Shown here: positions 1 through 64,000 of the stretch, piece after piece | Position numbering within the stretch: the stretch's first letter is position 1 | Layout: each line of letters opens with the position of its first letter | From: an uncultured Clostridia bacterium | Lineage (GTDB): Bacteria > Bacillota > Clostridia > TANB77 > CAG-508 | DNA length: 64,000 nucleotides | NCBI GenBank assembly: GCA_947630545.1 | Contig: CANRHX010000001.1 | Location: 20,499 to 84,498 of the forward strand | Reading direction: 5' to 3' | Notes under the pieces: model-generated | The model's database searches: none | What the model was told of the DNA's origin: nothing | What the model saw: the letters and a program-made list of their open reading frames with translations, nothing else | Made by a program: the position numbers and the translations under genes

Positions 1-26
1 GAATTAGAAAGAGAGGTATAAGCATT

Positions 27-395
27 ATGTGTAATATGTTGATTTCGATAAATCCAGAGCATGTGGAAAATATTTTTAATGGTAGTAAAAAGTATGAATA
101 TAGAAAAATTAGATGTAAGCAAGATATTGATAAAATAATTATTTATTCAACATACCCTATAATGAAAGTTGTAGGAGAAGCAAAGGTTGAAAAAATATTG
201 GAAGATTCTCCAGATAATATATGGGAAGAGACTAAAAAGTATTCAGGAATTGACTTAAAATTCTATCAAAAATATTTTAAAGATAGGAGTAAGGCAATTG
301 CATATAAATTGACAAATATTAAGAAATACAGTGATCCAAAGGAGCTATCAAGTTATGGAATAAAATCTGCTCCTCAATCTTTCATATATGTATAA
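27..395 (+). CDS. ASCH-domain (PUA-like fold) protein
   Basis: 122-aa ORF. The N-terminal pattern 'ISINPEHVENIFNGSKKYEYRK' resembles ASCH-domain proteins. A GAGAGG RBS lies upstream. Confidence 0.4.
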   Translation: MCNMLISINPEHVENIFNGSKKYEYRKIRCKQDIDKIIIYSTYPIMKVVGEAKVEKILEDSPDNIWEETKKYSGIDLKFYQKYFKDRSKAIAYKLTNIKKYSDPKELSSYGIKSAPQSFIYV

Positions 396-436
396 TTAAA
401 ATACCAGAAGAAAATAATTCTTCTGGTATTTTTAGA

Positions 437-733
437 TTATTCCTCAAAACACCCCATTGCTATCTGACTTCCATCTACGAATCCATTTCTGTAATATTTT
501 TCATTCCAATAATATAAGTAGTCCATAAAATTCTTATCAAGCTGATCTAGTTGTTTTTGAACAAATTTCTGATTTTGTTTTGGTACATTCTTTAGTATTT
601 TCTCTGCAATTTCATCAAAATATATGCAGTATTTCTTATCTTGAGGAGACATCTCACAAAAGGCAGTTTCCTCTCTAAATTCTAACCATTCTTTTAATAT
701 ATCATCTTTATTTACTTCTCTAAAATTTATCAT
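437..733 (-). CDS. hypothetical protein
   Basis: 98-aa ORF in tandem with the TnpV-like gene on the same strand. No recognisable motif. Confidence 0.3.
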   Translation of the reverse strand: MINFREVNKDDILKEWLEFREETAFCEMSPQDKKYCIYFDEIAEKILKNVPKQNQKFVQKQLDQLDKNFMDYLYYWNEKYYRNGFVDGSQIAMGCFEE

Positions 734-745
734 ATTTAATTCCTC

Positions 746-1099
746 CTACACATATATAATTTCATTAAAAACAATTTCTTCAGCAGCGTTTTTAAAGTTG
801 TTCATTAATCCAACCCATTTTAGTTGATCTGTTCTTTTTAGTTCTTCATTAACATTGTTTTCTTTAGCCATTTCTCTGACCGTTATATTTACAATGTGAT
901 TACATCTTTCATCAATACCTTTTAGGTAACTAGACAGAGCTCCATTCATCATTAATTCAGTATATAAGCCTCGTTTATTTTCTTTAATATATTTTAATCT
1001 AGCTCTACCATATTTGCCTAAAACAACATTTTCTTGATTTTTTAATGCTAAATCAGGAATCAAATAATCTCCTTCTTTGTGATAAGTAATTTTATTCAT
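746..1099 (-). CDS. tnpV: TnpV-like transposon-associated protein (Tn4451 family)
   Basis: 117 aa. The N-terminus 'MNKITYHKEGDYLIPDL' and the C-terminal 'EIVFNEIIY' match the conserved pattern of TnpV proteins of clostridial transposons (call from memory). Confidence 0.55.
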   Translation of the reverse strand: MNKITYHKEGDYLIPDLALKNQENVVLGKYGRARLKYIKENKRGLYTELMMNGALSSYLKGIDERCNHIVNITVREMAKENNVNEELKRTDQLKWVGLMNNFKNAAEEIVFNEIIYV

Positions 1100-1617
1100 T
1101 TTTCAAAACCTCCAAAATAAATTTTTAGGTTTCCCATTTATATCCATTTTTTATTACAAACATCTGTGTAAAATTCTTGGGGAAATAATGGGGAAAAATT
1201 TTTCAAAAAAGTACAAAAAATTACACAAATGTTTGCTATGCCAAAAACCCCGAAGGTATTAAAATACCAGTCAAAACCCTTGATTTCACTAAAGCACAAG
1301 AAACGGGCAGGTCGCCCTCATAACCCGAAGGTCGTAAATTCAAGTCTTACCCCTGCAACCACGTCGCAGTTAGCAAAAGGATAGCTGTTTTTTCTACTCA
1401 AAAATAAACTTTGTTTTACCTTTTTAAGCTATATCTATTTATACAGATTAGCCTATAACTATTTTTCTCTTTTTTCTATACACCCGGTTATTACTTATTA
1501 CACTTCCTTTCAAGTATGACTATGGGTGGAAAGTAAATACTTGTTAACCGAAATGATTATATAATGAGATCTAACAAAATATAAGAGGTGATTGTTAAAA
1601 TATAGCTAAGTGATAAA

Positions 1618-2176
1618 TTGAATAATTTAGCTTTAAAGAAGCTATTAAGGAGCAAAGGGGAAAAACTTATTTTAACTGGAAAGATATCAGAAATAGAAGA
1701 TAAAAATGAGAATATTGCTTGTGCAATAGTTTGGTATGAAAACATAAAAATTTTGATTCCACGTACTCATTTAAGAAGATCAAAAGCAAATAAGCCAATT
1801 ATTCGTGGTATGATTGGAGCAGAAATTGAATTTATTGTAATGGAAATAGATACTATATCTAACATTGCAATAGCAAGTAAAATTGATGCAATGGAATTAA
1901 GAAAACAGTTAGAAATACCAAATTTACGAGTAAATGACATAGTAAGGATAAGGATTTTTTAGAAAATCCATATAAAAATATTCGTAAATATTTAATTGAA
2001 GGTGGAGAATATACAGGCAAAGTATTGCATTTCCAAAAGGATATTCTGGCATTATCGTGCAATTAGATAATACAAATATGACTTGTTTAATTAGAGTTCC
2101 TGCAAAATTCAATAATTATCCACATTATCTTAACAATGTGTTGATAAAGTTTAGTGAAATAGATACAAAAAATTGA
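1618..2176 (+). pseudogene. S1-like RNA-binding protein (CvfB/YitL-like), interrupted by frameshifts
   Basis: The 1618-1962 ORF shows S1-like G-x-I-x-x-I...HL patterns. The reading continues in two other frames ('EGGEYTGKVLHFQKD...', 'GIIVQLDNTNMTCLIRVPAKF...') up to about 2176. That implies at least two indels. Confidence 0.3.
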
Positions 2177-2372
2177 TGAAAAAGCTTATTGCATTAGATT
2201 TTTTTTGTATGTTTAAATACAAGTTAGTGCATTTTTATATTGGTTTAGAACCAATACAACTAACATTTATATTATAAAAATATAAATCTGCTTTTTAAGT
2301 TAAAAGCATAAATGTATAATAAAATTTCAATTTTCCTCTTTCTTAATTTTTTGCCAATATAAAGGGCGATAC

Positions 2373-2654
2373 ATGCATTATCATAGAGGAGTAGGACAAG
2401 TATATATTGTATTTATAACAAAATATAATTTACTATACGATATAATTGTTATAGATAAAGGAAACGAGGAGGGATTACTAAAGTTACTTAAAATTGAATC
2501 CCCTGCTATTCCTGAAGCTGACAGGCTTAACCTACTATTTGAAGATGATGAGTGTTTAAACAAAATTGAATGTAACACACCTTATGCTTACTGTTTATAC
2601 CCAGAAATTAAAATAATAAATCGCAAAAAGGTTGATATTAAGCCAAGTAAGTAG
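2373..2654 (+). CDS. hypothetical protein
   Basis: 93-aa ORF. No motif and weak coding signal. Confidence 0.2.
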   Translation: MHYHRGVGQVYIVFITKYNLLYDIIVIDKGNEEGLLKLLKIESPAIPEADRLNLLFEDDECLNKIECNTPYAYCLYPEIKIINRKKVDIKPSK

Positions 2655-2744
2655 TATAATCTTATCAAATGTAAATATTCATATATTTATATTTTTGTTT
2701 ACTAAAAAAAGCAGGGCTACAAATTAATGTAACCTTGCTTTTTC

Positions 2745-3125
2745 TTAATTATTATTATGAGCTAATTTTCTCCTTGCTTCAATTATTTTTCTTTTATATG
2801 TTTTGTAATCGCTTTGTAGCTTTGTTATTTGTTCTTTATACAAATTTTCAATCTTAAAAATTTGCTCTTGTGTCATGTCTTCTTCAGTTATTAATCCATT
2901 TTCATAATTTCTTTGTAATTTTTCTATCTGTTGTTTTTCTACATTTGGTGTTATTTTTATATCATCTAAAAAAGATGATTGGTTTACTTCTTGACTATCG
3001 AAAGAATTATTATCATAACTAGGTTGTTGTATCTCTATTTTATTTTTACCAAAAAGACTTTTAAAAAAATTTTTTATTTTTGCAAAAAAGCCTCTTCCAG
3101 TAACCATTAATGTTTTATTTTCCAT
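2745..3125 (-). CDS. small SHOCT-like domain protein
   Basis: 126 aa. 'LQRNYENGLITEEDMTQEQIFKIENL' fits the SHOCT consensus (L..L...G.IT.EEF). It sits directly downstream of the HD protein on the same strand, with an 11-nt gap. Confidence 0.4.
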   Translation of the reverse strand: MENKTLMVTGRGFFAKIKNFFKSLFGKNKIEIQQPSYDNNSFDSQEVNQSSFLDDIKITPNVEKQQIEKLQRNYENGLITEEDMTQEQIFKIENLYKEQITKLQSDYKTYKRKIIEARRKLAHNNN

Positions 3126-3135
3126 TTGTTACCTC

Positions 3136-5055
3136 CTATTTATTTTTTCTGTCATTGTCTCTTGTTTCTAAAAGTTCTGAATATTCACTTAATAATGATT
3201 TTGCTTCATCATTTTTTCTAGATATATCTTCTTTTAATTCCTTATATCTCTGTAATCTGTTTTTAGAATATAAAATGGATTGGATATATGCTAATGGCAT
3301 TGCTTCTTCAATATTAGACATATTTTCTAATTTTTCAGCTTTGGTACCATCTATTACCTTCTTACCATTTGGCGTTGTTCTTTCAGCAATTTCACTTTGT
3401 GCTCCAGCATCAGCTCTACAAAGTTTTAATAGCATTTGATAATCATCTAATGAAGCGTCATAGCTAGAATTATATTCTCCGGAATTAATCTTTGCTTTAA
3501 CTTCTTGAATATTTATCGGTATAGAAATTGGCCCATCTTTTGTTCTAAAATCAGGTTCTTGTCTATGTGCTAAGGTATAAACTATTGCTCTAATTTCATC
3601 TTTATTATATCCCATTGCTTGAAAATCAAATCTATTCTCTATAACTTTTTCTGCAATTGTTTCTGGACTTATTCCTCTAATGAACTCATGATTTTGCATA
3701 AAAGGTGCTAACTTTGATTTATAGCTTATAAAATCATCATGGTGTGCAATATAGAATGATAATTGTTCTATTTCTTCTTTACTATACCCTAAGCCTTCCA
3801 ATATTGGTTTTGCAACATCAACTGAATGATGAGCATGTCCATAGAAAACCTGTTGACCTGTTCTAGGATTAAAGCTTGATACATCCGGTTTTCCTATATC
3901 ATGAAAAAATGCAGCTACTCTTAATTTTTTAAATTGGTCAGGCGTTAAGCCTATAGGTTTTATTCCTTCAACAGTTCTTAAAGTATGCTCCCATAAATCA
4001 TAACAATGGTGCGAATTTTTTTGTTCAAATCCAACCATTCGAGCAACTTCTGCTCCTAGCTGTTGTTCTAATTCTTCAGGAGTTTTTGATTTAAAAAACT
4101 CAACAATATCATCTCGTACTAAACTGTTTTCAAATATTTGTCTTGGAGTTTCTTCTTGTGAACTTTGTTTTGATTCTTTATTTCTATCATCAAAAAATAA
4201 TTCATCTATATTAAATGGTTCTGTTAATTGTTCTTTATTGCCAAATAATGTTTCTACTCCAGAATCGTAAGATAAATCTGTATCATTTGGAATATACTTT
4301 TTACTAATATACCTATTTTGTAATACAGAATATAATCTATCTTTTAACATTAGATAACATTCAATTGCGTTATTCTGTAATTCACTTACATAATCCATAT
4401 CCCATTCTAGTTGAACCATTGCTGAATTAGGGTTTCCATTCTCCATTATGAATCTACTTAACTCTTCAATCTCGTCTTTTGTTAATCTAGAATTTTCTGT
4501 AATTCCATTTTCTTGGATATCTCTTAATTTAACTTTTATTAATTCTTGTTTCTTCTCATTTATCTGTTGAGATAATTGTTGTAATTCTTCATTTATTTTT
4601 TCTATGTCAGCTTCACAGTTAATTCCTTTTTCACCACCAAACAATTGATTAATATCTAATGATTCTGTGAGTTGCCTTTTGCTTCCCACTAAAGTTTTTC
4701 TTCCATTATAGAAATCATCTCTAGAATAATCTTTTTTTATATTATTCCTATTTATAAAAGTGTTATCTGATATCGAATAAACTTTATCTCCTATTAATAT
4801 ATAGCAATCAATAAAATCATCTTCATAATCAAAATCATAATGCCATTCTTTTTGAATCCATGTTGATTTAGGATTTCCATTATCTATTAAAAAAGAACGT
4901 AACATTACTATTTCATCAGGACTCAAATTAGTTTGGTTTGATATTCCATTTTCTTGAATTTCCATTAATTTTGCTTTTATTAAGTCTTGTTTCTTTTCTT
5001 TTTCTTGTTTAAGTAGTTGTTGTATTTCAAGAGATATCTTTTCTATTCCTTCCAT
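3136..5055 (-). CDS. HD-domain phosphohydrolase with duplicated N-terminal coiled-coil/SHOCT-like modules
   Basis: 639 aa. HD motifs are 'HHCYDLWEHTL', 'AAFFHDIGKP' and 'YIAHHDD'. Residues 1-110 and 150-260 are an internal duplication ('IQENGIS..LSPDEI..NGNP' and 'IQENGIT..LTKDEI..NGNP'). Confidence 0.65.
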   Translation of the reverse strand: MEGIEKISLEIQQLLKQEKEKKQDLIKAKLMEIQENGISNQTNLSPDEIVMLRSFLIDNGNPKSTWIQKEWHYDFDYEDDFIDCYILIGDKVYSISDNTFINRNNIKKDYSRDDFYNGRKTLVGSKRQLTESLDINQLFGGEKGINCEADIEKINEELQQLSQQINEKKQELIKVKLRDIQENGITENSRLTKDEIEELSRFIMENGNPNSAMVQLEWDMDYVSELQNNAIECYLMLKDRLYSVLQNRYISKKYIPNDTDLSYDSGVETLFGNKEQLTEPFNIDELFFDDRNKESKQSSQEETPRQIFENSLVRDDIVEFFKSKTPEELEQQLGAEVARMVGFEQKNSHHCYDLWEHTLRTVEGIKPIGLTPDQFKKLRVAAFFHDIGKPDVSSFNPRTGQQVFYGHAHHSVDVAKPILEGLGYSKEEIEQLSFYIAHHDDFISYKSKLAPFMQNHEFIRGISPETIAEKVIENRFDFQAMGYNKDEIRAIVYTLAHRQEPDFRTKDGPISIPINIQEVKAKINSGEYNSSYDASLDDYQMLLKLCRADAGAQSEIAERTTPNGKKVIDGTKAEKLENMSNIEEAMPLAYIQSILYSKNRLQRYKELKEDISRKNDEAKSLLSEYSELLETRDNDRKNK

Positions 5056-5218
5056 AATACATATCCTCCATATATTTATTTACATATACATAGTAATTAT
5101 AGCATAATGTCGTTTTTTTACAATTAAAAAATTAATATAATTGTAAAAATAATGAAAAATTCTTTTAATATTATCCAGTTATTTATACAACTTATCCAGA
5201 TTTTGAGATAATAAATGC

Positions 5219-5488
5219 TTGATTTTATATCGATGCATTCTCACTTCCCATCAACATCATATGTATCCAGACACATTCTATGCTACAATAGAAGACATAT
5301 ATGATCCAGGAGTTTATGGTATAAAATCAATAAAAGTTAAAGGAATTGATATAAATGATGTAAATCATAGAGGAGAATATTATTTTGATGTTCCATTAAA
5401 TAATATAGGCGATAATTTTAAAATAAAATGGAACGAAACCAATATTAATTTTGAACAATTAAAAATTGGCCAAACTATTGCAATATAA
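5219..5488 (+). CDS. hypothetical protein
   Basis: 89-aa ORF. A hairpin terminator candidate follows at about 5571-5605. Confidence 0.2.
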   Translation: MILYRCILTSHQHHMYPDTFYATIEDIYDPGVYGIKSIKVKGIDINDVNHRGEYYFDVPLNNIGDNFKIKWNETNINFEQLKIGQTIAI

Positions 5489-5640
5489 AATTATGGCAAT
5501 ATTTTAGAATCTGAATTAACAAGTGTAAGAATGATTGTAGTATTAGAAGATAAATTATAAAAAATTAAAATCTCAGGCATTTACCTTAAAAGGTAAGTGC
5601 TTTTTTATTGTGAAACGAGAACCACCAGTTTTACTGGTGG

Positions 5641-6696
5641 TTATAATTTTTTATTTATAATAAATGATGATACTTTACCATCTATATTAGTAATTTGTAA
5701 TATAAAACTATCTAAATTTTTAACGTCATCATTAATATCAATCCATGCAAAATAGCTATTAGAATCTTTTATAGTATTAATATCATTTTTCTTTGAGTAT
5801 AATTCATTATGATTATTATCTAATAATTGAAATTTGTATCCAAAGCATTCATAATCAGAACTATTAAAAGTTATTCCTAAACCTGTATTAGTTGATATTA
5901 CTTTTTCCAAATTAATATTAATGTCATTTGAAATTGTTTTAAATACATAATTTGTTGTGTCCCTATCATTAAATTTATTGTCAATATCTAATTGTAAATT
6001 ATAATTTCCATTTAATTCTTTTTTATTAACGATTCCTTTATCAACTGTGTATAGTGTAATTTTATCAAAACTTATATATAGAGTATTAATTTTAGGAAAT
6101 TGATTTGAAACCAAAGTAAAAGCTACTGATATTTCATTATTTGATTTTTGTATTTTGGTAAATCTCATTGATTGGGCTATATTATTTTTCCAAATATTTT
6201 GTTCTTCACTATCTATATGAATCTGATTATTATTTTCATCTTTTATTTCTAATCCAGATATAGATAAATCTTCAAATTTATCTATATTAAAATTAGTAAC
6301 AAAATCTATAGAAAATATTAAATTAATATCATTTAGTAGAGAATGCTCTAATTTGTATTTAACTCCATTTTCTTCAATATATTTATCATTACTATATTGT
6401 ATATAATTGTTATTAATTGCCTCTTGAAGTTGTTGTTCTCCATATCCATGTTCGCCTAAGTTAAATATGCTTTTTAAATAATCTTTTGCAAATACAATGC
6501 CCGTTGTAATAAAAATACTTGCACATAATCCAGCTATTAATTTATAATATTTATTATATGATTTTTTATTTGCTTTTTCTTGGTCGCTATCATATAAATT
6601 ATTAACTGTAGATATTATTCTGCTTCCTAATTCTTTTGGTATATCGTCTTTTGAACCTAAAGAATCTGAAATAATTTTATCCGTATAATTTTTCAT
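5641..6696 (-). CDS. anti-sigma-factor-like membrane protein
   Basis: 351 aa. It overlaps the sigma-factor gene by 20 nt. Short cytoplasmic N-terminus, one TM ('LIAGLCASIFITTGIVFA'), then an extracellular domain. This is the typical ECF anti-sigma layout. Confidence 0.5.
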   Translation of the reverse strand: MKNYTDKIISDSLGSKDDIPKELGSRIISTVNNLYDSDQEKANKKSYNKYYKLIAGLCASIFITTGIVFAKDYLKSIFNLGEHGYGEQQLQEAINNNYIQYSNDKYIEENGVKYKLEHSLLNDINLIFSIDFVTNFNIDKFEDLSISGLEIKDENNNQIHIDSEEQNIWKNNIAQSMRFTKIQKSNNEISVAFTLVSNQFPKINTLYISFDKITLYTVDKGIVNKKELNGNYNLQLDIDNKFNDRDTTNYVFKTISNDININLEKVISTNTGLGITFNSSDYECFGYKFQLLDNNHNELYSKKNDINTIKDSNSYFAWIDINDDVKNLDSFILQITNIDGKVSSFIINKKL

Positions 6697-7219
6697 TTAA
6701 TTCTCCTTTCAAATTATTTTTTATTTTATTTTTTGCCCTTTTTATAATACTTTTTACAGTATTTTCATTAATTTTCGTTATTTTAGATATTTCTTTTGTC
6801 GTATATAAATTTTTATAATATAAAATCATAATAATTTTTTCTTTATCATTCAAACAGTCTAGTAATTCATGAAATTCTATATTAACATCTATATCATTTG
6901 AATTATAATTTCCCTGAGTATTATCATAAAATTTTGAGTCTTGAATAGATATCACATCTGCTTTATTTTTCTTATTATATAACTTGTAACACTCATTAAT
7001 TAGTACTTTGATTATCCATTGTTTTAATGATGATTTTGATTTTAATTTAGACATATTCTTATAAGTAATAATTATGGTTTCTTGTATTGCATCGAGTGCA
7101 TCATCTTTATTTCCAGTTTTAGATAAAGCTATTTTATATAAATCACTTTGCAGTTCTAAAAATATAAGAGAAAATGCATTTTTATCTCCAGATATAGCTT
7201 TATTTATTAATTCTTCCAT
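6677..7219 (-). CDS. ECF-type RNA polymerase sigma-70 family factor
   Basis: 180 aa. It has sigma region 2 ('DALDAIQETIIITYKN') and a region 4 HTH ('TTKEISKITKINENTVKSIIKRAKNKI'). Confidence 0.7.
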   Translation of the reverse strand: MEELINKAISGDKNAFSLIFLELQSDLYKIALSKTGNKDDALDAIQETIIITYKNMSKLKSKSSLKQWIIKVLINECYKLYNKKNKADVISIQDSKFYDNTQGNYNSNDIDVNIEFHELLDCLNDKEKIIMILYYKNLYTTKEISKITKINENTVKSIIKRAKNKIKNNLKGELNEKLYG

Positions 7220-7443
7220 TCTTTCTCCTTTCGTACCAAATAGGTTTTAATCGCGATTCTATTTAATAGATAAAAAAATATTTAAAATAGTTGCATTTTA
7301 TATATAAAATTAATATATAAAGTGATTGTAACACAAAAAAGTACTTTATGTAAAATATGCAAAACATAAAAAATACACTCCAAATATTAGACTTTTAATA
7401 TTTAAAGTGTATTTTTTAATTGTTCTATAAGATGTAAAAATGG

Positions 7444-8703
7444 TTATGGAACAATTCTTACTGTTCCATTTTCTTCAATTTGGACATTAGATATTGGAAT
7501 TGACACTAACGGACGGATTCCTCTATTACCTGTATAGCTGTAGCTACCGTTGGACATAGCCGATTGTTTATTATACATAACCCGTCCATCGTCACCAACA
7601 CATGGTGAAGCTAGCCAGTAGCTTTTTCCTGTGTAATATAATCCATTTAATATAGTGGTTCGTATTGGATTTCCGCCGTTTCCATCGTCATATAAATAAA
7701 ATGGTTTATCCTGTAGATATCCTTCATCTGTTACATCACTATCTTCCCAAGTCACAGTAGTAGAAGGTGCGTCTTTTCCTCCTGTTTCTTTTGCCTCATT
7801 CCAAGATAATGCTATTAATTCTTTTGTTGGCGCTCCTACTGCATATGTTCCTTTTGGTGCTGACTTTGATATAAACTCTGTCCAATTTTTTGGGTCACAT
7901 AAATAAATTGTAGCACGAATTTTTTTATTTGTAATTAATTTACCACCTAATTTTGTCTTCCATCTTTCATTATAATCTGCTCCATATGTTACATTACTAT
8001 ATGTATAACCTGAATCAGCTTCCGCATTTTTTTCACCAAATAAATCACCGGTATTTTCAGAACCTGAACTACCCAAAAATTTGTTGCTCGCAATATCCGT
8101 CGAAATTAAAAACATTTCTTTTTCGCTTGCATAGAATACTCTCCAACCTCCACTATAACTTGACGAATATCCTGAATAATTGACATCTTGTCCTATTGCA
8201 TCATTTATTTTTTCTTTCTTCTCGGCGTTCGTAAGTATTTCTCCAGTACCTCCTGTTGATGCTACTGTATCGCTCCATGTTATTCCACCGTTTTCTTCTA
8301 TTGTTCCAGTCACTGTGTATGATTTTGTTTCTAATGTTATTGTATAATCTGTTACTCCTGATGACTCTAGCAATTGTTTATTTCTTTCTTTGGCTTTTCT
8401 TACTGCTTCTTTTGCGGCTTCTACCACTTTTCCTCGTGTACTTGCTCCTGTTGTTACATTTCCTTTTACATATTCATTATTATAATAATTTAATAATGCC
8501 TCTTGTACCTCCATTGCTATTTCATCTTTAGCTCCTGCTATAGCATCTTTTTGTGCTGCCTCCGTTGCTTTTTGTGGCGCACTGTTGTTTCCTGATAGCA
8601 TCGCGATTGTTACTCCTGCTAAAATTAACAAAACAATAATAGTTATGACTAATGCAATTAATGTAATTCCATCATTTTTACGTCCTTTTCCTTTAAAATC
8701 CAT
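7444..8703 (-). CDS. secreted protein with prepilin-like N-terminal segment
   Basis: The N-terminus 'KGKGRKNDG|ITLIALVITIIVLLILAGV' resembles a class III (type IV pilin) signal, but has Ala instead of Glu at +5. The probable start is the ATG at 8703, which has an AAAGGTGG RBS. The C-terminal region is Gly/Ser/Thr-rich. Confidence 0.4.
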   Translation of the reverse strand: MDFKGKGRKNDGITLIALVITIIVLLILAGVTIAMLSGNNSAPQKATEAAQKDAIAGAKDEIAMEVQEALLNYYNNEYVKGNVTTGASTRGKVVEAAKEAVRKAKERNKQLLESSGVTDYTITLETKSYTVTGTIEENGGITWSDTVASTGGTGEILTNAEKKEKINDAIGQDVNYSGYSSSYSGGWRVFYASEKEMFLISTDIASNKFLGSSGSENTGDLFGEKNAEADSGYTYSNVTYGADYNERWKTKLGGKLITNKKIRATIYLCDPKNWTEFISKSAPKGTYAVGAPTKELIALSWNEAKETGGKDAPSTTVTWEDSDVTDEGYLQDKPFYLYDDGNGGNPIRTTILNGLYYTGKSYWLASPCVGDDGRVMYNKQSAMSNGSYSYTGNRGIRPLVSIPISNVQIEENGTVRIVP

Positions 8704-8931
8704 ACTTTTACCACCTTTCATTTGTAACATTAAGTATTTGACTTAACGACTTTTCTATAACTCGTATTATATCAATATAATAGTCTTTTGACAATATTTT
8801 TTAGAAAAAATTTTACAAAAAATTTAAAAAATAAAATTAATGCAATTATTACGCAAAGTGAGTAAAATAAAAGCTTTTAGAGAATTTTATTTAAATTTAA
8901 ATTACCCTTAAGTCAAATACTTCACGACTTT

Positions 8932-9882
8932 TTATAATTTTTCTAAATATTTCTTTTGCAATTTATAATTTGAATGAATATATTTATTCAGTGTAATTTC
9001 AACACTAGAATGCCCTAAAACTTCACTCAAACTTTTTATGTCCATTCCTACCTCTAAGCAATTATTTGCAAAAGTATGTCGCAAAGCATGAAATTTATAA
9101 GATTTTATTTTACAATTCTTAAGTTTCTGCTTAAAGAATTTTTGATAATTTCTTGGTTCAATAAACTTTTCATTATTACCAGTCAAGAAAAAATCATTTT
9201 CTTTATATTTCTTCTTTAACGGTTTTAAAATTTCATACAATTTATTTGATATAGGTATTGTTCTTATTGAATGAATTGTTTTTGGAACATCAATTATAAC
9301 TTTAGTTCCATTTTCTTTATTCTCATAAACCCTTTGTAATGTTTTTCTTACGAACAATAATTTCTTATCTAAATTAATATTTTCCCACTTTAAAGCACAG
9401 ACTTCTCCAATTCTTAATCCAGTATTTAAACAAATTAATATTCCTATACTTTTTAAAGAATTTTCTCTAATACAAGCATTCTCAAGTTTTCCTCTTTCTT
9501 TATTACTTAATATTTCTACTTTTTCTTGCATTAGTTTTGGACTTTTAATTTTCTTTATTTTCAAATTACAATTATATTCTTCATTTCCATATGCCAATAT
9601 TGATTTTAAAATACACAATATATCTCTTGTTGTTTTGCTTGAAAGTTCATCCATTAGATTTATTACAAATTTATTAAAATTATAATTTTGCAATGCTTCT
9701 ATTTCAATATCTCCAAAAGTCGGCATGATATATCTATTAATAGAATAAACATATTTGCAATAAGTTGATTCTTTTATTGATATTTTCTTTATTTCTAGCC
9801 ATTCATTTACTAATTTCCTAAAATTTAATTTATCATCTTCTTTCTTTACTATATTTTTTTTGAGCTTATTTAATAATTTCAT
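8932..9882 (-). CDS. tyrosine-type site-specific recombinase/integrase
   Basis: 316 aa. The C-terminal catalytic motif is 'HALRHTFANNCLEVGMDIKSLSEVLGHSSVEITLNKYIH' (R..H..R/H..Y). Confidence 0.8.
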   Translation of the reverse strand: MKLLNKLKKNIVKKEDDKLNFRKLVNEWLEIKKISIKESTYCKYVYSINRYIMPTFGDIEIEALQNYNFNKFVINLMDELSSKTTRDILCILKSILAYGNEEYNCNLKIKKIKSPKLMQEKVEILSNKERGKLENACIRENSLKSIGILICLNTGLRIGEVCALKWENINLDKKLLFVRKTLQRVYENKENGTKVIIDVPKTIHSIRTIPISNKLYEILKPLKKKYKENDFFLTGNNEKFIEPRNYQKFFKQKLKNCKIKSYKFHALRHTFANNCLEVGMDIKSLSEVLGHSSVEITLNKYIHSNYKLQKKYLEKL

Positions 9883-9985
9883 CTGTTACATCGCCTTTCT
9901 ATTTTTGTTATAATAATATCAAATATTTGTAATTTTTCTAATTAGCATGCAAAAAATAAAAAATGCAAAAAAATTTTAAAAAAAA

Positions 9986-10014
9986 TTGACAAATTATAAA
10001 TTATAATGTATAAT
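9986..10014 (+). promoter_or_regulatory. consensus sigma-A promoter (TTGACA-17-TATAAT)
   Basis: TTGACA is at 9986-9991, followed by a 17-nt spacer and TATAAT at 10009-10014. Both hexamers are perfect. Confidence 0.5.
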
Positions 10015-10113
10015 CTTAGCAGATTCGGTATAGCACCTTATCTGCAAGATTAATTTTATAAAATAAAACAATTCGCAAAATACTGTAATTTTGTGTTTAT
10101 TCTTGCAATAAGG

Positions 10114-10140
10114 TCTATCTGGTATCAGATAGATTTTTTT
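10114..10140 (+). terminator. leader hairpin plus T-run (attenuator-like) just upstream of the RBS of the GHKL ATPase gene
   Basis: An 8-bp stem (tctatctg / cagataga) with loop gtat is followed by TTTTTTT at 10134-10140. The GGAGG RBS is at 10144 and the ATG at 10156. Confidence 0.45.
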
Positions 10141-10155
10141 ATTGGAGGTTTAATT

Positions 10156-11736
10156 ATGAACGAAAAAAGAAAAGAAGAATTCACAAAAGAAAACATGGTT
10201 TCAAATGAACCAAATGCAGCTATATTAATAGATGCATTACAAAACATTGGTTATGACAATATTTCTGCGATAACAGATATTGTCGACAATAGTATTGATG
10301 CTGGTGCAACAAAAATACATATCCAGCTTGAAAAAGAAAAAGAATCATTAAAAATAATGATTGTTGACAATGGAAAAGGAATGACTAAAGATGTGCTAGA
10401 TCAAGCCTTAAGATTAGGATCCGACACATTACATGATGGATTATCAGATTTAGGAAAATTCGGAATGGGGCTAAGCACTGCAGGTCTTGCATTAGCAAAT
10501 AGAACAACAGTATTTACGAAAAGTACGGAAGAGAATATCATATATAAAAGTATGACAGATGTTAATATAATAAAAAGAGAAAATGCATTTATAAAATTAC
10601 TTTGTGAAGCAGATGAATTAGATAAAATGCGATTTGAACATCTTGTAAATAATGAAAGTGGAACAATTGTAATTTTAGAAGATTGTATAGGAATAAAATT
10701 AAGTGAATTTTCAGCATTAAAAGGAAAAATCATAAAAAACTTATCTAGAATTTTCAGAAAATTTATGGATAGGACTGAATTTTGGGTAAACGATACAAAA
10801 ATAGAGCCAGACGATCCTTTAAGACTAGGATATGAAGAATTTCCAGGTACACTAATAAGTGAAGACGATTATGATGTAAAATGGAAAGATATAGGAGGAA
10901 TAGAAAGGCAAGGCACAATACATATAAAAATAGCATCTTTACCAGAATGCCCAAGACCAGTTGCTACTAAATTAGGAATAAATATGAAAAATGAAGGTTT
11001 TTCAGTTTTAAGAAACAATAGAGAGATTTTATTTGGATATTTACCAGACTGGGAAGGAATAGTAAGACATAATGATTTAAATAGATTTAGAGGAGAAATT
11101 TCATTCTCATCTGACATGGATTTTGCAATGGGTGTAAACTTTAGAAAAAACGGTGTTGATATGGTAGATTCTATAGATAATGCATTAAGAGTTCAAATTT
11201 CACCACAAATTAAAACAGTAAGAAAAAAATATGAAACTGTAACTGAAACTTCAGATGAAGAAAAAGAAGAACATACAGTTGCACAAAAAATAATAAATAA
11301 AATGTCAAATACATTAACGTTACCAAAAGTAAAAAAAGAAATTAGAGAATCTAAAGAAAATAAAGAGGACAATAAGAATAATGAAAATGAAGAAGAAACA
11401 AAGAAAGAAAAGGTACGTACGCCTATAAAAACAGAAAATATAAATGCTGTTGCAGAATTTGAATTAAAACATATGGGTGAAACCGGAAACATTTTTGAAA
11501 CGAGCCAAATAGGAAAGAAAATTATAATTTCATGGAATATAGATCATGTTTTCTATAAAAAGTTTATTGCTGAAAATGTAGCAAATCAAAATGTAGTTAG
11601 ATTTGCAGATTTCTTGATTTATACTTTAGCTTCTGCACAAATTCAGTATATGGCAGATGATGAAGAAAAACTAATCATAATGGATAATATTATATCAACA
11701 ATGAGTGCAAATATAAGAAATCTATTGAAGAATTAA
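10156..11736 (+). CDS. GHKL-family ATPase (HATPase_c_3 / MORC-like ATP-binding protein)
   Basis: The Bergerat-fold motifs are 'DIVDNSIDAGA' (N box), 'DNGKGMT' (G1) and 'GKFGMGLS' (G2). The C-terminal half contains a K/E-rich low-complexity stretch. The start is chosen at the ATG with a GGAGG RBS. Confidence 0.7.
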   Translation: MNEKRKEEFTKENMVSNEPNAAILIDALQNIGYDNISAITDIVDNSIDAGATKIHIQLEKEKESLKIMIVDNGKGMTKDVLDQALRLGSDTLHDGLSDLGKFGMGLSTAGLALANRTTVFTKSTEENIIYKSMTDVNIIKRENAFIKLLCEADELDKMRFEHLVNNESGTIVILEDCIGIKLSEFSALKGKIIKNLSRIFRKFMDRTEFWVNDTKIEPDDPLRLGYEEFPGTLISEDDYDVKWKDIGGIERQGTIHIKIASLPECPRPVATKLGINMKNEGFSVLRNNREILFGYLPDWEGIVRHNDLNRFRGEISFSSDMDFAMGVNFRKNGVDMVDSIDNALRVQISPQIKTVRKKYETVTETSDEEKEEHTVAQKIINKMSNTLTLPKVKKEIRESKENKEDNKNNENEEETKKEKVRTPIKTENINAVAEFELKHMGETGNIFETSQIGKKIIISWNIDHVFYKKFIAENVANQNVVRFADFLIYTLASAQIQYMADDEEKLIIMDNIISTMSANIRNLLKN

Positions 11737-11829
11737 AGCCCTATAAATATTAAATTATAAAAATATGCACATAATAAAAAATTATGATATAATAAGCACA
11801 AATTAATAAATTAAGAGGAGGAAATTAAA

Positions 11830-12207
11830 ATGAGTAGAGAATTAAAAATTAAAAAATGTACTAAATGTGGAGCAATAGTAAAAGTATTGCAAGATTGTAA
11901 TTGCCCATGTGGAATTCAATGTTGTGGTGAAGAAATGAAAACATTAGAACCAAATTCAGTAGATGCAGCAGTTGAAAAGCATGTACCAACATATGAAGTA
12001 AGAGATGGAAAAATATTTGTAAAGGTAAATCATGTAATGGAAGAAGATCACTTCATAGAATGGATAAGTATAGTATTTGAAGATAAAGAAGTAACAACAT
12101 ATCTAAAACAAGGAGAAGAAGCTGTTGCTCATTGTAAATATGTACCAGGATCAACAATTTATTCATATTGCAATAAACATGGTTTATGGAAAACAGAAGT
12201 AAAATAA
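11830..12207 (+). CDS. dfx: desulfoferrodoxin (superoxide reductase)
   Basis: 125 aa. An N-terminal desulforedoxin Cys cluster (CTKCG...CNCPCG..CC) is followed by a neelaredoxin-type domain (H...HC). Confidence 0.85.
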   Translation: MSRELKIKKCTKCGAIVKVLQDCNCPCGIQCCGEEMKTLEPNSVDAAVEKHVPTYEVRDGKIFVKVNHVMEEDHFIEWISIVFEDKEVTTYLKQGEEAVAHCKYVPGSTIYSYCNKHGLWKTEVK

Positions 12208-12247
12208 ATAAATATAAAGAGTGGAATTAAGAAAGGAAAAGTAGACA

Positions 12248-12643
12248 ATGGGAATAAAGGAAAAAGCATGTGGATGTATCATAATTGATAATGGAAAAGT
12301 TCTATTAATAAAACAATTATCTCAAGCATGGGGTTTCCCTAAAGGACATACTGAACATGATGAATCTGAAGAAGAAACAGCTAAAAGGGAAGTAAAAGAA
12401 GAAACAAACATAGATGTAGAAATAAATAGCAAAAAAAGATATTCTATAGAATACATAACAGATAAAGGAAACAATAAAGAAGTTGTATTTTTTCTTGCTA
12501 AAAAAACCGGAGGTACATTAAAAAAACAAGATAGTGAAATACTTGAGGCAAAGTGGTTAAGTTTTCATGAAGCAATAGAAACTATTTCATATGAAAATAC
12601 AAAAGAATTATTTATAAAAGTTTTAAAAGAAAATAAATTATAA
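12248..12643 (+). CDS. NUDIX hydrolase
   Basis: Nudix box 'GFPKGHTEHDESEEETAKREVKEETNI' (GX5EX7REUXEEXGU). Confidence 0.7.
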   Translation: MGIKEKACGCIIIDNGKVLLIKQLSQAWGFPKGHTEHDESEEETAKREVKEETNIDVEINSKKRYSIEYITDKGNNKEVVFFLAKKTGGTLKKQDSEILEAKWLSFHEAIETISYENTKELFIKVLKENKL

Positions 12644-12663
12644 ATTTTATATACCATAATAAA

Positions 12664-12710
12664 AAGAGGGATTGAATATTGAATTTTTCAATATTTAACC
12701 CCTTTTTGTT
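12664..12710. terminator. bidirectional hairpin between convergent genes
   Basis: The imperfect palindrome gggattgaatattgaa/ttcaatatttaacccc is flanked by A-run and T-run sequence. It lies between the NUDIX gene and the SPFH gene. Confidence 0.35.
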
Positions 12711-12720
12711 ATAAACAATA

Positions 12721-13929
12721 TTAAATTTTATTTCCACATTCTGGACAGAATTTTGTGCCAGGTGATAATTTTGCTCCACAGTTTGAACAGAATTTAGGAG
12801 TTGATGCTTCAGAATCAGATTTTGATTCATCAGAACTATCTGAACTTGTGTCTTCTGCAGGCTGTACAGGTGCTGCTTGCGAATTTGGTGATTGTGGATC
12901 TTGTGGCATAACTGTATTTTCATTTACTCTAGAGTTTGCAAGACCTTCTTGGCTAAAAGCACCTTGAACTGTGCTTTGTATTGCATTTCCTGCAACACCA
13001 CCAGTTTGCATATTCATCATACCAAGTCCCATAAATCCAGTTGCTGCACCATTAGCATTACCAGCTGCTGTTTGCATAACATCAATAATACGACCTTGTT
13101 GCATATATGCATTAGAGTTGTGCTCGTATTCAGTAATTTTTCTTTCAGATTCTTCATCCAAAGAAACTCCTTCAACAGCAAAACCAACTAATTGAATACC
13201 TCTATTTCTAATAGGTTCATCAAAAACAGAATTTGCCATCATTACCTTAATTTCATCTGTTTGGCTAGGTAATTCCATTGCAGGAATTTGATATTTTTGA
13301 GTACCTAATTCGTTAACAACATTTTGGAAAGAATCTAAAACCTCAGATTGGATTTGCTCAAGTAATTGATCTTTTGTATATACACTAGCTGTTCCAGCAA
13401 TTTCATTCATAAATACTGCAGGATTTTCTAACTTAAATGTATATTTTCCAAAACATTTAATTTTTAGGCTAAGAGGCAAAAGTTTTCCAGTCATTTGATT
13501 TGGAATTGGATGTGCCCAATCTTGGAAAAGAATAGGCGTTTTAGTTCCAAAAGGATTGTTTATAATTTCCTTAATATTAAAGTAAAATACTGCTTGTTGT
13601 TTTGCAGTAGCACCATCATATGTAAATCTTTGCCACATTTCTTTAAATACTGCGCCAAATTGTCCAGCAAAGAAAGATGGAGATGAAGAAGAATCGAATG
13701 TATAAATACCTTCTTCAGCTGAAGCATCTAAAACTCTACCGTTATCATATATAATTGCACATTGACCAGGTCCTACTATAATTGTACTTTTATTTGTAAT
13801 AACTCCTGTTGGAGTTGTAACTTTTTTCATAAGAATATCATTTCCTAAATCTTCACATCTAATTGCCTCCTTCCATTGATCTTTAAATGTGCTACCAATA
13901 GCACCTACGGCTGCTTTAATTAATCCCAT
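12721..13929 (-). CDS. SPFH/band-7 family protein with C-terminal zinc ribbon (YdjI-like)
   Basis: 402 aa. The C-terminus 'CSNCGAKLSPGTKFCPECG' is a zinc ribbon. The body resembles the COG4260-type stomatin/prohibitin family with a Zn-ribbon. Confidence 0.55.
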   Translation of the reverse strand: MGLIKAAVGAIGSTFKDQWKEAIRCEDLGNDILMKKVTTPTGVITNKSTIIVGPGQCAIIYDNGRVLDASAEEGIYTFDSSSSPSFFAGQFGAVFKEMWQRFTYDGATAKQQAVFYFNIKEIINNPFGTKTPILFQDWAHPIPNQMTGKLLPLSLKIKCFGKYTFKLENPAVFMNEIAGTASVYTKDQLLEQIQSEVLDSFQNVVNELGTQKYQIPAMELPSQTDEIKVMMANSVFDEPIRNRGIQLVGFAVEGVSLDEESERKITEYEHNSNAYMQQGRIIDVMQTAAGNANGAATGFMGLGMMNMQTGGVAGNAIQSTVQGAFSQEGLANSRVNENTVMPQDPQSPNSQAAPVQPAEDTSSDSSDESKSDSEASTPKFCSNCGAKLSPGTKFCPECGNKI

Positions 13930-13979
13930 AATTTTTACCAGTTAGTTATTTACTAACATATCCTTTCTTAAAATATTTT

Positions 13980-14888
13980 TTAATATGATGCTCTTTCTAA
14001 ATTAGATAAGCACCAATTGTATTCACCAGTTGTAATAATGCTTCCACAATATTCACATTTTCCTGCTGAAGTAATTTGTGTTGGAGCTCCACAATTTGGA
14101 CAATTTGTAGTGTTAACTGCAGTTGTACCAGGCTTTGTTTTTACTCCCATTTTTCTTTCAAAAGTTAAAAAATAAGAATTTGTTCTTTCAATATTTTTAT
14201 CTCCCTTTATGACTTGTTTTGTTGTTGCATCAATTATATAATCCTGCATTCGAGAATTTAATTTTATAGTTAAAAGTTCTTTATCACCAGAAATTCTATA
14301 ATCATACAAATTAGCATAGTTAACACAAATTCTATCCATTACATTTATTGTATTGTTATCAATATAGCCTTGTAACTGATTTTTGTGTTGCTCAAATAGT
14401 GCATTAGTTTCAAATACCCTAATTTCAGACCAATCGCGTTTTGTCCAAGCTTGTTGTAAACGAACAAATAAATCTTTTGACCAAGCAATAATGTCATCTT
14501 TATTAAATAATTCATCATGAGCCTGAATTTCTGATACAATTTGATCTTCAGATTTTCTTGCAGTTGGGTTTAAATTTGGATTTGGAATTGAGGAATGTGG
14601 TCTATTATTTCTATTATTATTACTAACGGCAATAATAATTATTATTATTATAAATAAGATTATACCACCAGGACTAGAAAAAAATATAAAACTAGATCCA
14701 CCTGAAGATGATGAATAATCACTATCCCAAGAACTATCACTATCCCAAGAGCTAGAACTACCACTATCATAAGATTCAAAACTTCCAACATCTGCAAAAC
14801 TAAAGCCAGATAAAAAAATTATAAAAGTAGAAGCAATAACTAGAAGAACTAATAGCTTTATAAGTTTGTCATTGGTTTTTAAATTCAT
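13980..14888 (-). CDS. membrane protein with Ser/Asp-rich segment, Tim44-like domain and C-terminal zinc ribbon
   Basis: 302 aa with an N-terminal TM. It has an 'SWDSDSSWDSDYSSSSGG' low-complexity stretch, a second TM (IIIIIIIAV), and 'CPNCGAP...CEYCGS' at the C-terminus. It is in an operon with the SPFH gene. Confidence 0.45.
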   Translation of the reverse strand: MNLKTNDKLIKLLVLLVIASTFIIFLSGFSFADVGSFESYDSGSSSSWDSDSSWDSDYSSSSGGSSFIFFSSPGGIILFIIIIIIIAVSNNNRNNRPHSSIPNPNLNPTARKSEDQIVSEIQAHDELFNKDDIIAWSKDLFVRLQQAWTKRDWSEIRVFETNALFEQHKNQLQGYIDNNTINVMDRICVNYANLYDYRISGDKELLTIKLNSRMQDYIIDATTKQVIKGDKNIERTNSYFLTFERKMGVKTKPGTTAVNTTNCPNCGAPTQITSAGKCEYCGSIITTGEYNWCLSNLERASY

Positions 14889-15020
14889 AAATATCTCCTT
14901 TCACATAAATTATATTTTTTTTGTCGGTTAATGTCAATAGAAATAATTACATAGAAATTATAAAATTAAAAAAAAAGGAAATACTTTATCTATAAAAATA
15001 TTTAGAAAGGATGATTAATT

Positions 15021-15209
15021 ATGCAAGATCTAAATCAATTAGAATTACAACATTTAAGACATTTAATAGGAGCACACGAAACTGCATATCAAAAATTAAA
15101 TACTTATTCATCACAAGCGGTTGATCCACAAATAAAACAAATCTTTACAAAATCAGCACAAGATGCACTAAATACTAAACAGAAATTAATGAGTTTTTTA
15201 AATAATTAA
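15021..15209 (+). CDS. small spore-coat-protein-F-like protein
   Basis: 62 aa. The helical pattern resembles the Coat_F family. It pairs with the next gene. Confidence 0.35.
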   Translation: MQDLNQLELQHLRHLIGAHETAYQKLNTYSSQAVDPQIKQIFTKSAQDALNTKQKLMSFLNN

Positions 15210-15221
15210 GGAGGAAAAGTT

Positions 15222-15467
15222 ATGGACGAAAAAACAATGGTAAATGACATTTTAGCAGGAGTAAAGTCAGATCTAACAGCTTATGAAACTGCTATTACTG
15301 AGTGTGAAAATATGGGACTTAGACAAACATTACAACAAATTAGAAATGGTGATGAAAGCTTCCAATATGAACTTTTTAAAGTGGCACAAGCAAAAGGATA
15401 TTATCAACCAGCTGCAAAAGCAACAGTAACCGAAATTGATAATGTTAAAAATCAAGTTCAACAATAA
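15222..15467 (+). CDS. spore coat protein F (CotF)-like protein
   Basis: 81 aa. 'DLTAYETAITECENMGLRQTLQQIRNGDESFQYELF' matches the CotF-family pattern. The RBS is GGAGG. Confidence 0.5.
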   Translation: MDEKTMVNDILAGVKSDLTAYETAITECENMGLRQTLQQIRNGDESFQYELFKVAQAKGYYQPAAKATVTEIDNVKNQVQQ

Positions 15468-15720
15468 AACAAATGAAATTAAGGAGATATAGGGAAATCT
15501 ATATCTCCTTAATCATTTTATATCGAAAACGTAAGAAAAATTAAATTAAATTAAGATATAAAGAAAAAATAAAAGAAAATTGATGTTAATTAGAATTATA
15601 ACTTCTTGCAAAAAAAGAAATGTTACAATATTATTACAATAATAAAACAAATATTACAAAAACTATGAAATATAGATAAAAAGTGTAAAGCACAAAATAC
15701 TAAAAACAAGGAGTAATAGT

Positions 15721-16744
15721 ATGTTTAAAAAAATATTAATACACACAAGAAGGTCAATGAAAATATTTATACTACTTGCAATAGCAGGTTTCGTAATTGC
15801 AGGAATATTAATATTCTTATATCAAACAACATATAGTGTAAAAATTAATGGGGTAGAAATTGGTTATACAAAAAATAAAAGTGAATTGCAAGAAAGAATA
15901 AATGAATACATAGAAAGCGGAGATCGGAACAGATAAACAGCTTGCATTTGTCCAAATACAAAGCATGCCAGAATATGAAATGTGTCTTTTAAAAAGAGAT
16001 GTAGAAACAAATGATGATGAAATATTTAACAAGGTTACAGCTGACGGGATTAAGTATTATAGATATTATGCAATTTTAGAAGATAAAGAAGAAAAATTAT
16101 ATGTTTCAAAGTTTGAAGATGCAGAAGAAATTATAAAAAAATTAAAATCAAAAAACAGTCAAAATGCATCAAAACTTTCAATTGCAGAAAAATATGAAAC
16201 AGAATTAAAAGACTTTACAACTCAAGATAAAGCAGTTGCAAAATTATATAAAGAACCACCTAAAGTTATAACTGTAGCAAGAGCTACAACTTCTTCTTAT
16301 AGTAGATATGCATCAACAGGTTCTGTTAATACTGCAACTACTACATCTGGAGGAAAAGCTAGTATAGGAATTTCGTTAATTAGACCAGTTTCTGGAATAA
16401 TATCATCTAGGTTTGGGGTAAGGAGTAGTATTAGAAGTTCAGCACATACTGGTTTAGATATAGCCACATCAAAAGGTACACCTATTAAAGCAGCAGCATC
16501 TGGTACAGTTTCATTTTCTGGTTGGAAAGGATCATATGGTAATATGCTTGTAATTTCACATGGTAACGGAGTTCAAACATATTATTGCCATTGTAGTAAA
16601 TTATACGTATCTGCCGGAACAGCTGTAACTCAAGGGCAAACAATAGCAGCAGTAGGTTCAACTGGCAATTCAACAGGACCACATTTGCATTTAGAAGTCA
16701 GAGTAAATGGTATAGCATATAATCCACAAAATTACGTTTATTAA
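15721..16744 (+). CDS. M23-family metallopeptidase with N-terminal TM (frameshifted as assembled)
   Basis: The ORF 15721-15936 gives the TM and N-terminus. The ORF 15965-16744 gives the M23 domain, with intact 'HTGLDIA' and 'HLHLE' motifs. The two ORFs are in different frames and join only if one base around 15915-15930 is changed. Confidence 0.6.
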
Positions 16745-16846
16745 AATATTAAATGCCTAAGATTTTCTAACAAAAAAATCTTAGGCATACTTTATATTCT
16801 AAGTATTTTACCATTTTAAATTTACATATTTAAAATAAGTTTTATT

Positions 16847-17461
16847 CTATGATGCAAAATATTTAATTCCAGTTTTAAAAGCATTTTGCTTAATAATTGG
16901 TTTACCATATTCAAATAATTTAGCCTCAAAATTACTAGAACGCCTAACAATAATTGCAAATTCACTTAAAAATGAAAATAATTTCTTAAAATTTTTATAA
17001 TTTAGATTTAAACTATAAAAAACTAAATAATATGTATTATTATACAAATATAAAGAAACCTTTTTTGCTATGCTACTTATAGGAATATTAGATTTTTTTA
17101 AAACTTCACAAAAACAACAAAATTCTTCAAAAGTAGAAAATTGATAAATAGGATTTTTCAATACATGGGATTTTTTGCTACGTTGCAATTTAAAATTTTT
17201 TCTCTTCTTTTTGGTTACTGCAAATTTTGTTATTGTAAAAACAAAAACATCATCAAGAGAGGAAAAACCTTCTACAAGTAATTTACAGTTTTGAGTTTTA
17301 AAGCCAACTTCTTTTTCTGCTCTATTTAAAATATCTAATAAAAATTTTTGTGATTCTACATTACTCATCATAAAATCTTCCACATTAAAATTGCTATCTT
17401 TTAGTTCTTCTAATTTCACAACAATTCTAATTTTGTTTTCTGTAAGCTTTTCAATTTTCAT
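16847..17461 (-). CDS. mecA: adaptor protein MecA
   Basis: 204 aa. The N-terminus is 'MKIEKLTENKIRIV'. Length and pattern are characteristic of MecA. Confidence 0.7.
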   Translation of the reverse strand: MKIEKLTENKIRIVVKLEELKDSNFNVEDFMMSNVESQKFLLDILNRAEKEVGFKTQNCKLLVEGFSSLDDVFVFTITKFAVTKKKRKNFKLQRSKKSHVLKNPIYQFSTFEEFCCFCEVLKKSNIPISSIAKKVSLYLYNNTYYLVFYSLNLNYKNFKKLFSFLSEFAIIVRRSSNFEAKLFEYGKPIIKQNAFKTGIKYFAS

Positions 17462-17659
17462 TAACAGCCAACCTCCTATAAGAAATATCTAAATTAATTA
17501 TACTACGTACTGTATTATATTTAAAGAAGTAATTTTTGGTAACTATATATAAAAATAAAATAACACTTGAAAAATATCATAAAAAAATATATAATACCAA
17601 TATACTTGAAAAAGGAATAGCCGTAAGATAAAAATGAACAAATTAAATTTTGGAAAGGA

Positions 17660-17929
17660 ATGTTAATAAATATGGCAACAAAAGAAAAAAATATATGGAT
17701 ACTACTAATATTTATATTATCAGGTTTAGTAATAGGTGGGCTACTAGGAGAATTAGCAAAACAAGTAAGTTGGTTAAATTGGATAGGATTTGGACAAGAA
17801 TTTGGACTTCAAAGCCCAATAGTTCTAAATTTAGGAGTATTAACACTTACATTTGCATTAATGGTAAAAATAAATATAGCAAGTATAATAGGATTGGCAT
17901 TAGCAATTTTCATATATAGAAAAATTTAG
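17660..17929 (+). CDS. small membrane protein (DUF4321-like)
   Basis: 89 aa with 2-3 TM segments. The start is uncertain between 17660 and 17672. It is adjacent to radC, as is common in Firmicutes. Confidence 0.4.
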   Translation: MLINMATKEKNIWILLIFILSGLVIGGLLGELAKQVSWLNWIGFGQEFGLQSPIVLNLGVLTLTFALMVKINIASIIGLALAIFIYRKI

Positions 17930-17973
17930 TTAAGTATAGGGGCTAATAATAAACAAGAAAGGAAGAATTATAC

Positions 17974-19721
<1,748 letters not shown>

Positions 19722-19737
19722 AAGAAAGGAAACTTGA

Positions 19738-20550
19738 ATGTATAAAAATAAAAAACATGGTGTATTAGGAATAATAATAACAATAATACTATTAATATTA
19801 ATTGTAATATTTTCAAATAATGATGGTGAAAATTCTTTCATTGAAAATATAGGAAGTAAGCTTATTATGCCAATTCAGAATGGATTTACCTATTTAAAAA
19901 ATAAAATCAGTGGAGACAATGCTTTTTTTACAGACATTAATACATTAAAAGACGAAAATGAGGAACTTAAAAATAAGAATAAAGAACTAGAAAAATCATT
20001 AAAAGAAATAGAAAGCATTAAAACAGAAAATGAAACACTAAAAGAATACCTAGGTTTAACTGAAAAATATAGTAATTACAAGACAATTCCTGGGGATGTC
20101 ATAAATAAAGACATAAGCAATTATTCAAGAACAATAACTCTAAATATTGGTTCTAGTGATGGAGTAAGTAAAAATATGACAGTTATTGCAGAAGAAGGAC
20201 TTGTTGGACATGTTATATCAGTTACAGATAATACTGCAAAAGTTCAAACAATAATAGACCCTGCAAGCTCTGTAAGCAGTATGCTTAGTACAACAAAAGA
20301 ATCAATTATTTGCAAAGGAACATTAGAAGACAAATCAATATTGAAAGCTATGTATATACCAACAGAAGCCAGTGTAATACAAGGCGATACCATACAAACA
20401 TCAGGATTAGGCGGGCTATATCCAAAGGGACTTGAAATTGGAACAATAAAAAAAGTAGTAGACACAGAAAACTTAACAGACAGATATGCATTAGTTACAG
20501 TATCAGTAGACTTTAATAAATTAAATAGTGTATTAGTAATAAATCAGTAA
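19738..20550 (+). CDS. mreC: rod-shape-determining protein MreC
   Basis: 270 aa with an N-terminal TM, a coiled coil (ENEELKNKNKELEKSLKE) and a C-terminal beta domain. It is positioned after mreB. Confidence 0.75.
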   Translation: MYKNKKHGVLGIIITIILLILIVIFSNNDGENSFIENIGSKLIMPIQNGFTYLKNKISGDNAFFTDINTLKDENEELKNKNKELEKSLKEIESIKTENETLKEYLGLTEKYSNYKTIPGDVINKDISNYSRTITLNIGSSDGVSKNMTVIAEEGLVGHVISVTDNTAKVQTIIDPASSVSSMLSTTKESIICKGTLEDKSILKAMYIPTEASVIQGDTIQTSGLGGLYPKGLEIGTIKKVVDTENLTDRYALVTVSVDFNKLNSVLVINQ

Positions 20551-20618
20551 ACATATAAAAATGAAATATAAATAATATAGAAAATATAAAAACTATAAAA
20601 AATATAAGGAGGTGCCAA

Positions 20619-21152
20619 TTGAAAAGATTTATTATAAACTTTAGTTTAATAATAATAGCGTTTTTAATATATTTTTTACAAGAAAATTTTTTTGATTGGT
20701 TTACCATAGCTGGTGTAATGCCAAACCTTTTTGTCATATATATTTTATTTATTGGATTATTTTCAGGAAGAAATAAAGGATCAATTTATGGACTTGTAGT
20801 AGGATTAATGTTAGACATACTCGTAGGTAATAAAATAGGATTATATACTATAACACTAGGGGGAGTAGGACTAACAGCAGGTATATTTGCGAAAAACTTT
20901 TCTAAAGACAGCAGAATAACAATAATGCTTATGGTAGGAGGACTTACTTTTGCATATGAATTAATAGTTTATATGCTAAATTATTTTATGCTAGATATGA
21001 ATTTAGAAATTCTAATATTCTTAAAGATACTAGTAATAGAAGTAATCTATAATATAATACTAACAATAATAATTTATCCATTATTTAAAAAATTTGGTTA
21101 TTATATAGAACATGAATATCAAGGAGACAAAATTTTGACAAGATATTTTTAA
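20619..21152 (+). CDS. mreD: rod-shape-determining protein MreD
   Basis: 177-aa polytopic membrane protein that follows mreC. Confidence 0.6.
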   Translation: MKRFIINFSLIIIAFLIYFLQENFFDWFTIAGVMPNLFVIYILFIGLFSGRNKGSIYGLVVGLMLDILVGNKIGLYTITLGGVGLTAGIFAKNFSKDSRITIMLMVGGLTFAYELIVYMLNYFMLDMNLEILIFLKILVIEVIYNIILTIIIYPLFKKFGYYIEHEYQGDKILTRYF

Positions 21153-21223
21153 TTTTGTGTCAACGGTTCCAGGTTTGGATGACACAAAATGTGTCAACGG
21201 TTCCGGGTTTGAATGACACAAAT
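21153..21223. repeat. REP-like palindromic tandem repeat, 2 units (GTGTCA-N17-TGACAC), orientation A
   Basis: gtgtcaacggttccaggtttggatgacac and gtgtcaacggttccgggtttgaatgacac. Confidence 0.85.
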
Positions 21224-21244
21224 TAGGAACTACCGGTACTAATC

Positions 21245-23368
21245 ATGAAAAATGGAGGTGAAAAATTGGCAAAAAAGGTAATCAATAAAAACAACATTAA
21301 TTTAAGATTTAATATAGCAACGATTATAACATATTTTGTTGGTATAATCCTAATTGTGCAATTATTCAACCTTCAAATAGTCCATGGAGAGGAATATAGA
21401 GAACAGTCGAATACACGTCTAACGCGTGAAACATCATTAGAGGCTGCAAGAGGTAAAATATTAGATAGAACAGGAAGTGTACTTGTTACATCAGAGACCA
21501 CATTTGGATTAGAATTATATAAAAGTAAAGTAGATTCAGAAACATTAAATAATTGCATGTTAGCTATAGTAAATACATTAACAAAATATAAAAAGTATGA
21601 GCCAGATTCATTTCCAATAGAAGTAAATCCATATAAATACACAATAAAAGGAGAAGAACTTACAAATTGGCAACAAGAAAATGGTATAACAGTTGGTAAA
21701 ACTCCTGAACAAGTTTTTAATGAATACAAAGAGAAATTTGAAGTTAAGAATACTAATCTTGAAGATGCAAGAAAAATAATAGGATTAAGATATGAAATAT
21801 CTAAAACAGGTTACAGTAGCACAAGAGCATATAGATTGGCAGACAATATATCACGTGAAGCAGTTGCTGAATTCAGTGAAAAAAGTGATCAATTTCCAGG
21901 TATAAATATAGTTGTAGAGCCCAAAAGACAATATACTTCAGGAACTGTTGCATCTCATATTCTAGGGTATGCAGGGAAAATAAATCAAACTGAATATGAA
22001 GAGAACAAAGATGAATATGACATTAATGACATAATAGGAAGAACAGGAATTGAATATGCATTTGAAGGATACCTGAAAGGTAAAAACGGAACAAGGCAAA
22101 TTGATATGGGGGTTGATGGAACATCATCTGGAGAATATGTAACCAAAGATGCTGTTGCAGGTTCAAACATAGTACTTACTATTGATGCAAATTTACAAAG
22201 AATTGTTGAAAAAGCTTTAGAGCAAAATATAAAGAAAATTGCAAGTGGAGGATTTGGAAAAAAATATGATGCAAAAGCAGGTAGTGCAGTTGTAATGAAC
22301 GTAAAAACAGGAGAAGTTCTTGCAATGGCAAGTTATCCAGACTATAATCCAGCCCTATTTGTTGATGGAATAAGTACCAAAGATTGGAACAATTACAATA
22401 ATAACAAAAATCATCCACTTGTCAACAAAGCAATGCAAGTATCATATTCACCAGGATCAACGTTCAAAATGGTTTCAGCAATTGCAGCATTAGAATCTGG
22501 AGTAGTAACAACTACAGAAAGAATTAATGATACAGGAGTATACAAACTTGGCAATAGAACTTGGAATTGTTGGTACTATACAGATTATCATGTTGGACAT
22601 GGAAGCCTTAACGTATCCGGTGCAATAAAAAATTCATGTAACTACTATTTTTACGAAGTAGGAAAAAGAATGGGAATAGATAAGCTAGTAAAATATGCTA
22701 AATACTTTGGTTTAGGAAGTAAAACAGGAATAGAACTTGGTGATGAAGCAAAAGGGGTATTAGCAAGCAAACAAGTAAAAGAGGCAAGAGGAGAAACATG
22801 GGTTGCAGGTGATACATTAAACTCAGTAATTGGACAAGGACTAAATGAATTTACTCCACTTCAAATGGCGAAATATATAAGTATTTTAGCAAATGGTGGA
22901 AAAAAAGTAGATGTATCAATAGTAAAATCAGTAATAAATGCAGATGGTACAGAAGTTCCAAGAGAAGAAATAGACAACTATATAAATAAAAGGTTGAACT
23001 TAACAGAAGAGGAAGATGATGGAACTACTATAAATAAAGATTATTTAAAAGTAATACTAAAAGGAATGCAGTCCGTAACACAAGAGGTAGGTGGAACTGC
23101 ATACAACATATTCAAAAACTTTAGCATAAAAGTTGGAGGAAAAACAGGTTCAGCAGAAGCGCCAGGAAACAAAGTAAACGCTTGGTTTGTTGGATTTGCA
23201 CCATTTGATGATCCAGAGATAGCAATAGTAGTTATGGTTGAAAATGGTGGACATGGAAATTATACAGCAGAGGTTGTAAGAGATATAATGGCAGAATACT
23301 TTGGAATGAATACACAAGATATAAAAGAAGACTTATCTGCTAAGGTTTATACTGAAATTTTACAATAA
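21245..23368 (+). CDS. mrdA: penicillin-binding protein 2 (elongasome transpeptidase)
   Basis: 707 aa with an N-terminal TM. It has the SXXK motif 'STFK', an 'SCN' motif, and 'KTGS'. It sits in the mreBCD-pbp-minC order. Confidence 0.85.
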   Translation: MKNGGEKLAKKVINKNNINLRFNIATIITYFVGIILIVQLFNLQIVHGEEYREQSNTRLTRETSLEAARGKILDRTGSVLVTSETTFGLELYKSKVDSETLNNCMLAIVNTLTKYKKYEPDSFPIEVNPYKYTIKGEELTNWQQENGITVGKTPEQVFNEYKEKFEVKNTNLEDARKIIGLRYEISKTGYSSTRAYRLADNISREAVAEFSEKSDQFPGINIVVEPKRQYTSGTVASHILGYAGKINQTEYEENKDEYDINDIIGRTGIEYAFEGYLKGKNGTRQIDMGVDGTSSGEYVTKDAVAGSNIVLTIDANLQRIVEKALEQNIKKIASGGFGKKYDAKAGSAVVMNVKTGEVLAMASYPDYNPALFVDGISTKDWNNYNNNKNHPLVNKAMQVSYSPGSTFKMVSAIAALESGVVTTTERINDTGVYKLGNRTWNCWYYTDYHVGHGSLNVSGAIKNSCNYYFYEVGKRMGIDKLVKYAKYFGLGSKTGIELGDEAKGVLASKQVKEARGETWVAGDTLNSVIGQGLNEFTPLQMAKYISILANGGKKVDVSIVKSVINADGTEVPREEIDNYINKRLNLTEEEDDGTTINKDYLKVILKGMQSVTQEVGGTAYNIFKNFSIKVGGKTGSAEAPGNKVNAWFVGFAPFDDPEIAIVVMVENGGHGNYTAEVVRDIMAEYFGMNTQDIKEDLSAKVYTEILQ

Positions 23369-23472
23369 AAATGTGTCACTCAAACCCGGAACCAATGACA
23401 CAAAATGTGTCACTCAAACCCGGAACCAATGGCACAAAATGTGTCAACCAAACCCGGAACCGATGACACAAA
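23367..23472. repeat. REP-like palindromic tandem repeat, 3 units, orientation B
   Basis: Three units of (aaaatgtgtcactcaaacccggaaccaatgacac), with no spacers. Confidence 0.85.
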
Positions 23473-23490
23473 AATGAAAGGATGTAGAAG

Positions 23491-24102
23491 ATGAAAAATT
23501 GCATAAGTATTAATTTAAAAAGGAATGAATTGATTATAAAAATTACTGAAGATGCAAGTTATGAAAATATAATAGAAAGCTTAAAAAAGAAATTACCAGA
23601 GTTAAAAAAGTTATATCAAGAAGATAAGACGCCAATAAGAGTTTCAGGGAAGATTCTAAAAAATAAAGAAATTGATGAACTTCAGAATATTATAAAAGAA
23701 AATATTGATGTTGACATTGAATTTGATACACCTAAAAGCCTAGGGCTAGCAAGCATAAAGAAAACCTTTGACCAAGAGATAGCTATTTCTGAAACGAAAT
23801 TTCATAGAGGATCTTTAAGGTCTGGACAAAAGATGGAAGTTGAAGGTAGTATTGTAATAATTGGAGATGTTAATTCAGGTGCAGAAATAATGGCATCAGA
23901 CAATATAGTTGTTTTAGGAAACTTAAGGGGATTGGCACATGCTGGGGCCAAAGGAAATAAACAAGCAATTATTGCTGCAGGGGTATTTGATTCAGTTCAA
24001 GTTAGAATAGCAAATATAGTAAGGGAAATAGATAGAGATGAAGAACCATTACACAAAAATTCATATTTATATATAGAAGATGATAAAATAGTAATTGAAT
24101 AA
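23491..24102 (+). CDS. minC: septum site-determining protein MinC
   Basis: 203 aa. The C-terminal beta-helix pattern is 'GSIVIIGDVNSGAEIMASDNIVVLGNLRGLAHAG'. Confidence 0.8.
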   Translation: MKNCISINLKRNELIIKITEDASYENIIESLKKKLPELKKLYQEDKTPIRVSGKILKNKEIDELQNIIKENIDVDIEFDTPKSLGLASIKKTFDQEIAISETKFHRGSLRSGQKMEVEGSIVIIGDVNSGAEIMASDNIVVLGNLRGLAHAGAKGNKQAIIAAGVFDSVQVRIANIVREIDRDEEPLHKNSYLYIEDDKIVIE

Positions 24103-24106
24103 TAAA

Positions 24107-24487
24107 TTAAGTAAGTAGAATTAATATTAAGCAAATAAAAAGCATTTCATCTTTTACTCCCTCAAGGTAAAGAGAAAGCAAGATGCACAGTATAAGTATA
24201 TCATCAGAATATAATTCTATACCTAAAATATTTATATAAGCTTGGCTATCAGATTTACAATTACGGTTATCATAATCCTTACTATCATCTAAAGTACTAC
24301 TAGAATCCATACTAGTAGTATTTTTTTTAACGTTTTCTTGTGAAGTATGTAAGTTTACATTATTTTGATTATATTTTGAATCAGTACTTATAGGCTTTCG
24401 ATTATAGTAATTTCTTGAATAATAATTCCTATAATATGGAAAATCAAAAAAAGGGTTATTATACATTTTATCATTCCTTTTTATCAT
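24107..24487 (-). CDS. hypothetical Tyr/Asn-rich protein
   Basis: 126 aa. Low-complexity YYxNYY repeats with a C-terminal hydrophobic stretch. Confidence 0.3.
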   Translation of the reverse strand: MIKRNDKMYNNPFFDFPYYRNYYSRNYYNRKPISTDSKYNQNNVNLHTSQENVKKNTTSMDSSSTLDDSKDYDNRNCKSDSQAYINILGIELYSDDILILCILLSLYLEGVKDEMLFICLILILLT

Positions 24488-24929
24488 TTTTTAATATATC
24501 TGCAATTTTTGAAAAATTAAGCAAATTCACATATTGATCTAATTTTTCTTGTTTTGATTGTCTTAAATAAGGCTTTAAAGAATAAAGCAAATTTGATCTA
24601 GGATCATTTTTATCATTCATTTTTTCCATAGCTGACTTCATTTTTAGAATAGTATCCATATCTATTTTACTAAAATCAAATCCAGAAGAACTAGAGTTAT
24701 ATGAATTTTGAGAGCTAGTAGTATTATTAGAGTTACTTGAATTATTTGAACTACTATTTTGTTTTTTTTCATTATATTGATTCTGGTTTTGAGAGTTAAT
24801 CATTTTGGAAAAATTTTCTATCATTTCGGGAGAAATTTGAGAAATTGCATCAGATATATTACCATTGTCCACCATATTTTTTATATTATTCATTATTTCT
24901 GGATTTATATTATTATCCACATAAACCAC
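24471..24929 (-). CDS. hypothetical Ser/Asn-rich protein
   Basis: 152 aa. A low-complexity SN-rich centre with conserved-looking termini. Confidence 0.3.
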   Translation of the reverse strand: MVYVDNNINPEIMNNIKNMVDNGNISDAISQISPEMIENFSKMINSQNQNQYNEKKQNSSSNNSSNSNNTTSSQNSYNSSSSGFDFSKIDMDTILKMKSAMEKMNDKNDPRSNLLYSLKPYLRQSKQEKLDQYVNLLNFSKIADILKNDKKE

Positions 24930-25079
24930 CTCTAATTTTAATATATTATTATAATTATATGTTTAACAATTAAAAAAGTACCAAATTGATAAAAAGTAGT
25001 CATATTAAATTATGATATAAGTATAATTTACAAAAAGGGAAGATTTTACATAAAAAGTTAATAAATTTCAATAAAATTG

Positions 25080-25108
25080 TTGAAAAATAAGTAAAAACGA
25101 TGTATAAT
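25080..25108 (+). promoter_or_regulatory. sigma-A-type promoter (TTGAAA-17-TATAAT) for the adhesin A-B operon
   Basis: TTGAAA at 25080-25085, a 17-nt spacer, TATAAT at 25103-25108. The leader to the ATG at 25297 is about 190 nt. Confidence 0.5.
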
Positions 25109-25296
25109 ATAAGATAGGTTGATATGTAAATATTGCTTTGTAATATAAATGTAATAAAAATTTAACGAAAAAGTAATATTTGCGTTAAAAATATTTCCGT
25201 AACTATATACAAAGTTAAAAAAATATACATATTGACTGTAAGAAAAATTATTATATATTATTATATTAAGGAATAAAATTTTAAGGAGGAAGAAAT

Positions 25297-28200
25297 ATGA
25301 AAGGGAAATTATTACAAAGATTAATTGCCGTGGTTTTAGTTTTATGTTTAACAGCAACTAATTTTATTTTTGTTGCTACAAGCACAGTATATGCTTTAAG
25401 CACAACAACTGAGTTAGAAGGAGGAAAAATCATATTTGAAGCATATTTTAAAAATGGCGATCAAAAAGTAACTGAAAAAACAGCAAATATATCAGAAGGA
25501 GATAAACTTTATTTAAATTTAGAATTAAAAGCAGGTAAACTCCAAGATGCAAAAATAAAAATAGACAATGCAAATTTCAAAATAATGGATGATAAAGTTA
25601 ATAATAAATTTATAAACAATATCAATACCAAAACAAATGAAATTGCATTAAATGAAATAAACTATAATGATAGTAAAAATGGAGTTATAGAAATAGAATT
25701 ACCAATTAAATTTGAAGAAGCAGAAAAAATACCTACTTCTTATTTTGCTAGGGAAAATAGTATAAACCTTTCAGGAAAATATAAAAATTCCTCTGAAAAT
25801 GCAAAAAATATACAAAGTGATACAATAAAAACAAAATTAACATGGGCACAACAAACAGATGGAATAAACTATAGTACAAAAATAGAGAAAGTAATTTATT
25901 TTGATAATAAAACATTAGTACAAGCAAACATCCAATCAACATACAAAGGAGCATATTTCCCAAAAGAAACAGAAACAGTAACAGTAAATCTTCCAAAAAT
26001 AGATAACATTACTCCAAGTTATACAGTTTTAGTAGATGGAAACAAACTAGATGTAAATCAAATAACAGATAGTATAGAGACACAAACAATGTCATTCACA
26101 AATAATTTTATAGATGATGAAAACATTACATGGAACAAATCTGGAAATTCATATAAAGTTATATATGTTTATGATGGAATAACAAAATTAGAAGACCCAC
26201 TACAAATACAACCAAAAATAGAAACAAAACTATTTAACAATGATAAAAAATTAACAGGAAGTCCAACATATAAATCAAATAAGCCACAAGGAACTATAGC
26301 AAGTGTTAGTGCAAAATCAACATCAGGAGATGTATATAAAGGTTATATGTATGCTAATTCAGAAGAAACAAGATATTCAGAAGAATATAACATGGAAATG
26401 TCTTATGTAGATGGAATTACATCAACATTTGAGTTAGCAGGAGATAAGTTCAAAACACAAGATGGTGAAGAAATTAGCACAAACAATCAAACCGAATATA
26501 AAGAAATAAGAATAAATAAAGAAAAACTAGTTAAAGTACTAGGAACAAAAGGTAGTTTAAAAATAATACCAGACAACAAGGAATTAAGTGAATTTGTAAT
26601 AAACTCAACCAGTTCAGCTGATGAAAATGGAAACATAGTAATAAACAATGATAGAATTAAAGGATCACACAATGTAACAATTCAAGTAACATCAGCAGAA
26701 AACCCAGGAACATTAACAATTTTAGCAACTAAAGCTATAAAAGGAAATGCTGGATATGAAAAAGACACATTAAAAACAATAAATGCAATAGAAACAACTA
26801 TAAAATCATATACAGATAATGTAGAAGGAACATCAACTGCGTCAGCAACAACAGGATTAAAAGAAACAGTAACACAAGCAACAATAACAATGAATAACAA
26901 CAATATACTTTCAACAACAAGTACAAACAACATTGAATTCATTGCAACTTTAAAAACAGGTACAATGGATACAGATTTACTAAAAGAGCCAACAGTAAAA
27001 ATCATATTGCCAGATGAAGTAACAAAAATTGAGTTAAGTTCAGTATCTGCTTTATATGCAGAAAAAGAATTAAAAATAGCAAGTGCACAAGTAGTTGATA
27101 ACAACAAAGCAATATTAGTAAAACTAGATGGTGAGCAATTCAAATATAACAATAAATTTATTGAAGGTATAAAAATTACTGTAAATGCACAAATAACATT
27201 AAATGATTCTGCAACATCAAGAGATACAAAAATTACAATGAAATATACAAACGAAAATAGTGCTAATAAAGAATATACAGCAACTACTGATGTATCAGTC
27301 CAAGCACCTTATGGAATTATTAAAAAAGCAGCTATTTCTGCATACTTTGAAACAGAAAACAATGGAACAGAAACATTAACAACTAGATTAATAAACAATT
27401 ATGGAAAATCAGTTGAAAACATAGCTATAATTGGAACAATGCCAAGCGTAAAATTATCTAAAAATGAATTTGAAAAAGGAATAAAAGACAGTTTCCAATC
27501 AAGCTTCTCTAGTGATAAAAATAAAAAGGCAAATATAGAAATAAAATATTCACAAGATGAAGAAAATTTCAATGATAGCTTTGAAAATGCAAAATTATAT
27601 AAAATAATATTAAAAGATAATAAATTAGAAAGTAAAGAAATGTTAGGAATAAAATTCACATTAAATATTTCTCAAATTTTACCAAACTTTAAACTTTCTT
27701 ATATATATGATAGTGATGAAAAGGTTGAAAATTTACAAATTAATGAAATGACATCAGGAACAAGCAAAAATGAAAATAAAAAACCAGAAACATCAGGAAA
27801 TACAGGAACAGAAGAACAATCAGGAGAAACAAGACCAACAAATCCAACAACACCAACAACTCCAAATGCTGAAAAAGATGAAAATCTAAGAGTAGGATTA
27901 AATATAAAATCAGGAAATACTGAATTAAAAGATGGAGATGAAATATTTGCAGGGCAAACAATAAGATATACCTATAAAATATTAAATAATACAGGAAAAG
28001 AAGTAAAAAATATAAAACTTGTAGTAAATCATGAAAATGCAAATATATTCGAAGAACAAACAGAGCAACAAACTAATACAGCAAGACCTGATGAAAAAAT
28101 AAATTTCACATATGAAGTAGAAACAGAAAAATCAAGCAAAGAGTACACTATAGGTACAATGAAAGATGGAGAAACAAAAACTATAACATATCAAGTAAGA

Positions 28201-30315
28201 GTTAAAGAAGGTGTACAACAAACAAAAGTAGTAACTGAAGTACAAGCAGATGGAATGAAAACATTAAAATCTGAAAAATCTAATAAAGTAAAATCAGCAC
28301 AATTAAAACTAGGGCTAACAAACAATGTATCAAAAGAAATAGGAACAGTAGAAAATAATATATTTGCTAACACATTTGAAATAAAAAATACATCAAATGA
28401 AACTTTAAAAGATATATCAGTTAAGTTTACAATTCCAAAAGAATTTGAATATGTAGAAGTTTATGAATTAGATCCTAGTAACAATTATCAAATTATACAA
28501 CAAGACAAAAATTATTTAGTATTTAATGTTAAAGAACTAGCATCAGGAGCAACAAAGGAATTAAATGTTTCTTTAAGAACAATTGATGGAAAACCAGAAG
28601 AAGAATCTGTTTCAATTAACTATACAGCTACAGTAAACAATAACACATATTACTCTAATGAAGTAGATATTGCATTAAAACAAGCATTATCAACAAAATT
28701 AGAAACAAAACAAGTTGTAAATGCTACAGGAATTTTAAAAACAGGAGATAAATTAATTTATAAAATTGCAATAAAAAATGTTGGAGAAAATTCAGATGGA
28801 ATAACAATAGAAGACTTTGTCCCAGAAGCTGCTGTTGTAAAAAATGCATATTACACAATAGGAGATAAACAAACAAAAATAGAAAATATTACAGATAATG
28901 CAATTGTGGAAACTATTACAATAGATAAAAATCAACAAGCAGATGTATATATAGAAACTGAAATAGATGAAGCAAAAACAGGAAAAGAAGAAATTACAAA
29001 CTATGCAACATTAGTTGGAAATTATTTAGAAAAAGAAATAAAAACAAACGAAGTTACACATAAATTACAAGCTAATATCCAAGAAGATTCAGAAACAACA
29101 GAAAATCCTGGTTCAGAAGAAGAACCAGGAACAGAAGAAAATCCAGGAACAACAGAAAATCCAGGTTCAGAAGAGAAACCAGGAACAACAGAAAATCCAG
29201 GATCAACAACTAACCCAGGAACAACAGGAAATAGTGAAGGAACAGGAACAATACCAGCGGAAGTTGAAATGAAAGGAAGCATTTCAGGTGTTGCATGGTT
29301 AGACGAAAATAAAAATGGTATTAGGGAAACAAATGAGAAAATGCTATCAGGAATAAAAGTATCACTTGCAAATGTTGCTACCGGAAAATATGTAACAAAT
29401 TCACAAGGAAATAAATTAGAAGTTACAACAAATGCAAATGGTGAATACATATTTGAAAACATTCCAAATGGAAAATATATTGTAACATTTTTATTTGATA
29501 ACACAAAATATAGAAACACAGAATATAGAGTAAGTGGCGCAACAGAAAAGACAAATTCTGATATTATAACAAGTAAAATAAGTTCAAATGATGATGATAT
29601 AAAATATGGAATAACAGATACATTAGAACTTACTACAGATAGTTTAGAAAATGTAGATGCAGGATTTATAGAAAATGAAATATTTGACTTAAGTTTACAA
29701 AAATACGTAACAAAAGTTACAGTACAAAATACATCAGGAACAGTAGTAAAAGAATATAGCAATGAACAATTAGCAAAATTAGAAATAGATGCTAAAAACA
29801 TAGCAGGTTCAACAGTATTAATTGAATACTCAATACGAGTAAAAAATGAAGGAGAAATTGCTGGATATGCTAATGAAATCATAGATTATATACCAAAAGA
29901 TTTAACATTTAGCTCTGAAATTAATAAAAACTGGTATACATCAACAGATGGATACTTGCATACAACAGCATTATCAAAACAAATAATTAATCCAGGAGAG
30001 ACAGAAACAATTAAATTAGTCTTAGTAAAAACAATGACAGAAAATAATACAGGATTAACATCAAATAAAGCTGAAATTGCAAAATCAAGTAACGATTTAT
30101 CAATACCAGATAAAGATTCAAAAGCTGGAAACGCTATACAAGGAGAAGATGATATTAGTGAGGCAGAATTAATTATATCAATTAGAACAGGTATTGGATA
30201 TACAATCGGAACTATAGTAGCAATAATAGCATTAACCGCAACAGGTATAATAGTTTATACAAAAAAGAGAAAGGGGGTAAATCATAATGCAAAAAAAATC
30301 GATAAAATTAATTAG
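25297..30315 (+). CDS. giant cell-wall-anchored surface protein A (DUF11 repeats, Cna-B/SdrD-B domain, [S/T]xxTG sorting signal)
   Basis: 1672 aa. It has a signal peptide, DUF11-like repeats ('TIRYTYKILNNTGKEVKNI...') and a PGTE-rich linker. The Cna-B-type domain is 'SGVAWLDENKNGIRETNEKMLSGIKVSL...NGEYIFENIPNGKYIV'. The C-terminus is 'SIRTG' plus a TM plus 'KKRKG'. Confidence 0.8.
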   Translation: MKGKLLQRLIAVVLVLCLTATNFIFVATSTVYALSTTTELEGGKIIFEAYFKNGDQKVTEKTANISEGDKLYLNLELKAGKLQDAKIKIDNANFKIMDDKVNNKFINNINTKTNEIALNEINYNDSKNGVIEIELPIKFEEAEKIPTSYFARENSINLSGKYKNSSENAKNIQSDTIKTKLTWAQQTDGINYSTKIEKVIYFDNKTLVQANIQSTYKGAYFPKETETVTVNLPKIDNITPSYTVLVDGNKLDVNQITDSIETQTMSFTNNFIDDENITWNKSGNSYKVIYVYDGITKLEDPLQIQPKIETKLFNNDKKLTGSPTYKSNKPQGTIASVSAKSTSGDVYKGYMYANSEETRYSEEYNMEMSYVDGITSTFELAGDKFKTQDGEEISTNNQTEYKEIRINKEKLVKVLGTKGSLKIIPDNKELSEFVINSTSSADENGNIVINNDRIKGSHNVTIQVTSAENPGTLTILATKAIKGNAGYEKDTLKTINAIETTIKSYTDNVEGTSTASATTGLKETVTQATITMNNNNILSTTSTNNIEFIATLKTGTMDTDLLKEPTVKIILPDEVTKIELSSVSALYAEKELKIASAQVVDNNKAILVKLDGEQFKYNNKFIEGIKITVNAQITLNDSATSRDTKITMKYTNENSANKEYTATTDVSVQAPYGIIKKAAISAYFETENNGTETLTTRLINNYGKSVENIAIIGTMPSVKLSKNEFEKGIKDSFQSSFSSDKNKKANIEIKYSQDEENFNDSFENAKLYKIILKDNKLESKEMLGIKFTLNISQILPNFKLSYIYDSDEKVENLQINEMTSGTSKNENKKPETSGNTGTEEQSGETRPTNPTTPTTPNAEKDENLRVGLNIKSGNTELKDGDEIFAGQTIRYTYKILNNTGKEVKNIKLVVNHENANIFEEQTEQQTNTARPDEKINFTYEVETEKSSKEYTIGTMKDGETKTITYQVRVKEGVQQTKVVTEVQADGMKTLKSEKSNKVKSAQLKLGLTNNVSKEIGTVENNIFANTFEIKNTSNETLKDISVKFTIPKEFEYVEVYELDPSNNYQIIQQDKNYLVFNVKELASGATKELNVSLRTIDGKPEEESVSINYTATVNNNTYYSNEVDIALKQALSTKLETKQVVNATGILKTGDKLIYKIAIKNVGENSDGITIEDFVPEAAVVKNAYYTIGDKQTKIENITDNAIVETITIDKNQQADVYIETEIDEAKTGKEEITNYATLVGNYLEKEIKTNEVTHKLQANIQEDSETTENPGSEEEPGTEENPGTTENPGSEEKPGTTENPGSTTNPGTTGNSEGTGTIPAEVEMKGSISGVAWLDENKNGIRETNEKMLSGIKVSLANVATGKYVTNSQGNKLEVTTNANGEYIFENIPNGKYIVTFLFDNTKYRNTEYRVSGATEKTNSDIITSKISSNDDDIKYGITDTLELTTDSLENVDAGFIENEIFDLSLQKYVTKVTVQNTSGTVVKEYSNEQLAKLEIDAKNIAGSTVLIEYSIRVKNEGEIAGYANEIIDYIPKDLTFSSEINKNWYTSTDGYLHTTALSKQIINPGETETIKLVLVKTMTENNTGLTSNKAEIAKSSNDLSIPDKDSKAGNAIQGEDDISEAELIISIRTGIGYTIGTIVAIIALTATGIIVYTKKRKGVNHNAKKIDKIN

Positions 30316-33300
30316 AAATATTGCATTTTCATTAATTGCATTTATATTATTAATAAGTATATTAGTAAGTACAAATATTGCAAAATCAATTGATGATGCA
30401 GAAACAGTTAATGATGTTATTGATTGCACAAGAAATTCATCATGGTATGATTTTGACCCTAGTGATGTAGTTAACAAAAAAATAGTATCTGGAAGAGATA
30501 TAAGTTTTAGCAAAGCTGGAGGATATTGTGTTGACCCCCATCAAAGAGCATATAAAGGAACATACAAAGTTGTAAATGTAATAGATGTAAACAATAATAC
30601 TTCAGGAAATTCCATAAGAGTATATGGTATAAATAAAAATGGAAAAACAACAAATAAAGAATATTCATTCTCAAATGAAAATGTAAAACCAATACTAATG
30701 TTAGCTTATTTAGCAAAAAAAGGAAACAATGAAACTAGTGTATCTACTGATCCTGCAGTTTACATGAAAAATTCATATAAAGCAGCAATGCCAGGAGTAT
30801 TCTTAAAAGAAACTTATCTAAAACAAATGATTAAAGTAGGATTGTCAGATTATTTAATACCATCAACATATTCTGCATATGATGAAGGAGCATGGGAGAA
30901 ATTAGCAGAAGCTCAAAAAGAAGCGACAAAATTAGCTAAACAAGGAAGTAAAGAAACAGCTGCTATGAGTGATAAAACAGACAAAGATAATGTAAGCTCA
31001 TTTACATCAGATGATGGAAAATTCTTCATAGGACCATATAAATTAGGATTAACAGGAGAATGTAAAATTGGAGAAATAAAAATAAATGGTAGCATAGATG
31101 CTGTTGGAATATCAACAGATGGAAAAAGTGTAGAAGATTTTGACAAAGTAGTAGATGAAAAAGAATTTTACATAGTATTGGACAAAGAAATAGATGACAT
31201 AAAATCTATAAAAATTACAGCTAAAGAAAGTATTAGTTCAGTAAAAGCTAGATTATTAATGGTAAGTGGTGGACTTAGCCAAAACTTCTTCATATATAGG
31301 GCAGAAGATAAACCACAAAAACCATCAATCGATTTAGAAGTACCAAAATTTGGTAAACTTGAAATTAAGAAAACAGACCAATTTAAAGATGCTGATGTAA
31401 GTTTAAAAGATATAGGATTTGTGGTATGGAGCGAAAGTAAAAAAGCATATATAAATGTAAATAATGGAAAAATATCATACGTTGATTTCGAAACAGCTAA
31501 GAAAGACGAAAACGAATTTAAAACAGATAAAAACGGAGTAGTACCAACAATAGATAATTTACCACTTGGAAAATATAAAATATATGAAACATCTATACCA
31601 TCACAATTACAAGATTACTATGAATTAAAAGAAATAACATTACCAGACAAAAACGGAAAAGAAGTAAAAGCCAATGCAAAAGTAGTAACTATAAAAAATG
31701 ATGCTGGTAAAACTCAAAGTTATGTACAAGTAAAATCAGGTCAGACAGCAACAGTAACAGCTATAAATTATAGAGACTTTAACACATTAATTCTAAAAAA
31801 GATAGAAGAAGATACAGGAGTACCTTTAAATGGAATAGAATTTAAATTATATAGTTTAATAGAAGGAAAAAAAGGATGGGTTCAAGTAGATAGCGAAAAC
31901 AGAGTTACAGGAGTAACAGACGACTTCGAACAAGCATCTCCATTTGTAACAGTAAACAATGGCGTTACACCAAAAATTTATAGAGTTCCTTTAGGAAAAT
32001 ATGCTGTATATGAAACAGACCTAGGTGAATATGAAGATATATATCAAGAATTAGAGCCAATAAGAATGGAAGGTGGTAACACTGGAGGAAAGGGATTATT
32101 CAAAGGAAATATAACTGTTGAAGCAAATAAAGAAAATGAATTTAGTGTTACAGTAGACAATAAACAAGTTTATACTTCATTAATTCTTAAAAAGATTGAC
32201 GAAGATACAGGATTACCTTTAAGTGGAATAGAATTTAAATTATATAGTAAAGTAGAAGGAAAAATTGGATGGGTTCAAGTAGATAGCCAAAATAAAGTTA
32301 CAGGAGTAACAGGCAAATTTGAAGAGGGATCTAAATTTGTAACAGGAGCCGATGGACTTACACCAAAAATTACAAAAATTCCTTTAGGAGAATATGATGT
32401 ATATGAAACAGGTTTAGGCGAATATGAAGATATATATCAAGAATTAGAGCCAATAATAATTGACGGCAGTGATACTGGAGGAAAGGGATTATTCAAAGGA
32501 ACTATAACTGTTGAACCAAATGAAGAACATGAATTTACTGCGACAGCAAAAAATAAACAAGTTTATATAAGCATATCAGGAAATGTTTGGGAAGAAGTAG
32601 CAGTAGGAAAAGACCAAAAAACAACTAATGGTTTATTAGACAGTAATGATAACATGATAAATGGTATAGAAGTAAAATTAATGGATAAAACAACTAACCA
32701 AGCTATTCAAACAACCAAAACATCAAATGGCGGAAAATATAAATTTGAAAAAGTTAAGATAGAAGAATTAGAAAATTACTATATCGAATTTACATATGAT
32801 GGTGTAACATATCAGAGTGTAATAACACCAAATGCTGATTCTACAACGCAAATAACTGATGAAAATACATCAAAAGCATCAGAAACAGCTGAAGCAAGAA
32901 AAGAGTTAAATAATGCATTTACAGAGTTAACAGGTGAAGGACAAAAATTACATTACAAAAAAGACATTACATTAACATATAGTAAAGAAAAAGATGGAGA
33001 CAATACAGTAGTAACTTCAAATAACATATGTGACAGAAATAAAGGTATAAATGCATCACAAAGAATTGTAAACTTAAGCAAATTAGGAGATTTTACAATA
33101 GAAGGTGATACAACAAGCGATTATTTATCTAGCAAGTACAAAGAATTAAAAGCAAGTAACGAAAAAGAAATAATTAGAGAAATAAAAAATGTTAACTTAG
33201 GATTATATGTAAGAGAACAACCAAACTTAGCTTTAGTAAAAGATGTAAGTACAGCAAATGTTTCTATAAATGGAAAAACATATGTATATAGTTATGAAAA

Positions 33301-35533
33301 AAGATTAGATCAAGATGCAATTCCAACAGCAGTCGGAGTAGTATTTGAAAGAAAGAACCCAATAGATGAAAGCTTAAAATACAAAATGCCAGTATACAGA
33401 GCAGATGCTGCATATGAAAATGAAGATAAATCTAAAGAGTTACAAGTATCAATTACTTATAAAGTTGGATTAGTAAATAACTCTAAATCACTATATGGAA
33501 AAGTAAATGCCTTAAATGAATACTATTCAAAAGAATTAGAATTCACAAAAATGTACACTTTAGAAAATAATAAAGAACAAGTACTAAGTAATAAGGCAAA
33601 TGAAAGTACAAGTGGAAACTATAAATCAGCTAAATTTGATAATTTAAACATTCAAGTAGAACCACAAACAACACAATATATTTATATACAATTTAAATTA
33701 CCAAAAGAAGGCTTCTATAATATGGCAAGCAAAGAGCTTGATACTACTAAAGACTTTAGAAACTATGCAGAAATTGCAAGTTACACAATATATTCAGATA
33801 AATTTGATAGCTTATATGCAGGATTTGACACAAATTCAATACCAAACAATTTAGACATTAATAAAGAAGCAGAAACAATGGAAGATGATTCAGACAAAGC
33901 ACCAGGATTACAGGTTGTAGATGCTGGAGAAAGAACATTAAATGGTATGGTATTTGAAGACAGTGACAAAGATAAAAATGATCAACAAAGAATAGGCGAT
34001 GGAAAATATGCAGATGGTGAAAACAAAATAGCCAATGTAAAAGTAAGATTATTAGATAGCAATGGTACTGAAGTAAAAGTATATAATTCAGAGAAAAAAG
34101 AATTCATTGATCAAAGTAGCAAATCAAATGAAAATGGTGAATATACAATCTCTGGTTTCATACCTGGAGACTACACAGTTCAATATACTTGGGGTGAAGG
34201 CGAAGGTACAGTAGTAAAAAACGGAAAAGATACAGCCATTACAGTAGATTCATACAAATCTACAATATGGACAGATGAAAGCAAAAAAGAAAAAGAATCC
34301 AAAACATGGTATTTACAAAATGACCCAAGATATTCAGATGCATTAGATAATTATGATATTAGATTAGAATTAGATAAAAATAATGCTGACCTATTAAATG
34401 TATTAAGTCAACAAGTATCAGATGTAAATGGAGTATCAAATAAAGCAACAATGAAATCAGATACTAAAGGAATAGAAGTAGGAATTGAATTAAAAGACTA
34501 TGAAGAAGTTTTAGTAAACGATGCACCTGTATATAAATTTAACATTAAAAATATAGATTTAGGTCTAATTGAAAGACCAAGACAAAATATGGAAATATCA
34601 AAATCTGTAGAATCATTAAGATTAGTAACAGATGCAAACCAAGTTATATTAGAAGCTAAAGTAAATGATGAAGGCAAATTAGAAGTTCAAGCAGGTTCTG
34701 TAACTGGTGGACCAAGTTATGGATATATAAGAGGAGAGACAGATAGTGACCTTATCGATAGTGGAACTTCTGCAATAGTTGGATACAAAATAACTGTAAA
34801 GAATACTAGTGAGAAAGACTATGCTTCTAAAGACTACTACTTATATGGAAAAGTAGACGAAAGCAAAGCAATTGCATTAAAAGCAACAGCAATATATGAT
34901 TACTTAAAAGGATTAAATGCAGACGTAGAAGCAAATATAAACTGGAAAGTATTAGAACATGAATCTGATGAAACAAAAGTACCAACAGTATCAGAAAAAA
35001 CAGCTACAATGATAGCTCAAAACGATTCAAGCAGTAGTTGGTATTCATACTCATACAAAAATGATAAGGGAGAAACAGTTAACGGTGTTGTAAAAGAAGT
35101 TGCTGGTAGTGAAACAAAAGAGACACTTAAAGAATACGTAGAAGAAATGCAAGAATCAACAGAAGTAACATTTAAAAATTTAATAACTGAAAACAGAGTA
35201 GTGTCAAAATTTGAAGAAAATGGAAAACCAGAAATTGAATTAAAAGCAGGAGAAGAAAAAGTAATTAAATTCTCTGGAAAACAACTATTATCAACTACTA
35301 ACGATATAAGATTTGACAATGATGTAGAAATAGAAAATGTAATTAGAAAAGGAGAAACAGGAAGAAGCGTTATTGTTGAATATAGTAAATTCTATAACAA
35401 ATCAGAATGGATAACTATTACACCACCTACTGGAGAAGATAAAGATTATACAGCTATAATAATTATATCAGTTGCAGCAGTTGCAATTTTAGGAGCAGGT
35501 ATAGTATTCATTAAGAAAAAAGTTTTAAAATAA
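30287..35533 (+). CDS. giant cell-wall-anchored surface protein B (tandem SpaA/Cna-B-like domains, TPPTG sorting signal)
   Basis: 1748 aa. Its start overlaps the end of A by 29 nt, with RBS AAGGGGG. It has a signal peptide. There is an internal 116-aa tandem duplication ('ILKKIEEDTGVPLNGIEFKLYS...'). SdrD-B-like modules are 'SGNVWEEVAVGKDQKTTNG..' and 'NGMVFEDSDKDKND..'. The C-terminus is 'TPPTG' plus a TM plus 'KKKVLK'. Confidence 0.8.
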   Translation: MQKKSIKLIRNIAFSLIAFILLISILVSTNIAKSIDDAETVNDVIDCTRNSSWYDFDPSDVVNKKIVSGRDISFSKAGGYCVDPHQRAYKGTYKVVNVIDVNNNTSGNSIRVYGINKNGKTTNKEYSFSNENVKPILMLAYLAKKGNNETSVSTDPAVYMKNSYKAAMPGVFLKETYLKQMIKVGLSDYLIPSTYSAYDEGAWEKLAEAQKEATKLAKQGSKETAAMSDKTDKDNVSSFTSDDGKFFIGPYKLGLTGECKIGEIKINGSIDAVGISTDGKSVEDFDKVVDEKEFYIVLDKEIDDIKSIKITAKESISSVKARLLMVSGGLSQNFFIYRAEDKPQKPSIDLEVPKFGKLEIKKTDQFKDADVSLKDIGFVVWSESKKAYINVNNGKISYVDFETAKKDENEFKTDKNGVVPTIDNLPLGKYKIYETSIPSQLQDYYELKEITLPDKNGKEVKANAKVVTIKNDAGKTQSYVQVKSGQTATVTAINYRDFNTLILKKIEEDTGVPLNGIEFKLYSLIEGKKGWVQVDSENRVTGVTDDFEQASPFVTVNNGVTPKIYRVPLGKYAVYETDLGEYEDIYQELEPIRMEGGNTGGKGLFKGNITVEANKENEFSVTVDNKQVYTSLILKKIDEDTGLPLSGIEFKLYSKVEGKIGWVQVDSQNKVTGVTGKFEEGSKFVTGADGLTPKITKIPLGEYDVYETGLGEYEDIYQELEPIIIDGSDTGGKGLFKGTITVEPNEEHEFTATAKNKQVYISISGNVWEEVAVGKDQKTTNGLLDSNDNMINGIEVKLMDKTTNQAIQTTKTSNGGKYKFEKVKIEELENYYIEFTYDGVTYQSVITPNADSTTQITDENTSKASETAEARKELNNAFTELTGEGQKLHYKKDITLTYSKEKDGDNTVVTSNNICDRNKGINASQRIVNLSKLGDFTIEGDTTSDYLSSKYKELKASNEKEIIREIKNVNLGLYVREQPNLALVKDVSTANVSINGKTYVYSYEKRLDQDAIPTAVGVVFERKNPIDESLKYKMPVYRADAAYENEDKSKELQVSITYKVGLVNNSKSLYGKVNALNEYYSKELEFTKMYTLENNKEQVLSNKANESTSGNYKSAKFDNLNIQVEPQTTQYIYIQFKLPKEGFYNMASKELDTTKDFRNYAEIASYTIYSDKFDSLYAGFDTNSIPNNLDINKEAETMEDDSDKAPGLQVVDAGERTLNGMVFEDSDKDKNDQQRIGDGKYADGENKIANVKVRLLDSNGTEVKVYNSEKKEFIDQSSKSNENGEYTISGFIPGDYTVQYTWGEGEGTVVKNGKDTAITVDSYKSTIWTDESKKEKESKTWYLQNDPRYSDALDNYDIRLELDKNNADLLNVLSQQVSDVNGVSNKATMKSDTKGIEVGIELKDYEEVLVNDAPVYKFNIKNIDLGLIERPRQNMEISKSVESLRLVTDANQVILEAKVNDEGKLEVQAGSVTGGPSYGYIRGETDSDLIDSGTSAIVGYKITVKNTSEKDYASKDYYLYGKVDESKAIALKATAIYDYLKGLNADVEANINWKVLEHESDETKVPTVSEKTATMIAQNDSSSSWYSYSYKNDKGETVNGVVKEVAGSETKETLKEYVEEMQESTEVTFKNLITENRVVSKFEENGKPEIELKAGEEKVIKFSGKQLLSTTNDIRFDNDVEIENVIRKGETGRSVIVEYSKFYNKSEWITITPPTGEDKDYTAIIIISVAAVAILGAGIVFIKKKVLK

Positions 35534-35548
35534 TATAACTTTTTGAAA

Positions 35549-35580
35549 AACAAGTAGATTTAAAAATCTACTTGTTTTTT
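35549..35580 (+). terminator. rho-independent terminator after adhesin gene B
   Basis: The stem acaagtagattt/aaatctacttgt has a 4-nt loop and is followed by TTTTTTT. Confidence 0.6.
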
Positions 35581-35581
35581 T

Positions 35582-35644
35582 GTGTCACTGGTTCCGGGTT
35601 TGGTTGACACATTTTGTGTCAAAGATTCCAGGTTTGGATTAGTC
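35582..35644. repeat. REP-like palindromic repeat, 2 units (second degenerate), orientation A
   Basis: gtgtcactggttccgggtttggttgacac and gtgtcaaagattccaggtttggattagtc. Confidence 0.75.
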
Positions 35645-35921
35645 ATATATTGCAAAAAGCTAGGGAAATAGCTAGTTTGCAATTTAATGAAAATATTTTT
35701 AATTGAAAAAAATTATATGATATGAAAATGTAATAAAAATTTAATTTAAGCACAGCAAAAAAACCCGAAAACTATTTCCGTAGTAGCTTTAGAGTTAATT
35801 CATGTAATATTAGAAGAATAGCTCAAATAAGCTTATTGACTAAAAAAAACAAAAATATTAATATAAAATTAAGTTGTAATGTGTAAAAAGCAACTTAACA
35901 ATAAACTTTAGGAGGCATGAA

Positions 35922-38900
35922 ATGAAAGAAAATCGTATGAAAAAATTTAAAACAATCTCTATAGCCATTTTGTTTATCGCAATATTAGGTTATGTGCTAG
36001 TAACTACTGTTATTGCAGCATTTACTGCCAAAGTGGATACTAGTAAAGTCAAAAATGTAACAAGTATAGGCTTAGAGAAGTATGTAAACTATAACTTAGA
36101 TGGGCAAAAAGGAAGTCTATTGAAATTAGACATACAAAATGCAATTGAATATGAAGAAGGAGAAGATTATGTTCCAATAGCTGCTACTGGAATATTAATA
36201 AATGTGCCTAAAATTAATGATAAATTCCCTGAAAGTGCTCAAATAATAGAAAAAAGTACAGAATTAACTAATGGAGATCCAGAAGGAAAAAATGTAAGAT
36301 ATTCATATGACTCAAGTACAGGAAAACTTTTGATTGCGATTTTAAATACAGAAGATGCCGAAGGAAATATATACAAAGACTACAAAGCAAACGCTAAAGA
36401 TAAAATAAGTGTTATCCTAGATTATGATGAAAATTGTTATACAGAAGAAGCATTAAAAAGAGAATTAAATATTACAGGAATGCTACAAACAATATTAGCA
36501 TCAGAACAAGAGGCAAAAATTCAAAACACAATAGATAAAAAGATAGAACTTGAAAAAGATGTTTCAAATGTAATTTCTAGCAATGTACAAATAGGCGAAA
36601 TATACAATGGATTTATAAAATTAAATGCTGAAAATGACACAAATTATAGAACAAATTATAATGAAAATGTGGAAATAGATATAAGCAAAAAAGACATAGC
36701 AGATGAAACTAAAGTTGAAATAAAAAGCAATTTTGTAAAAGATGACGAAAAAATAGATACAGATGAAATGATATATACTTCAAGTATAATTAACAAAAAT
36801 AAAGTTTTAGATATTTTAGGAGAAAATGGAAACTTAAAAATATTAAATGAAAATAATGAAATTATAGGAGAAATAAATAAAGAAACAGAAACAGATGAAA
36901 GTGGAAACTACGAAATAAAATATGACAAAAAAGTATCAAAACTATTTGTTGTATTTAGTAAACCACAAAAAGTAGGAACAATAAAAATAAATAATATTAA
37001 ACAAATAACAGAAAAAGTTAAAGATGCAGAATTTAATAAAATTCAAACTACTAGTAAAATAACAAGTATTAATAACGTAAAAGTAGAAAATATAAACCAA
37101 GACAATGAAACAGCAAAGACAGAAGGAACACAAGATACACAAACAACAAATACAGTAGAACCAAAAGAAATTTATAATTTTGAACAAACAAACGAAATTG
37201 ATATAAAAGATTCAAAAACAGCAGTAAAATTAACTATAAACAAAGCTAATTGGACAAATGAAAGACAAAATGAAATTGAATTTAACGTAAAATTATTAGC
37301 GAGCGAAAGCAAACATAACTTATTTAAAAATCCAACAGTAGCAATTAAATTACCAGATGAAGTCCAGAAAGTAATTTTTGATGATACAATATTTACTTAT
37401 GGAAATGGATTAACTTTAGTTCAAACAAAATATGACGAAAAAAATAAAATAATAAAATTAGTATTTAAAGGAGAACAAAAAGAATATTTATCAAAAGATA
37501 TAGCAGAAGGAACAGAAATAACGATTCCAGCAACAATTATATTAAATCAAGAATTTGAAAGTAAAAATACAAAAATTGCCGTAGCATATTCAAATTCAGC
37601 AACCAAAGAAAAAGGAAGCTTTGGAGTAGACATTTCTCTAGAAAACTTTAAAAAAGAGACAACTAATATTGAATCAAATAAATCTATAAAGATATTTAAC
37701 ACAGAAAAACAATTATCAAGTGAAGCACAAACTGAAAATGTTACAGTTGATGGAATTAAAATGGAAGTTACACCTGCAAGAGGCAACGTTACTCTAAATA
37801 ATGGAGATACAGTTTATGAAGGAGAATTTATAAAATATAATGTTAAATTGACAAATACTACAGAGAGTGCAATTGATAATGTTAAAGTTGTAGCTGCTAT
37901 TCCAGAAGGAACAACTTATGCACAATATGTAGGAAATTTTAACAAATATGATGTAGAGAGTAATTATAATTTTGATGAAAAACAAAAAAATAAAGAAATT
38001 GCCATAGGAACATTAGAAGCTGGAAAGAGCATAAATACATATTATGAAGTTAAGATAAATAATTTAGAAGAAGGTCAAGCAGAAAAACAAATTCGAACAG
38101 ATATTAATGCATATGTTGCAGATAATTTAGCAGCAAAATATAATATAACACATAAAATTGAAAAAGCAGAATATGAAATATTGGCAACAGGAACTAGAAG
38201 AGGAATTAAGGGCTTTAACATCTTTTTAAATATACAAAGTAAAAATGGCAAAAGCGAGAATGTAACATTAAAATGGGATTTAGCAAAGGAACTAAAATTT
38301 TATAGTATAAATAATACTATTACACATAAAATTATAAGAGAAGGTGGAGATTCTAACGAGATAACATTACAGCCAGGAGAATATTTTATATATGCAGAAT
38401 TTAATAAAGAAACGACTCTAAAGACAAGTGATAATGATTATGAAGATTTATTTAATAATTTTACAATTAACAACAAATATAGATCAAATGAGCTATTAAC
38501 TACATTTTACTATCCAAGTGTCTCAATAAAAATGAGTTCCGATACAGAAGGAGAAAAAATAAAATATGGTGAAGAAATTAATTATAAAATAGAAGTAAAA
38601 AATACCTCTAAAATTGATTCAAGCATATTTTCAGCTGGAACGGTTTTTGAAAAAAATTGTATCGAAATAGAATTACGAGACTATTTACCACAAGATGTTG
38701 AGCCAATATCAATGGAATATAATGAATTTGCTTATGAAAACATAGATAATGATGAAGATTTCTATGATAAGGAAAAATTTTTTAAATATACAGAAACACA
38801 AAAAAGTAAAAATATTGAAAACGCAATATATTTGGAAGATGGAACACAAGAGGCAAATGTAAATTTACATCTTGTAGTACCTTATGGAAAAACAGTAACA

Positions 38901-40823
38901 GTAAATGCAAAAGTTAAAGCAGGTCAGGTATTTAATGAAACAAAAATAAACAATATAGCAACCTTATATAAAACTATATATGGAGAGACAGATGATGTTA
39001 TAGGTTATAATAAATTTTTGGATTCAAACACAGTATCACATATCATAAGACCATATGACTATATAGAGGAGGTAGAAGGAAACAAATATACAGTATCAGG
39101 ATTAGCATGGGAAGATGAAAATGAAGATGGTCAAAGGCAAGAAAATGAAAAATTATTATCAGGAATTGAAGTATTATTATTGAATTCAAAAGGAGAAATA
39201 GCTGATAAAATTGAAACTGATAATAATGGAAAATATGTATTTGAAAATGTTAAAACTGATGACTACATAGTTATATTTAAGTATAACACCAAAAAATATA
39301 AATTGACTCAATATAAAAAAACAAATGTTAGTGATGATTTGAATTCAGATGTTACAGAGAATGCTAGAAAGTTAGATAGTAGTGAAAGTGTAATATGTGG
39401 AGAAACAGATATATTTTATTTAAATGCAGATATTTCAAATATGGATATAGGATTAATAGATTTGAATATAGAAGAACCAGAAGAACCAGATAATCCAGAG
39501 AACCCAAGCAATCCAGATAATCCAGATAATCCAAGTAATCCAGATAACCCAGATGACCCAAGTAACCCAAGTAACCCAAGTAACCCAAATAATCCAAATG
39601 ACCCAAGCAACCCAAGCAATCCAAGCAATCCAAGTAATCCAAGTAATCCAAATGACCCAAGTAACCCAGATAATCCAAATAATACAAACAATTCGGAAAA
39701 TTCAACTACACAAACAATATCAGGATTAGCATGGAAAGATGCAAACGAAGATGGTCAAAGGCAAGATAATGAAACACTATTATCAGGAATTGAGACATTA
39801 TTAATAAATTCAAATGGTAAAACTGTAAATAAAACAAAAACTAATAATAATGGGGCATATACTTTTGGAAATATAAATACAGGAAATTATATTGTAGTAT
39901 TTAAATATGATACAAACAAATATAGATTAACAGAATACAAAAAATCAGGAATTATTAGTGATTTAAATTCTGATGCAATAAAAAGTACTAGAGAAATAGA
40001 TGGAGAAACAATAACTTGTGCAGTAACAGATCTAATAAGAGTAAATTCAAATATTTCAAATATAGATATAGGACTAATTGAAAATAAAAATTTTAATCTT
40101 AAGGTTAATAGTTATATTTCTAATGTAAGTGTAAAAACTGAAAGTGGAGAAAAGAAAAATTCATATAATGATTCTAATATTGCAAAAGCAGAAATAAGAT
40201 CAAAAGAAATTGATGGAGCAACAGTTACTGCAACATACAAAATTGTAATTACAAATGATGGAGAACTAGCTGGAACAGTAGGAAAAGTAGTAAGTAAATT
40301 ACCATCAGGGTTTACTTTGGCACAAGAATCTAAAGGTTCATGGAGTAAAGATTCAGACGGAAGATTTGTAAATACTAGTTTAGCAACTAGAAAAATAGGT
40401 GCTGGAAAGAGTGTAGAATTAATATTAAAAGTAAAAAAACAGACAAACTCAGAAAGTGTAGGAACCTTTACAAATACAATAACAATAGAAAATATAAAAA
40501 ATGAATCAAACATAGCAGATAATAATGAAAGTGATAATACTTCAAGTACTGATTTAATTATTTCTATAAGCACAGGATTAATAATATATATATCTATAGC
40601 AGTAATAGCAATTATACTAACTATAATACTATTTATATTAGGTAAAAAAAGAAAAATTTTTAAAGGAATAAAAATTTTCGGAATAGTTATTATATTATTA
40701 ATTCTTGGAATAAATAACTCAAATGCATATGACTATGAGGAAGACTTCTTTCAAGTAGGCGATAAGATTTATGTAACATGGCCACGGAGGAGCAGGGGCT
40801 ACTACGTTTACACATACAGTTAA
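35922..40823 (+). CDS. giant cell-wall-anchored surface protein C (DUF11 repeats, two Cna-B/SdrD-B domains, PxNPxN linker, SISTG sorting signal), read in-frame into the signal peptide of gene D
   Basis: 1633 aa with a signal peptide. The two Cna-B domains are 'SGLAWEDENEDGQRQENEKLLSGIEV' and 'SGLAWKDANEDGQRQDNETLLSGIET'. Between them is a proline-rich linker 'NPSNPDNPDNPSNP...'. The sorting signal is 'SISTG' plus a TM plus 'KKRK', ending at 40655. There is no stop codon after it. The ORF continues 56 codons through a second signal-peptide-like segment to 40823. Confidence 0.75.
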   Translation: MKENRMKKFKTISIAILFIAILGYVLVTTVIAAFTAKVDTSKVKNVTSIGLEKYVNYNLDGQKGSLLKLDIQNAIEYEEGEDYVPIAATGILINVPKINDKFPESAQIIEKSTELTNGDPEGKNVRYSYDSSTGKLLIAILNTEDAEGNIYKDYKANAKDKISVILDYDENCYTEEALKRELNITGMLQTILASEQEAKIQNTIDKKIELEKDVSNVISSNVQIGEIYNGFIKLNAENDTNYRTNYNENVEIDISKKDIADETKVEIKSNFVKDDEKIDTDEMIYTSSIINKNKVLDILGENGNLKILNENNEIIGEINKETETDESGNYEIKYDKKVSKLFVVFSKPQKVGTIKINNIKQITEKVKDAEFNKIQTTSKITSINNVKVENINQDNETAKTEGTQDTQTTNTVEPKEIYNFEQTNEIDIKDSKTAVKLTINKANWTNERQNEIEFNVKLLASESKHNLFKNPTVAIKLPDEVQKVIFDDTIFTYGNGLTLVQTKYDEKNKIIKLVFKGEQKEYLSKDIAEGTEITIPATIILNQEFESKNTKIAVAYSNSATKEKGSFGVDISLENFKKETTNIESNKSIKIFNTEKQLSSEAQTENVTVDGIKMEVTPARGNVTLNNGDTVYEGEFIKYNVKLTNTTESAIDNVKVVAAIPEGTTYAQYVGNFNKYDVESNYNFDEKQKNKEIAIGTLEAGKSINTYYEVKINNLEEGQAEKQIRTDINAYVADNLAAKYNITHKIEKAEYEILATGTRRGIKGFNIFLNIQSKNGKSENVTLKWDLAKELKFYSINNTITHKIIREGGDSNEITLQPGEYFIYAEFNKETTLKTSDNDYEDLFNNFTINNKYRSNELLTTFYYPSVSIKMSSDTEGEKIKYGEEINYKIEVKNTSKIDSSIFSAGTVFEKNCIEIELRDYLPQDVEPISMEYNEFAYENIDNDEDFYDKEKFFKYTETQKSKNIENAIYLEDGTQEANVNLHLVVPYGKTVTVNAKVKAGQVFNETKINNIATLYKTIYGETDDVIGYNKFLDSNTVSHIIRPYDYIEEVEGNKYTVSGLAWEDENEDGQRQENEKLLSGIEVLLLNSKGEIADKIETDNNGKYVFENVKTDDYIVIFKYNTKKYKLTQYKKTNVSDDLNSDVTENARKLDSSESVICGETDIFYLNADISNMDIGLIDLNIEEPEEPDNPENPSNPDNPDNPSNPDNPDDPSNPSNPSNPNNPNDPSNPSNPSNPSNPSNPNDPSNPDNPNNTNNSENSTTQTISGLAWKDANEDGQRQDNETLLSGIETLLINSNGKTVNKTKTNNNGAYTFGNINTGNYIVVFKYDTNKYRLTEYKKSGIISDLNSDAIKSTREIDGETITCAVTDLIRVNSNISNIDIGLIENKNFNLKVNSYISNVSVKTESGEKKNSYNDSNIAKAEIRSKEIDGATVTATYKIVITNDGELAGTVGKVVSKLPSGFTLAQESKGSWSKDSDGRFVNTSLATRKIGAGKSVELILKVKKQTNSESVGTFTNTITIENIKNESNIADNNESDNTSSTDLIISISTGLIIYISIAVIAIILTIILFILGKKRKIFKGIKIFGIVIILLILGINNSNAYDYEEDFFQVGDKIYVTWPRRSRGYYVYTYS

Positions 40824-41178
40824 TGGAAATTCATATACATGGAAATGTCAAAACGAAGATATATGGGATAATGTGACCAACATTACAAAAACAGTTACAG
40901 AAGTTACAGGACCTTTTTACGTAGGACAAGCTTCAACAACAACAAGTGACGAATATAAATGGTATTTAGAGAAAGTTAACACAGATGCAGACGTAAAAAT
41001 AGTTGCTAAAAATGACAAATATATAATCGGACCTCTTGGAATACAAAATGTTGGAAAATATAAATGTGAAAATTTCTCTTTTGAAGTTATAGGTGATGGA
41101 GGAATAAGTGATACAGTTACAGAGGTTTGTAATGCAGATGGATCTAATCCACATCAAGATAATGGTCAATCACGGTAA
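40656..41178 (+). other. N-terminal region of adhesin gene D, split across three reading frames
   Basis: The signal-peptide-like segment 'IFGIVIILLILGINNSNA|YDYEEDFF...' is in the frame of gene C. The next part is in frame +1 (the 40873-41178 ORF, plus 33 upstream codons). The rest is in the frame of the main D ORF from about 41170. This implies two indels, or pseudogenisation of the N-terminus of D. Confidence 0.5.
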
Positions 41179-50646: not shown

Positions 50647-51876
50647 ATGGAACTAAAGACAAATTATCAATATACATATTTTATACATCCTTTCATAGTA
50701 AAGGAACAAAGATATTCAAAATATTTATTAAAAATGTTAAAAGATAAAAACTGTAAATTGAAAATATATAAAAAGGAAAAAGATTTAAATTTATATAAAT
50801 ATTTTCTACCAGAAATTAGAAATTTCTTATTTTCTAGTTTTGACTTTACAAGCAATAAATTAAAAAGTTTAGAAACTTTGCCATTAGACACTCAAGCAGC
50901 AATCTTAGCAAAGTATTCTTGTACTATGTTTGAGTATAATTTAGAGAAAGTTATACAAGGAAAAACCGATGAAGAAAAAGGAATATTTTTTGATATAAGT
51001 AAAATAGAGATAATTTGTTTTAATACAGGAATATGCTTTTTATGTATAAAAACAAATGTAGAAAATACAAATCTTTTTGATGATATTTTAAATTTTAATT
51101 ATAAATTTAGAGATATAAATCAAGAGTTTAAACCAAAACAATATGATAAAATAAAAATACAAACAGGAGCATTTTCAGATGTAAAAAAATTTACAGATTT
51201 AATAAAAGACATAACAGGTGCAAATTTTGATGCAGTAAGATATGACATAGATACAGAAAGATTTTTAACATATTCTTATGCTTGTGTGGAGCAAGATTAT
51301 TGGAATGAATATAGAAAATTCGAAAATATTGAACATTACTTTATAAAGTTTTCAAATATATTGCCTGCTGATGATTTTACTAATTTTGTGAAAGATGAAT
51401 CAGTTTCAATTTCAGAATGGAAATATGCCAAAATAGGATTAACAAAGCAAGGTGTCACACTATTCTCATCTGCAACAGAAATGAATAATTTTACTATTTT
51501 CCCTGAAGAATTTGAAACACAATATTTTTATACATATATATTAAACTTGTATAAAAAGATATATTTAAATAAGTTAAGTGTAGAGTTTAGTAATTCAAAA
51601 AATATTAAGAATACTAGAAAAAAATTTATAGAATTTACAAAAAATATATGGATACAAGAAATTACACAAGATGAGGCTGGAACTATAATAAATCGTAGAT
51701 TAAATGAGATTCTTGAGCTAGACGCATTGTATGCATATACAAAAAATAAATATGATATATTATATAAAGATTTAAATATAGAGAAAAATTCAAAGATAAC
51801 AGTTGCATTAGCAATTATACTATCAGTTGCTATAGCACTTAATGTAGTAAACTTTGTGCAATTATTAAATAAATAA
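50647..51876 (+). CDS. hypothetical protein with C-terminal TM anchor
   Basis: 409 aa. The single C-terminal TM is 'ITVALAIILSVAIALNVV'. No recognisable domain. Confidence 0.4.
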   Translation: MELKTNYQYTYFIHPFIVKEQRYSKYLLKMLKDKNCKLKIYKKEKDLNLYKYFLPEIRNFLFSSFDFTSNKLKSLETLPLDTQAAILAKYSCTMFEYNLEKVIQGKTDEEKGIFFDISKIEIICFNTGICFLCIKTNVENTNLFDDILNFNYKFRDINQEFKPKQYDKIKIQTGAFSDVKKFTDLIKDITGANFDAVRYDIDTERFLTYSYACVEQDYWNEYRKFENIEHYFIKFSNILPADDFTNFVKDESVSISEWKYAKIGLTKQGVTLFSSATEMNNFTIFPEEFETQYFYTYILNLYKKIYLNKLSVEFSNSKNIKNTRKKFIEFTKNIWIQEITQDEAGTIINRRLNEILELDALYAYTKNKYDILYKDLNIEKNSKITVALAIILSVAIALNVVNFVQLLNK

Positions 51877-51881
51877 AATCT

Positions 51882-52100
51882 GTGTCAATGGTTCCGTGTG
51901 TCATTGGTTCCGGGTTTGCGTGACACACATTATATTAATTTTGAAATACTTGGTGTCGCAACTTCCAAAATAAAAAACTAGTTTGTAAGTTGCTCCAATT
52001 CGCACTCGTTGCACTCGTTTGATCGCTTACGCGTATTTCAAAATTAATATAATGTGTGTCACGCAAACCCGGAACCAATGACACACGGAACCATTGACAC
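51882..52100. repeat. composite 218-bp palindrome: 68-bp perfect inverted arms (REP-like units) around an 83-bp unique core
   Basis: The left arm 51882-51949 is the exact reverse complement of the right arm 52033-52100. The core 51950-52032 is GC-richer and has its own sub-palindromes (gcaactt/aagttgc) and a direct repeat (gcactcg twice). Confidence 0.8.
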
Positions 52101-52131
52101 AACATTTTAATTTATGGAAAGGAATATTTAT

Positions 52132-52599
52132 ATGAATATAGCATGTGGCACAGACATAATTGAAATTTCACGAATCAAAGATGCAATTATATCTGATGCA
52201 GGTGAAAAATTTTTAGAACGAATATATACTAAAAAAGAAATAGAATATTGTGAAAGCAAGAAAGAACAAAAATATCAACATTATGCAGCTAGATTTGCTG
52301 CCAAAGAAGCAATATTCAAAGCCATTTCTGGAAGACTAAAAAATAAATTTAATATAGAATGGAAACAAATAGAAATACAAAATGAAGAAACTGGCAGGCC
52401 ATATGTCACAATTCATAATGAAGTTTCTAACCAAATAGAACAAATTGACTTAAGCATGTCACATTGCAAAGAATATGCAACGGCAAATGTTATAGTAAAT
52501 TTTGTGTGTCAATCAAACCCGGAACCAATGACACAAAATGTGCCACCCAAACCCGGAACCAATGACACAAAATGTGTCAATCAAACCCGGAACCGATGA
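52132..52599 (+). CDS. acpS: holo-[acyl-carrier-protein] synthase (C-terminus extended into the repeat array)
   Basis: 'MNIACGTDIIEISRIK' is the AcpS signature. The conserved body ends at about 52500. The last 33 codons are a translation of the REP-like repeats. Confidence 0.7.
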   Translation: MNIACGTDIIEISRIKDAIISDAGEKFLERIYTKKEIEYCESKKEQKYQHYAARFAAKEAIFKAISGRLKNKFNIEWKQIEIQNEETGRPYVTIHNEVSNQIEQIDLSMSHCKEYATANVIVNFVCQSNPEPMTQNVPPKPGTNDTKCVNQTRNR

Positions 52600-52605
52600 C
52601 ACAAA
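52504..52605. repeat. REP-like palindromic tandem repeat, 3 units, orientation B
   Basis: Three units, including gtgtcaatcaaacccggaaccaatgacac, lie between acpS and tatD. Confidence 0.85.
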
Positions 52606-52606
52606 T

Positions 52607-53398
52607 GTGGAGTTTTTTGATTCACATTCACATTTAAATGATGAAAAGTTTGATGAGGATAGAATTGATCTAATAAATCAATTTAAAAAAGAGAATATAA
52701 CTAGGTTTATAACTAATGGATATAGTTTAGATAGTTCAAAAAAAGCAATAGAAATTGCAAAGAGCTGCGATTTTACATATGCAACAGTTGGGATTTCACC
52801 AAATGATATTCCACAAAATGAAGATGAATTGTGGAAACAACTTGAGGAGATTAAAGAATTAGCTAAAGATAAAAAAGTGGTTGCAATTGGTGAAATAGGC
52901 TTAGACTATTATTGGAATAAGGATAATAAAAATTTACAACTGGAAGTATTTAATAAACAAATCGAAATTGCTAATGAGTTAAATTTACCTATAGTAATTC
53001 ATACAAGAGATGCAGTTATGGATACTTTACAGATTTTAAAAGATAATCCTGTTAATAATAAAGGGGTATTTCATTGTTGCCCATTAAATAGAGAACTAGT
53101 AAAAGAAGCTTTAAAGCTTAACTTTTATATTTCTTTTTCAGGGGTGGTTACTTTTAAAAATTCAAAAAATGCAGATGAAATTATTAATATGGTACCAAAC
53201 GATAGATTCCTCATCGAAACTGATAGCCCATATTTAGCTCCAGAGCCTGTTCGTGGAACAAGAAACACACCAATTAATGTTAAATTTGTCGCTGATAAAG
53301 TTGCTAGTGCTAAAGGGATTTCAATTGAACAGGTTGCAAAGTTTAGTTATGATAATGCCAACAGATTATTTAAAAATAATATTCATAAAAATTTTTAG
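52607..53398 (+). CDS. tatD: TatD-family metal-dependent hydrolase/DNase
   Basis: The start 'FDSHSHL' is reached from a GTG at 52607. Also present are 'AIGEIGLDYYW' and 'IVIHTRDA'. The track ORF starts inside the repeats. Confidence 0.75.
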   Translation: MEFFDSHSHLNDEKFDEDRIDLINQFKKENITRFITNGYSLDSSKKAIEIAKSCDFTYATVGISPNDIPQNEDELWKQLEEIKELAKDKKVVAIGEIGLDYYWNKDNKNLQLEVFNKQIEIANELNLPIVIHTRDAVMDTLQILKDNPVNNKGVFHCCPLNRELVKEALKLNFYISFSGVVTFKNSKNADEIINMVPNDRFLIETDSPYLAPEPVRGTRNTPINVKFVADKVASAKGISIEQVAKFSYDNANRLFKNNIHKNF

Positions 53399-53574
53399 CA
53401 ATCATATAATATAATAAGACATATAGTTTTATTAAGAAATGCGAAAGTGGTAACATAACAACAATTTGGACAAATCTTACGGAAACAAAGGATTCAGAAA
53501 ATATTGGAAAATTTGACAAATTTGGAAAAATATAGTATACTATAGATGTTGCCAAAAGGAGGTAATAATTTATT

Positions 53575-54570
53575 ATGAAAAAGAAAAGCCAAGAAAAAGC
53601 TTCCCTTTCAATAATGAAAATAATATGCATAAGTATAATGTTAATACTTATATCTGGTATAGGTGTTATGGCAGTAAATGCACAACTAAATGATGTAAAA
53701 ATAATACTTAAAAATGGATATGAAATGACGGCATTAACATCAAAAACAAAAGTATCTGAAATATTAGAAGAAAACAATATAATACTTGAAGAAGATGAAA
53801 AAACGGTTCCAGGTTTAGACGAAGAAATTGAACCAGGAGCAACGATAGAAATAAAAAATAAATCTGAAAAAGAAATTCAAATAGCTAAAATATCTGAATC
53901 TGGTGTGCAAACATCATTAGATGATTTACTAAAAAATTATGAACCAATAACAGAAAAAATAGTTGTTGAAAAAGTTAAAATACCATTTGAAACAATTACA
54001 AAACAAGCAACAGGTGCAGGTAAAGAAAAAAGAACAGAAGTTATTCAACAAGGGAAAGATGGATTAAAAGAAATAACATATAAAATTAAATATCAAAATA
54101 AAGTAGAAATTTCAAAAACAAAATTATCTGAAAAAGTAGTTAAAAAGCCAGTAAACAAGATAGTTCAAGTTCAAAAAATAACATCTAGATCTTTAACTAC
54201 TTCAAGAAGTACAGCAGTGTCTTATGGCGGAGGAAAATGGAGTTACTCAGCAAGCGATATGGACTTGTTATGTGCCATAACTGCACAAGAATGTAGTTCA
54301 AGCTATTCAGGAGCTTTAGCTGTTATTACAACAGCTTGCAACAGAGCAACAAAAAGAGGAACAGATCCATTAACAGAATATAAAAGACCAGGTCAATTCT
54401 GTTATACAATAGATAGTAATTGGAGAAGAAGATTGAATGGAAATTATTCATCATCTGTAAAAAAAGCAGTAACAGATGCCTTAAATGGTGCAAGAAATCA
54501 CAATTATTATTCATTTAGAGCTGCTGGAACACATTCAGGTACATTAATAGGTGGAAATGTATATTTTTAA
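53575..54570 (+). CDS. cell-wall hydrolase with G5-type middle region and C-terminal SleB-like (Hydrolase_2) domain
   Basis: A signal/TM is followed by a DUF348/G5-like region ('KEKRTEVIQQGKDGLKEITYKIKYQN'). The C-terminal 'LLCAITAQECSSSYSGALAVITTACNRA...PGQFCY' resembles the SleB cortex-lytic family. Confidence 0.55.
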   Translation: MKKKSQEKASLSIMKIICISIMLILISGIGVMAVNAQLNDVKIILKNGYEMTALTSKTKVSEILEENNIILEEDEKTVPGLDEEIEPGATIEIKNKSEKEIQIAKISESGVQTSLDDLLKNYEPITEKIVVEKVKIPFETITKQATGAGKEKRTEVIQQGKDGLKEITYKIKYQNKVEISKTKLSEKVVKKPVNKIVQVQKITSRSLTTSRSTAVSYGGGKWSYSASDMDLLCAITAQECSSSYSGALAVITTACNRATKRGTDPLTEYKRPGQFCYTIDSNWRRRLNGNYSSSVKKAVTDALNGARNHNYYSFRAAGTHSGTLIGGNVYF

Positions 54571-54636
54571 AAATAACAAAAGCATATTCTCTAAAATTGA
54601 GAAATATGCTTTTATTATTAAATTAAGGAGAAATTT

Positions 54637-55392
54637 ATGGAATTAATATCATGGAATGTAAATGGAATAAGAGCATGTGTAAATAAAGGATTTAAGGAAT
54701 TTTTTGAAGAAAAAAATGCAGACATATTTTGTTTGCAAGAAACAAAATGCCAACAAGGTCAAATTGAATTAGAATTTGATGGATATTATAGTTTTTGGAA
54801 TAGTGCAGAGAAAAAGGGCTATTCTGGCACAGCCATATTTACGAAAAAAAAGCCACTTTCAGTAAATTATGGGATTGGTATAGAAGAACATGACCATGAA
54901 GGAAGAGTAATTACTTTAGAATTTGAAAAATTTTATATGGTAAATATATATACTCCAAACTCAAAAAGAGAACTAGAAAGACTGGACTATAGATGTAAGT
55001 GGGAAGATGAAATTAGAAAATATTTGTTAAACTTAAATAGAATAAAACCTGTAATTATGTGTGGAGATTTAAATGTTGCTCACAAAGAAATAGACTTAAA
55101 AAATCCGAAAACTAATAGACACAATGCAGGATTTACAGATGAAGAAAGACAAAAAATGACTCAACTTTTAGAAGCAGGATTTATAGATAGTTTTAGGTTT
55201 TTATATCCAGATAAACCTGATCAATATAGTTGGTGGTCTTACATGGGAAGAGCTAGAGAAAAAAATATTGGGTGGAGAATTGATTACTTTATAGTTTCAA
55301 ATAATATTAAAGAAAATATCAAAGACGCATATATATTTCCAGAAGTTATGGGAAGCGATCATTGCCCTGTAGGATTAAATATAGATTTATAA
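54637..55392 (+). CDS. exoA: exodeoxyribonuclease III
   Basis: 251 aa. 'MELISWNVNGIRA', 'CLQETK' and the C-terminal 'GSDHCPV' are present. This is the ExoIII/Xth family. Confidence 0.85.
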   Translation: MELISWNVNGIRACVNKGFKEFFEEKNADIFCLQETKCQQGQIELEFDGYYSFWNSAEKKGYSGTAIFTKKKPLSVNYGIGIEEHDHEGRVITLEFEKFYMVNIYTPNSKRELERLDYRCKWEDEIRKYLLNLNRIKPVIMCGDLNVAHKEIDLKNPKTNRHNAGFTDEERQKMTQLLEAGFIDSFRFLYPDKPDQYSWWSYMGRAREKNIGWRIDYFIVSNNIKENIKDAYIFPEVMGSDHCPVGLNIDL

Positions 55393-55497
55393 AGTGTGTC
55401 ACTCAAACCCGGAACCGATGACACAAAGTGTGTCACTCAAACCCGGAACCGATGACACAAAATGTGTCATTAAAACCCGGAACCAATGACACAAAAA
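55391..55497. repeat. REP-like palindromic tandem repeat, 3 units, orientation B
   Basis: gtgtcactcaaacccggaaccgatgacac occurs twice, followed by gtgtcattaaaacccggaaccaatgacac. Confidence 0.85.
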
Positions 55498-55515
55498 TGA
55501 AAGGATAGTTTAAAT

Positions 55516-56646
55516 ATGAATGAAATAAAGAAGAATGGTAAAAAGTGGTCTTACTGGTTTATATTAGGAATAGCAATAATTACATTCTACAAATTATTAG
55601 ATAATTTTCCAGATATAATGGGAGCGATAAAAAACTTTTTTAAAGTATTAAGTCCATTTTTTATTGGGGTACTAATTGCATATATTTTATACATACCAAG
55701 TAAGAAGCTTGAAAGAATGTTAAAAAAATCAAAAGTTAAATTTATAAAAAACAAGGCAAGAACTTTTAGTATAGCAATTTCATACATATTTTTTATAATT
55801 ATTGTTGTAATAGTTTTAAATTTTATTTTTCCTGTATTAGTAGAGAGTTTAACTGAATTGATTTCTAATATTCAATGGTATACTGATGTTACAATACAAA
55901 AATATCAGAATTTGCCTGAAGATTCATTTTTAAAAAGTGATGTTGTAACTGATTTAATACGAAATGTACAAAATATTGATATACAACAATATATAAATAT
56001 TGATAAAATTGGAGAATATGCAAAAGGCGCATTAGATTTTGTAACAAGTATAATAGATATATTTGTGGCAGTTATAGTTTCAATTTATATACTTTCTGAA
56101 AGAGGAAGAATTATAAACTTTTTTGAAAGATTTTTAAAAGCAATTTTAGGAGAGAAAACTTATAAAAACATAGATAAATATTTTAATAATATAAATGAAA
56201 TATTTTTTAGTTTTTTAAGTAGCCAATTAATTGATGCTATAATAGTTGGAGTTTTAACTACTATAGCTATGAGTATAATGGGAATAAAATATGCACCATT
56301 ACTAGGCTTTATAATAGGATTATTCAATATAATTCCGTATGTTGGTGCAATAATTGCAGTTATAATTTCTGCTATTATTACTTTAATTACAGGAGGAATT
56401 ACACAAGCTATTTGGATGCTTGTTGTTGTTATTATTCTGCAGCAAATTGATGCAAATGTTATTAATCCTAAAATTGTAGGAAATACATTAAAAATCAGTC
56501 CATTGCTAGTTATGTTTGCCATAACTATTGGTGGAGCTTATTTTGGAATACTTGGAATGTTCCTAGCTGTTCCAGTTTCAGCTGTTTTCAAAATTTTAGT
56601 AGAAGACTTTATTGCGTATAAAAATGCAAATCAAGAATCACAATAA
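55516..56646 (+). CDS. AI-2E family transporter (PerM/YhhT-like permease)
   Basis: 376-aa polytopic membrane protein with the typical AI-2E topology and a Gly/Pro-rich C-terminal TM region. Confidence 0.7.
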   Translation: MNEIKKNGKKWSYWFILGIAIITFYKLLDNFPDIMGAIKNFFKVLSPFFIGVLIAYILYIPSKKLERMLKKSKVKFIKNKARTFSIAISYIFFIIIVVIVLNFIFPVLVESLTELISNIQWYTDVTIQKYQNLPEDSFLKSDVVTDLIRNVQNIDIQQYINIDKIGEYAKGALDFVTSIIDIFVAVIVSIYILSERGRIINFFERFLKAILGEKTYKNIDKYFNNINEIFFSFLSSQLIDAIIVGVLTTIAMSIMGIKYAPLLGFIIGLFNIIPYVGAIIAVIISAIITLITGGITQAIWMLVVVIILQQIDANVINPKIVGNTLKISPLLVMFAITIGGAYFGILGMFLAVPVSAVFKILVEDFIAYKNANQESQ

Positions 56647-56713
56647 ATAACTGAATATTTATCTTGAAAAATTTATAAAATGATATATAATTAGGAAGAA
56701 AAGAGGTGATATA

Positions 56714-57388
56714 TTGGAAAGATTTGAAAAATTAGAAAAAGAAATAGGGTATAGTTTTAAAAATAAAAATTTGTTAAATACAGCATTAACCCATACATCT
56801 TATGCATATGAAAAAAATGTTGAAAGTAACGAAAAACTAGAATTTTTAGGAGATAGCATATTAGAATATATTTCAAGTAAATATATTTATGAAAACTTCC
56901 CAAAATTAAAAGAAGGAGAAATGACTAAAGTTAGAGCTGCTGTTGTTTGTGAAGAAAGTTTATATAAAATTGCAAAAAAGCATAATTTTAGTGATTTCTT
57001 AAATTTAGGTAAATCTGAAAGAACAACTTGTAAAGAAGGCAGACCCGCAATACTTGCAGATAGTGTTGAAGCTGTAATTGCTGCAATGTATATTGATGGG
57101 GGATTAGAGCCAGTAGAAAAATTCATTATTAATAACCTTGCAGAAGAAATAAAAATCGAAGCACATCATGTTGGAGAGAAAGATTATAAAACTGTACTTC
57201 AAGAAAAATTGCAAGTTAAGGGAGATGTAAAAATAGAGTATATACTAATAAAAGAAACAGGACCAGATCATGACAAAAGGTTTGAAGTAGAGGTAAGATG
57301 TAACGGAAAAAAATTAGCAGATGGAATAGGAAAGAGTAAAAAATCAGCTCAAATGGATGCTGCAAGAAAAGCTATACAAATAATTTAG
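56714..57388 (+). CDS. rnc: ribonuclease III
   Basis: The RNase III signature is 'ERLEFLGDSILE'. A dsRBD is at the C-terminus. The start is TTG, with RBS AGAGGTG. Confidence 0.9.
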   Translation: MERFEKLEKEIGYSFKNKNLLNTALTHTSYAYEKNVESNEKLEFLGDSILEYISSKYIYENFPKLKEGEMTKVRAAVVCEESLYKIAKKHNFSDFLNLGKSERTTCKEGRPAILADSVEAVIAAMYIDGGLEPVEKFIINNLAEEIKIEAHHVGEKDYKTVLQEKLQVKGDVKIEYILIKETGPDHDKRFEVEVRCNGKKLADGIGKSKKSAQMDAARKAIQII

Positions 57389-57403
57389 TTTAGGGGTGAA
57401 AAT

Positions 57404-58459
57404 ATGACGAAGCAATATGTTATACCAATTTTTGTACCACATTTAGGATGCCCAAATGACTGTGTATTTTGCAATCAAAACAAAATAAGTGGACAAAAAA
57501 CTAATGTTACAAAAGAAGATGTAAACAAAACAATTGAATATTATTTAGAGCATATAAAAGAACCTGATAAAAACATAGAGGTAGCATTTTTTGGAGGTAG
57601 TTTTACTGGAATAGAAGAAGAAGTTCAAAACGAATTATTGGGAGCGGCATATGAATTTATAAAAGCCGGAAAAGTCGATAGTATAAGGATTTCTACAAGA
57701 CCAGATTATATTAATAAAGATATTTTAAAAAGATTAAAAAAATATAAAGTAAAAACAATAGAACTTGGTGTTCAATCAGCAAACGATTATATATTAAAAA
57801 AATCAGCTAGAGGTCATACATTTGCCGATGTTAAGAAGGCTTCAAAATTAATTCGTAGGTACGGTTTTAGACTTGGACATCAAATGATGGTAGGATTGCC
57901 AGATAGCACAAAAATTGATGAAATAAATACAGCTAAATCTTTAATAAAATTAAGACCTAAAATGGTAAGAATTTATCCTGTTTTAGTAATAAAGGGAACG
58001 AAATTAGAAAAAGATTATGAGAATGGCACATATAAACCACTTACAGTAGTCCAAGCTGTAGAAATATGTAAAGAATTAGTTAGAATGTTTGATAACAGGA
58101 ATATAGATGTAATAAGAGTTGGACTTCAAAATACAGATGAAATAACAAATCCAGAACTTGACAATAGTGAAGTTGTAGCTGGACCATTTCATCCAGCTTT
58201 CAGGCAATTAGTAGAAACAAGCATGTGGTATGATGCTATAGTTGAAAAAATAAAAAAGTTAAATGTCAAAGTTAAAAAAGTACAAGTTGAAGTAAATTCT
58301 CAAGATGTAAACAATGTTATTGGACATAAAAAAGAAAATATAATAAAACTTAAAGATACATATGATGTTGATTTGATTGTAAATCAAAATGATGAGATAA
58401 AACAAGGCAAATTAAAAATAGAAGTAATAGAAACATATTCAGATTTTAAAAATGAATAA
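57404..58459 (+). CDS. radical SAM protein (ELP3/YtqA-like)
   Basis: 'CPNDCVFCNQ' is a CxxxCxxC motif. 'GGSFTG' and a TIM-barrel pattern are present. It follows rnc. Confidence 0.7.
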   Translation: MTKQYVIPIFVPHLGCPNDCVFCNQNKISGQKTNVTKEDVNKTIEYYLEHIKEPDKNIEVAFFGGSFTGIEEEVQNELLGAAYEFIKAGKVDSIRISTRPDYINKDILKRLKKYKVKTIELGVQSANDYILKKSARGHTFADVKKASKLIRRYGFRLGHQMMVGLPDSTKIDEINTAKSLIKLRPKMVRIYPVLVIKGTKLEKDYENGTYKPLTVVQAVEICKELVRMFDNRNIDVIRVGLQNTDEITNPELDNSEVVAGPFHPAFRQLVETSMWYDAIVEKIKKLNVKVKKVQVEVNSQDVNNVIGHKKENIIKLKDTYDVDLIVNQNDEIKQGKLKIEVIETYSDFKNE

Positions 58460-58519
58460 CAAAATTATACATGTATAAAATTACCTATATTTACAAATAT
58501 TAAATATAGGTGATTTTTT

Positions 58520-59371
58520 ATGCATATAGAAGAAAAATCAGGAATTAAAGATTTTTTAATAGAATGTGTAGGTACAATAGTTGGAGCAGCTGTTATGGCA
58601 GCTGGAGTATCATTCTTTTTATTACCGAATCAGTTGTCATCAGGTGGATTTAGTGGAGTTGCGACAATTGCATATTATCTTTTAAAAATTCCAATGGGAA
58701 CTGTAATACTTGTATTAAATGTGCCTTTTTTTATATTTTCAATATTTAAGTTAGGAAAAAATTTTTTTATTAAATCAATTATTGGTACAGTTTCGCTATC
58801 TTTACTTATAGATTTTTTTGATAAGTTCGAACCTTTAACAGATGATAGATTTTTAGCATGTATTTATGGAGGAATTATAACTGGACTTGGAAGCGCAATA
58901 ATTTTAAAAGTTCGTGCATCAACAGGAGGTTCAGAATTAGTTGGTAATATAATTAATAGTATTAATCCTAATATAAGGATGAGCAATATTATAATGGCTT
59001 TTGATACTCTAGTTGTTACATTGAATGTAATATTTTTTAAGGAAATCGAAATTGGACTTTATTCTGCAATTGCAATTTATTTAATGGGAAAAATAATTGA
59101 TATTGTGTTTGAAGGAATTTATTTTACAAAACTTTTAATTATAGTGTCAGATAAAAATGAAGAGATAGCTAAAAAAATAGGTGATAATGTAAAAAGAGGA
59201 ACGACTGGACTTTATGGTAAAGGTATGTATACAAATTCTGAGAAGTTAGTTCTTATGTGTGCTGCTTCGCGTGGAGATGTAGCTAAAGTAAAAAGTATAG
59301 CGAGAAAGATTGATCCTAAAAGCTTTATTATAATAACTAATTCAAGGGAAGTTGTGGGATTAGGTTTTTAG
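58520..59371 (+). CDS. YitT-family membrane protein (DUF161/DUF2179)
   Basis: 283 aa. It has multiple TMs and a C-terminal soluble domain typical of the YitT family. Confidence 0.6.
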   Translation: MHIEEKSGIKDFLIECVGTIVGAAVMAAGVSFFLLPNQLSSGGFSGVATIAYYLLKIPMGTVILVLNVPFFIFSIFKLGKNFFIKSIIGTVSLSLLIDFFDKFEPLTDDRFLACIYGGIITGLGSAIILKVRASTGGSELVGNIINSINPNIRMSNIIMAFDTLVVTLNVIFFKEIEIGLYSAIAIYLMGKIIDIVFEGIYFTKLLIIVSDKNEEIAKKIGDNVKRGTTGLYGKGMYTNSEKLVLMCAASRGDVAKVKSIARKIDPKSFIIITNSREVVGLGF

Positions 59372-59484
59372 TAATATAAGTATTTTGAAAAATGATAAAT
59401 TTTTCTAATTAAATTATAATGTGAATTATCGACATCTAGGTAAATTTAAGATATAATAGTGTTAGGAATAATAAGGAGAATAAC

Positions 59485-60384
59485 ATGGTAGAACAAGAGT
59501 ATATTTTGAAAAATGTAAAATCATTTGAATTGAAAGACATATTTGATTGTGGACAGTGTTTCAGATGGAATGAAGAAATTGATGGAAGTTATACAGGGGT
59601 ATTTAAAAGTAATGTTATAAATGTTCAAAAAAAAGGTTCTGATGTTTACTTTAAAGGTGTTTGTGATAATGATATAAAAACAGAAATAGAGAATTATTTT
59701 GATTTAAATAGAGATTACGAAGATATAAAAAAAAGACTTTCAAAAATAGATGGAAATATGAAAAAGAGTATAAATTATGGAAAAGGAATAAGAATTTTAA
59801 ATCAAGATTTATGGGAAACAATTATATCATTCATTATTTCTGCTAATAACAATATTCCAAGAATTAAAGGGATTATTGAAAGACTATCAAAAAAATATGG
59901 TAAAAAAATTACTTGGAACGGAAAAGAATATTTTACATTTCCAACAGCTAAAGAATTAGAAAATGTTACAGTACAAGAATATAGACAACTTGGACTAGGA
60001 TTTAGAGATGTAAGATTATATGAAACAACAAAAATGATTTTAAACAATCAAGTTAATTTAAGTGATTTATATAATGAGCCTGATACAGCAAAAGTAAGAA
60101 ATCAGTTATTGAAACTTTCTGGAGTTGGACCTAAAGTTGCTGATTGCATTTTATTATTTTCAGATTTAAAAAGATTTGATGTTTTCCCAATTGATGTTTG
60201 GGTAAGACGTGTTATGAATGATTTGTACATAAAAGAAGATGATGAAACAAAAGTTAGTAAAAGGAAGATTGAAATTTTGGCAAAAGAAAAGTTTGGTGAC
60301 TTATCTGGAATTGCTCAACAGTATTTATTTTATTGGAGAAGAGAGATTACAGTTAATGTAATAAAAAATAAAAAAAGTGGATAA
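59485..60384 (+). CDS. ogg: 8-oxoguanine DNA glycosylase / HhH-GPD family DNA glycosylase
   Basis: The HhH-GPD motif is 'LLKLSGVGPKVADCILLFS', with a catalytic Asp downstream ('FPIDVWV'). Confidence 0.7.
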   Translation: MVEQEYILKNVKSFELKDIFDCGQCFRWNEEIDGSYTGVFKSNVINVQKKGSDVYFKGVCDNDIKTEIENYFDLNRDYEDIKKRLSKIDGNMKKSINYGKGIRILNQDLWETIISFIISANNNIPRIKGIIERLSKKYGKKITWNGKEYFTFPTAKELENVTVQEYRQLGLGFRDVRLYETTKMILNNQVNLSDLYNEPDTAKVRNQLLKLSGVGPKVADCILLFSDLKRFDVFPIDVWVRRVMNDLYIKEDDETKVSKRKIEILAKEKFGDLSGIAQQYLFYWRREITVNVIKNKKSG

Positions 60385-60391
60385 TGATAAT

Positions 60392-60430
60392 GCCAAGTAT
60401 TATGGAAAGTCCTTTCCCATAATACTTGGC
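60392..60430. terminator. bidirectional hairpin terminator between convergent ogg and response-regulator genes
   Basis: An 18-bp near-perfect stem (gccaagtattatggaaag / ctttcccataatacttggc) is flanked by A/T runs. Confidence 0.55.
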
Positions 60431-60451
60431 AAAGTCAAAATATTTATTTTT

Positions 60452-64000: not shown

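What the first reader, a model, noticed from the sequence alone, without database searches (positions are those of the whole stretch)
9986..11736. GHKL (MORC/HATPase_c_3-like) ATPase gene next to an integrase, behind a perfect consensus promoter and an attenuator-type leader
A textbook TTGACA-17-TATAAT promoter at 9986-10014 starts an approximately 135-nt leader. The leader ends in a stem-loop plus T7 terminator at 10114-10140, only 3 nt before the GGAGG RBS of a 527-aa Bergerat-fold ATPase. The ATPase has the motifs DIVDNSIDAGA, DNGKGMT and GKFGMGLS, and a C-terminal K/E-rich tract. Expression of the ATPase would require antitermination (riboswitch, RNA-binding protein, or sRNA), or the leader is an independent sRNA. 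Standalone HATPase_c_3 proteins at integrase-proximal positions are recurrent components of anti-phage defence islands.
Basis: partly seen in the sequence, partly recalled or inferred. Interest (0 to 1): 0.6.

Follow-up and report, generated by a model that had tools for sequence, protein, structure and literature searches.

The report
Conserved attenuator leader before MORC-like ATPase
A stand-alone MORC-like ATPase gene of uncultured gut Clostridia carries its own near-perfect promoter and a conserved, previously uncatalogued RNA leader that can fold as either a terminator or an antiterminator, so the gene appears to be switched at transcription termination; the neighbouring integrase is incidental.

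Summary
There is a 12/12 consensus promoter (9986-10014), a leader of about 135 nt, a strong intrinsic terminator (10112-10140) 3 nt before GGAGG, and a 526-aa GHKL ATPase (10156-11736) whose model matches MORC2/3/4 best.

The main new result is that the leader is conserved and specific to this gene. Its 5' hairpin motif (H1) occurs 17 times in 185,579 species genomes, and 16 of those sit directly upstream of an ATPase homologue (44-88% identity).

Across 26 distinct leaders:
- The promoter ends 6-8 nt before H1 in 24.
- A long-range helix (P1) and the terminator covary.
- H1's loop and 3' half are complementary to the terminator's 5' arm, with 3 compensatory cells.

This is a terminator / antiterminator / anti-antiterminator design. 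Rfam has no match.

Relatives at about 85% identity share only promoter, leader and ORF with the window. A 99.5%-identical contig lacks the integrase.

Distant homologues (32-39%) carry a different covarying hairpin, UUGGU...AUCGA.

Best reading: a factor that binds H1, possibly the ATPase itself, promotes termination. The effector and the ATPase's role (defence?) are not shown.

The parts
9986..10014 (+). Sigma-70-type promoter, TTGACA-17-TATAAT, 12/12 matches.
   Evidence: Homologous loci have a 10-12/12 promoter with 17-nt spacing in 24 of 26 leaders, ending 6-8 nt before H1 in 24 of 26.
10021..10043 (+). H1, AGAUUCGGUAUAGCACCUUAUCU. This is the 5'-terminal hairpin: a 4-bp outer stem, a UC/UU internal loop, a GGU:ACC inner stem and an AUAGC pentaloop. 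I propose it is the anti-antiterminator and the effector-binding site.
   Evidence: The sequence is nearly invariant in 26 leaders and 98.6-98.9% of cells pair, with only G-U-preserving changes. On its own it is weak, -4 kcal/mol. A second hairpin of the same architecture (H2), with compensatory stem changes, occurs inside the longer leader variants. The motif is specific to this gene in 185,579 genomes.
10044..10049 (+). P1 5' strand, GCAAGA.
   Evidence: It pairs with 10101-10106. The helix is kept with different sequences in homologues: CAUAAGUUC/GAACUUAUG, UACAAGUC/GACUUGUG, GCAGGU/ACUUGC.
10074..10095 (+). Variable internal hairpin inside the P1-enclosed region.
   Evidence: This region differs in length (41-102 nt) and content among homologues.
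10101..10106 (+). P1 3' strand, TCTTGC.
   Evidence: Compensatory changes are seen at two P1 pairs: CG<->UA and UA<->AU.
10107..10121 (+). Purine linker AAUAA plus the terminator 5' arm GGUCUAUCUG. In the alternative fold this segment pairs with H1's 3' half and loop, forming the antiterminator.
   Evidence: 90.5% of cells pair, against 49% or less when the register is slid. Two pairs carry double changes, 3 cells in all: L014 ACAG:CUGU, L137 G:C and L133 C:G. The same alternative fold is predicted in most homologues, within 0-7 kcal/mol of the terminator fold in 25 of 26 leaders. It is the minimum-energy fold of the nascent 10021-10121 transcript, -25.9 kcal/mol, z = -5.7.
10112..10140 (+). 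Intrinsic terminator: 10-12 bp stem, GUAU loop, U7 tract.
   Evidence: Across 25 sequences 96.8% of cells pair and 3 pairs carry compensatory changes.
10144..10148 (+). GGAGG ribosome-binding site, 7 nt before the ATG.
   Evidence: Read from the sequence. It is conserved in homologues.
10156..11736 (+). 526-aa solo MORC/paraMORC-like GHKL ATPase. It has a GHKL domain, an S5-like transducer domain, a disordered K/E-rich linker (about aa 384-431) and a conserved domain of about 100 aa at the C-terminus.

Best explanation
Window 9986-11736 is a self-contained expression module: a near-consensus promoter, a structured leader of about 120 nt, and a single MORC/paraMORC-like GHKL ATPase gene.

The leader is a three-element transcription attenuator.
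- The transcript starts at H1, a weak but almost invariant hairpin.
- A long-range helix, P1, follows directly.
- After a short purine linker comes a strong intrinsic terminator, 3 nt before the RBS.

H1's loop and 3' half (AUAG-C-ACCUUAU) are complementary to the linker plus the terminator's 5' arm (AUAAGGU-CUAU).
- If H1 opens, P1 extends into a long antiterminator helix, and RNA polymerase reads through into the ATPase gene.
- If H1 is held closed, the terminator forms and only a short leader RNA of about 120 nt is made.

Shown here (computationally): the elements themselves, their conservation, covariation in P1, in the terminator and in the antiterminator pairing, and the exclusive link to this gene family.

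Inferred: H1 is the binding site of an effector that promotes termination, so the default state is read-through. The effector is most likely the ATPase itself or a complex of it (autogenous control). I put the chance of that at roughly one in three. The ATPase's cellular role is unknown. A conflict or defence function is plausible from its MzaB/paraMORC kinship and patchy distribution, but it is not shown.
For: 1. Specificity. The H1 motif GATTNGGTANAGNACCTTRTCT hits 17 places in 185,579 species genomes. Sixteen of them lie directly upstream of an ATPase homologue at 44-88% identity, all in Clostridia or Lachnospiraceae MAGs. Four hits to a looser pattern in viral contigs lie in unrelated sequence and are chance matches.

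2. Conserved anatomy in 26 distinct leaders, whose ATPases are 44-100% identical to the window's.
- The promoter scores 10-12/12 with 17-nt spacing in 24 of 26, and ends 6-8 nt before H1 in 24 of 26.
- P1 is kept with at least 6 different sequences.
- The terminator has 96.8% of cells paired and 3 compensatory pairs.

3. The switch.
- The antiterminator pairing has 90.5% of cells paired, against 49% or less when slid. It has 3 compensatory cells, reached by only 3 of 500 shuffles.
- The same alternative fold is predicted in most homologues, within 0-7 kcal/mol of the terminator fold in 25 of 26.
- H1 alone is only -4 kcal/mol, whereas the nascent transcript up to the terminator's 5' arm folds as the antiterminator at -25.9 kcal/mol, z = -5.7.

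4. RNA level rather than DNA level.
- Changes within H1 are transitions that keep G-U pairing: A20<->G in about half of the sequences, and C17->U.
- An H1-like second hairpin with compensatory stem changes lies inside the transcript in the longer variants.

5. No leader peptide is possible. The leader has no ATG and no internal RBS.

6. Discrete module. Relatives at about 85% identity share only 9923/9983-11737 with the window.

7. The leader type tracks the protein clade. 49 of 79 distant homologues (32-39% identity, other environments) carry a different covarying hairpin, UUGGU-stem-AUYGA, at the transcript start and/or just before the SD. This is what one expects if the RNA's partner is the protein itself.
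Against: - There are no transcript data. The start site, termination and read-through are all predicted.
- H1 is too conserved to show compensatory changes within itself, so its fold rests on compatibility and on the paralogous H2 copies.
- Support for the antiterminator pairing comes from only three informative sequences.
- Nothing shows that the ATPase binds RNA. Its C-terminal domain model is poor (pLDDT 65), and it has no significant structural match, only weak similarity to the Hsp90/HtpG C-terminal dimerisation domain at E 0.2 or higher.
- A small-molecule ligand or another trans-acting factor would fit the RNA data equally well.
- The catalytic base position of motif I is Asp (D41), not the Glu of MutL, MORC and Hsp90, so the ATPase chemistry is untested (the Glu residues are from my own knowledge).
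Confidence: 0.55

Rival explanations
1. The leader is a riboswitch. H1, P1 and the junction form an aptamer for a small molecule, ion or nucleotide signal. Ligand binding stabilises H1 and causes termination.
For: The terminator/antiterminator design and the near-invariant nucleotides in H1's loop and internal loop are typical of OFF riboswitches. No regulator gene is adjacent.
Against: The motif is tied to one protein family only, whereas most riboswitch classes control several kinds of gene. The conserved core is a small 23-nt hairpin, sometimes duplicated, which looks more like a protein site. Distant homologues use a different hairpin. No Rfam family matches.
Confidence: 0.15
2. The terminated leader of about 120 nt is itself the product. 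It would be an abundant small RNA that partners or antagonises the ATPase, in the manner of a type III toxin-antitoxin pair, or that acts in trans. Terminator read-through would simply set the RNA:protein ratio.
For: A consensus promoter followed by a strong terminator 15 nt before the ORF is the ToxI/ToxN layout (the ToxIN layout is from my own knowledge). RNA and protein are strictly co-inherited as one module. Hairpin modules are repeated in long variants and in distant clades. In L027 the leader is intact although the ORF is interrupted.
Against: There are no tandem repeats in the leader. The protein is a GHKL ATPase, not an endoribonuclease of a known type III toxin fold. The conserved antiterminator complementarity is not needed for a fixed-ratio device.
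Confidence: 0.15
3. The element is a constitutive partial terminator. It only damps expression from a very strong promoter and is not regulated.
For: A strong promoter and a strong terminator are both conserved.
Against: This does not explain the near-invariance of H1, its fixed position at +1, P1, or the conserved and partly compensatory complementarity between H1 and the terminator's 5' arm.
Confidence: 0.07
4. H1 is a DNA operator at +1 to +23 for a dimeric repressor (inverted repeat AGAT..GGT / ACC..ATCT), not an RNA element.
For: It lies where operators often lie, and it is an imperfect palindrome.
Against: About half of the homologues have GTCT instead of ATCT, and one has ACT instead of ACC. 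These changes break the DNA palindrome but keep G-U pairs. H1-like copies lie deep inside the transcript. H1 covaries with the terminator arm about 90 nt away. No repressor gene is linked.
Confidence: 0.04
5. One reading: the ATPase is cargo of an integrase-borne defence island, and its function is tied to that mobile element.
For: In the window a tyrosine recombinase lies 273 nt away, divergently. Some homologues lie near R-M genes, integrase fragments, transposases or AbiE genes. The N-terminal half resembles MzaB.
Against: L003, at 99.5% identity, has the module without the integrase. One subclade keeps the module between rplT and spoVA. PADLOC recognises no complete system. There are no copies in phage records or viral contigs at more than 33% identity.
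Confidence: 0.1

Closest known systems
PyrR-type attenuation of the Bacillus pyr operon (anti-antiterminator / antiterminator / terminator leaders; my own knowledge)
   Same: It uses the same three mutually exclusive RNA elements. A small upstream hairpin, when stabilised by its bound factor, prevents the antiterminator and so lets an intrinsic terminator form just before the coding region.
   Different: The H1 sequence is unrelated to the PyrR binding loop. The effector here is unknown. The controlled gene is a solo MORC-like ATPase, not a biosynthetic operon. H1 sits at the extreme 5' end of the transcript.
Autogenous mRNA-leader control (ribosomal-protein leaders, ThrRS, T4 RegA/gp32; my own knowledge)
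   Same: The leader structure is found only with one protein family and diversifies together with it. In distant clades the hairpin sits next to the SD, as translational operators do.
   Different: Binding of this ATPase to RNA has not been shown, and GHKL/MORC proteins are known as DNA- or protein-directed machines.
Type III toxin-antitoxin loci (ToxIN, CptIN, TenpIN; my own knowledge)
   Same: The order is promoter, short non-coding RNA, intrinsic terminator, then the protein gene immediately after. RNA and protein are inherited as one compact, horizontally mobile module.
   Different: There are no tandem RNA repeats. The protein is not an endoribonuclease. The leader also contains an antiterminator.
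Prokaryotic MORC / paraMORC GHKL ATPases (Iyer, Abhiman and Aravind 2008, PMC2292703)
   Same: It has a GHKL domain, an S5 domain and a family-specific C-terminal extension. Its distribution is patchy and laterally mobile. An E-x3-H motif after the S5 region (H373 invariant) recalls paraMORC2.
   Different: Those families are defined by operons with SF-II helicases, nucleases and methylases. This clade is overwhelmingly a solo gene with its own promoter and RNA leader.
MzaB of the MZA anti-phage system (NCBIfam NF041932, PADLOC PDLC02204)
   Same: It is the best family-level hit, but only for the N-terminal 200 or so residues. Seven distant homologues are followed by a Sigma70_r4/wHTH protein that resembles the C-terminus of MzaA.
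   Different: The score is 97 bits against an equivalog cutoff of 850. No MzaA, C, D or E gene is present in the window.
ANTAR-regulated leaders (two small hairpins with conserved loop positions that overlap a terminator; my own knowledge)
   Same: They use small hairpins with conserved A and G loop positions, sometimes in pairs, that control an intrinsic terminator.
   Different: The loop here is a pentaloop, A-N-A-G-N, not a hexaloop. The hairpins do not overlap the terminator. The predicted logic is reversed (binding causes termination). No ANTAR gene is linked.

Membership tests
GHKL / Bergerat-fold ATPase (Pfam HATPase_c_3, PF13589) | The profile match is above the gathering threshold. 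| tested here: met
   92.5 bits against a cutoff of 25, aa 37-170.
GHKL / Bergerat-fold ATPase (Pfam HATPase_c_3, PF13589) | Motifs I-IV are present: (E/D)xxxNxxD, DxGxG, GxxGxG, and a conserved Thr. | tested here: met
   D41-x3-N45-x2-D48, D71-N-G-x-G75, G100-K-F-G-M-G105 and T170 are all invariant in 13 homologues. Position N-4 is Asp rather than Glu.
MORC / paraMORC (GHKL + S5 transducer module) | A GHKL domain is followed by an S5-fold domain, and the overall fold is closest to MORC. | tested here: met
   The top Foldseek PDB hits are MORC2, MORC3 and MORC4 (E 1e-15 to 1e-14, about 390-415 aligned columns), then SMCHD1 and Hsp90. The model has a mean pLDDT of 71.5.
MORC / paraMORC (GHKL + S5 transducer module) | The gene lies in a conserved operon with an SF-II helicase, nuclease or methylase (R-M context), as in Iyer et al. 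2008. | tested here: not met
   It is a solo gene in the window and in nearly all homologous loci. Only L010-13 and L140 lie next to methylase or DpnII genes.
MORC / paraMORC (GHKL + S5 transducer module) | The sequence can be assigned to one of paraMORC1-5, for example through the ExxxH motif of paraMORC2. | tested here: inconclusive
   H373 is invariant and is preceded by E, D or N at -4. The published family alignments were not available for comparison.
MzaB (MZA anti-phage system) | The equivalog score cutoff is reached, over the full length. | tested here: not met
   NF041932 scores 96.9 bits against a cutoff of 850 and covers only profile positions 1-212 of 480. PADLOC scores 87.8 bits.
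MzaB (MZA anti-phage system) | Partner genes MzaA, C, D and E are adjacent. | tested here: not met
   The neighbours are an integrase, desulfoferrodoxin and a NUDIX protein, and none has a PADLOC hit.
MutL (housekeeping mismatch repair) | The TIGR00585 or PRK00095 cutoffs are reached and the MutL C-terminal domain is present. | tested here: not met
   The score is 40.7 bits against a cutoff of 180, covering aa 36-85 only, and no MutL_C domain is found.
Known RNA families (Rfam 15: riboswitches, leaders, sRNAs) | A covariance-model hit at or near the gathering score. | tested here: not met
   There is no hit on the leader in the window. The best is 16 bits against a cutoff of 71, E about 0.7. 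There are none in 9 homologous loci or in 14 distant loci.
Terminator/antiterminator attenuator with an anti-antiterminator (PyrR-like logic) | An intrinsic terminator lies immediately upstream of the ORF, conserved and covarying. | tested here: met
Terminator/antiterminator attenuator with an anti-antiterminator (PyrR-like logic) | An alternative helix sequesters the terminator's 5' arm, and that helix is mutually exclusive with an upstream hairpin. | tested here: met
   The evidence is energy predictions plus 3 compensatory cells, with no experiment.
Terminator/antiterminator attenuator with an anti-antiterminator (PyrR-like logic) | An effector binds the upstream hairpin and changes read-through. 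| not testable with these tools
   This needs in vitro transcription and binding assays.
Type III toxin-antitoxin | The antitoxin is an RNA made of tandem direct repeats. | tested here: not met
   There are no repeats in 10021-10140.
Type III toxin-antitoxin | The toxin is an endoribonuclease of the ToxN, CptN or TenpN type. | tested here: not met
   The protein is a GHKL/MORC-like ATPase.
Leader-peptide attenuator | A short ORF with an RBS lies inside the leader. | tested here: not met
   There is no ATG and no SD in 10021-10140.

The most novel reading that the evidence does not exclude
The RNA is not merely a regulator but the second component of a two-part RNA-protein module that is conserved across phyla. 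Every clade of this solo MORC-like ATPase travels with a strong promoter and clade-specific 5' hairpins. The ATPase would recognise these hairpins, either as a sensor or guard of infection or stress, or as a cofactor. That would make this a new kind of single-gene-plus-RNA conflict system and the first RNA-linked bacterial MORC.
Probability: 0.2. Interest if true: 0.8.

Novelty: new variant of a known kind. Interest (0 to 1): 0.6.

Why it matters
Bacterial MORC/paraMORC ATPases are widespread, and their eukaryotic relatives are chromatin silencers. Even so, the solo bacterial forms have no known function or regulation.

This work gives a defined, compact and conserved RNA switch that is found only with one such family, and a second hairpin class in its distant relatives. 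That makes two questions directly testable:
- What signal turns a bacterial MORC-like ATPase on?
- Does a GHKL ATPase recognise RNA?

It also adds a candidate structured RNA class from uncultured gut Clostridia that is absent from Rfam. Finally, it shows that the "integrase-proximal defence gene" label would have been misleading.

Tried and rejected
- Rfam at gathering and at E<=10 on the leader and on 23 homologous loci found nothing.
- PADLOC and NCBIfam gave only a partial match to MzaB.
- No tRNA lies in the window, so the integrase has no tRNA att site nearby.
- An inverton idea (recombinase plus promoter flanked by inverted repeats) was dropped. The only good inverted repeat is P1, 51 nt apart and transcribed, and the integrase is not conserved.
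- The leader-peptide and T-box ideas were dropped, because there is no ORF and no T-box sequence.
- Covariance model R1 with default filters missed a true leader (L039). Its failure to hit distant loci is therefore uninformative, and I used regex and folding instead.
- tblastn against phage and plasmid records found only distant "ATP-binding protein" hits.
- The viral-contig motif hits are chance.
- The fold of the C-terminal domain could not be assigned: pLDDT 65 and no significant match.
- Cluster look-up gave no organism or product names.
- Literature searches found no description of a leader RNA for GHKL or paraMORC genes.
- A resemblance of H1 to the tRNA D-loop (UCGGUAGAGCA in L010) was noted, but it has no further tRNA-like structure and I judged it coincidental.
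Full report
**1. What is in the window**

- The sequence at 9986-10014 is TTGACA, 17 nt, TATAAT, a 12/12 match.
- The 64-kb window holds only two such sites, against 0.13 expected from shuffles.
- A start 7 nt after the -10 box falls at about 10021.
- At 10112-10140 there is a 10-12 bp hairpin (GGUCUAUCUG / GUAU / CAGAUAGAUU) followed by U7. It folds at -12.8 kcal/mol, z = -5.2.
- GGAGG follows 3 nt later, at 10144-10148.
- The ATG is at 10156, not 10157. The ORF ends at 11736 and encodes 526 aa.
- The translation contains DIVDNSIDAGA, DNGKGMT, GKFGMGLS and a K/E-rich tract.
- The whole leader folds better than all 200 shuffles, z = -4.0.
- The neighbour at 8932-9882 on the minus strand is a 316-aa Xer-like tyrosine recombinase.
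- The downstream genes are desulfoferrodoxin and a NUDIX hydrolase.
- The window has no tRNA.

**2. The protein**

- Pfam HATPase_c_3 scores 92.5 bits against a cutoff of 25.
- NCBIfam and PADLOC match MzaB only over the first 200 or so residues, at 97 bits against a cutoff of 850. MutL models are far below their cutoffs.
- An AlphaFold2 model built on 13 homologues has a mean pLDDT of 71.5. Its best PDB matches are MORC2, MORC3 and MORC4, then SMCHD1 and Hsp90, at E 1e-15 to 1e-13.
- The architecture is a GHKL domain, an S5-like transducer, a disordered charged linker (about aa 384-431), and a C-terminal domain of about 100 aa with three strands and three helices.
- The C-terminal domain is conserved in all relatives. 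Modelled alone it reaches only pLDDT 65. It has no significant structural match, only weak resemblance to the Hsp90/HtpG C-terminal dimerisation domain at E 0.2 or higher.
- The ATP-binding motifs are invariant. The residue four positions before the Mg-binding Asn is Asp (D41) rather than Glu.
- Full-length relatives form a moderate family. There are 219 representatives of 50%-identity clusters at E<=1e-30, nearly all 480-560 aa. 527 sequences passed E<=1e-5 in the indexed search.
- Iyer et al. (PMC2292703) describe prokaryotic MORC and paraMORC1-5 families that work in R-M-like operons. This protein fits that radiation architecturally, possibly paraMORC2 (an E-x3-H motif with H373 invariant). 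It lacks their defining gene neighbourhoods.

**3. The leader is conserved and specific to this gene**

- Upstream regions of homologues, fetched by exact protein look-up, showed the same 5' block and 3' block even where the ATPase is only 44-56% identical.
- I scanned one genome for each of 185,579 species for GATTNGGTANAGNACCTTRTCT. It gave 17 hits.
- Sixteen of these lie directly upstream of an ATPase homologue. One (L033) is an unrelated chance match.
- All sixteen are Clostridia, Lachnospiraceae, Eubacterium or Roseburia MAGs.
- Four hits to a looser pattern in viral contigs lie in unrelated sequence and are chance matches.
- Altogether 26 distinct leaders were collected.
- Rfam 15 has no match on the window's leader at E<=10, nor in 9 homologous loci.

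**4. Anatomy of the leader**

- *Promoter.* 24 of 26 leaders have 17-nt spacing and 25 of 26 score 10-12/12. The -10 box ends 6-8 nt before the first base of H1 in 24 of 26. H1 is therefore the 5' end of the RNA.
- *H1 (window 10021-10043).* It reads AGAU-UC-GGU-[AUAGC]-ACC-UU-AUCU.
  - It is almost invariant, and 98.6-98.9% of cells pair.
  - The only changes are U-A to U-G and G-C to G-U.
  - These changes keep an RNA hairpin but break a DNA palindrome.
- *H2.* About half of the leaders carry a second hairpin of the same design inside the transcript. It has an outer stem, a U-rich internal loop, a 3-4 bp inner stem and an AUAGN or AUAAA loop. Its stems differ from H1 by compensatory changes, for example AGU:ACU and AUAU:AUAU.
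- *P1.* It starts directly after H1 (GCAAGA at 10044-10049, pairing with UCUUGC at 10101-10106).
  - It is kept with at least six different sequences.
  - RNAalifold finds compensatory changes at two of its pairs.
- *P1-enclosed region.* It varies from 41 to 102 nt. Many leaders have a conserved UUUUCUUUGUUUAUUUU tract there.
- *Linker.* A purine-rich linker of 3-6 nt follows in most leaders and is longer in a few.
- *Terminator.* 96.8% of cells pair and three pairs carry compensatory changes. No shuffle of 500 reaches the observed covariation score.
- *No leader peptide.* The leader has no ATG and no SD, so a leader peptide is excluded.
- *No repeats.* The leader contains no tandem repeats.

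**5. The switch**

- H1's loop and 3' half (AUAG-C-ACCUUAU) are complementary to the linker plus the base of the terminator's 5' arm (AUAAGGU-CUAU).
- For each leader I compared the best structure with the terminator enforced against the best structure with the terminator's 3' arm blocked.
  - In most leaders the blocked structure is the same: P1 extended through H1's 3' half and loop into the terminator's 5' arm.
  - It is only 0-7 kcal/mol less stable than the terminator state in 25 of 26 leaders.
- On an ungapped core alignment of 21 distinct sequences, 90.5% of the cells of this pairing are paired. When the register is slid, 49% or less pair.
- Two pairs carry changes on both sides:
  - L014 has loop ACAG with arm CUGU, instead of AUAG with CUAU.
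  - L137 has U-G changed to G-C.
  - L133 has U-A changed to C-G.
- Only 3 of 500 shuffles reach the observed number of compensatory cells or the covariation score. This is modest but consistent support.
- H1 alone is worth only -4 kcal/mol.
- The nascent transcript up to the terminator's 5' arm (10021-10121) folds as the antiterminator at -25.9 kcal/mol, z = -5.7.
- From this I infer that unassisted folding favours read-through. Something that holds H1 closed would then allow the terminator to form.
- This is the logic of PyrR-type anti-antiterminator control (the comparison is from my own knowledge).

**6. A discrete module, not linked to the integrase**

- blastn of four relatives at about 85% identity (L021, L027, L031, L037) matches the window only from 9923-9983 to 11737. 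That is the promoter, the leader and the ORF, ending at the stop codon. The flanks are unrelated.
- L003 is 99.5% identical from 9917 to 13646. Upstream of that point it carries an unrelated ECF sigma / anti-sigma pair and no integrase.
- Other contexts of the module:
  - beside tRNA-Met (L004, L005, L007, L027);
  - between ilvD and an ABC transporter (L014);
  - between rplT and spoVA, in a whole subclade that also has a conserved 62-85 aa membrane ORF downstream (L017, L134-139);
  - next to DpnII-type R-M genes and DUF6119 (L010-13);
  - near AbiE genes (L008);
  - near integrase fragments (L140).
- This is the pattern of a patchily distributed accessory gene. It does not show a defence island, and PADLOC finds no system.
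- No close copy exists in phage records, plasmid records or viral contigs.

**7. Distant relatives have a different leader**

- Eighty metagenomic loci hold full-length homologues at 32-39% identity, from soil, groundwater and sediment. None has H1.
- 49 of the 79 examined carry one to three hairpins of the form UUGGU-stem-loop-stem-AUYGA.
  - The base of the hairpin has two conserved G-U wobbles, which is an RNA signature rather than a DNA one.
  - The next stem positions covary: G-C 33 against A-U 21, and U-A 40 against C-G 14.
- One copy usually ends 5-10 nt before the SD.
- Another copy, or a flipped version GUCAUCGG...CUGGUGAC, starts 7-10 nt after a consensus-like promoter.
- Some copies precede mini-ORFs of 4-8 codons.
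- Rfam has no family for this hairpin.
- Seven loci without hairpins instead have a downstream protein with Sigma70_r4 and several winged helices, resembling the C-terminus of MzaA.
- So the family as a whole travels with a strong promoter and clade-specific 5' hairpins.
- I take this as the main, indirect argument that the RNA's partner is the ATPase itself. Binding next to the SD would repress translation in those clades, and binding to H1 would cause termination in Clostridia.

**8. Verdict**

- Its "attenuator-type leader" reading is upheld and much strengthened.
- The integrase and defence-island framing is not upheld.
- The leader is a candidate new structured-RNA class, a new variant of transcription attenuation, dedicated to a solo MORC-like ATPase.
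- Still open: the effector (protein, ligand, or none), whether the terminated RNA has a role of its own, and what the ATPase does. No paper in the searchable library describes such a leader.
- Interest is 0.6. This is a concrete, testable RNA switch on a poorly understood protein family, but all functional steps are inferred.

Noticed in passing
window 47901-48497 (+): A full-length OLE (ornate large extremophilic) RNA, Rfam RF01071, 362.9 bits, E = 5e-103. It occurs in what appears to be an AT-rich (about 22-36% GC) uncultured gut Clostridia genome.
   Followed up: no
window 14909-14937 (-): This is the only other perfect TTGACA-17-TATAAT site in the window. It lies just upstream of the Tim44-like ORF (13980-14888, minus strand), which is followed by an SPFH/zinc-ribbon gene (12721-13929).
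   Followed up: no
window 5641-9916, compared with L003 1-1398: Everything left of 9917 (integrase 8932-9882, a 428-aa ORF at 7444-8730, and an ECF sigma plus DUF4179 anti-sigma at 5641-7219) is replaced in a 99.5%-identical contig. There it is an unrelated ECF sigma / zf-HC2 anti-sigma pair with no protein-level similarity. This is a strain-variable spot that abuts the ATPase module.
   Followed up: partly
L042-L125, for example L108 about 800-1020, L104 about 2900-2985, L058 about 2810-2995: Distant ATPase homologues carry one to three covarying hairpins, UUGGU-stem-loop-AUYGA, with two conserved G-U wobbles at the base. The hairpins lie at the transcript start and just before the SD. They have no Rfam match.
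   Followed up: partly
L108, L111, L115, L088, L053, L069, L070 (100-220 nt upstream of the ATPase): Some upstream copies of that hairpin are followed by an SD and a mini-ORF of 4-8 codons. Several of these mini-ORFs are Pro-rich near the end (MEAFKPP*, MVTIKPP*, MKPLHPT*, MPPI*). They may be leader peptides.
   Followed up: no
L114 2273-2319 (+): An Acido-Lenti-1 RNA (RF01687, 40.9 bits against a gathering score of 37) lies about 120 nt downstream of the ATPase stop in an Acidobacteria-like contig.
   Followed up: no
L027 (OV788638.1, complete 1.55-Mb MAG chromosome) 1848-3560: The leader is intact, but the ATPase reading frame is interrupted by a stop at locus position 2770, and the rest continues in another frame. 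This is either a pseudogene or an assembly error.
   Followed up: no
L004 and L007, compared with L005 and L027 (upstream of the module): In L005 and L027 the module follows a complete tRNA-Met. In L004 and L007 only the 3' part of that tRNA remains next to the module, and unrelated genes (HTH, beta-propeller) lie upstream. This is the footprint of an element integrated into the tRNA.
   Followed up: no
L017 6532-6780, L137 3056-3313, L135 3056-3244 (also L018, L023, L028, L029, L134, L136, L138, L139): In the 44-47% identity subclade the module sits between rplT and spoVA. It is followed, within a few to about 14 nt, by a conserved 62-85 aa ORF. The 82- and 85-aa versions have a hydrophobic N-terminal segment that may span the membrane, and all share an NYSDVE(K/R)IAE motif. 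The window has no such ORF.
   Followed up: partly
L046 4530-6026, L073 1638-3359, L075 2870-4066 (also L062, L074, L079, L084): Seven distant homologues lack the hairpin leader. They are followed by a protein of 400-570 aa with Sigma70_r4 and several winged-helix domains (plus an RNAP alpha-CTD-like domain in L046), weakly similar to the C-terminus of MzaA. This may be a DNA-binding partner.
   Followed up: partly
L010 6744-8294; L140 3116-3895: In the roughly 50% identity subclade the ATPase is followed by DUF6119 (516 aa), or by a 259-aa protein with a weak Abi_C match. It is preceded by DpnII-type methylase and endonuclease genes.
   Followed up: no

What the first reader, a model, noticed from the sequence alone, without database searches (positions are those of the whole stretch)
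21153..55497. Species-specific family of 34-bp palindromic tandem repeats (GTGTCA-N17-TGACAC) at seven intergenic loci
Arrays of 2-3 spacer-less units (consensus about aaaatGTGTCAntcAAACCCGGAACCnaTGACAC) occur after mreD, after pbp2, after adhesin B, after adhesin D, after the 50647 gene, between acpS and tatD, and after exoA. They are found in both orientations. They usually sit right after terminators, or between convergent or tandem genes. The layout is REP/BIME-like: hairpin-forming units and no spacers, so they are not CRISPR. They could be substrates of a REP-associated tyrosine transposase, or protein-binding or terminator-boosting elements. Seven loci in 64 kb implies hundreds of copies per genome.
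Basis: seen in the sequence. Interest (0 to 1): 0.6.

Follow-up and report, generated by a model that had tools for sequence, protein, structure and literature searches.

The report
REP-like hairpin repeats in gut Clostridia
The 34-bp repeats are real and are a lineage-specific version of a small palindromic repeat family that, in related uncultured gut Clostridia, flanks a single-copy REP-type tyrosine transposase gene, so they are most likely non-autonomous mobile hairpins of the REP/REPIN kind, in a bacterial group and with a layout not yet described for such elements.

Summary
There are 16 units of GTGTCA-N3-AAACCCGGAACC-N2-TGACAC, one decayed unit and two half-units at seven loci (0 expected by chance), with a 34-bp period and no spacers.

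The exact version is absent from 185,579 species genomes, JGI metagenomes and IMG/VR. The same 12-nt core, with compensatorily changed stems (ATTGCCA, GTTGCCA, CGGTCA), is abundant in related gut and rumen Clostridia.

In all 10 species examined, such units flank a ~250-aa Y1/HUH transposase in inverted orientation. Its best sequence and fold match is E. coli TnpA-REP (4ER8). The gene always sits in rplI-dnaB-RAYT-tilS, and the downstream units lie in frame inside tilS. Arrays differ between strains by whole units and by 3' half-units. Orientation relative to genes is unbiased, and the single hairpin is weak (-4.7 kcal/mol).

Best reading: REP/REPIN-type elements serviced by a domesticated RAYT. 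They differ from classical REPs in having no GTAG foot, a conserved 17-nt loop, head-to-tail arrays and an HTH-bearing transposase.

The cognate gene of this genome is not in the window and was not found.

One locus (51881-52101) is a perfect 221-bp palindrome. It encloses an unexplained ~85-nt module that is conserved across the clade.

The parts
21153..21223 (-). Array of 2 units (21157-21185, 21191-21219) between the mreD stop codon and the pbp2 RBS.
   Evidence: The site is empty in the two closest relatives, L005 and L006. The array is identical in ERZ27249603 and ERZ27249329.
23368..23473 (+). Array of 3 units (23373, 23407, 23441) between the pbp2 stop codon and the minC RBS.
   Evidence: The site is empty in L005 and L006. 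In L009, L011 and L016 the same spacer holds an inverted doublet of GTTGCCA-type units.
35578..35644 (-). One intact unit (35582-35610) plus one decayed unit (35616-35644), directly after the terminator hairpin of the second adhesin gene.
47045..47115 (-). Array of 2 units (47049, 47083) directly after the terminator hairpin of the fourth adhesin gene. The last unit overlaps the listed ATG (47105) of the thymidylate-kinase-like ORF.
51881..51949 (-). Left arm of the 221-bp palindrome: half-unit 51881-51896, unit 51897-51927 and an AT-rich inner arm.
   Evidence: 69-nt arms, 100% complementary; -94 kcal/mol, z = -21.8.
51950..52032 (+). Asymmetric ~85-nt centre module, conserved across the clade: TTGGTGTCGCAAC..hairpin..GTTGCTCCAATTCGCACTCG..TCGTTTGATCGCTTAC. 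Its function is unknown.
   Evidence: 44 full-length regex copies; 56 nhmmer hits including truncated ones, and copies in L027, L079 and L041 without REP units; the hairpin covaries. No Rfam family matches.
52033..52101 (+). Right arm of the palindrome: AT-rich inner arm, unit 52055-52085 and half-unit 52086-52101.
52502..52606 (+). Array of 3 units (52506, 52540, 52574). It forms the last 31 codons and the stop codon of the acpS ORF and ends at the tatD start codon.
55392..55496 (+). Array of 3 units (55396, 55430, 55464) between the exoA stop codon and the RBS of the AI-2E transporter gene.
   Evidence: The array is identical in ERZ27249337 and ERZ27249603.

Best explanation
The units are REP-type elements: short, non-autonomous, hairpin-forming repeats that belong to a clade-wide family in uncultured low-GC gut and rumen Clostridia.

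Each unit has a 7-bp stem enclosing a 17-nt loop. The loop carries the near-invariant core AAACCCGGAACC, and an A-rich 5-nt linker follows the unit.

In related species the same units flank, in inverted orientation (- upstream, + downstream), a single vertically inherited Y1/HUH transposase of the RAYT (TnpA-REP) kind. This protein carries a C-terminal helix-turn-helix extension. Its gene always lies between dnaB and tilS.

Inferred mechanism: the enzyme recognises the unit as a single-stranded DNA hairpin, reading the conserved loop and the lineage-specific stem. It nicks and rejoins the DNA. This seeds new copies in short intergenic spacers and extends existing copies at their 3' end, which produces head-to-tail arrays, 3' half-units and inverted doublets (REPIN-like palindromes).

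What is shown: the family relationship, the stem covariation, the REPtron arrangement in relatives, strain-level copy-number change, and the lack of orientation bias.

What is inferred: that this genome has its own cognate RAYT, that the enzyme acts on these units, the position of the nick, and any benefit to the host.
For: 1. The units are highly non-random and form one family.

2. The exact GTGTCA version is absent from GTDB species genomes, JGI metagenomes and IMG/VR. Relaxing only the stem gives more than 120 metagenome stretches, with 320 units in 146 clusters.

3. Three of the 7 stem pairs change on both sides between lineages while the core stays fixed. 99.3% of cells are paired, against 21-50% when the partner is slid. 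Across species there are four stem types.

4. L141:3358-4107 encodes a 249-aa protein that matches Y1_Tnp (49.7 bits; cut-off 23). Its best NCBIfam match is REP_Tyr_transpos (67 bits, against 17 for IS200). It is flanked by '--' and '++' units.

5. Nine further orthologues all sit in rplI-dnaB-RAYT-tilS. Each has a - unit upstream and + units in frame inside tilS.

6. The HUH histidines and the catalytic Tyr (YIHNNPVKA) are invariant in 40 homologues. The best PDB sequence hit of the profile is 4ER8, TnpA-REP (E = 9e-4). The AlphaFold model (pLDDT 86) has 4ER8 as its best fold match (E = 2.5e-7, TMt 0.70), ahead of the IS608 and ISDra2 transposases.

7. Mixed clusters are ordered '-+' in 64 cases against 4 for '+-'. 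This is the same polarity as around the RAYT gene.

8. One locus in one species carries 1, 2, 2+half or 2 units each followed by a 3' partial in different samples. Half-units are always 3' halves abutting the 3' end of a unit, in at least 7 lineages.

9. Sites filled in the window are empty in the two closest relatives.

10. Short-read contigs end inside the arrays.
Against: - No Y1 transposase gene is present in the 64-kb window. Nine RAYT look-ups did not turn up one flanked by GTGTCA-type units, so the link for this genome rests on homology of the repeats.
- The units lack the GTAG or CGTC foot that defines classical REPs (PMC3733652).
- The transposase scores below the NCBIfam RAYT cut-off (67 against 80).
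- Published surveys found REP/REPIN association only for RAYT groups 2 and 3, and none for the HTH-bearing subclass 2.1 (PMC5581495, PMC6006769, doi 10.1101/2021.07.10.451892).
- No 0-versus-1 insertion polymorphism and no target-site signature were seen. Transposition, as opposed to local expansion, is therefore not demonstrated.
- The unit hairpin is weak (-4.7 kcal/mol as ssDNA, z = -1.8).
Confidence: 0.8

Rival explanations
1. The units are RNA-level elements, either intrinsic terminators or 3'-end stabilisers. Each would fold in the transcript and stop transcription or block exonucleases.
For: In the - orientation each unit is a hairpin followed by TTTT. Two - arrays sit right behind canonical terminators (35582, 47049). 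Classical REPs are reported to stabilise mRNA and to terminate transcription (PMC6006769, background section).
Against: - The stem is only 7 bp with a 17-nt loop (-4.7 kcal/mol).
- Between co-directional genes there are 12 '+' arrays, 18 '-' arrays and 20 mixed clusters, so orientation is not biased.
- The + arrays lie inside apparent operons, immediately before the next RBS.
- Units are tolerated in frame inside tilS in 10 species and in the acpS 3' end.
- This reading does not explain the covariation with a transposase locus.
Confidence: 0.1
2. The units are arrays of binding sites on double-stranded DNA for a dimeric protein, such as a regulator or nucleoid-associated protein, that recognises TGTGTCA-N17-TGACACA.
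For: The palindromic half-sites are maintained by compensatory change. That pattern fits a co-evolving dimeric binder as well as it fits a hairpin. The associated transposase has an HTH domain.
Against: - The invariant part is the asymmetric centre, not the half-sites.
- The sites lie after stop codons of unrelated genes and inside ORFs.
- Copy number varies between strains.
- 3' half-units are frequent.
- Unit periods of 27, 33 and 34 bp in different species do not keep helical phasing.
Confidence: 0.07
3. The units are remnants or MITEs of an ordinary DDE-type insertion sequence, or plain slippage satellites, and are unrelated to the Y1 transposase.
For: No target-site data were obtained. 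Tandem arrays can grow by slippage alone.
Against: - The units are self-complementary and only 29 bp long.
- No IS with such ends was seen in 2.5 Mb of related loci.
- The only gene consistently bracketed by inverted units is the Y1 transposase, in 10 of 10 species.
- Slippage cannot disperse one sequence to many loci.
Confidence: 0.03

Closest known systems
E. coli REP/BIME elements with TnpA-REP (RAYT), i.e. the REPtron (PDB 4ER8; Nunvar 2010 and Ton-Hoang 2012 from my own knowledge; reviewed in PMC6006769)
   Same: - Both are short palindromic units found mostly after genes, as singletons, inverted pairs and clusters.
- The transposase gene is single-copy and bracketed by inverted units.
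- The protein has the HUH and Tyr motifs, and its best sequence and fold match is 4ER8.
- BIME-1 also has a conserved asymmetric motif between two inverted REPs, as in the 51881-52101 composite.
   Different: - There is no GTAG foot.
- The conserved sequence is a 12-nt block in a 17-nt loop, rather than in the stem or foot.
- Head-to-tail spacer-less arrays predominate.
- The transposase is ~250 aa with a C-terminal HTH extension.
- The host is a Clostridia lineage, not Proteobacteria.
REPIN-RAYT systems of Pseudomonas and Enterobacteria (Bertels and Rainey; PMC3116915, PMC5581495)
   Same: - Inverted doublets form long hairpins.
- The RAYT is single-copy, vertically inherited and in fixed synteny.
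- Each lineage has its own repeat sequence variant.
- Repeat populations differ between sister species.
   Different: - Those papers state that only RAYT groups 2 and 3 carry REPINs.
- Here, doublets either abut or enclose a conserved 85-nt module.
- Tandem direct arrays and 3' half-units are common.
TIRYT/TIRtron elements (Di Nocera 2013, PMC3733652), equivalent to TnpA-Y1 subclass 2.1 (Quentin 2018, PMC6006769)
   Same: - The Y1 transposase is longer than RAYTs and has a C-terminal HTH-like domain.
- It is flanked by inverted repeats that lack GTAG.
- Some TIR families are self-complementary and moderately repeated.
   Different: - The GGGGWSAS motif of TIRs is absent from the AAACCCGGAACC core. 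Only the alternative core found in L218, L026 and L070 (GGGGACGG) resembles it.
- Quentin et al. found no REP-like sequences near subclass 2.1 genes.
- Assignment to the subclass was not tested against their reference sequences.
IS200/IS605 ends (IS608, ISDra2)
   Same: A Y1/HUH enzyme recognises subterminal hairpins in single-stranded DNA. Fold matches rank second after 4ER8.
   Different: Those elements are autonomous and multi-copy, with different left and right hairpins and cleavage sites outside the hairpin. Here the gene is single-copy in fixed synteny, and the units are dispersed on their own.

Membership tests
REP / REPIN-RAYT (REPtron) systems | Short (20-40 bp) palindromic units, repeated many times and mainly extragenic | tested here: met
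   There are 16 units at 7 loci in 64 kb, 320 units in related metagenome loci and one 3'-ORF overlap. The genome-wide count could not be made.
REP / REPIN-RAYT (REPtron) systems | Units occur as singletons, inverted doublets forming long hairpins, and clusters | tested here: met
   See for the cluster patterns, for the window palindrome and for the doublets in L009, L011 and L016.
REP / REPIN-RAYT (REPtron) systems | A cognate Y1/HUH transposase gene bracketed by the same units in inverted orientation | tested here: met
   This is met in 10 of 10 related species.
REP / REPIN-RAYT (REPtron) systems | A conserved GTAG (or CGTC) tetranucleotide at the foot of the hairpin | tested here: not met
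   In the alignment of 22 units the flanks are A/T-rich linkers, and the invariant block is in the loop.
REP / REPIN-RAYT (REPtron) systems | The transposase is of RAYT type rather than IS200 type | tested here: inconclusive
   NCBIfam REP_Tyr_transpos scores 67 bits, below the cut-off of 80 but far above IS200 at 17 bits. The best profile hit in PDB is 4ER8. The best fold hit is also 4ER8.
REP / REPIN-RAYT (REPtron) systems | A single-copy, vertically inherited gene, with a repeat sequence that differs by lineage | tested here: met
   Synteny is rplI-dnaB-RAYT-tilS in all 10 species. Stem types are ATTGCCA, GTTGCCA, CGGTCA and GTGTCA, and there is a second core type.
TIRYT / TnpA-Y1 subclass 2.1 | A C-terminal helix-turn-helix extension on the Y1 core | tested here: met
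   The proteins are ~250 aa. Several members give weak HTH_11, HTH_23 and HTH_28 hits, and residues 181-246 of the model are helical. The phylogenetic assignment was not tested.
TIRYT / TnpA-Y1 subclass 2.1 | Flanking inverted repeats carrying GGGGWSAS | tested here: not met
   The core AAACCCGGAACC has no such motif. Only the variant core in L218, L026 and L070 (GGGGACGG/T) comes near it.
CRISPR array | Repeats separated by unique spacers of similar length, with cas genes nearby | tested here: not met
   Units abut with a 5-nt linker. No cas domains were found in the window ORFs.
Intrinsic terminators | A stable GC-rich stem with a short loop and a U-tract, oriented with transcription | tested here: not met
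   The hairpin is -4.7 kcal/mol with a 17-nt loop. There is no orientation bias. The scanner finds none at the arrays.
DDE-type MITE | Terminal inverted repeats matching an IS, plus target-site duplications | tested here: inconclusive
   No empty-versus-filled pair at high identity was available. Strain differences were unit-number changes only.

The most novel reading that the evidence does not exclude
This would be a third kind of REP-RAYT partnership. It has been maintained vertically across a whole clade of uncultured gut Clostridia. An HTH-bearing Y1 enzyme fixed next to dnaB recognises hairpins through a conserved loop, and may nick within it, as rolling-circle Rep proteins do. One copy of the repeat has been kept in frame inside tilS throughout the clade. 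The inverted doublets carry a separate ~85-nt module (51950-52032) conserved in sequence and structure, which is not in Rfam. That module would be a new structured RNA or single-stranded DNA element with its own function.
Probability: 0.2. Interest if true: 0.7.

Novelty: new variant of a known kind. Interest (0 to 1): 0.55.

Why it matters
REP/REPIN-RAYT systems are the best example of long-lived, vertically inherited 'replicators' inside bacterial genomes. They are described almost only from Proteobacteria. The literature held here states that only RAYT groups 2 and 3 have such repeat populations (PMC5581495; doi 10.1101/2021.07.10.451892), and that the HTH-bearing subclass has none (PMC6006769).

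A dense, lineage-tracking repeat family tied to an HTH-bearing RAYT in gut Clostridia would extend the phenomenon to another phylum. It would also add a different recognition architecture: a conserved loop and a covarying stem.

There are practical consequences as well. These repeats break short-read assemblies of these MAG-only organisms. They also alter proteins, through the AcpS tail and the TilS insert.

Tried and rejected
- Exact-pattern scans of GTDB genomes, JGI metagenomes and IMG/VR found nothing. The single IMG/VR hit to the relaxed pattern (L205) lies in GC-rich sequence (context) and looks like a chance match.
- Rfam has no family for the units or for the centre module. The only hits were sub-threshold microRNA models, which match any long hairpin.
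It then found no candidates, which cost one protein search.
- The hunt for this organism's own RAYT used nine look-ups, chosen by similarity, source and stem type. They gave ATTGCCA, GTTGCCA and CGGTCA types but never GTGTCA. A second homologue search seeded with P0017 found no close relative.
- The shared 'AAAAATGAAAGGAT' after two arrays is the native RBS of the next gene, not part of the element.
- The 409-aa ORF before the palindrome has no Pfam match. By reading, its sequence ends in a hydrophobic, membrane-helix-like segment and shows nothing transposase-like.
- Scans of viral contigs for the centre module gave only chance-level hits, including a 51-bp coding repeat.
- The orientation of the centre module relative to genes is only weakly biased (10 sense, 3 antisense).
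- phmmer of one RAYT against PDB found nothing. A profile was needed.

Full report
OBSERVATION

The pattern GTGTCA-N15-19-TGACAC occurs 14 times in the window, against 0.01 expected from dinucleotide shuffles. When the core is specified and one mismatch is allowed there are 16 units. Tandem Repeats Finder gives a 34-bp period.

The unit reads (a)TGTGTCA-nnn-AAACCCGGAACC-nn-TGACACA followed by an A-rich linker. The 12-nt core and 4 of the 7 stem pairs are invariant.

The loci are 21157 (2 units, -), 23373 (3, +), 35582 (1, -, plus a decayed unit at 35616), 47049 (2, -), 51898(-)/52056(+), 52506 (3, +) and 55396 (3, +).

The 51.9-kb locus is a 221-bp palindrome with 69-nt arms that are 100% complementary. 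Each arm is a half-unit plus a unit plus an AT-rich stretch, and the arms enclose an 83-nt asymmetric centre. The 52.5-kb array supplies the last 31 codons and the stop codon of acpS, and ends at the tatD start.

The arrays are identical in three independent metagenome assemblies. Short contigs stop inside them.

WHERE IT OCCURS

The window is about 28% GC. Its PBP2 is 81-82% identical to two MAGs, one labelled 'uncultured Clostridium sp.' and the other a water-buffalo rumen Clostridia bacterium. It is 56-68% identical to about 80 other uncultured gut Clostridia of the 'Clostridium sp. CAG...' kind.

The exact repeat is absent from one genome of each of 185,579 species, from the JGI metagenomes and from IMG/VR.

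In the two closest relatives the mreD|pbp2 and pbp2|minC spacers are empty. The window arrays sit exactly between a stop codon and the next gene's ribosome-binding site.

In three more distant relatives (L009, L011, L016) the pbp2|minC spacer holds an inverted doublet of units with the same core but the stem GTTGCCA/TGGCAAC. These also carry outer half-units like those of the window palindrome. Three stem pairs are changed on both sides. Pairing is 99.3%, against 21-50% when the partner column is slid.

Relaxing only the stem in the search pattern returned more than 120 metagenome stretches, mostly human gut. They hold 320 units, dominated by ATTGCCA/TGGCAAT with a 33-bp period.

A covariance model found still more distant versions with another core, GGGGACG-type, in L026, L070 and L041.

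LINK TO A TRANSPOSASE

In L141 two - units and two + units bracket a 249-aa ORF. It matches Pfam Y1_Tnp (49.7 bits), and its best NCBIfam model is the REP-associated tyrosine transposase (67 bits, below the 80-bit cut-off, against 17 bits for IS200).

This protein has 676 homologues at E<1e-5. Many are on ~1-kb contigs.

I looked up nine more orthologues. In all ten species the gene lies in rplI-dnaB-RAYT-tilS(-ftsH). There are - unit(s) between dnaB and the gene, and + unit(s) lying in frame inside tilS, after the SGGPDS motif.

The flanking units have the stem type that is dispersed elsewhere on the same contigs: ATTGCCA, GTTGCCA, or CGGTCA(A) with a 27-bp period. One species (L218) has the alternative core.

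The HUH histidines and the Tyr of YIHNNPVKA are invariant in 40 homologues. A profile of them hits E. coli TnpA-REP (4ER8) best in the PDB (E = 9e-4; IS200-type enzymes score E>0.5). The AlphaFold model (pLDDT 86) has 4ER8 as its top fold match (E = 2.5e-7, TM 0.70 over the target), ahead of the IS608 and ISDra2 transposases.

The C-terminal ~100 residues are helical and give weak HTH matches.

No such gene lies in the window, and none of the orthologues I could fetch has GTGTCA flanks. For this genome, therefore, the link is by homology of the repeats.

BEHAVIOUR OF THE REPEATS

Mixed clusters are ordered '-+' 64 times and '+-' 4 times. This is the polarity seen around the RAYT gene.

At one locus of the ATTGCCA species, different samples carry 1 unit, 2 units, 2 plus a half-unit, or 2 units each followed by a 3' partial. 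Other loci differ by one 33-bp unit.

Partial units are always the 3' half ((CGG)AACC-nn-stem), joined to the 3' end of a complete unit. This is seen in at least seven lineages, including the window. No 5' halves were seen. The asymmetry suggests growth by re-copying from a break within the core, and it is the basis for my inference that the loop holds the nick site.

Orientation relative to co-directional flanking genes is unbiased: 12 '+' arrays, 18 '-' arrays and 20 mixed clusters.

A single unit is a weak hairpin (-4.7 kcal/mol as ssDNA). In arrays, the junction TGACACA-AAA-TGTGTCA offers an alternative and tighter hairpin (and by reading the sequence).

These points argue against a primary role as terminators or operators. 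They fit a DNA-level mobile or maintained element.

COMPARISON WITH KNOWN SYSTEMS

The arrangement meets most defining features of REP/REPIN-RAYT systems: short palindromes in many copies, inverted doublets, a single-copy Y1 gene bracketed by them, vertical inheritance, and lineage-specific repeat variants.

It fails one feature, because there is no GTAG or CGTC foot (PMC3733652).

The enzyme resembles the HTH-bearing TnpA-Y1 subclass 2.1, or 'TIRYT'. For that subclass Quentin et al. found no REP-like sequences (PMC6006769). Bertels et al. state that only RAYT groups 2 and 3 are associated with REPINs, and that group 1 occurs in Clostridia among others (PMC5581495; doi 10.1101/2021.07.10.451892).

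I found no paper containing the core sequence in a relevant context, and none linking RAYTs to repeat families in Clostridia.

I therefore file it as a new variant of a known kind. Subclass assignment was not tested against reference sets.

THE CENTRE MODULE

The asymmetric centre of the window palindrome (51950-52032) is not junk spacer. The same ~85-nt sequence occurs in 44 full-length copies (31 distinct) at many loci of the ATTGCCA species, in either orientation between inverted units. Its form is TTGGTGTCGCAACC-hairpin-GGTTGCTCCAATTCGCACTCG...TCGTTTGGTCGCTTAC.

It also occurs, without REP units but inside long species-specific inverted repeats, in L027 (in the mreD|pbp2 spacer), L079 and L041.

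Its hairpin covaries. The stem enclosing it covaries as well. It has no Rfam match and no match in viral contigs beyond chance.

It is sense to co-directional neighbours 10 times out of 13, which is not decisive.

The nearest analogy is the protein-binding central motif of E. coli BIME-1 (from my own knowledge). It could equally be a small RNA or a cis-acting site for the HTH domain. It remains unexplained.

VERDICT

The elements are best explained as REP/REPIN-type repeats of a clade-wide RAYT system in uncultured gut Clostridia, of which the GTGTCA version is specific to this lineage. The mechanism (hairpin recognition, nicking, 3' extension) is inferred. The cognate gene of this genome remains to be shown.

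Noticed in passing
window 47901-48497 (+): There is a full-length OLE (ornate large extremophilic) RNA here (Rfam RF01071, 363 bits, E = 5e-103). It is followed directly by a 185-aa membrane-protein ORF (48489-49046; weak CNNM hit) in the position expected for oapA. A 2-unit REP array lies about 800 bp upstream.
   Followed up: partly
window 51950-52032 (+); also L027:9864-9952, L079:11550-11629, L041:9019-9090: This is a conserved ~85-nt asymmetric module that always sits at the tip of a long inverted repeat. It is multi-copy in related species, has a covarying hairpin and a direct repeat GCACTCGT x2, and ends in TCGCTTAC. It is not in Rfam. Whether it is an RNA, a protein-binding site or a cis-acting site is unknown.
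   Followed up: partly
L141:3153-3212, L206:10978, L214:10885-10950, L216:3942-4005, L218:10930-10990, L223:3880-3945, L231:1790-1870, L232:8772-8830: In every related species examined, one to two REP units (plus partial units) are embedded in frame in tilS, between the SGGPDS PP-loop and the AHVNH motif. They add about 9-25 residues (for example CQLNPEPVAINCQTNPEPMAI). This is an intragenic repeat kept across a clade.
   Followed up: partly
window 52114-52599 (+): The AcpS ORF is 161 aa. Its last 31 residues (CQSNPEPMTQNVPPKPGTNDTKCVNQTRNR) are the translation of the 3-unit array through all three frames. The stop codon is the TGA of the third unit, 5 nt before the tatD ATG.
   Followed up: partly
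window 1-9900: This appears to be an integrated mobile element: TnpV (746-1099, -), an HD-domain protein, a sigma-70-like factor (6677-7219, -) and a tyrosine integrase (8932-9882, -). It contains no REP units. GC skew changes sign near 10 kb and again near 60 kb.
   Followed up: no
window 25297-46963 (+): Four consecutive giant surface-protein genes (1672, 1748, 1633 and 1951 aa) carry SpaA/SdrD_B/DUF11 domains. One has an internal 393-bp tandem duplication (31785-32567), and others have 9/27-bp and 18/54-bp coding repeats.
   Followed up: no
upstream of the RAYT start in L141, L206, L210, L214, L216, L220, L223, L231, L232: A conserved pair of G-boxes (AGGGGCTATTTATATAA-n-TAGGGGAA) lies about 30-70 nt before the RAYT start codon in most species. 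It may be an operator, promoter or leader element.
   Followed up: no
L210:11383-11412 and 11552-12052 (same in L211:14363): A second, shorter Y1_Tnp gene (166 aa) lies a few kb from the RAYT, downstream of ftsH and dnaJ. It is preceded by a different palindrome (AGTCGCATTGGGGCGTTTGCCCATGCGACT). This may be a second transposase and repeat pair in the same genome.
   Followed up: no
L218:9835, 10958, 14824, 14857, 20278; L026:6301/6383; L070:2964: Some species keep the ATTGCCA or TGTGCCA stem but have a different loop core (AAAGGTCCGTCCCC / GGGGACG...). This core resembles the GGGGWSAS motif reported for TIRYT-flanking repeats. The loop, therefore, also evolves between lineages.
   Followed up: partly
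L029:1-80: A contig starts with four tandem 3' half-units (CC(C)TGGAACCAATGCCAAC, period 18-19). This shows that half-units can themselves be reiterated.
   Followed up: no

What the first reader, a model, noticed from the sequence alone, without database searches (positions are those of the whole stretch)
25147..25201. Shared two-block leader motif upstream of both adhesin operons (AATGTAATAAAAATTTAA ... TATTTCCGTA)
The untranslated leaders of A (25147-25165 and 25192-25201) and of C (35726-35744 and 35773-35782) share an identical 19-nt block and an identical 10-nt block, 26-28 nt apart. The surrounding sequence is not conserved. The conservation argues for a common cis-regulatory element, either a transcription-factor site or a small leader RNA structure. 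The A copy can pair TTAACG/CGTTAA across the spacer. Both operons would then be co-regulated. An HD-GYP two-component system lies at the end of the window.
Basis: seen in the sequence. Interest (0 to 1): 0.6.

Follow-up and report, generated by a model that had tools for sequence, protein, structure and literature searches.

The report
Shared upstream control site of surface-protein genes
The two short identical blocks in front of both giant adhesin operons are real, and they belong to a conserved two-part DNA control site that sits at fixed helical-turn distances upstream of ordinary promoters of secreted and surface-protein genes in about 75 species of uncultured gut Clostridia; it is most likely a docking site for an unidentified transcription factor and not a leader RNA.

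Summary
AAATGTAATAAAAATTTAA (25147-25165; 35726-35744) and TATTTCCGTA (25192-25201; 35773-35782) are identical in both copies. They lie 26 and 28 nt apart, in otherwise unalike DNA.

A degenerate two-block pattern found 84 loci, almost all in uncultured gut Clostridia (Ca. Scatovivens, Clostridium sp. CAG:389 and CAG:440). Every copy points at a large ORF that starts 130-270 nt downstream. About 95% of those ORFs carry a signal peptide. They include A/C-like adhesins and unrelated proteins: papain-type proteases with dockerin, LRR proteins with dockerin, and Flg_new, SpaA and SH3 proteins.

No consensus RNA structure or covariation exists. Block 1 is an array of T(G/T)TAAT hexamers spaced 11 bp apart. 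Block 2 (TTCCGTAR) lies about four helical turns downstream of block 1. Block 2 also sits 30, 41, 52 or 63 bp upstream of the -35 hexamer of a sigma-A-type promoter (10-10.5 bp periodicity, p <= 2e-4).

Best reading: a helical-phase-locked upstream binding site, probably for an activator, belonging to a lineage-wide secretome regulon. The factor is unknown. The WalR/OmpR-like repeat geometry is only a lead. No link to the HD-GYP system was found.

The parts
25139..25177 (+). Copy A, distal half. Hexamer array at 11-bp steps: TGTAAT (25139), TGTAAT (25150), TTTAAC (25161), AGTAAT (25172).
   Evidence: Sequence. Conserved in six orthologous loci. TGTWAH lies exactly 11 bp upstream of the central hexamer in 30 of 94 family members and at most twice at any other offset.
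25192..25202 (+). Copy A, block 2: TATTTCCGTAA (family core TTCCGTAR). It ends 30 bp upstream of the -35 hexamer.
   Evidence: TTCCGTAA is invariant in the six orthologues. Phase-locked to the -35 hexamer across the family.
25232..25261 (+). Operon A proximal sigma-A-type promoter (P2): TTGACT-N18-TATTAT (alternatively N16-TATATT). It lies downstream of the motif.
   Evidence: TATTGACT and the -10 region are invariant in orthologues.
25080..25108 (+). Operon A distal promoter-like element (P1): TTGAAA-N17-TATAAT, with TG in the extended -10 position. It lies upstream of the motif and is specific to A-type loci.
   Evidence: 11 of 12 matches. Invariant -35 hexamer and TGTATAAT in six orthologues.
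35718..35745 (+). Copy C, distal half: degenerate TGATAT (35718), TGTAAT (35729), TTTAAT (35740). It contains block 1 (35726-35744).
   Evidence: Conserved in five orthologous loci, where the upstream hexamer is TGTTAC, TGTCAT or TATTAC.
35773..35783 (+). Copy C, block 2: TATTTCCGTAG. It ends 53 bp upstream of the -35 hexamer.
35803..35811 (+). Extra TGTAATATT box between block 2 and the promoter of operon C.
   Evidence: Invariant TGTAATATT in the five C-type orthologues. Common in other loci about 20 nt after CCGTA.
35836..35864 (+). Operon C sigma-A-type promoter: TTGACT-N17-TAATAT.
35661..35670 (-). Inverted block-2-like box TATTTCCCTA (TAGGGAAATA on the plus strand), 113 bp upstream of block 2. 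It belongs to a third box family, TTCCCTAR.
   Evidence: one mismatch. TAGGGAAA is conserved in C-type orthologues. CCCTA or TAGGG occurs within 150 nt upstream of block 1 in 34 of 95 loci.

Best explanation
The two blocks are the conserved core of a bipartite upstream regulatory DNA site about 60 bp long. It belongs to a regulon of secreted and surface-protein genes in a lineage of uncultured, AT-rich gut Clostridia.

The distal half (block 1) is an array of T(G/T)TAAT hexamers, each followed by an A-tract and repeated every 11 bp. This is the geometry used by winged-helix regulators that bind head-to-tail. The proximal half (block 2, TTCCGTAR) lies 42-44 bp, about four helical turns, downstream of the central hexamer. 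Phased A-tracts fill the stretch between them.

Block 2 sits a whole number of helical turns upstream of the -35 hexamer of an ordinary sigma-A-type promoter. With a 17-bp promoter spacer, its centre is at about -68.5, -79.5, -90.5 or -101.5. I infer that a protein or protein complex bound here touches RNA polymerase, or loops to it, from one face of the helix. It would thereby switch the two adhesin operons and the other regulon members together, most probably as a class-I-type activator.

Shown here: the conservation, the regulon-wide distribution, the lack of RNA structure and the helical phasing.

Inferred only: that a protein binds, that the effect is activation, and what kind of factor it is. 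An OmpR/PhoB/WalR-type response regulator is my leading guess, at about 25%.
For: 1. The motif is kept upstream of both A-type and C-type genes in syntenic relatives at 46-62% protein identity, while the spacers diverge. The spacing from the central hexamer to CGTA is fixed at 42 nt in A-type and 44 nt in C-type loci.
2. A degenerate pattern finds 84 loci, nearly all in one lineage. Every copy points at a large ORF downstream. 69 of 79 ORFs pass a crude signal-peptide test, and most of the rest visibly have one. Targets include unrelated families: Peptidase_C1 with dockerin, LRR with dockerin, Flg_new, SpaA, SH3.
3. Block 1 never occurs without block 2 in 0.9 Mb of fetched DNA: 87 of 87.
4. 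There is no RNA structure. RNAalifold gives 0 pairs on 40 copies, there is no covariation, and the fold z-scores are ordinary.
5. TGTWAH lies exactly 11 bp upstream of the central hexamer in 30 of 94 copies and 0-2 times at other offsets. A-tracts peak at -52, -41, -30 (weak), -20 and -10 relative to CGTA.
6. A sigma-A-like promoter scoring at least 10 of 12 lies downstream in 55% of loci, against 12% of shuffles.
7. The distance from CCGTA to that -35 hexamer is quantised at 30/31, 33/34, 41-43, 45, 52/53 and 61-64 bp. Rayleigh R = 0.74 at 10-10.25 bp, and none of 5000 random sets reached it, using 23 dereplicated family-distance pairs. One protein family (A-like) occupies several of these classes. 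Block 2 is the phase-locked element (R 0.75), not block 1 (R 0.2-0.37).
Against: - No transcription start site, binding protein or expression data are available.
- The promoter calls are consensus matches in very AT-rich DNA. About 45% of loci lack a match scoring 10 or more within 75 nt.
- Dereplication was crude: 9 BLAST-linked families.
- Block 2 contains CGTA, the -10 core of sigma-I and some ECF promoters, so it could itself be a promoter element.
- The upstream hexamer of the WalR-like pair is exact in only a third of copies, and it is degenerate in the window's own copy C.
- In operon A a conserved promoter (P1) lies upstream, so there the motif is also transcribed.
- No regulator gene is consistently linked to the motif.
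Confidence: 0.6

Rival explanations
1. Block 2 is the -10 element (CGTA) of a promoter read by an alternative sigma factor of the sigma-I or ECF type. Block 1 would then be an upstream specificity or activator site at about -60 to -45, and transcription would start a few bases after CCGTA.
For: - CGWA is the sigma-I -10 motif, and CGTA is among its validated forms. One validated C. thermocellum dockerin-enzyme promoter even reads cttcCGtAaaag (PMC4711584; PMC10575876).
- Sigma-I/RsgI systems control dockerin-bearing proteins, and many targets here carry dockerins.
- An A-tract followed by a G+C patch lies upstream of CGTA.
Against: - The geometry does not fit. Sigma-I needs AAA-N13/14-CGWA, or N15 in Bacillales. 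Here the A-tracts lie 18 and 8 nt from CGTA, with the G+C patch where AAA should be.
- The ECF AAC-N16/17-CGT form is not conserved either: C at -17 or -18 occurs in only 10-22% of copies.
- The best conserved block would fall outside any -35 position.
- Helical phasing of block 2 against a downstream sigma-A promoter has no reason under this model.
- No sigI/rsgI pair is in the window. The only sigma gene is an ECF-type one beside an integrase.
Confidence: 0.15
2. The element works as RNA. It would be a leader motif, riboswitch, attenuator or nut-like antitermination site: a linear box followed by a hairpin with a conserved CCGUA loop, needed to transcribe very long genes.
For: - Operon A has a conserved promoter upstream of the motif.
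- 10-17% of copies carry long perfect hairpins centred on CCGTA and followed by a T-run (L066, L090, L060, L034, L080, L030; z -3.5 to -9).
- The target genes are unusually long.
Against: - The median hairpin z-score is 0, and the hairpins are not conserved between orthologues: strong in L005-C, absent in window C.
- RNAalifold finds 0 pairs and there is no covariation.
- The window copies fold no better than shuffles.
- There are no Rfam hits.
- Most loci, including operon C, show no conserved promoter upstream of block 1, while a conserved one lies downstream.
- DNA-helix periodicity is not an RNA property.
Confidence: 0.06
3. The blocks are recombination or structural DNA sites. They could be inverted-repeat ends of an invertible phase-variation switch, or a mobile promoter cassette. 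They could also be intrinsically curved DNA bound by a nucleoid protein or a looping repressor, not a dedicated activator.
For: - An inverted copy of block 2 with one mismatch lies 113 bp upstream in operon C (35661-35670).
- TTCCCTAR or YTAGGGAA boxes occur upstream in 34 of 95 loci, in either orientation.
- Phased A-tracts imply curvature.
- Surface adhesins are classic phase-variable genes.
Against: - All 98 HMM hits in 825 kb keep block 1 and block 2 in the same order and orientation toward the gene. No flipped variant was seen, not even between independent assemblies of the same species: L003/L004, L005/L006, L009/L010.
- The promoter lies outside the putative invertible segment.
- No recombinase is linked.
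- Sequence-specific conservation of 19 and 8 bp exceeds what curvature alone needs.
- A looping repressor is not excluded and is really a sign-reversed version of the main model.
Confidence: 0.12

Closest known systems
Class I activator sites (CRP/FNR type: one face of the helix, near -61.5, -71.5, -82.5, -92.5)
   Same: It is a discrete upstream site whose distance to the core sigma-70-type promoter changes only in steps of one helical turn. The block 2 centres are at about -68.5, -79.5, -90.5 and -101.5.
   Different: The site is not a 5-N6-5 or 5-N4-5 palindrome. It is bipartite and strongly asymmetric, spans about 60 bp and lies further upstream. The factor is unknown and activation is inferred, not shown.
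WalR/VicR (YycF) and related OmpR/PhoB-family boxes, TGTWAH-N5-TGTWAH (PMC9210968)
   Same: The hexamer, the 11-bp direct-repeat spacing and the A/T-rich 5-bp spacer match. Copy A reads TGTAAT-ataaa-TGTAAT, a perfect match. The targets are cell-envelope proteins.
   Different: - The upstream half-site is exact in only 30 of 94 copies, and it is TGATAT in copy C.
- The third repeat is YTTAAT.
- An obligatory second box, TTCCGTAR, four turns away is not part of any WalR site.
- Known WalR regulons centre on peptidoglycan hydrolases, not on dockerin or adhesin proteins.
- The array lies more than 110 bp from the start site.
Sigma-I/RsgI-controlled promoters of cellulosomal (dockerin) genes in Clostridium thermocellum
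   Same: A lineage-wide promoter signature placed before dockerin-bearing secreted proteins. It has a CGWA-like core (CGTA) and A-tracts upstream.
   Different: The A-tract to CGWA spacing (13-15 nt) is not met. A separate sigma-A-type promoter lies downstream at phased distances. No sigI/rsgI genes were seen.
Secretome or virulon regulators with box-marked regulons (PlcR box in Bacillus cereus; Mga and RofA-like regulators of streptococcal adhesins)
   Same: One short conserved box marks many otherwise unrelated genes for secreted and surface proteins, upstream of sigma-A promoters.
   Different: The sequence and architecture are unrelated to the PlcR palindrome TATGNAN4TNCATA (recalled from memory, not tested). 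No RRNPP-type or Mga-type gene was found nearby.

Membership tests
Class I-type upstream activator site | The distance to the core promoter varies only by whole helical turns (face-of-helix dependence). | tested here: met
   Distances from CCGTA to the -35 hexamer cluster at 30/31, 33/34, 41-43, 45, 52/53 and 61-64 bp. Rayleigh R = 0.74 at 10-10.25 bp, p <= 2e-4 on 23 dereplicated pairs.
Class I-type upstream activator site | A protein binds the site and raises transcription through contact with RNA polymerase. | not testable with these tools
   Needs EMSA or footprinting and reporter assays.
WalR/VicR (OmpR family) binding site | Direct repeat TGTWAH-N5-TGTWAH. | tested here: inconclusive
   Copy A is a perfect match (25139-25155). 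Copy C has two mismatches in the first half-site. The family gives 30 exact matches in 94, all at offset -11.
WalR/VicR (OmpR family) binding site | The site precedes cell-wall hydrolase or envelope genes controlled by WalRK, and walRK is present in the genome. | not tested
   Targets are adhesins, dockerin proteases and LRR proteins. Complete genomes were not available.
Sigma-I-dependent promoter | A-tract (AAA) 13-14 nt (15 in Bacillales) upstream of CGWA, with a specificity region 5' of the A-tract. | tested here: not met
   CGTA is present, but the A-rich peaks lie 18 and 8 nt upstream, with a G+C patch at -17 to -13 where AAA is required (consensus from PMC4711584).
ECF sigma promoter | -35 AAC, then 16-17 nt, then -10 CGT. 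| tested here: not met
   C at -17 or -18 relative to CGTA occurs in only 10-22% of 93 copies. There is no conserved AAC.
Riboswitch or other described RNA family (including c-di-GMP-I/II) | Match to an Rfam covariance model. | tested here: not met
   No hit at gathering score. Only chance-level hits (E >= 0.33) appear in either region at E <= 10.
Structured leader RNA or attenuator | Conserved helices supported by covariation, or a terminator hairpin in all members. | tested here: not met
   RNAalifold finds 0 pairs on 40 copies. Flanking positions pair no more often than shuffles. The median hairpin z-score is 0, and only 17% have z < -2.
Invertible (phase-variable) promoter switch | Inverted repeats flank a segment that is found in both orientations, with a linked recombinase. 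| tested here: not met
   An imperfect inverted repeat exists in copy C. However, all 98 copies share one orientation, and no recombinase is among the recurrent neighbours. Read-level heterogeneity was not testable.

The most novel reading that the evidence does not exclude
The motif is the operator of a so far unknown, lineage-specific master regulator. That regulator could be two cooperating proteins, or one that bridges two boxes four helical turns apart over curved DNA. It would switch on the whole cohesin-dockerin and adhesin 'surfaceome' of a widespread group of uncultured gut Clostridia: giant adhesins, dockerin-tagged cysteine proteases and LRR proteins. The motif would then define this regulon directly from sequence in about 75 species.
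Probability: 0.4. Interest if true: 0.6.

Novelty: new member of a known kind. Interest (0 to 1): 0.45.

Why it matters
These bacteria (Ca. Scatovivens and the CAG:389/CAG:440-type Clostridia) are common in human and animal guts but have not been cultured. Nothing is known about how they control their cell surface.

A sequence signature that marks their secreted and surface-protein genes gives three things:
- a computable list of the surface and dockerin proteins that are probably co-expressed;
- a handle for fishing out the regulator, by DNA-affinity capture or by phylogenetic profiling;
- a natural example of face-of-helix promoter architecture that can be read from comparative sequence alone.

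For the window itself, the two giant adhesin operons are probably co-regulated with each other and with many genes elsewhere in the genome.

Tried and rejected
- **Rfam.** The whole window at gathering scores and both regions at E <= 10 gave nothing on the motif.
- **RNA structure.** I ran single-sequence folds on both strands, a duplex test of the flanks around CCGTA against shuffles, RNAalifold on 40 copies and a position-pair covariation test. All were negative for the family. A minority of copies have long hairpins, which remain unexplained.
- **Sigma-I and ECF promoter geometry.** Checked against position-specific composition and rejected on spacing.
- **Palindrome reading TTACA-N4-TGTAA.** Present in only about 20 of 94 copies. 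The direct-repeat reading fits better.
- **Block 2 as a near-palindrome or mini-hairpin (CTT-CCGT-AAG).** No covariation.
- **Linked regulator gene.** Clustering of ORFs within 3.5 kb upstream of 84 loci gave only minC/PBP synteny, other surface-protein genes and housekeeping genes. The two small divergent ORFs upstream of operon A (24107-24929) have no Pfam match and look like low-complexity or membrane proteins.
- **Further copies in the window.** None found with the HMM. The M23 peptidase gene and the G5-domain protein gene are therefore not preceded by the motif.
- **Global alignment of the two upstream regions.** It misaligned the blocks and was replaced by register-anchored comparison.
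- **Organism name.** The cluster look-up for the window's own protein returned no name.

Full report
**1. The observation**

The window has 27.7% G+C. The blocks are at the stated coordinates and are identical in both copies:
- AAATGTAATAAAAATTTAA at 25147-25165 and 35726-35744;
- TATTTCCGTA at 25192-25201 and 35773-35782.

The spacers are 26 and 28 nt and are unalike. In the block registers the flanks show only background identity.

A single repeated 19-mer is not rare in such AT-rich DNA. Markov-1 simulations average 0.37 per window. The paired second block makes chance untenable. So does an HMM that hits only these two places in 64 kb (E 8.6e-11 and 2.4e-8; next best E = 4). Cross-species conservation points the same way.

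**2. Setting**

Four giant surface-protein genes follow mreB-mreC-mreD, a PBP gene and minC:

| Gene | Coordinates |
|---|---|
| A | 25297-30315 |
| B | 30287-35533 |
| C | 35922-40823 |
| D | 41108-46963 |

- They carry SdrD_B, SpaA, DUF11 and CarboxypepD_reg domains.
- A and C share only their C-terminal 300 residues (35% identity). B and D are 33% identical over 1549 residues. The two operons are therefore old paralogues whose upstream DNA has decayed except for a few boxes.
- B is followed by an intrinsic-terminator-like hairpin (35550-35582). This was read by eye; the consensus scan did not list it.

**3. Relatives**

The closest homologues of A (46-62% identity) come from uncultured Clostridia MAGs and lie in the same synteny.

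In these loci the motif is kept upstream of both the A-type and the C-type gene, while the spacers change. The distance from the central TGTAAT to CGTA is fixed at 42 nt in A-type and 44 nt in C-type loci.

The alignments also show a conserved sigma-A-type promoter downstream of the motif in both types:
- A: TTGACT-N18-TATTAT, 25232-25261;
- C: TTGACT-N17-TAATAT, 35836-35864.

Only A-type loci have a second, very well conserved promoter upstream (TTGAAA-N17-TATAAT with TG, 25080-25108). The blocks therefore lie upstream of the promoter nearest each gene, and calling them an 'untranslated leader' does not hold in general.

**4. Distribution**

I scanned one genome per species with ATGTWATRWAAWYTTAA-N28-34-YCCGTAR. 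This gave 84 stretches. Almost all come from uncultured gut Clostridia: Ca. Scatovivens, Clostridium sp. CAG:389 and CAG:440, and MAGs from human, rabbit, ruminant and chicken. Several genomes have two or more hits.
- Two hits look like chance or mis-binning (contigs labelled Variovorax and Muribaculaceae). One more is doubtful (L054, G+C-rich, before an ECF sigma gene).
- In every locus with enough downstream sequence, the motif points at an ORF that starts 130-270 nt downstream. Most of these ORFs are hundreds to more than 2000 aa long.
- 69 of 79 ORFs pass a crude signal-peptide test, and most of the rest visibly have one.
- Many ORFs are unrelated to A-D. Pfam finds papain-type proteases with dockerin, LRR and BspA-LRR proteins with dockerin, Flg_new repeats, SpaA/pAdhesive and SH3 proteins.
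- Block 1 never occurs without block 2 in the 0.9 Mb held (87 of 87).
- An HMM finds 98 copies in 825 kb. All lie before such ORFs, including a divergent pair in L034.

The element is therefore a regulon signature and is not specific to these operons.

**5. RNA or DNA?**

The RNA tests were all negative for the family:
- Rfam has nothing.
- The two window copies fold no better than shuffles (z -0.48 and +1.56).
- RNAalifold on 40 diverse copies returns no pairs.
- Positions flanking CCGTA pair no more often than shuffled columns.
- A duplex test of the 32-nt flanks gives a median z of 0. Only 17% have z < -2.
- That minority has striking perfect hairpins centred on CCGTA and followed by a T-run. 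These hairpins are not conserved between orthologues.

The DNA-level signals are strong:
- TGTWAH lies exactly 11 bp upstream of the central TGTAAT in 30 of 94 copies, against 0-2 at other offsets. The next unit, 11 bp downstream, is YTTAAT. Copy A has four such units.
- A-rich peaks recur at -52, -41, -30 (weak), -20 and -10 relative to CGTA.
- A sigma-A-like promoter scoring at least 10 of 12 follows the motif in 55% of loci, against 12% of shuffles.
- Its -35 hexamer lies 30/31, 33/34, 41-43, 45, 52/53 or 61-64 bp after CCGTA. On 23 dereplicated family-distance pairs, Rayleigh R is 0.74 at a 10-10.25 bp period. None of 5000 random sets reached this value.
- A-like genes occupy several of these classes, so the pattern is not simple inheritance.
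- Block 2 is the phase-locked element (R 0.75). Block 1 is not (R 0.2-0.37).

**6. Mechanism**

The best reading is a bipartite upstream binding site. Block 1 is a head-to-tail hexamer array. Block 2, four turns away across phased A-tracts, sits on a fixed face of the helix relative to RNA polymerase at a sigma-A promoter. This is the logic of class I activation. Binding, the sign of the effect and the factor's identity are inferred.

The repeat geometry equals the WalR consensus TGTWAH-N5-TGTWAH (PMC9210968), and copy A is a perfect match. Three things keep this a lead only: the upstream half-site is degenerate in two thirds of copies, including copy C; the TTCCGTAR box is obligatory; and the target set is different.

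**7. Rivals**

- **Alternative sigma.** CGTA is a sigma-I/ECF -10 core, and sigma-I controls dockerin genes. However, the sigma-I spacing (AAA-N13/14-CGWA) and the ECF AAC-N16/17 form are both unmet, and phasing to a downstream promoter is unexplained.
- **Invertible switch.** Copy C has an inverted block-2-like box at 35661-35670. A TTCCCTAR/YTAGGGAA box recurs in 34 of 95 loci. No flipped copy and no linked recombinase were seen.
- **Looping repressor or curved-DNA protein.** This remains possible as a sign-reversed version of the main model.

**8. The HD-GYP system**

The response regulator (REC plus HD_5; 60452-61522, minus strand) and its kinase are there. The regulator has no DNA-binding domain. 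Nothing links it to the motif.

**9. Verdict**

This is a real, selected cis-regulatory DNA element of a known general kind, an upstream factor site. It is new in sequence, in architecture and in the regulon it defines. The interest is moderate, and it would rise if the regulator and the 'surfaceome' regulon were confirmed.

Noticed in passing
window 47901-48497 (+): A full-length OLE (ornate large extremophilic) RNA, 363 bits against Rfam RF01071. It lies directly after a thymidylate-kinase-like gene (47105-47908).
   Followed up: no
window 21165-21212, 23368-23483, 35583-35650, 47048-47102, 51897-51917, 52064-52085, 52505-52605, 53805-53816, 55391-55506: A REP-like intergenic repeat family with a unit of about 34 bp: TGTGTCA..TCAAACCCGGAACC..TGACACAAAA, with internal inverted repeats. 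The core AAACCCGGAACC occurs 17 times (0.03 expected), often as 2-3 tandem units and on either strand. One cluster sits between the B terminator and the C motif.
   Followed up: partly
window 40823-41178: Genes C (ends 40823) and D (starts 41108) are separated by a short overlapping ORF (40873-41178). In relatives L002 and L003 the equivalent is one gene of about 3570-3670 aa. The window copy is therefore probably frameshifted, either as a pseudogene or through assembly error.
   Followed up: partly
window 35661-35670 (-); about 25116 (+); loci L026, L040, L052, L056, L058, L059, L071, L072, L084, L085 and others: A third conserved box, TTCCCTAR / YTAGGGAA, one base different from block 2. It lies within 150 nt upstream of block 1 in 34 of 95 loci, in either orientation, with preferred offsets of -30/-31 and -41, or -44 to -68.
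   Followed up: partly
loci L066, L090, L060 (the same sequence as L005's C-type region), L034, L080, L030, L041, L012, L084: In 10-17% of copies, block 2 sits in the loop of a long, near-perfect inverted repeat (down to -25.7 kcal/mol). The repeat is flanked by an A-run and a T-run, like a bidirectional terminator. It is not conserved between orthologues and remains unexplained.
   Followed up: partly
window 25043-25071 (-) and 24107-24929 (-): A conserved divergent promoter-like element (TTGAAA-N17-TAAAAT) and two small conserved ORFs (126 and 152 aa). They are low-complexity, Asn/Ser-rich, one has a hydrophobic tail, and neither has a Pfam match. They lie between minC and operon A and are syntenic in 18 motif loci.
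   Followed up: partly
window 5641-9882 (-): An ECF-type sigma factor (6677-7219) followed by a 351-aa ORF with no family match. Next to them are a DUF6273 protein and a phage-type integrase (8932-9882). This is possibly an integrated element.
   Followed up: no
L054 981-1038 (+): A pattern match in a more G+C-rich Clostridia MAG precedes an ECF sigma gene (195 aa) and not a secreted protein. A sigma-A-like promoter lies 31 bp after CCGTA. This is either chance or a hint of a regulatory cascade.
   Followed up: no
window 23491-24102 (+): minC is followed directly by the adhesin cluster. No minD or minE was seen in the stretch I examined, and the same arrangement holds in all syntenic relatives.
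   Followed up: no

What the first reader, a model, noticed from the sequence alone, without database searches (positions are those of the whole stretch)
30150..46963. Non-LPXTG sorting signals ([S/T]xxTG + TM + K/R tail) on all four giant proteins, with no sortase in the window
The C-termini end in SIRTG, TPPTG, SISTG and TSPTG. Each is followed by an approximately 20-residue hydrophobic segment and a KKRK/KKKV tail. That is the tripartite layout of sortase substrates, but the pentapeptide is not LPXTG. It is closest to class-B-type motifs such as the (S/P)PXTG of Clostridioides difficile SrtB. No sortase ORF is recognisable anywhere in the 64 kb. The dedicated transpeptidase must therefore be encoded elsewhere, or anchoring uses another mechanism.
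Basis: partly seen in the sequence, partly recalled or inferred. Interest (0 to 1): 0.65.

Follow-up and report, generated by a model that had tools for sequence, protein, structure and literature searches.

The report
Variant wall-anchor signals on giant adhesins
[quoted passage not shown] Two of the four 'proteins' are really one broken fusion gene, and the enzyme that would process the signal could not be found.

Summary
T-G is invariant in every homologue examined: 217 distinct tails from 93 loci, and the profile of the g2-type tail finds 1224 protein clusters. The '[S/T]xxTG on four proteins' picture needs correcting. There are two signal types. Type 1 (g1, g3) is [VL]I[IL]S[IV]xTG followed at once by the helix, and the S-I-x residues are modelled inside the last beta-strand. 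Type 2 (g2, g4) is [TIVL]PxTG-[ED]N..Y, then helix, then IKKKVL. It has the layout of LPXTG and C. difficile SrtB signals, and a few homologues read LPPTG or IPPTG. The g3 signal is internal: the ORF runs on into a second signal peptide. In at least 21 related genomes g3 and g4 are one 2800-3200-aa ORF. Here that fusion is broken by two frameshifts, so g4 has no start codon or signal peptide. The g2 family has a thioester-domain (TIE adhesin) head. No sortase lies in the window, or in the fetched flanks (up to 10 kb each side) of 92 related loci. Whole genomes could not be searched. Best reading: variant sortase-type anchors (confidence about 0.55). A stable membrane anchor remains possible. 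Novelty: a new variant of a known kind.

The parts
25297..30315 (+). g1, type-1 giant surface protein (1672 aa). It has an N-terminal signal peptide (25297-25395), SdrD_B, DUF7927 and CLIPPER-like beta-sandwich domains, and an ENPGT-rich linker.
   Evidence: the AF2 model of the last 353 aa resembles SdrD B domains and shaft pilins
30178..30273 (+). g1 type-1 anchor signal: SIRTG (30178-30192), hydrophobic helix (30193-30261), KKRK (30262-30273). S-I-R are modelled in the last beta-strand; T-G lie in a 4-residue coil before the helix.
   Evidence: TIGR01167 14.5 bits, cut-off 15.9
30287..35533 (+). g2, type-2 giant (1748 aa). It overlaps the g1 stop by 29 nt. It has a signal peptide (30287-30382), a thioester-domain-like head, and SpaA, SdrD_B and CarboxypepD_reg stalk domains.
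30518..31294 (+). Putative thioester pair of the g2 head: invariant Cys81 in GGYCVD (30518-30535) and invariant Gln332 in SQNFFI (31277-31294).
   Evidence: invariant columns; Foldseek top hits are the B. anthracis TIE protein 6fwv and the E. faecium TIE86 thioester domain 6fwy; motif definitions from PMC6194298
35420..35530 (+). g2 type-2 anchor signal: TPPTG (35420-35434), EDKDYT spacer, helix AIIIISVAAVAILGAGIVFI (35453-35512), KKKVLK (35513-35530).
   Evidence: TIGR01167 18.2 bits, above the 15.9 cut-off, when scanned alone
35922..40823 (+). g3 ORF (1633 aa): a type-1 giant with a signal peptide (35922-36017). The ORF runs past its own anchor signal.
40563..40727 (+). Internal hairpin cassette: SISTG (40563-40577), helix 1 (40578-40643), basic loop KKRKIFKGIK (40644-40673), and a second hydrophobic, signal-peptide-like segment IFGIVIILLILGINNSNA (40674-40727).
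40805..41183 (+). Two frameshift zones (about 40805-40840 and 41163-41183) that break the g3~g4 fusion. The stretch between them (40840-41163) is read in a third frame.
   Evidence: tblastn of the intact L020 fusion ORF is collinear in three frames; the same frames occur in a second assembly, L099, 99.987% identical with no gaps
41108..46963 (+). g4 reading frame (1951 codons open): a type-2 giant paralogous to g2 (33% identity over about 1500 aa). It has no start codon or signal peptide of its own.
46802..46960 (+). g4 type-2 anchor signal: TSPTG (46802-46816), 13-aa spacer, helix (46856-46915), KKKVINKKHKKNFKD (46916-46960).
   Evidence: TIGR01167 only 9.3 bits

Best explanation
[quoted passage not shown] They are carried by paired giant fibrillar adhesins of a clade of uncultured, low-GC gut and rumen Clostridia. 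The genes sit in a conserved locus: mreBCD, pbp2, minC, two small genes, then T1-T2-T1-T2. Type-1 proteins (g1, g3) end their last beta-sandwich domain with ...[VL]I[IL]S[IV]xTG and go straight into the helix. Type-2 proteins (g2, g4) have a thioester-domain head and end with [TIVL]PxTG-[EGAD]N..[YF], a helix and IKKKVL. Both tails descend from one C-terminal module (PGN...E[ND]D...A[DE]-strand-xTG). Inferred mechanism: after Sec export the helix and basic tail hold the protein in the membrane. A sortase-type transpeptidase encoded elsewhere cuts between T and G and joins the Thr to peptidoglycan. In relatives the g3~g4 fusion would be resolved by that cut plus signal-peptidase cleavage after the second signal peptide, leaving a small hairpin peptide in the membrane. 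In this genome the fusion is broken by two frameshifts, so only g1, g2 and g3 are expected to be made and exported. Shown here: the sequence anatomy, the conservation, the fold resemblance, the fusion and frameshifts, and the absence of a nearby sortase. Inferred: cleavage, wall linkage and the identity of the enzyme.
For: T-G is invariant: 2 of 9 invariant columns out of 732; T1712, T1715 and G1716 in the g2 family; 217 of 217 distinct tails in 93 loci; the only invariant columns of the tail alignments. A profile of the type-2 tail finds 1224 clusters at 50% identity, and among the 150 best listed the match is always at or within a few residues of the C-terminus. At the homologous position some members read LPPTG, IPPTG, IPSTG or VPSTG, which are canonical or class-C-like motifs. 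Of 47 isolated tails, 32 match TIGR01167 LPXTG_anchor, and the g2 tail scores 18.2 bits against a 15.9 cut-off. The type-2 layout equals that of C. difficile SrtB substrates (SPKTGDETQL..., PPKTGDSTTI...; PMC4155245). The cargo is typical sortase cargo. The g2 head resembles the B. anthracis TIE protein, which is LPATG-anchored. The g1 C-terminal region resembles SdrD B domains and the shaft pilins SpaD, BcpA and RrgB. There are SpaA, SdrD_B and CLIPPER isopeptide-type domains. g1, g2 and g3 have N-terminal signal peptides.
Against: No sortase was found in the 64 kb, in the DNA fetched beyond the window's right-hand end (L093, L095), or in about 1.9 Mb from 92 related loci. No homologue in any locus has an adjacent sortase. 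Type 1 has no proline, and its P5-P3 residues are modelled inside a folded beta-strand (pLDDT about 95). The g3 and g4 tails fail the LPXTG_anchor model, g1 is just below the cut-off, and all four are below the Pfam Gram_pos_anchor cut-off. Whole-protein scans hit no anchor model. The type-2 helix and tail (LGxG, IKKKVL) are more conserved than a discarded retention signal needs to be. In C. difficile, the SPSTG protein CD0183 and the SPQTG protein CD2768 are not processed in vivo, so a motif alone does not prove cleavage (PMC5569036 abstract).
Confidence: 0.55

Rival explanations
1. The helices are permanent C-terminal membrane anchors and nothing is cleaved. T-G would then be a conserved hinge or helix cap between the last beta-sandwich and the transmembrane helix. 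In the fusions, the first half is held by a two-helix hairpin.
For: No sortase lies near any of about 90 loci. S-I-x of type 1 is part of the folded last strand, so only T-G is exposed. The type-2 helix and tail are unusually conserved (LGxG, IKKKVL). The tail profile's best 150 matches showed no complete shorter protein, so the tail was seen only on this giant family and not on a varied set of cargo. Viable fusion ORFs show that a free C-terminus after helix 1 is not needed.
Against: Invariance of two residues in 217 of 217 tails, across families only 25-30% identical, is far beyond what a hinge usually needs. Variants at that position drift towards LPxTG and IPxTG rather than away from them. 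The LPXTG_anchor model matches. Homologous cargo types elsewhere are wall-anchored.
Confidence: 0.27
2. T-G marks a cleavage site for a membrane-associated protease other than a sortase, for example a rhomboid-type or still unrecognised enzyme. That enzyme would shed the giants or resolve the fusion proteins.
For: Type 1 places a small residue (G) at the edge of the helix, with hydrophobic residues three positions before and two after. From my own knowledge this resembles rhomboid site preferences. No sortase was seen. The internal cassette in the fusions needs some processing to separate the halves.
Against: No rhomboid, CPBP or exosortase-type gene is in the window by Pfam. No known C-terminal sorting model other than the LPXTG-type matched well: Loki-, Heimdall-, PEF- and GG-CTERM models match at most 8 of 47 tails, none better than E = 0.012, and those shown for the window's tails are below cut-off. 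In type 2, T-G lies about 9 residues outside the helix, with Pro two residues before it, which is a sortase-like and not a rhomboid-like geometry.
Confidence: 0.12
3. The giants are subunits of a sortase-polymerised pilus. Type-1 'TGG + helix' signals would be pilin signals joined to a lysine of the partner.
For: After T-G, type 1 often reads G followed by hydrophobic residues, as in pilin signals (the comparison is from my own knowledge). The domains resemble shaft pilins. T1 and T2 genes are strictly paired.
Against: No YPK pilin motif occurs in any of the four proteins. No class C sortase is in or near any locus. The proteins are 3-5 times larger than pilins, and g2 has a tip-adhesin-like thioester head.
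Confidence: 0.05

Closest known systems
Canonical LPXTG cell-wall sorting signal (TIGR01167 / PF00746; class A sortase substrates)
   Same: It has an N-terminal signal peptide and a C-terminal motif ending in T-G, followed by a helix of about 20 residues and a Lys/Arg tail. The cargo is made of isopeptide- and thioester-domain stalks. The g2 tail passes the TIGR01167 cut-off when scanned alone.
   Different: Leu-Pro is replaced by T-P (type 2) or S-[IV] (type 2 lacks Leu; type 1 lacks both Leu and Pro). Three of the four window tails are below cut-off. No sortase was found.
Clostridioides difficile SrtB substrates, (S/P)PXTG (PMC4155245, PMC5569036)
   Same: Both have Pro at P4, T-G, then an acidic residue and about 4 polar residues before the helix: SPKTGDETQL against TPPTGEDKDY. 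Both come from low-GC Clostridia. In C. difficile the substrates are scattered and served by a single housekeeping sortase.
   Different: P5 is Thr (or I, V, L) rather than S or P. g4 (TSPTG) and type 1 (SIxTG) do not fit. The enzyme has not been identified.
TIE (thioester-isopeptide-ester) adhesins with class II thioester domains, e.g. B. anthracis BaTIE, E. faecium TIE86 (PMC6194298)
   Same: The g2 N-terminal model's best PDB matches are 6fwv and 6fwy. It has an invariant Cys in Y-C-V-D and an invariant Gln 251 residues later. A stalk of CnaB/SpaA-like domains follows.
   Different: These proteins are 3-4 times longer. TM-scores are low (about 0.2) because the model spans several domains. 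The TQxxΦW motif is absent from close relatives. The anchor is TPxTG, whereas BaTIE has LPATG.
Streptococcus pyogenes pilus sorting signals (VPPTG, EVPTG/QVPTG; TIGR03065 class), recalled from my own knowledge and not tested here
   Same: They are non-Leu xPxTG motifs on isopeptide- and thioester-domain proteins, processed by class-B-fold sortases.
   Different: Those loci encode their sortase next to the pilins. Here none is linked, and there is no pilin motif.
Stop-transfer plus internal signal-peptide hairpins of viral polyproteins. This is an analogy from general knowledge for the g3~g4 fusion cassette.
   Same: One ORF encodes two ectodomains separated by a helix, a short basic cytoplasmic loop, and a second signal-like helix ending in an AxA-type site.
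   Different: This one is bacterial. The first helix is preceded by a sortase-like T-G. A text search for LPXTG, polyprotein, signal peptide and sortase together gave no bacterial precedent.

Membership tests
LPXTG-type sortase substrate | N-terminal Sec signal peptide | tested here: met
   g1, g2 and g3 start with K/R-rich N-termini followed by hydrophobic cores. g4 has none of its own. This was judged by eye; no signal-peptide predictor was available.
LPXTG-type sortase substrate | Pentapeptide L-P-x-T-G | tested here: not met
   No LPxTG in any of the four proteins. Only T-G is shared. A few homologues have LPPTG or IPPTG.
LPXTG-type sortase substrate | Hydrophobic segment followed by a positively charged tail | tested here: met
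   Segments of 20-23 residues (19-residue windows with mean Kyte-Doolittle hydropathy above 1.8) followed by KKRK or KKKV.
LPXTG-type sortase substrate | Score above the curated cut-off of TIGR01167 / PF00746 | tested here: inconclusive
   Tails scanned alone against TIGR01167 (cut-off 15.9 bits): g2 18.2 (pass), g1 14.5, g3 9.7, g4 9.3. For PF00746 the g1 and g2 tails score 15.0 and 12.3 bits (cut-off 20) and the g3 and g4 tails do not match. Whole proteins gave no hit. 32 of 47 family tails match at E of 10 or less.
LPXTG-type sortase substrate | A sortase (PF04203) encoded in the genome | not testable with these tools
   None in the window or in 1.9 Mb of related loci.
LPXTG-type sortase substrate | Cleavage between T and G and amide linkage to peptidoglycan | not testable with these tools
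   Needs biochemistry or mass spectrometry.
C. difficile SrtB substrates, (S/P)PXTG | Motif [SP]-P-x-T-G 17-45 residues from the C-terminus | tested here: not met
   g2 TPPTG (T at P5), g4 TSPTG (S at P4), g1 SIRTG, g3 SISTG. The family consensus is T-P-[PASN]-T-G. The distance from the C-terminus fits for g2 (32 aa after the G) and g1 (40 aa).
C. difficile SrtB substrates, (S/P)PXTG | Acidic residue after G, short polar spacer, helix, at least 2 basic residues | tested here: met
   Type-2 consensus TG-[EGAD]-N-x-[ND]-[YF]. In a rough split of the tails, 91 of the 136 counted as type 2 have 9 residues between T-G and the helix core, against Table 1 of PMC4155245. Type 1 does not have this spacer.
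Class II thioester-domain (TIE) adhesin | [YFL]-C-Φ-ζ cysteine motif and Φ-Q-ζ-Φ-Φ glutamine motif | tested here: met
   Invariant C81 in Y-C-V-D. Invariant Q332 in S-Q-N-F-F; the residue before Q is not hydrophobic, so this match is weak.
Class II thioester-domain (TIE) adhesin | Thioester-domain fold | tested here: inconclusive
   Foldseek hits: 6fwv E 2.6e-6 (probability 1.00) and 6fwy E 9e-4, but TM-scores are only 0.18-0.24 over a multi-domain model with pLDDT 82.7. The Cys-Gln distance in the model could not be read.
Sortase-assembled pilin | Pilin motif (YPKN lysine) and an adjacent class C sortase | tested here: not met
   No YPK in g1-g4. No sortase in any locus.
Other C-terminal sorting systems (NPXTG-Ruminococcus, GlyGly-, PEP-, PEF-, Loki-, Heimdall-CTERM) | Score above the curated cut-off of the NCBIfam model | tested here: not met
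   Rumino_NPXTG 21.5 bits, cut-off 23.5 (g2); Heimdall-CTERM 14.7 bits, cut-off 24 (g1). The other models match fewer tails and are also below cut-off.

The most novel reading that the evidence does not exclude
The clade carrying this locus has no sortase. The invariant T-G would then be the recognition site of an undescribed processing or anchoring enzyme. This enzyme, together with signal peptidase, would resolve about 3000-aa 'two-adhesin' polyproteins at an internal cassette made of an anchor signal followed by a signal peptide. That way of making paired surface proteins has not been described in bacteria.
Probability: 0.15. Interest if true: 0.85.

Novelty: new variant of a known kind. 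Interest (0 to 1): 0.55.

Why it matters
These giants are widespread. The genome-collection scan found 520 matching stretches that encode a relative (79 loci kept), and the tail profile finds 1224 protein clusters. They are probably covalent host- or particle-binding adhesins of abundant, uncultured gut and rumen Clostridia. Current annotation calls them 'hypothetical' or 'SdrD B-like' and misses their anchoring signal. Defining the signal as T-G, with type 1 reading S-[IV]-x-T-G and type 2 reading [TIVL]-P-x-T-G-[ED]-N, would let surface proteomes of these organisms be predicted. It would also widen the known sequence range of sortase-like signals. The fusion genes, with an anchor signal followed directly by a second signal peptide, give a simple natural test of whether the signal is cleaved. 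They are an unusual gene architecture in their own right.

Tried and rejected
(1) Chance motif: rejected on conservation.
(2) A hidden sortase among the un-named ORFs of the locus: the two small minus-strand ORFs (24107-24487 and 24471-24929) are a short C-terminally hydrophobic protein and a Cys-free protein. The 409-aa ORF 50647-51876 shows no N-terminal signal peptide or hydrophobic segment and has a single C-terminal hydrophobic segment. None is sortase-like. ORFs 5641-6696 and 63442-63903 have no Pfam match and no phmmer hit.
(3) Sequencing error as the cause of the g3/g4 frames: a second assembly from another sample is gap-free and 99.987% identical across the junction. L008/L009 and L080 are broken at a similar place. 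Error is therefore unlikely, though coverage is only about 3.6x.
(4) Whole-protein NCBIfam scans gave no anchor hit. Scanning isolated tails was needed.
(5) Extending the window through the look-up of encoding contigs gave only NRPS-like and GH94 genes beyond the right-hand end; the contigs found at the left end added no DNA beyond the window. No sortase.
(6) Looking for the type-2 tail on other, shorter cargo proteins: none among the best 150 profile hits; the short hits look like fragments.
(7) A literature search for a bacterial precedent of an internal sorting signal followed by a signal peptide found nothing relevant.
(8) A sortase search in the big protein database was considered and not run. 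Its word-based prefilter would return relatives of the query, not the clade's own enzyme, and hits cannot be tied to a genome.
(9) Pilus reading: no pilin motif.
Full report
WHAT THE WINDOW IS. The window has 25-33% G+C. It carries mreB-mreC-mreD, a PBP2-type transpeptidase and minC. Two small minus-strand ORFs follow, then about 21.7 kb of giant plus-strand reading frames. Identical or near-identical DNA occurs only in low-coverage ENA metagenome assemblies. The nearest genome records are uncultured 'Clostridia bacterium' or 'Clostridium sp.' MAGs from human, rabbit, goat and buffalo guts, including Clostridium sp. CAG:440 and CAG:575. The best protein-segment identity to these is 38-41%.

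THE OBSERVATION. The four motifs, hydrophobic segments and basic tails are at the stated places (coordinates are under 'parts'). None of the frames contains LPXTG, [LIV]PxTG, NPxT[NGS] or LPxTA. The wider pattern [LIV][PA]xTG matches only IAATG near the N-terminus of g3. No ORF of at least 150 aa in the window matches Pfam Sortase. A phmmer search with S. aureus SrtA and SrtB found nothing at E of 10 or less. The search covered every stop-to-stop ORF of at least 90 aa in the window and 92 fetched loci, 1.9 Mb in all. A TLxTC-type regular expression hit only antisense junk.

IS IT MORE THAN CHANCE? A loose [ST]xxTG pattern occurs 1-7 times per giant, so the pentapeptide as written is weak. The conservation is not weak. 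In 29 of 30 g2 homologues, down to 24% identity, the tail reads ...[VI]T-x-x-TG-[EG][ND][KR][DN]Y, helix, IKKKVL. In the 16-sequence alignment T1712, T1715 and G1716 are invariant. For the C-terminal 353 aa of g1, 35 sequences with 29% mean column identity have only 9 invariant columns out of 732. Two of these are T312 and G313. Across 93 loci, every one of 217 distinct large ORFs that end in a helix plus basic tail has T-G in front of the helix. A 46-position profile of the type-2 tail finds 1224 clusters (at 50% identity) among 1.84 billion representatives. In the 150 best listed, the match lies at or within a few residues of the C-terminus.

TWO SIGNAL TYPES FROM ONE ANCESTRAL MODULE. g1 and g3 share only their last 300 aa or so (35% identity). 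g2 and g4 are paralogous over about 1500 aa (33%). Type 1 (g1, g3) is [VL]-I-[IL]-S-[IV]-[RKS]-T-G followed at once by the helix, often as TGG. Type 2 (g2, g4) is [VI]-[IT]-[VI]-T-P-[PASN]-T-G-[EGAD]-N-x-[ND]-[YF], then a helix containing LGxG, then IKKKVL. The split into types is rough. Both are preceded by PGN...E[ND]D...A[DE], so the tails are homologous. An AlphaFold model of the g1 C-terminal region (pLDDT 87) places residues 301-311 in the last beta-strand, including S309, I310 and R311. T312 and G313 lie in a four-residue coil, and the helix spans 316-345. Its alternating hydrophobic pattern is structural. What is really shared is T-G at the junction between domain and helix. Type 2 adds a strand-breaking Pro. 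Among 144 representatives the pentapeptides are TPPTG 48, TPSTG 23, TPATG 13, TPNTG 12, TTPTG 8, IPPTG 7, TGPTG 6, VPSTG 3, IPSTG 3 and LPPTG 1, among others.

g3 AND g4 ARE ONE BROKEN FUSION GENE. The g3 ORF does not stop after KKRK. It continues IFKGIK-IFGIVIILLILGINNSNA, which looks like a signal peptide, and ends 32 codons later. The g4 frame has no signal peptide and no credible start. In at least 21 related loci (for example L020, L023, L024, L039, L045, L049, L051, L055, L068, L074, L084 and L088) the corresponding genes form a single ORF of 2800-3200 aa. Its order is: type-1 protein, S[IV]xTG, helix 1, a short basic loop (for example KFKIKPSKIIK), a second hydrophobic segment ending in an AxA-like site, then a type-2 protein with its own TPxTG, helix and KKKVL. 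L023 has both pairs fused. The intact L020 fusion aligns collinearly with the window in three successive frames: 40467-40805, 40840-41163 and 41183-41794. The window therefore carries this fusion with two frameshifts. A second assembly from another sample is 99.987% identical across 15.4 kb with no gaps. L008/L009 and L080 are broken at a comparable place. I cannot tell whether g4 is a recent pseudogene or is recoded. Its 1951 codons are still open in a genome with 28% G+C. g1 and g2 overlap by 29 nt in different frames, so single indels could convert separate pairs into fused pairs and back.

WHAT THE PROTEINS ARE. Pfam finds SpaA, SdrD_B, CarboxypepD_reg, DUF11 (renamed CLIPPER) and DUF7927 beta-sandwich domains. 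CLIPPER is an isopeptide-bond domain of fibrillar adhesins (bioRxiv 10.1101/2025.04.25.650565). The g1 C-terminal model resembles SdrD B domains and the shaft pilins SpaD, BcpA and RrgB. The g2 N-terminal 440 aa (pLDDT 82.7) match best the B. anthracis TIE protein 6fwv (E 2.6e-6) and the E. faecium TIE86 thioester domain 6fwy. The family has an invariant Cys in Y-C-V-D and an invariant Gln 251 residues later. These fit the [YFL]CΦζ and, weakly, the ΦQζΦΦ motifs of thioester domains (PMC6194298). The type-2 proteins therefore look like thioester-headed (TIE-like) adhesins, and the type-1 proteins are partner stalk proteins whose N-terminal part is unassigned. The locus order (mreBCD, pbp2, minC, two small ORFs, T1-T2-T1-T2) is kept down to 31% identity.

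COMPARISON WITH KNOWN SIGNALS. Scanned as whole proteins, none of the four hits an anchor model. Scanned as isolated tails, 32 of 47 family tails match TIGR01167 LPXTG_anchor, and 15 match the Ruminococcus NPXTG model. For the window's own tails the TIGR01167 scores are g2 18.2, g1 14.5, g3 9.7 and g4 9.3 bits against a cut-off of 15.9. For Pfam Gram_pos_anchor, the g1 and g2 tails score 15.0 and 12.3 bits against a cut-off of 20, and the g3 and g4 tails do not match. The type-2 layout is that of C. difficile SrtB substrates (SPKTGDETQL..., PPKTGDSTTI...). That enzyme cuts (S/P)PXTG between T and G and does not cut LPETG. TPPTG and TSPTG nevertheless do not strictly fit (S/P)PXTG. In vivo, two C. 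difficile proteins with SPSTG and SPQTG are not processed, so a motif alone is not proof.

MECHANISM AND ITS LIMITS. The best-supported reading is a variant sortase-type anchor (confidence 0.55). It rests on the invariance of T-G, the drift of variants towards LPxTG and IPxTG, the anchor-model matches and the nature of the cargo. Against it stand the lack of any sortase near about 90 loci, the proline-free and strand-embedded type-1 motif, and the strong conservation of the type-2 helix and tail. A permanent membrane anchor (0.27), a non-sortase protease (0.12) and a pilus reading (0.05) remain. The key test is whether genomes of this clade encode a sortase at all. It could not be run: the single genome-collection scan went to finding relatives, and only 10-kb flanks can be read.

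NOVELTY. Non-canonical sortase motifs are known, so the signal is a new variant of a known kind. The internal cassette of an anchor signal followed by a signal peptide, inside 3000-aa fusion ORFs, had no precedent in the one text search I ran. It is the most unusual feature found.

Noticed in passing
window 40563-41183; L017, L020, L023, L024, L039, L045, L049, L051, L055, L068, L074, L084, L088 and others: In many relatives, type-1 and type-2 giants are fused into one 2800-3200-aa ORF through a cassette of anchor signal, basic loop and second signal peptide. In this window the fusion is broken by two frameshifts, yet the 1951-codon g4 frame stays open. Pseudogene or recoding is unresolved.
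   Followed up: yes
window 30287-30315; L023 4733-13489 and 13831-22752: g1 and g2 overlap by 29 nt in different frames, whereas in L023 both T1-T2 pairs are fused. This suggests that T1 and T2 are made as stoichiometric partners, and that fused and separate states interconvert by single indels.
   Followed up: partly
window 17974-24929 and the same region in L005, L008, L011, L096: The giant-gene array always follows radC-mreBCD-pbp2-minC and two small conserved minus-strand ORFs (24107-24487 and 24471-24929). Neither small ORF has a Pfam match. One is a Cys-free protein and the other a small protein with a C-terminal hydrophobic segment. No minD or minE was seen next to minC anywhere in the window.
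   Followed up: partly
window 30518-31294: The g2 head has an invariant Cys81 (YCVD) and Gln332, and a fold resembling class II thioester domains. It is probably a covalent-binding adhesin head. The g4 counterpart lies in the frameshifted stretch.
   Followed up: partly
window 31785-32567; 29081-29232; 39486-39692: There is a 393-bp tandem duplication (85% match) inside g2, which duplicates one stalk domain. There are 18/54-bp repeats encoding an ENPGT-rich linker in g1, and 9/27-bp repeats encoding a P-N-N/P-S-N linker in g3, each just before the last domains.
   Followed up: no
window 2700-11800: A probable integrated element: a phage-type integrase (8932-9882), an ECF-like sigma factor (6677-7219), a GHKL ATPase (10093-11736), an HD-domain protein (3136-5055) and several ORFs without Pfam matches.
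   Followed up: no
window 50647-51876; L020 18169-19395: A 409-aa ORF with no Pfam match and a single C-terminal hydrophobic segment lies about 3.7 kb downstream of the giants. An ORF of the same length with a similar C-terminal sequence (only the last 60 residues were compared) sits at a similar distance in L020. Its function is unknown and it does not look like a sortase.
   Followed up: no
L093 and L095 (beyond window position 64000): Just past the right-hand end of the window lie a two-gene NRPS-like module (condensation, AMP-binding, PP-binding and reductase domains) and a large GH94 (glycoamylase-type) protein of more than 2200 aa.
   Followed up: no

What the first reader, a model, noticed from the sequence alone, without database searches (positions are those of the whole stretch)
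51882..52100. 218-bp perfect-arm palindrome (68-bp inverted arms) enclosing an 83-bp GC-enriched unique core: MITE-like element or cruciform/sRNA
51882-51949 is the exact reverse complement of 52033-52100. The arms are made of the REP-like unit plus a 22-bp AT-rich segment (cattatattaattttgaaatac). The 83-bp core (ttggtgtcgcaacttcc...gcactcgttgcactcgtttgatcgcttacgc) is much GC-richer than its surroundings. It has its own stem (gcaactt/aagttgc) and a direct repeat (gcactcg twice). Perfect 68-bp arms imply very recent formation: a MITE-type insertion, a hairpin-templated duplication, or a mobilised small RNA cassette.
Basis: seen in the sequence. Interest (0 to 1): 0.65.

Follow-up and report, generated by a model that had tools for sequence, protein, structure and literature searches.

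The report
Dispersed palindromic repeat with conserved core
The perfect 69-bp hairpin between two housekeeping genes is real. It is one copy of an apparently undescribed small non-coding repeat family scattered through the genomes of related gut Clostridia, with a strongly conserved ~90-base centre whose function is unknown.

Summary
Arms 51881-51949 and 52033-52101 are 69 nt and 100% complementary, around an 83-nt core (42% GC in a 28% GC window). Four independent metagenome assemblies support it.

It is not a one-off. The core belongs to a family found twice in Clostridium sp. CAG:440 and in 99 metagenome stretches, mostly human gut, at 23 or more sites. Single contigs carry 2-4 copies.

All copies share three near-invariant sequence blocks, separated by two hairpins that keep pairing through double changes. 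Most sit at the tip of inverted arms 14-130 nt long, made of an AT-rich segment plus species-specific REP-like hairpin units.

The same site is empty in three related species. At two sites in relatives the core is flipped between strains.

The window copy is atypical. It has lost hairpin P3, and one arm has been rewritten as the exact complement of the other.

Best reading (0.6): a non-autonomous REP/BIME/MITE-like palindromic repeat, with arms homogenised by arm-to-arm copying. The role of the core is unknown; it could be a structured RNA or a protein or ssDNA recognition module. There is no match in Rfam, phages, plasmids or viral contigs. No transposase was found, no target duplication, and no strand signal for an RNA.

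The parts
51881..51896 (-). Outer end of the left arm: a truncated REP-like unit (first 16 nt, TGTGTCAATGGTTCCG). Its mirror image is at 52086-52101.
   Evidence: The same truncation in both arms shows the arms were copied from one another.
51897..51927 (-). Full 31-nt REP-like unit of the left arm, in minus orientation.
   Evidence: 0 mismatches to the pattern; the unit occurs 16 times in the window.
51928..51949 (+). Left inner arm, 22 nt and AT-rich (CATTATATTAATTTTGAAATAC). It is homologous to the inner arms of the family, but the family's 2x3-nt internal loop is replaced by GAA, the exact complement of TTC in the right arm.
51950..52032 (+). Conserved core, 83 nt. Covariance model R1 matches 51944-52038 at 89.8 bits. 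Block A is 51949-51962 (CTTGGTGTCGCAAC). Block B is 51989-52008 (GTTGCTCCAATTCGCACTCG). Block C is 52012-52033 (CACTCGTTTGATCGCTTACGCG).
51950..51998 (+). Core hairpin. P1 pairs TTGG (51950-51953) with CCAA (51995-51998). P2 pairs GCAACTT (51958-51964) with AAGTTGC (51987-51993), with an AT-rich loop.
   Evidence: P2 keeps pairing through double changes across the family.
52009..52011 (+). Position of hairpin P3, which has collapsed in this copy (CTCG-T-T-GCACTCG). Most copies have GTGC-loop-GCAC here; distant copies have CCATT/AATGG.
52033..52054 (+). Right inner arm, 22 nt and AT-rich (GTATTTCAAAATTAATATAATG). It matches the family's right-arm consensus.
52055..52085 (+). Full 31-nt REP-like unit of the right arm, in plus orientation.
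52086..52101 (+). Outer end of the right arm: the truncated REP unit, mirror of 51881-51896.
50647..51876 (+). Upstream neighbour: a conserved 409-aa hypothetical protein. Its stop codon lies 4 nt before the left arm.
52132..52599 (+). Downstream neighbour: acpS (holo-ACP synthase). It starts 30 nt after the right arm. Its reading frame runs 31 extra codons into the REP array at 52505-52605.

Best explanation
The element is one copy of a dispersed, non-coding palindromic repeat family restricted to a clade of very AT-rich gut Clostridia (Clostridium sp. CAG:440 and relatives).

The unit is a ~85-125-nt core. It has three near-invariant sequence blocks separated by two variable hairpins (P2 and P3). 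In the CAG:440-like lineages the core is bracketed by inverted arms: an AT-rich inner segment plus one or more of the host's REP-like hairpin units.

Shown:
- The family is multi-copy.
- It occupies different intergenic sites in different species.
- The window's site is empty in relatives.
- The arms vary from 14 to 130 nt.
- The core together with its inner arms can be inverted by exchange within the outer arms.

Inferred:
- Copies spread as a non-autonomous mobile or recombinational element, comparable to BIME/REPIN, ERIC and Correia repeats. They are tolerated mainly at gene ends.
- The arms are kept or made perfectly complementary by intramolecular copying, either template switching in the hairpin or gene conversion between arms. 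This is what produced the 69-bp perfect arms here.
- Any transcript running from the 409-aa gene into acpS would fold into a ~69-bp double-stranded stem. That stem could act as a transcription barrier or an RNase III substrate.
- The invariant blocks of the core are a recognition module, either for the mobilising enzyme or a host protein, or as RNA. What it recognises is unknown.
For: - Family membership. A 22-mer from the core hits two further long palindromes in Clostridium sp. CAG:440. A 20-mer hits 99 metagenome stretches, giving 65 distinct core sequences and at least 23 site clusters. Single contigs carry 2-4 copies.
- Conservation. 44 columns are invariant in 51 distinct copies, while the loops vary freely.
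- Structure. 97% of cells are paired and 7 pairs show double changes; 0 of 500 shuffles reach this. RNAalifold finds P0, P1 and P2 independently.
- Arms. They are present in nearly all copies, 14-130 nt, median 54.
- Site not ancestral. The intergenic region between the 409-aa gene and acpS is 65-167 nt in three related species, with no core and no REP units. This includes CAG:440, which carries the family elsewhere.
- Decay and inversion. In the acpS/tatD spacer, L115 has a truncated copy in the opposite orientation to the full copy in L035, with an identical P2 loop. L094 is flipped relative to L065 and L074 at the same site.
- Arm-to-arm copying in the window. A truncated REP unit is mirrored in both arms, and the left inner arm carries GAA opposite the right arm's TTC, where the family has an internal loop.
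- Position. There is no orientation bias relative to flanking genes, and copies are enriched between convergent genes.
- Surroundings. No transposase or recombinase domain appears among the genes called within 10 kb on either side.
Against: - No target-site duplication is visible at the window copy (flanks AAAATC and ACATTT).
- No autonomous element with the same ends was seen in about 1 Mb of fetched loci.
- Conservation is strongest in the centre rather than at the termini, which is the opposite of MITEs and REPINs.
- Distant copies (L043, L033) have almost no arms and no REP units. The core can therefore exist without the palindrome, which fits a functional RNA or binding site as well as a mobile element.
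- Only one copy lies in the 64-kb window, and the copy number in this genome is unknown.
- Transposition has not been observed directly. The evidence is site differences between species.
Confidence: 0.6

Rival explanations
1. The core is a gene or cis-element for a new structured non-coding RNA. In this reading the invariant blocks are functional single-stranded or tertiary-contact regions, P1, P2 and P3 are helices, and the long arms are secondary: processing stems or flanking REP terminators.
For: - Unpaired blocks are invariant and helices covary, with variable loop lengths. One distant copy carries a 28-nt extra hairpin inside P2, and P3 is swapped to CCAUU/AAUGG.
- The core persists in lineages with no REP units and hardly any arms.
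- It is GC-rich within a 28% GC genome.
Against: - There is no strand signal: G:T-type non-canonical cells number 28 and A:C-type 21.
- There is no orientation bias relative to neighbouring genes.
- The core is found flipped at the same site.
- No convincing promoter or terminator travels with it.
- There is no Rfam hit.
- P3 is lost in several copies, including the window's.
- The RNAalifold covariation term is small, -0.73 kcal/mol.
Confidence: 0.22
2. It is an invertible (phase-variable) switch. Recombination between the 69-bp arms would flip the core and change expression of acpS/tatD or antisense transcription into the 409-aa gene.
For: - Perfect inverted repeats flank a short segment.
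- Flipped states exist at two sites in relatives.
- A promoter-like GCGACA-18-TATATT/TATAAT points outward from the core's 5' block in canonical copies.
Against: - Flips are rare: 2 of 163 same-site pairs.
- The window species shows one orientation in the window and in two samples.
- Many copies lie between convergent genes, where a promoter would serve nothing.
- Promoter-like hits are no more frequent than in shuffles, and the spacing is 19 nt in the window.
- No invertase lies within 10 kb.
- acpS is a housekeeping gene and an unlikely target for phase variation (general knowledge).
Confidence: 0.08
3. It is a static host feature: a pair of convergent REP-type terminators, or a binding site for a nucleoid protein between inverted REP units (as in E. 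coli BIME-1/RIP), with no mobility.
For: - Copies are placed at gene ends, and the REP hairpin is followed by a T-rich inner arm on both strands.
- Relatives carry plain 22-25-bp hairpins at the same site.
Against: - Near-identical cores sit at many unrelated sites, and sites differ between species.
- The terminator scan finds none, though the tool's loop limit of 8 nt excludes this structure.
Confidence: 0.08
4. It is a one-off inverted duplication or an assembly artefact unique to this contig.
For: The arms are perfect, and there is a single copy in the window.
Against: Four independent metagenome assemblies carry both junctions. The core is a conserved multi-copy family elsewhere.
Confidence: 0.02

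Closest known systems
BIME / RIP(RIB) elements and REPINs of Proteobacteria (inverted REP pairs, some with a conserved central motif such as the IHF site of BIME-1)
   Same: Two host REP-type hairpin units lie in inverted orientation around a central segment. The elements are intergenic, multi-copy and mostly at gene ends, and they form a long hairpin. The REP family is also scattered as single units and tandem arrays.
   Different: The central segment here is 125 nt including the inner arms, and it is the most conserved part, with its own covarying hairpins. No RAYT transposase was identified. The core also occurs without REP units in distant lineages. The host is a Firmicute and the sequence is unrelated.
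ERIC/IRU (enterobacteria) and Correia/CREE/NEMIS (Neisseria) elements
   Same: They are ~100-150-nt imperfect palindromes, highly conserved in sequence, dispersed in intergenic regions in either orientation. They are expected to fold in mRNA; Correia elements are cut by RNase III and can carry outward promoters (established knowledge).
   Different: No TA or other target duplication was seen. The termini are not conserved between copies and arm length varies from 14 to 130 nt. There is no sequence similarity. Processing and promoter activity were not tested.
Classical bacterial MITEs
   Same: It is small and non-coding, has inverted ends, is multi-copy, and is present or absent at orthologous sites.
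   Different: There is no target-site duplication and no autonomous partner. Conservation is central rather than terminal, and the arms are built from host REP units that differ between species.
Invertons (invertible promoters of gut bacteria, e.g. the Mpi-controlled promoters of Bacteroides fragilis)
   Same: Many copies of a short conserved segment lie between inverted repeats across one genome, and both orientations are found at two sites.
   Different: No promoter was demonstrated and no invertase is nearby. Copies often lie between convergent genes, and flips are rare.

Membership tests
MITE | Small (<~600 bp) and non-coding | tested here: met
   The element is 221 bp. Indels in the loops are not multiples of three across 51 copies. 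The only ORF, 51935-52105 on the minus strand (56 aa), spans variable loops.
MITE | Terminal inverted repeats shared by the copies | tested here: inconclusive
   Every copy has inverted arms. Only the inner ~20-25 nt are homologous between copies. The outer ends differ in length and sequence.
MITE | Target-site duplication | tested here: not met
   The flanks are ...AAAATC | element | ACATTT..., with no direct repeat. No alignable empty site was available to define exact ends.
MITE | Multiple dispersed copies in a genome | tested here: inconclusive
   Met in relatives: 2-4 copies on single contigs and at least 23 site clusters. Only one copy lies in the 64-kb window, and the rest of this genome was not available.
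MITE | Autonomous element with the same ends and a transposase | tested here: inconclusive
   No split 5' and 3' blocks flanking a gene were seen in about 1 Mb of loci. No transposase domain lies within 10 kb of the window copy. Whole genomes were not searched.
REPIN / BIME | Two REP units in inverted orientation forming a hairpin | tested here: met
   REP units lie at 51897-51927 (minus) and 52055-52085 (plus). The same arrangement occurs in most CAG:440-type copies.
REPIN / BIME | Short spacer, with conservation residing in the REP units | tested here: not met
   The spacer is 127 nt and is the most conserved part. REP stems differ between species.
REPIN / BIME | Cognate RAYT (Y1 transposase) gene in the genome | not tested
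   None appears among the genes annotated within 10 kb. The genome as a whole was not searched.
Inverton (invertible promoter) | Both orientations present | tested here: inconclusive
   Flips occur between strains at two sites in relatives. The window species shows one orientation in the window and two samples at ~4x coverage.
Inverton (invertible promoter) | Promoter inside the invertible segment, next to a regulated gene | tested here: inconclusive
   Weak outward promoter-like matches appear in canonical copies, no more often than in shuffles. Thirty-three of 81 copies lie between convergent genes.
Inverton (invertible promoter) | Site-specific invertase encoded nearby | tested here: not met
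   No recombinase domain lies within 10 kb on either side.
Any Rfam RNA family | Match to a curated covariance model | tested here: not met
   Only spurious plant miRNA-precursor hits, far below their gathering scores. This holds for the window copy and for canonical and divergent copies. No tRNA or tmRNA was found.
Intrinsic terminator | GC-rich hairpin followed directly by a T-run | tested here: inconclusive
   The scan finds none, but it only allows loops of 3-8 nt. A T-rich tract (ACATTTTAATTT) follows the right arm.

The most novel reading that the evidence does not exclude
The ~90-nt core would be a new class of structured nucleic-acid element kept by selection across a clade of uncultured gut Clostridia. 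It could be a non-coding RNA, or a single-stranded-DNA recognition module for an unidentified enzyme. The REP-built arms would make it a flip-flop cassette and continually re-perfect themselves by hairpin-templated copying.
Probability: 0.2. Interest if true: 0.75.

Novelty: new variant of a known kind. Interest (0 to 1): 0.5.

Why it matters
- Interspersed palindromic repeats (REP/BIME, ERIC, Correia) are well studied in Proteobacteria and little studied in gut Clostridia. This family gives a defined, searchable example, through alignment A1 and model R1.
- Its architecture is unusual: a conserved, structured centre with arms borrowed from the host's REP units.
- It shows three processes in natural populations: arm-to-arm copying that perfects a palindrome, inversion through the arms, and internal deletion.
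- Practically, these elements break short-read metagenome assemblies at the k-mer length, and inverton-finding pipelines could score them as invertons.
- If the core proves to be an RNA or a recognition site for a mobilising enzyme, it would open a new system in organisms that have no cultured representatives.

Tried and rejected
- Assembly artefact: rejected, because independent contigs carry both junctions.
- Known RNA family: Rfam at gathering and at E<=10 on the window copy, and at E<=1 on four other loci, gave only spurious miRNA-hairpin hits. ARAGORN found nothing.
- Phage or plasmid origin: blastn in distant mode against phages and plasmids gave no match. Three viral-contig pattern scans gave 0 hits.
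- Stability of the core alone as RNA: not significant on either strand (z = -0.3 and -1.0).
- Strand test for RNA, G:T against A:C non-canonical cells: 28 against 21, no signal.
- Orientation relative to flanking ORFs: no bias. ORF calls were crude and site redundancy was not removed.
- Protein coding: the minus-strand 56-aa ORF was rejected because the loops carry frame-breaking indels.
- Composite transposon: two copies 3.4 kb apart in L044 enclose ordinary host genes (CBS-domain protein, WG-repeat protein) and no transposase.
- REP-flanked gene in the window (21199 to 23381): this is PBP2 (mrdA), not a RAYT.
- Arms-only (core-less) copies: a regex search of all loci found none convincing. 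The plain hairpins at the orthologous site in L008 and L011 (22 and 25-bp stems) loosely resemble the inner arms, but the sequence is too AT-rich and short to call homology.
- Literature: a full-text search for core sequence strings found only an unrelated primer.

Full report
**1. The observation**

The region was read directly. The repeat finder reports arms 51881-51949 and 52033-52101, 69 nt and 100% complementary, with 83 nt between them. No other inverted repeat of 30 nt or more within 2 kb exists in the window, apart from pairs of REP units.

Each arm has three parts, reading from outside to inside:
- a 16-nt truncated REP-like unit;
- a full 31-nt unit (TGTGTCA-N6-AAACCCGGAACCAATGACACA);
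- a 22-nt AT-rich segment.

The unit occurs 16 times in the window against 0 expected, mostly in tandem arrays with a 34-nt period in intergenic spacers. The 22-nt segment and both halves of the core are unique in the window.

The core is 42% GC, and 52.5% in its right half, in a 27.7% GC window. As single-stranded DNA the element folds at -96 kcal/mol, z = -20.6.

**2. It is real and fixed in this species**

The 409-aa protein upstream and the acpS product downstream were looked up by exact sequence. Seven contigs from four ENA samples carry them, and all end inside the arms. Most end 55 nt into the arm, which is the behaviour expected of a de Bruijn assembler meeting an inverted repeat longer than its k-mer (my inference). 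L003 runs through the left arm to core position 52026. L005 starts at core position 52023 and runs through the right arm into acpS. Both have the window's orientation.

**3. Setting**

The element fills the spacer between a conserved 409-aa hypothetical gene (stop at 51876) and acpS (start at 52132), both on the plus strand. tatD follows. Neighbouring genes within 10 kb carry housekeeping domains and no transposase or recombinase. An OLE RNA lies 3.4 kb upstream. Sources name the closest proteins as uncultured 'Clostridia bacterium' MAGs and Clostridium sp. CAG:440.

**4. The orthologous site is empty in relatives**

- In species whose 409-aa protein is 83-84% identical (L008; L011-L013), the same spacer is 93 or 167 nt. 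It holds only a plain AT-rich hairpin with a 22 or 25-bp stem.
- In CAG:440 strains (78% identical) the spacer is 65 nt with no hairpin.
- None of the loci L008-L013 contains the REP unit or the core.

**5. The core is a family**

A 22-mer from the core, scanned over one genome per species, hit two loci, both in Clostridium sp. CAG:440. Both are again at the tip of long inverted repeats. The window's own genome was not hit, so it is presumably not among the representative genomes.

A 20-mer common to the three copies hit 99 metagenome stretches, mostly human gut, and no viral contig. After removing one chance hit in a GC-rich coding region (L016), there are 65 distinct core sequences and at least 23 clusters of flanking sequence. 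The largest clusters still merge several sites. Single contigs carry 2-4 copies: 4 on a 966-kb contig, 3 on a 334-kb contig and 2 on a 52-kb contig.

**6. Anatomy of the family**

An alignment of 51 distinct copies (A1) has 44 invariant columns, which fall into three blocks:
- block A: CTTGGTGTCGCAAC;
- block B: GTTGCTCCAATTCGCACTCG;
- block C: CTCGTTTGRTCGCTTACGCGG.

Between the blocks lie two variable hairpins:
- P2 is a 9-bp stem with an AT-rich loop of variable length. Its flanks TTGG and CCAA can pair as P1.
- P3 is a 3-4-bp stem in most copies. It is CCAUU/AAUGG in the distant copies L043 and L033, and it is absent in L042, L073, L059 and the window.

For the structure P0+P1+P2+P3, 97.1% of cells are standard pairs. 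Seven pairs show changes on both sides. None of 500 shuffles reaches the observed values, and slid controls drop to 19-43% paired. RNAalifold recovers P0, P1 and P2 on its own, with a small covariation term of -0.73 kcal/mol. A covariance model (R1) finds exactly one copy in the window, at 51944-52038 with 89.8 bits.

**7. The arms**

In nearly all CAG:440-type copies the core is flanked, from inside to outside, by:
- 5 paired bases (GYACC/GGTRC, which covary);
- a small asymmetric internal loop;
- ~15-20 AT-rich paired bases;
- one or more REP units in inverted orientation.

The REP unit of those genomes has a different stem (ATTGCCA/TGGCAAT) but the same loop (AAACCCGGAAC) as the window's unit. 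With small gaps allowed, arm length runs from 14 to about 130 nt, median 54, so the window's arms are ordinary for the family.

Distant copies have ~30-nt arms without REP units (L042, L073) or almost no arms (L043, L033), in loci with no REP units at all. The core is therefore the constant part and the long arms are a lineage-specific addition.

**8. How the perfect arms arose**

Two details show that one arm was copied from the other.
- The truncated 16-nt REP unit at the outer end is present as a mirror image in both arms.
- The window's right inner arm (G-TAT-TTC-AAAATTAATATA) follows the family's right-arm consensus. Its left inner arm reads AATTTT-GAA-ATAC where the family has ATTTTTT-G-YACC. 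The internal loop has been replaced by the exact complement of the right arm.

Several other copies likewise have mirrored, site-specific REP variants in both arms, for example L032 and L096. I infer hairpin-templated strand switching or gene conversion between arms. The mechanism itself was not observed.

**9. Inversion and decay**

- In the acpS/tatD spacer of CAG:440-like strains, L035 has a full copy. L115-L117 have a copy that lacks everything after P2.
- The two have identical P2 loops but opposite orientation relative to acpS and tatD, and the asymmetric inner arms have travelled with the core.
- Among pairs of loci that share both flanks, 161 agree in orientation and 2 disagree. Both disagreements involve L094, where the exchange lies within the REP unit.
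- Flipping through the arms therefore happens but is infrequent. In the window species only one orientation was seen.

**10. RNA or DNA, and which strand**

- The core alone is not unusually stable as RNA on either strand.
- Non-canonical cells in the helices are G:T-type 28 times and A:C-type 21 times, so there is no strand signal.
- The orientation of the core relative to the nearest long ORFs is (same, opposite) 33, (opposite, opposite) 21, (same, same) 19 and (opposite, same) 8. This means no strand bias and an excess between convergent genes (crude ORF calls, redundant sites).
- Promoter-like matches are no more frequent than in shuffles. Two canonical copies share GCGACA-18-TATATT/TATAAT pointing outward from block A, but in the window the spacing is 19 nt.
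- No terminator was called, although the scan cannot see hairpins with large loops.

These results fit a DNA-level or selfish element. They do not exclude an RNA.

**11. Comparison with known systems**

- There is no Rfam family, no tRNA or tmRNA, no phage or plasmid similarity, and no paper containing the core sequence.
- By architecture the closest kinds are BIME/RIP and REPIN (inverted REP units around a central segment), ERIC and Correia elements (conserved ~100-150-nt intergenic palindromes), and MITEs.
- It fails or leaves open several defining features of each. There is no target duplication, no shared termini and no RAYT or transposase, and conservation is central. The membership table gives the detail.
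- I therefore describe it as working like these repeats, not as a member of any of them.

**12. Verdict**

The finding is one somewhat degenerate copy of an apparently undescribed palindromic repeat family of gut Clostridia. The function of the conserved core remains open. My probabilities are:
- about 0.6 for a non-autonomous REP/BIME/MITE-like repeat with self-perfecting arms;
- 0.22 for a structured RNA;
- 0.08 for a switch;
- 0.08 for a static host site;
- 0.02 for an artefact or one-off.

Noticed in passing
window 47901-48497 (+): A full-length OLE (ornate large extremophilic) RNA, 362.9 bits, followed by a 185-aa ORF at 48489-49046 in the position usual for oapA. CAG:440 strains lack it at the corresponding place and instead have a copy of the palindromic element between spoIIE and the WG-repeat gene (L115 1237-1335).
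   Followed up: partly
window 52505-52605 (+), and 21156-21220, 23372-23470, 35581-35611, 47048-47112, 55395-55493: A REP-like family of 31-nt hairpin units in tandem arrays with a 34-nt period. The array after acpS starts right after codon ~124, so the acpS reading frame continues for 31 extra codons through the repeats. Metagenome gene calls keep this 155-aa form, against 125-128 aa in relatives.
   Followed up: partly
window REP units compared with L014, L115 and others: The REP stem differs between species (TGTGTCA/TGACACA here, ATTGCCA/TGGCAAT in CAG:440) while the loop AAACCCGGAAC(C) is identical. This is a species-level compensatory change in a dispersed repeat. The species of L008 has yet another hairpin family (GTTGCCAAAAGGG...CCCTTTTGGCAAC and CGGTCAAAAAGG...).
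   Followed up: partly
L001-L007 contig ends; also L018, L049, L057, L061, L064, L083, L087, L093: Short-read metagenome contigs very often end inside these elements. In the window species most end 55 nt into the arm, so the family is a systematic cause of assembly breaks.
   Followed up: partly
window 51888..51861 (-): The REP stem supplies a perfect TTGACA. Together with AATAAT 16 nt away it makes an 11/12 promoter-like match pointing antisense into the 3' end of the 409-aa gene.
   Followed up: no
L015 2880-3200, L017, L038 and others: The outer arms (~127 nt) of one CAG:440 site are built from a different, GC-richer repeated sequence (GACATTGGGACGGGGATTTTGTCTTAAGG...). A related sequence flanks other copies (L063, L103).
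   Followed up: no
L008 5248-5298; L011 5234-5297: At the orthologous spacer, relatives have perfect or near-perfect 22 and 25-bp AT-rich hairpins whose sequence loosely resembles the element's inner arms (L008: ...TATATTTTT-CAC/TAC-AAAATATA...). This could be an arms-only remnant or chance similarity in AT-rich DNA.
   Followed up: partly
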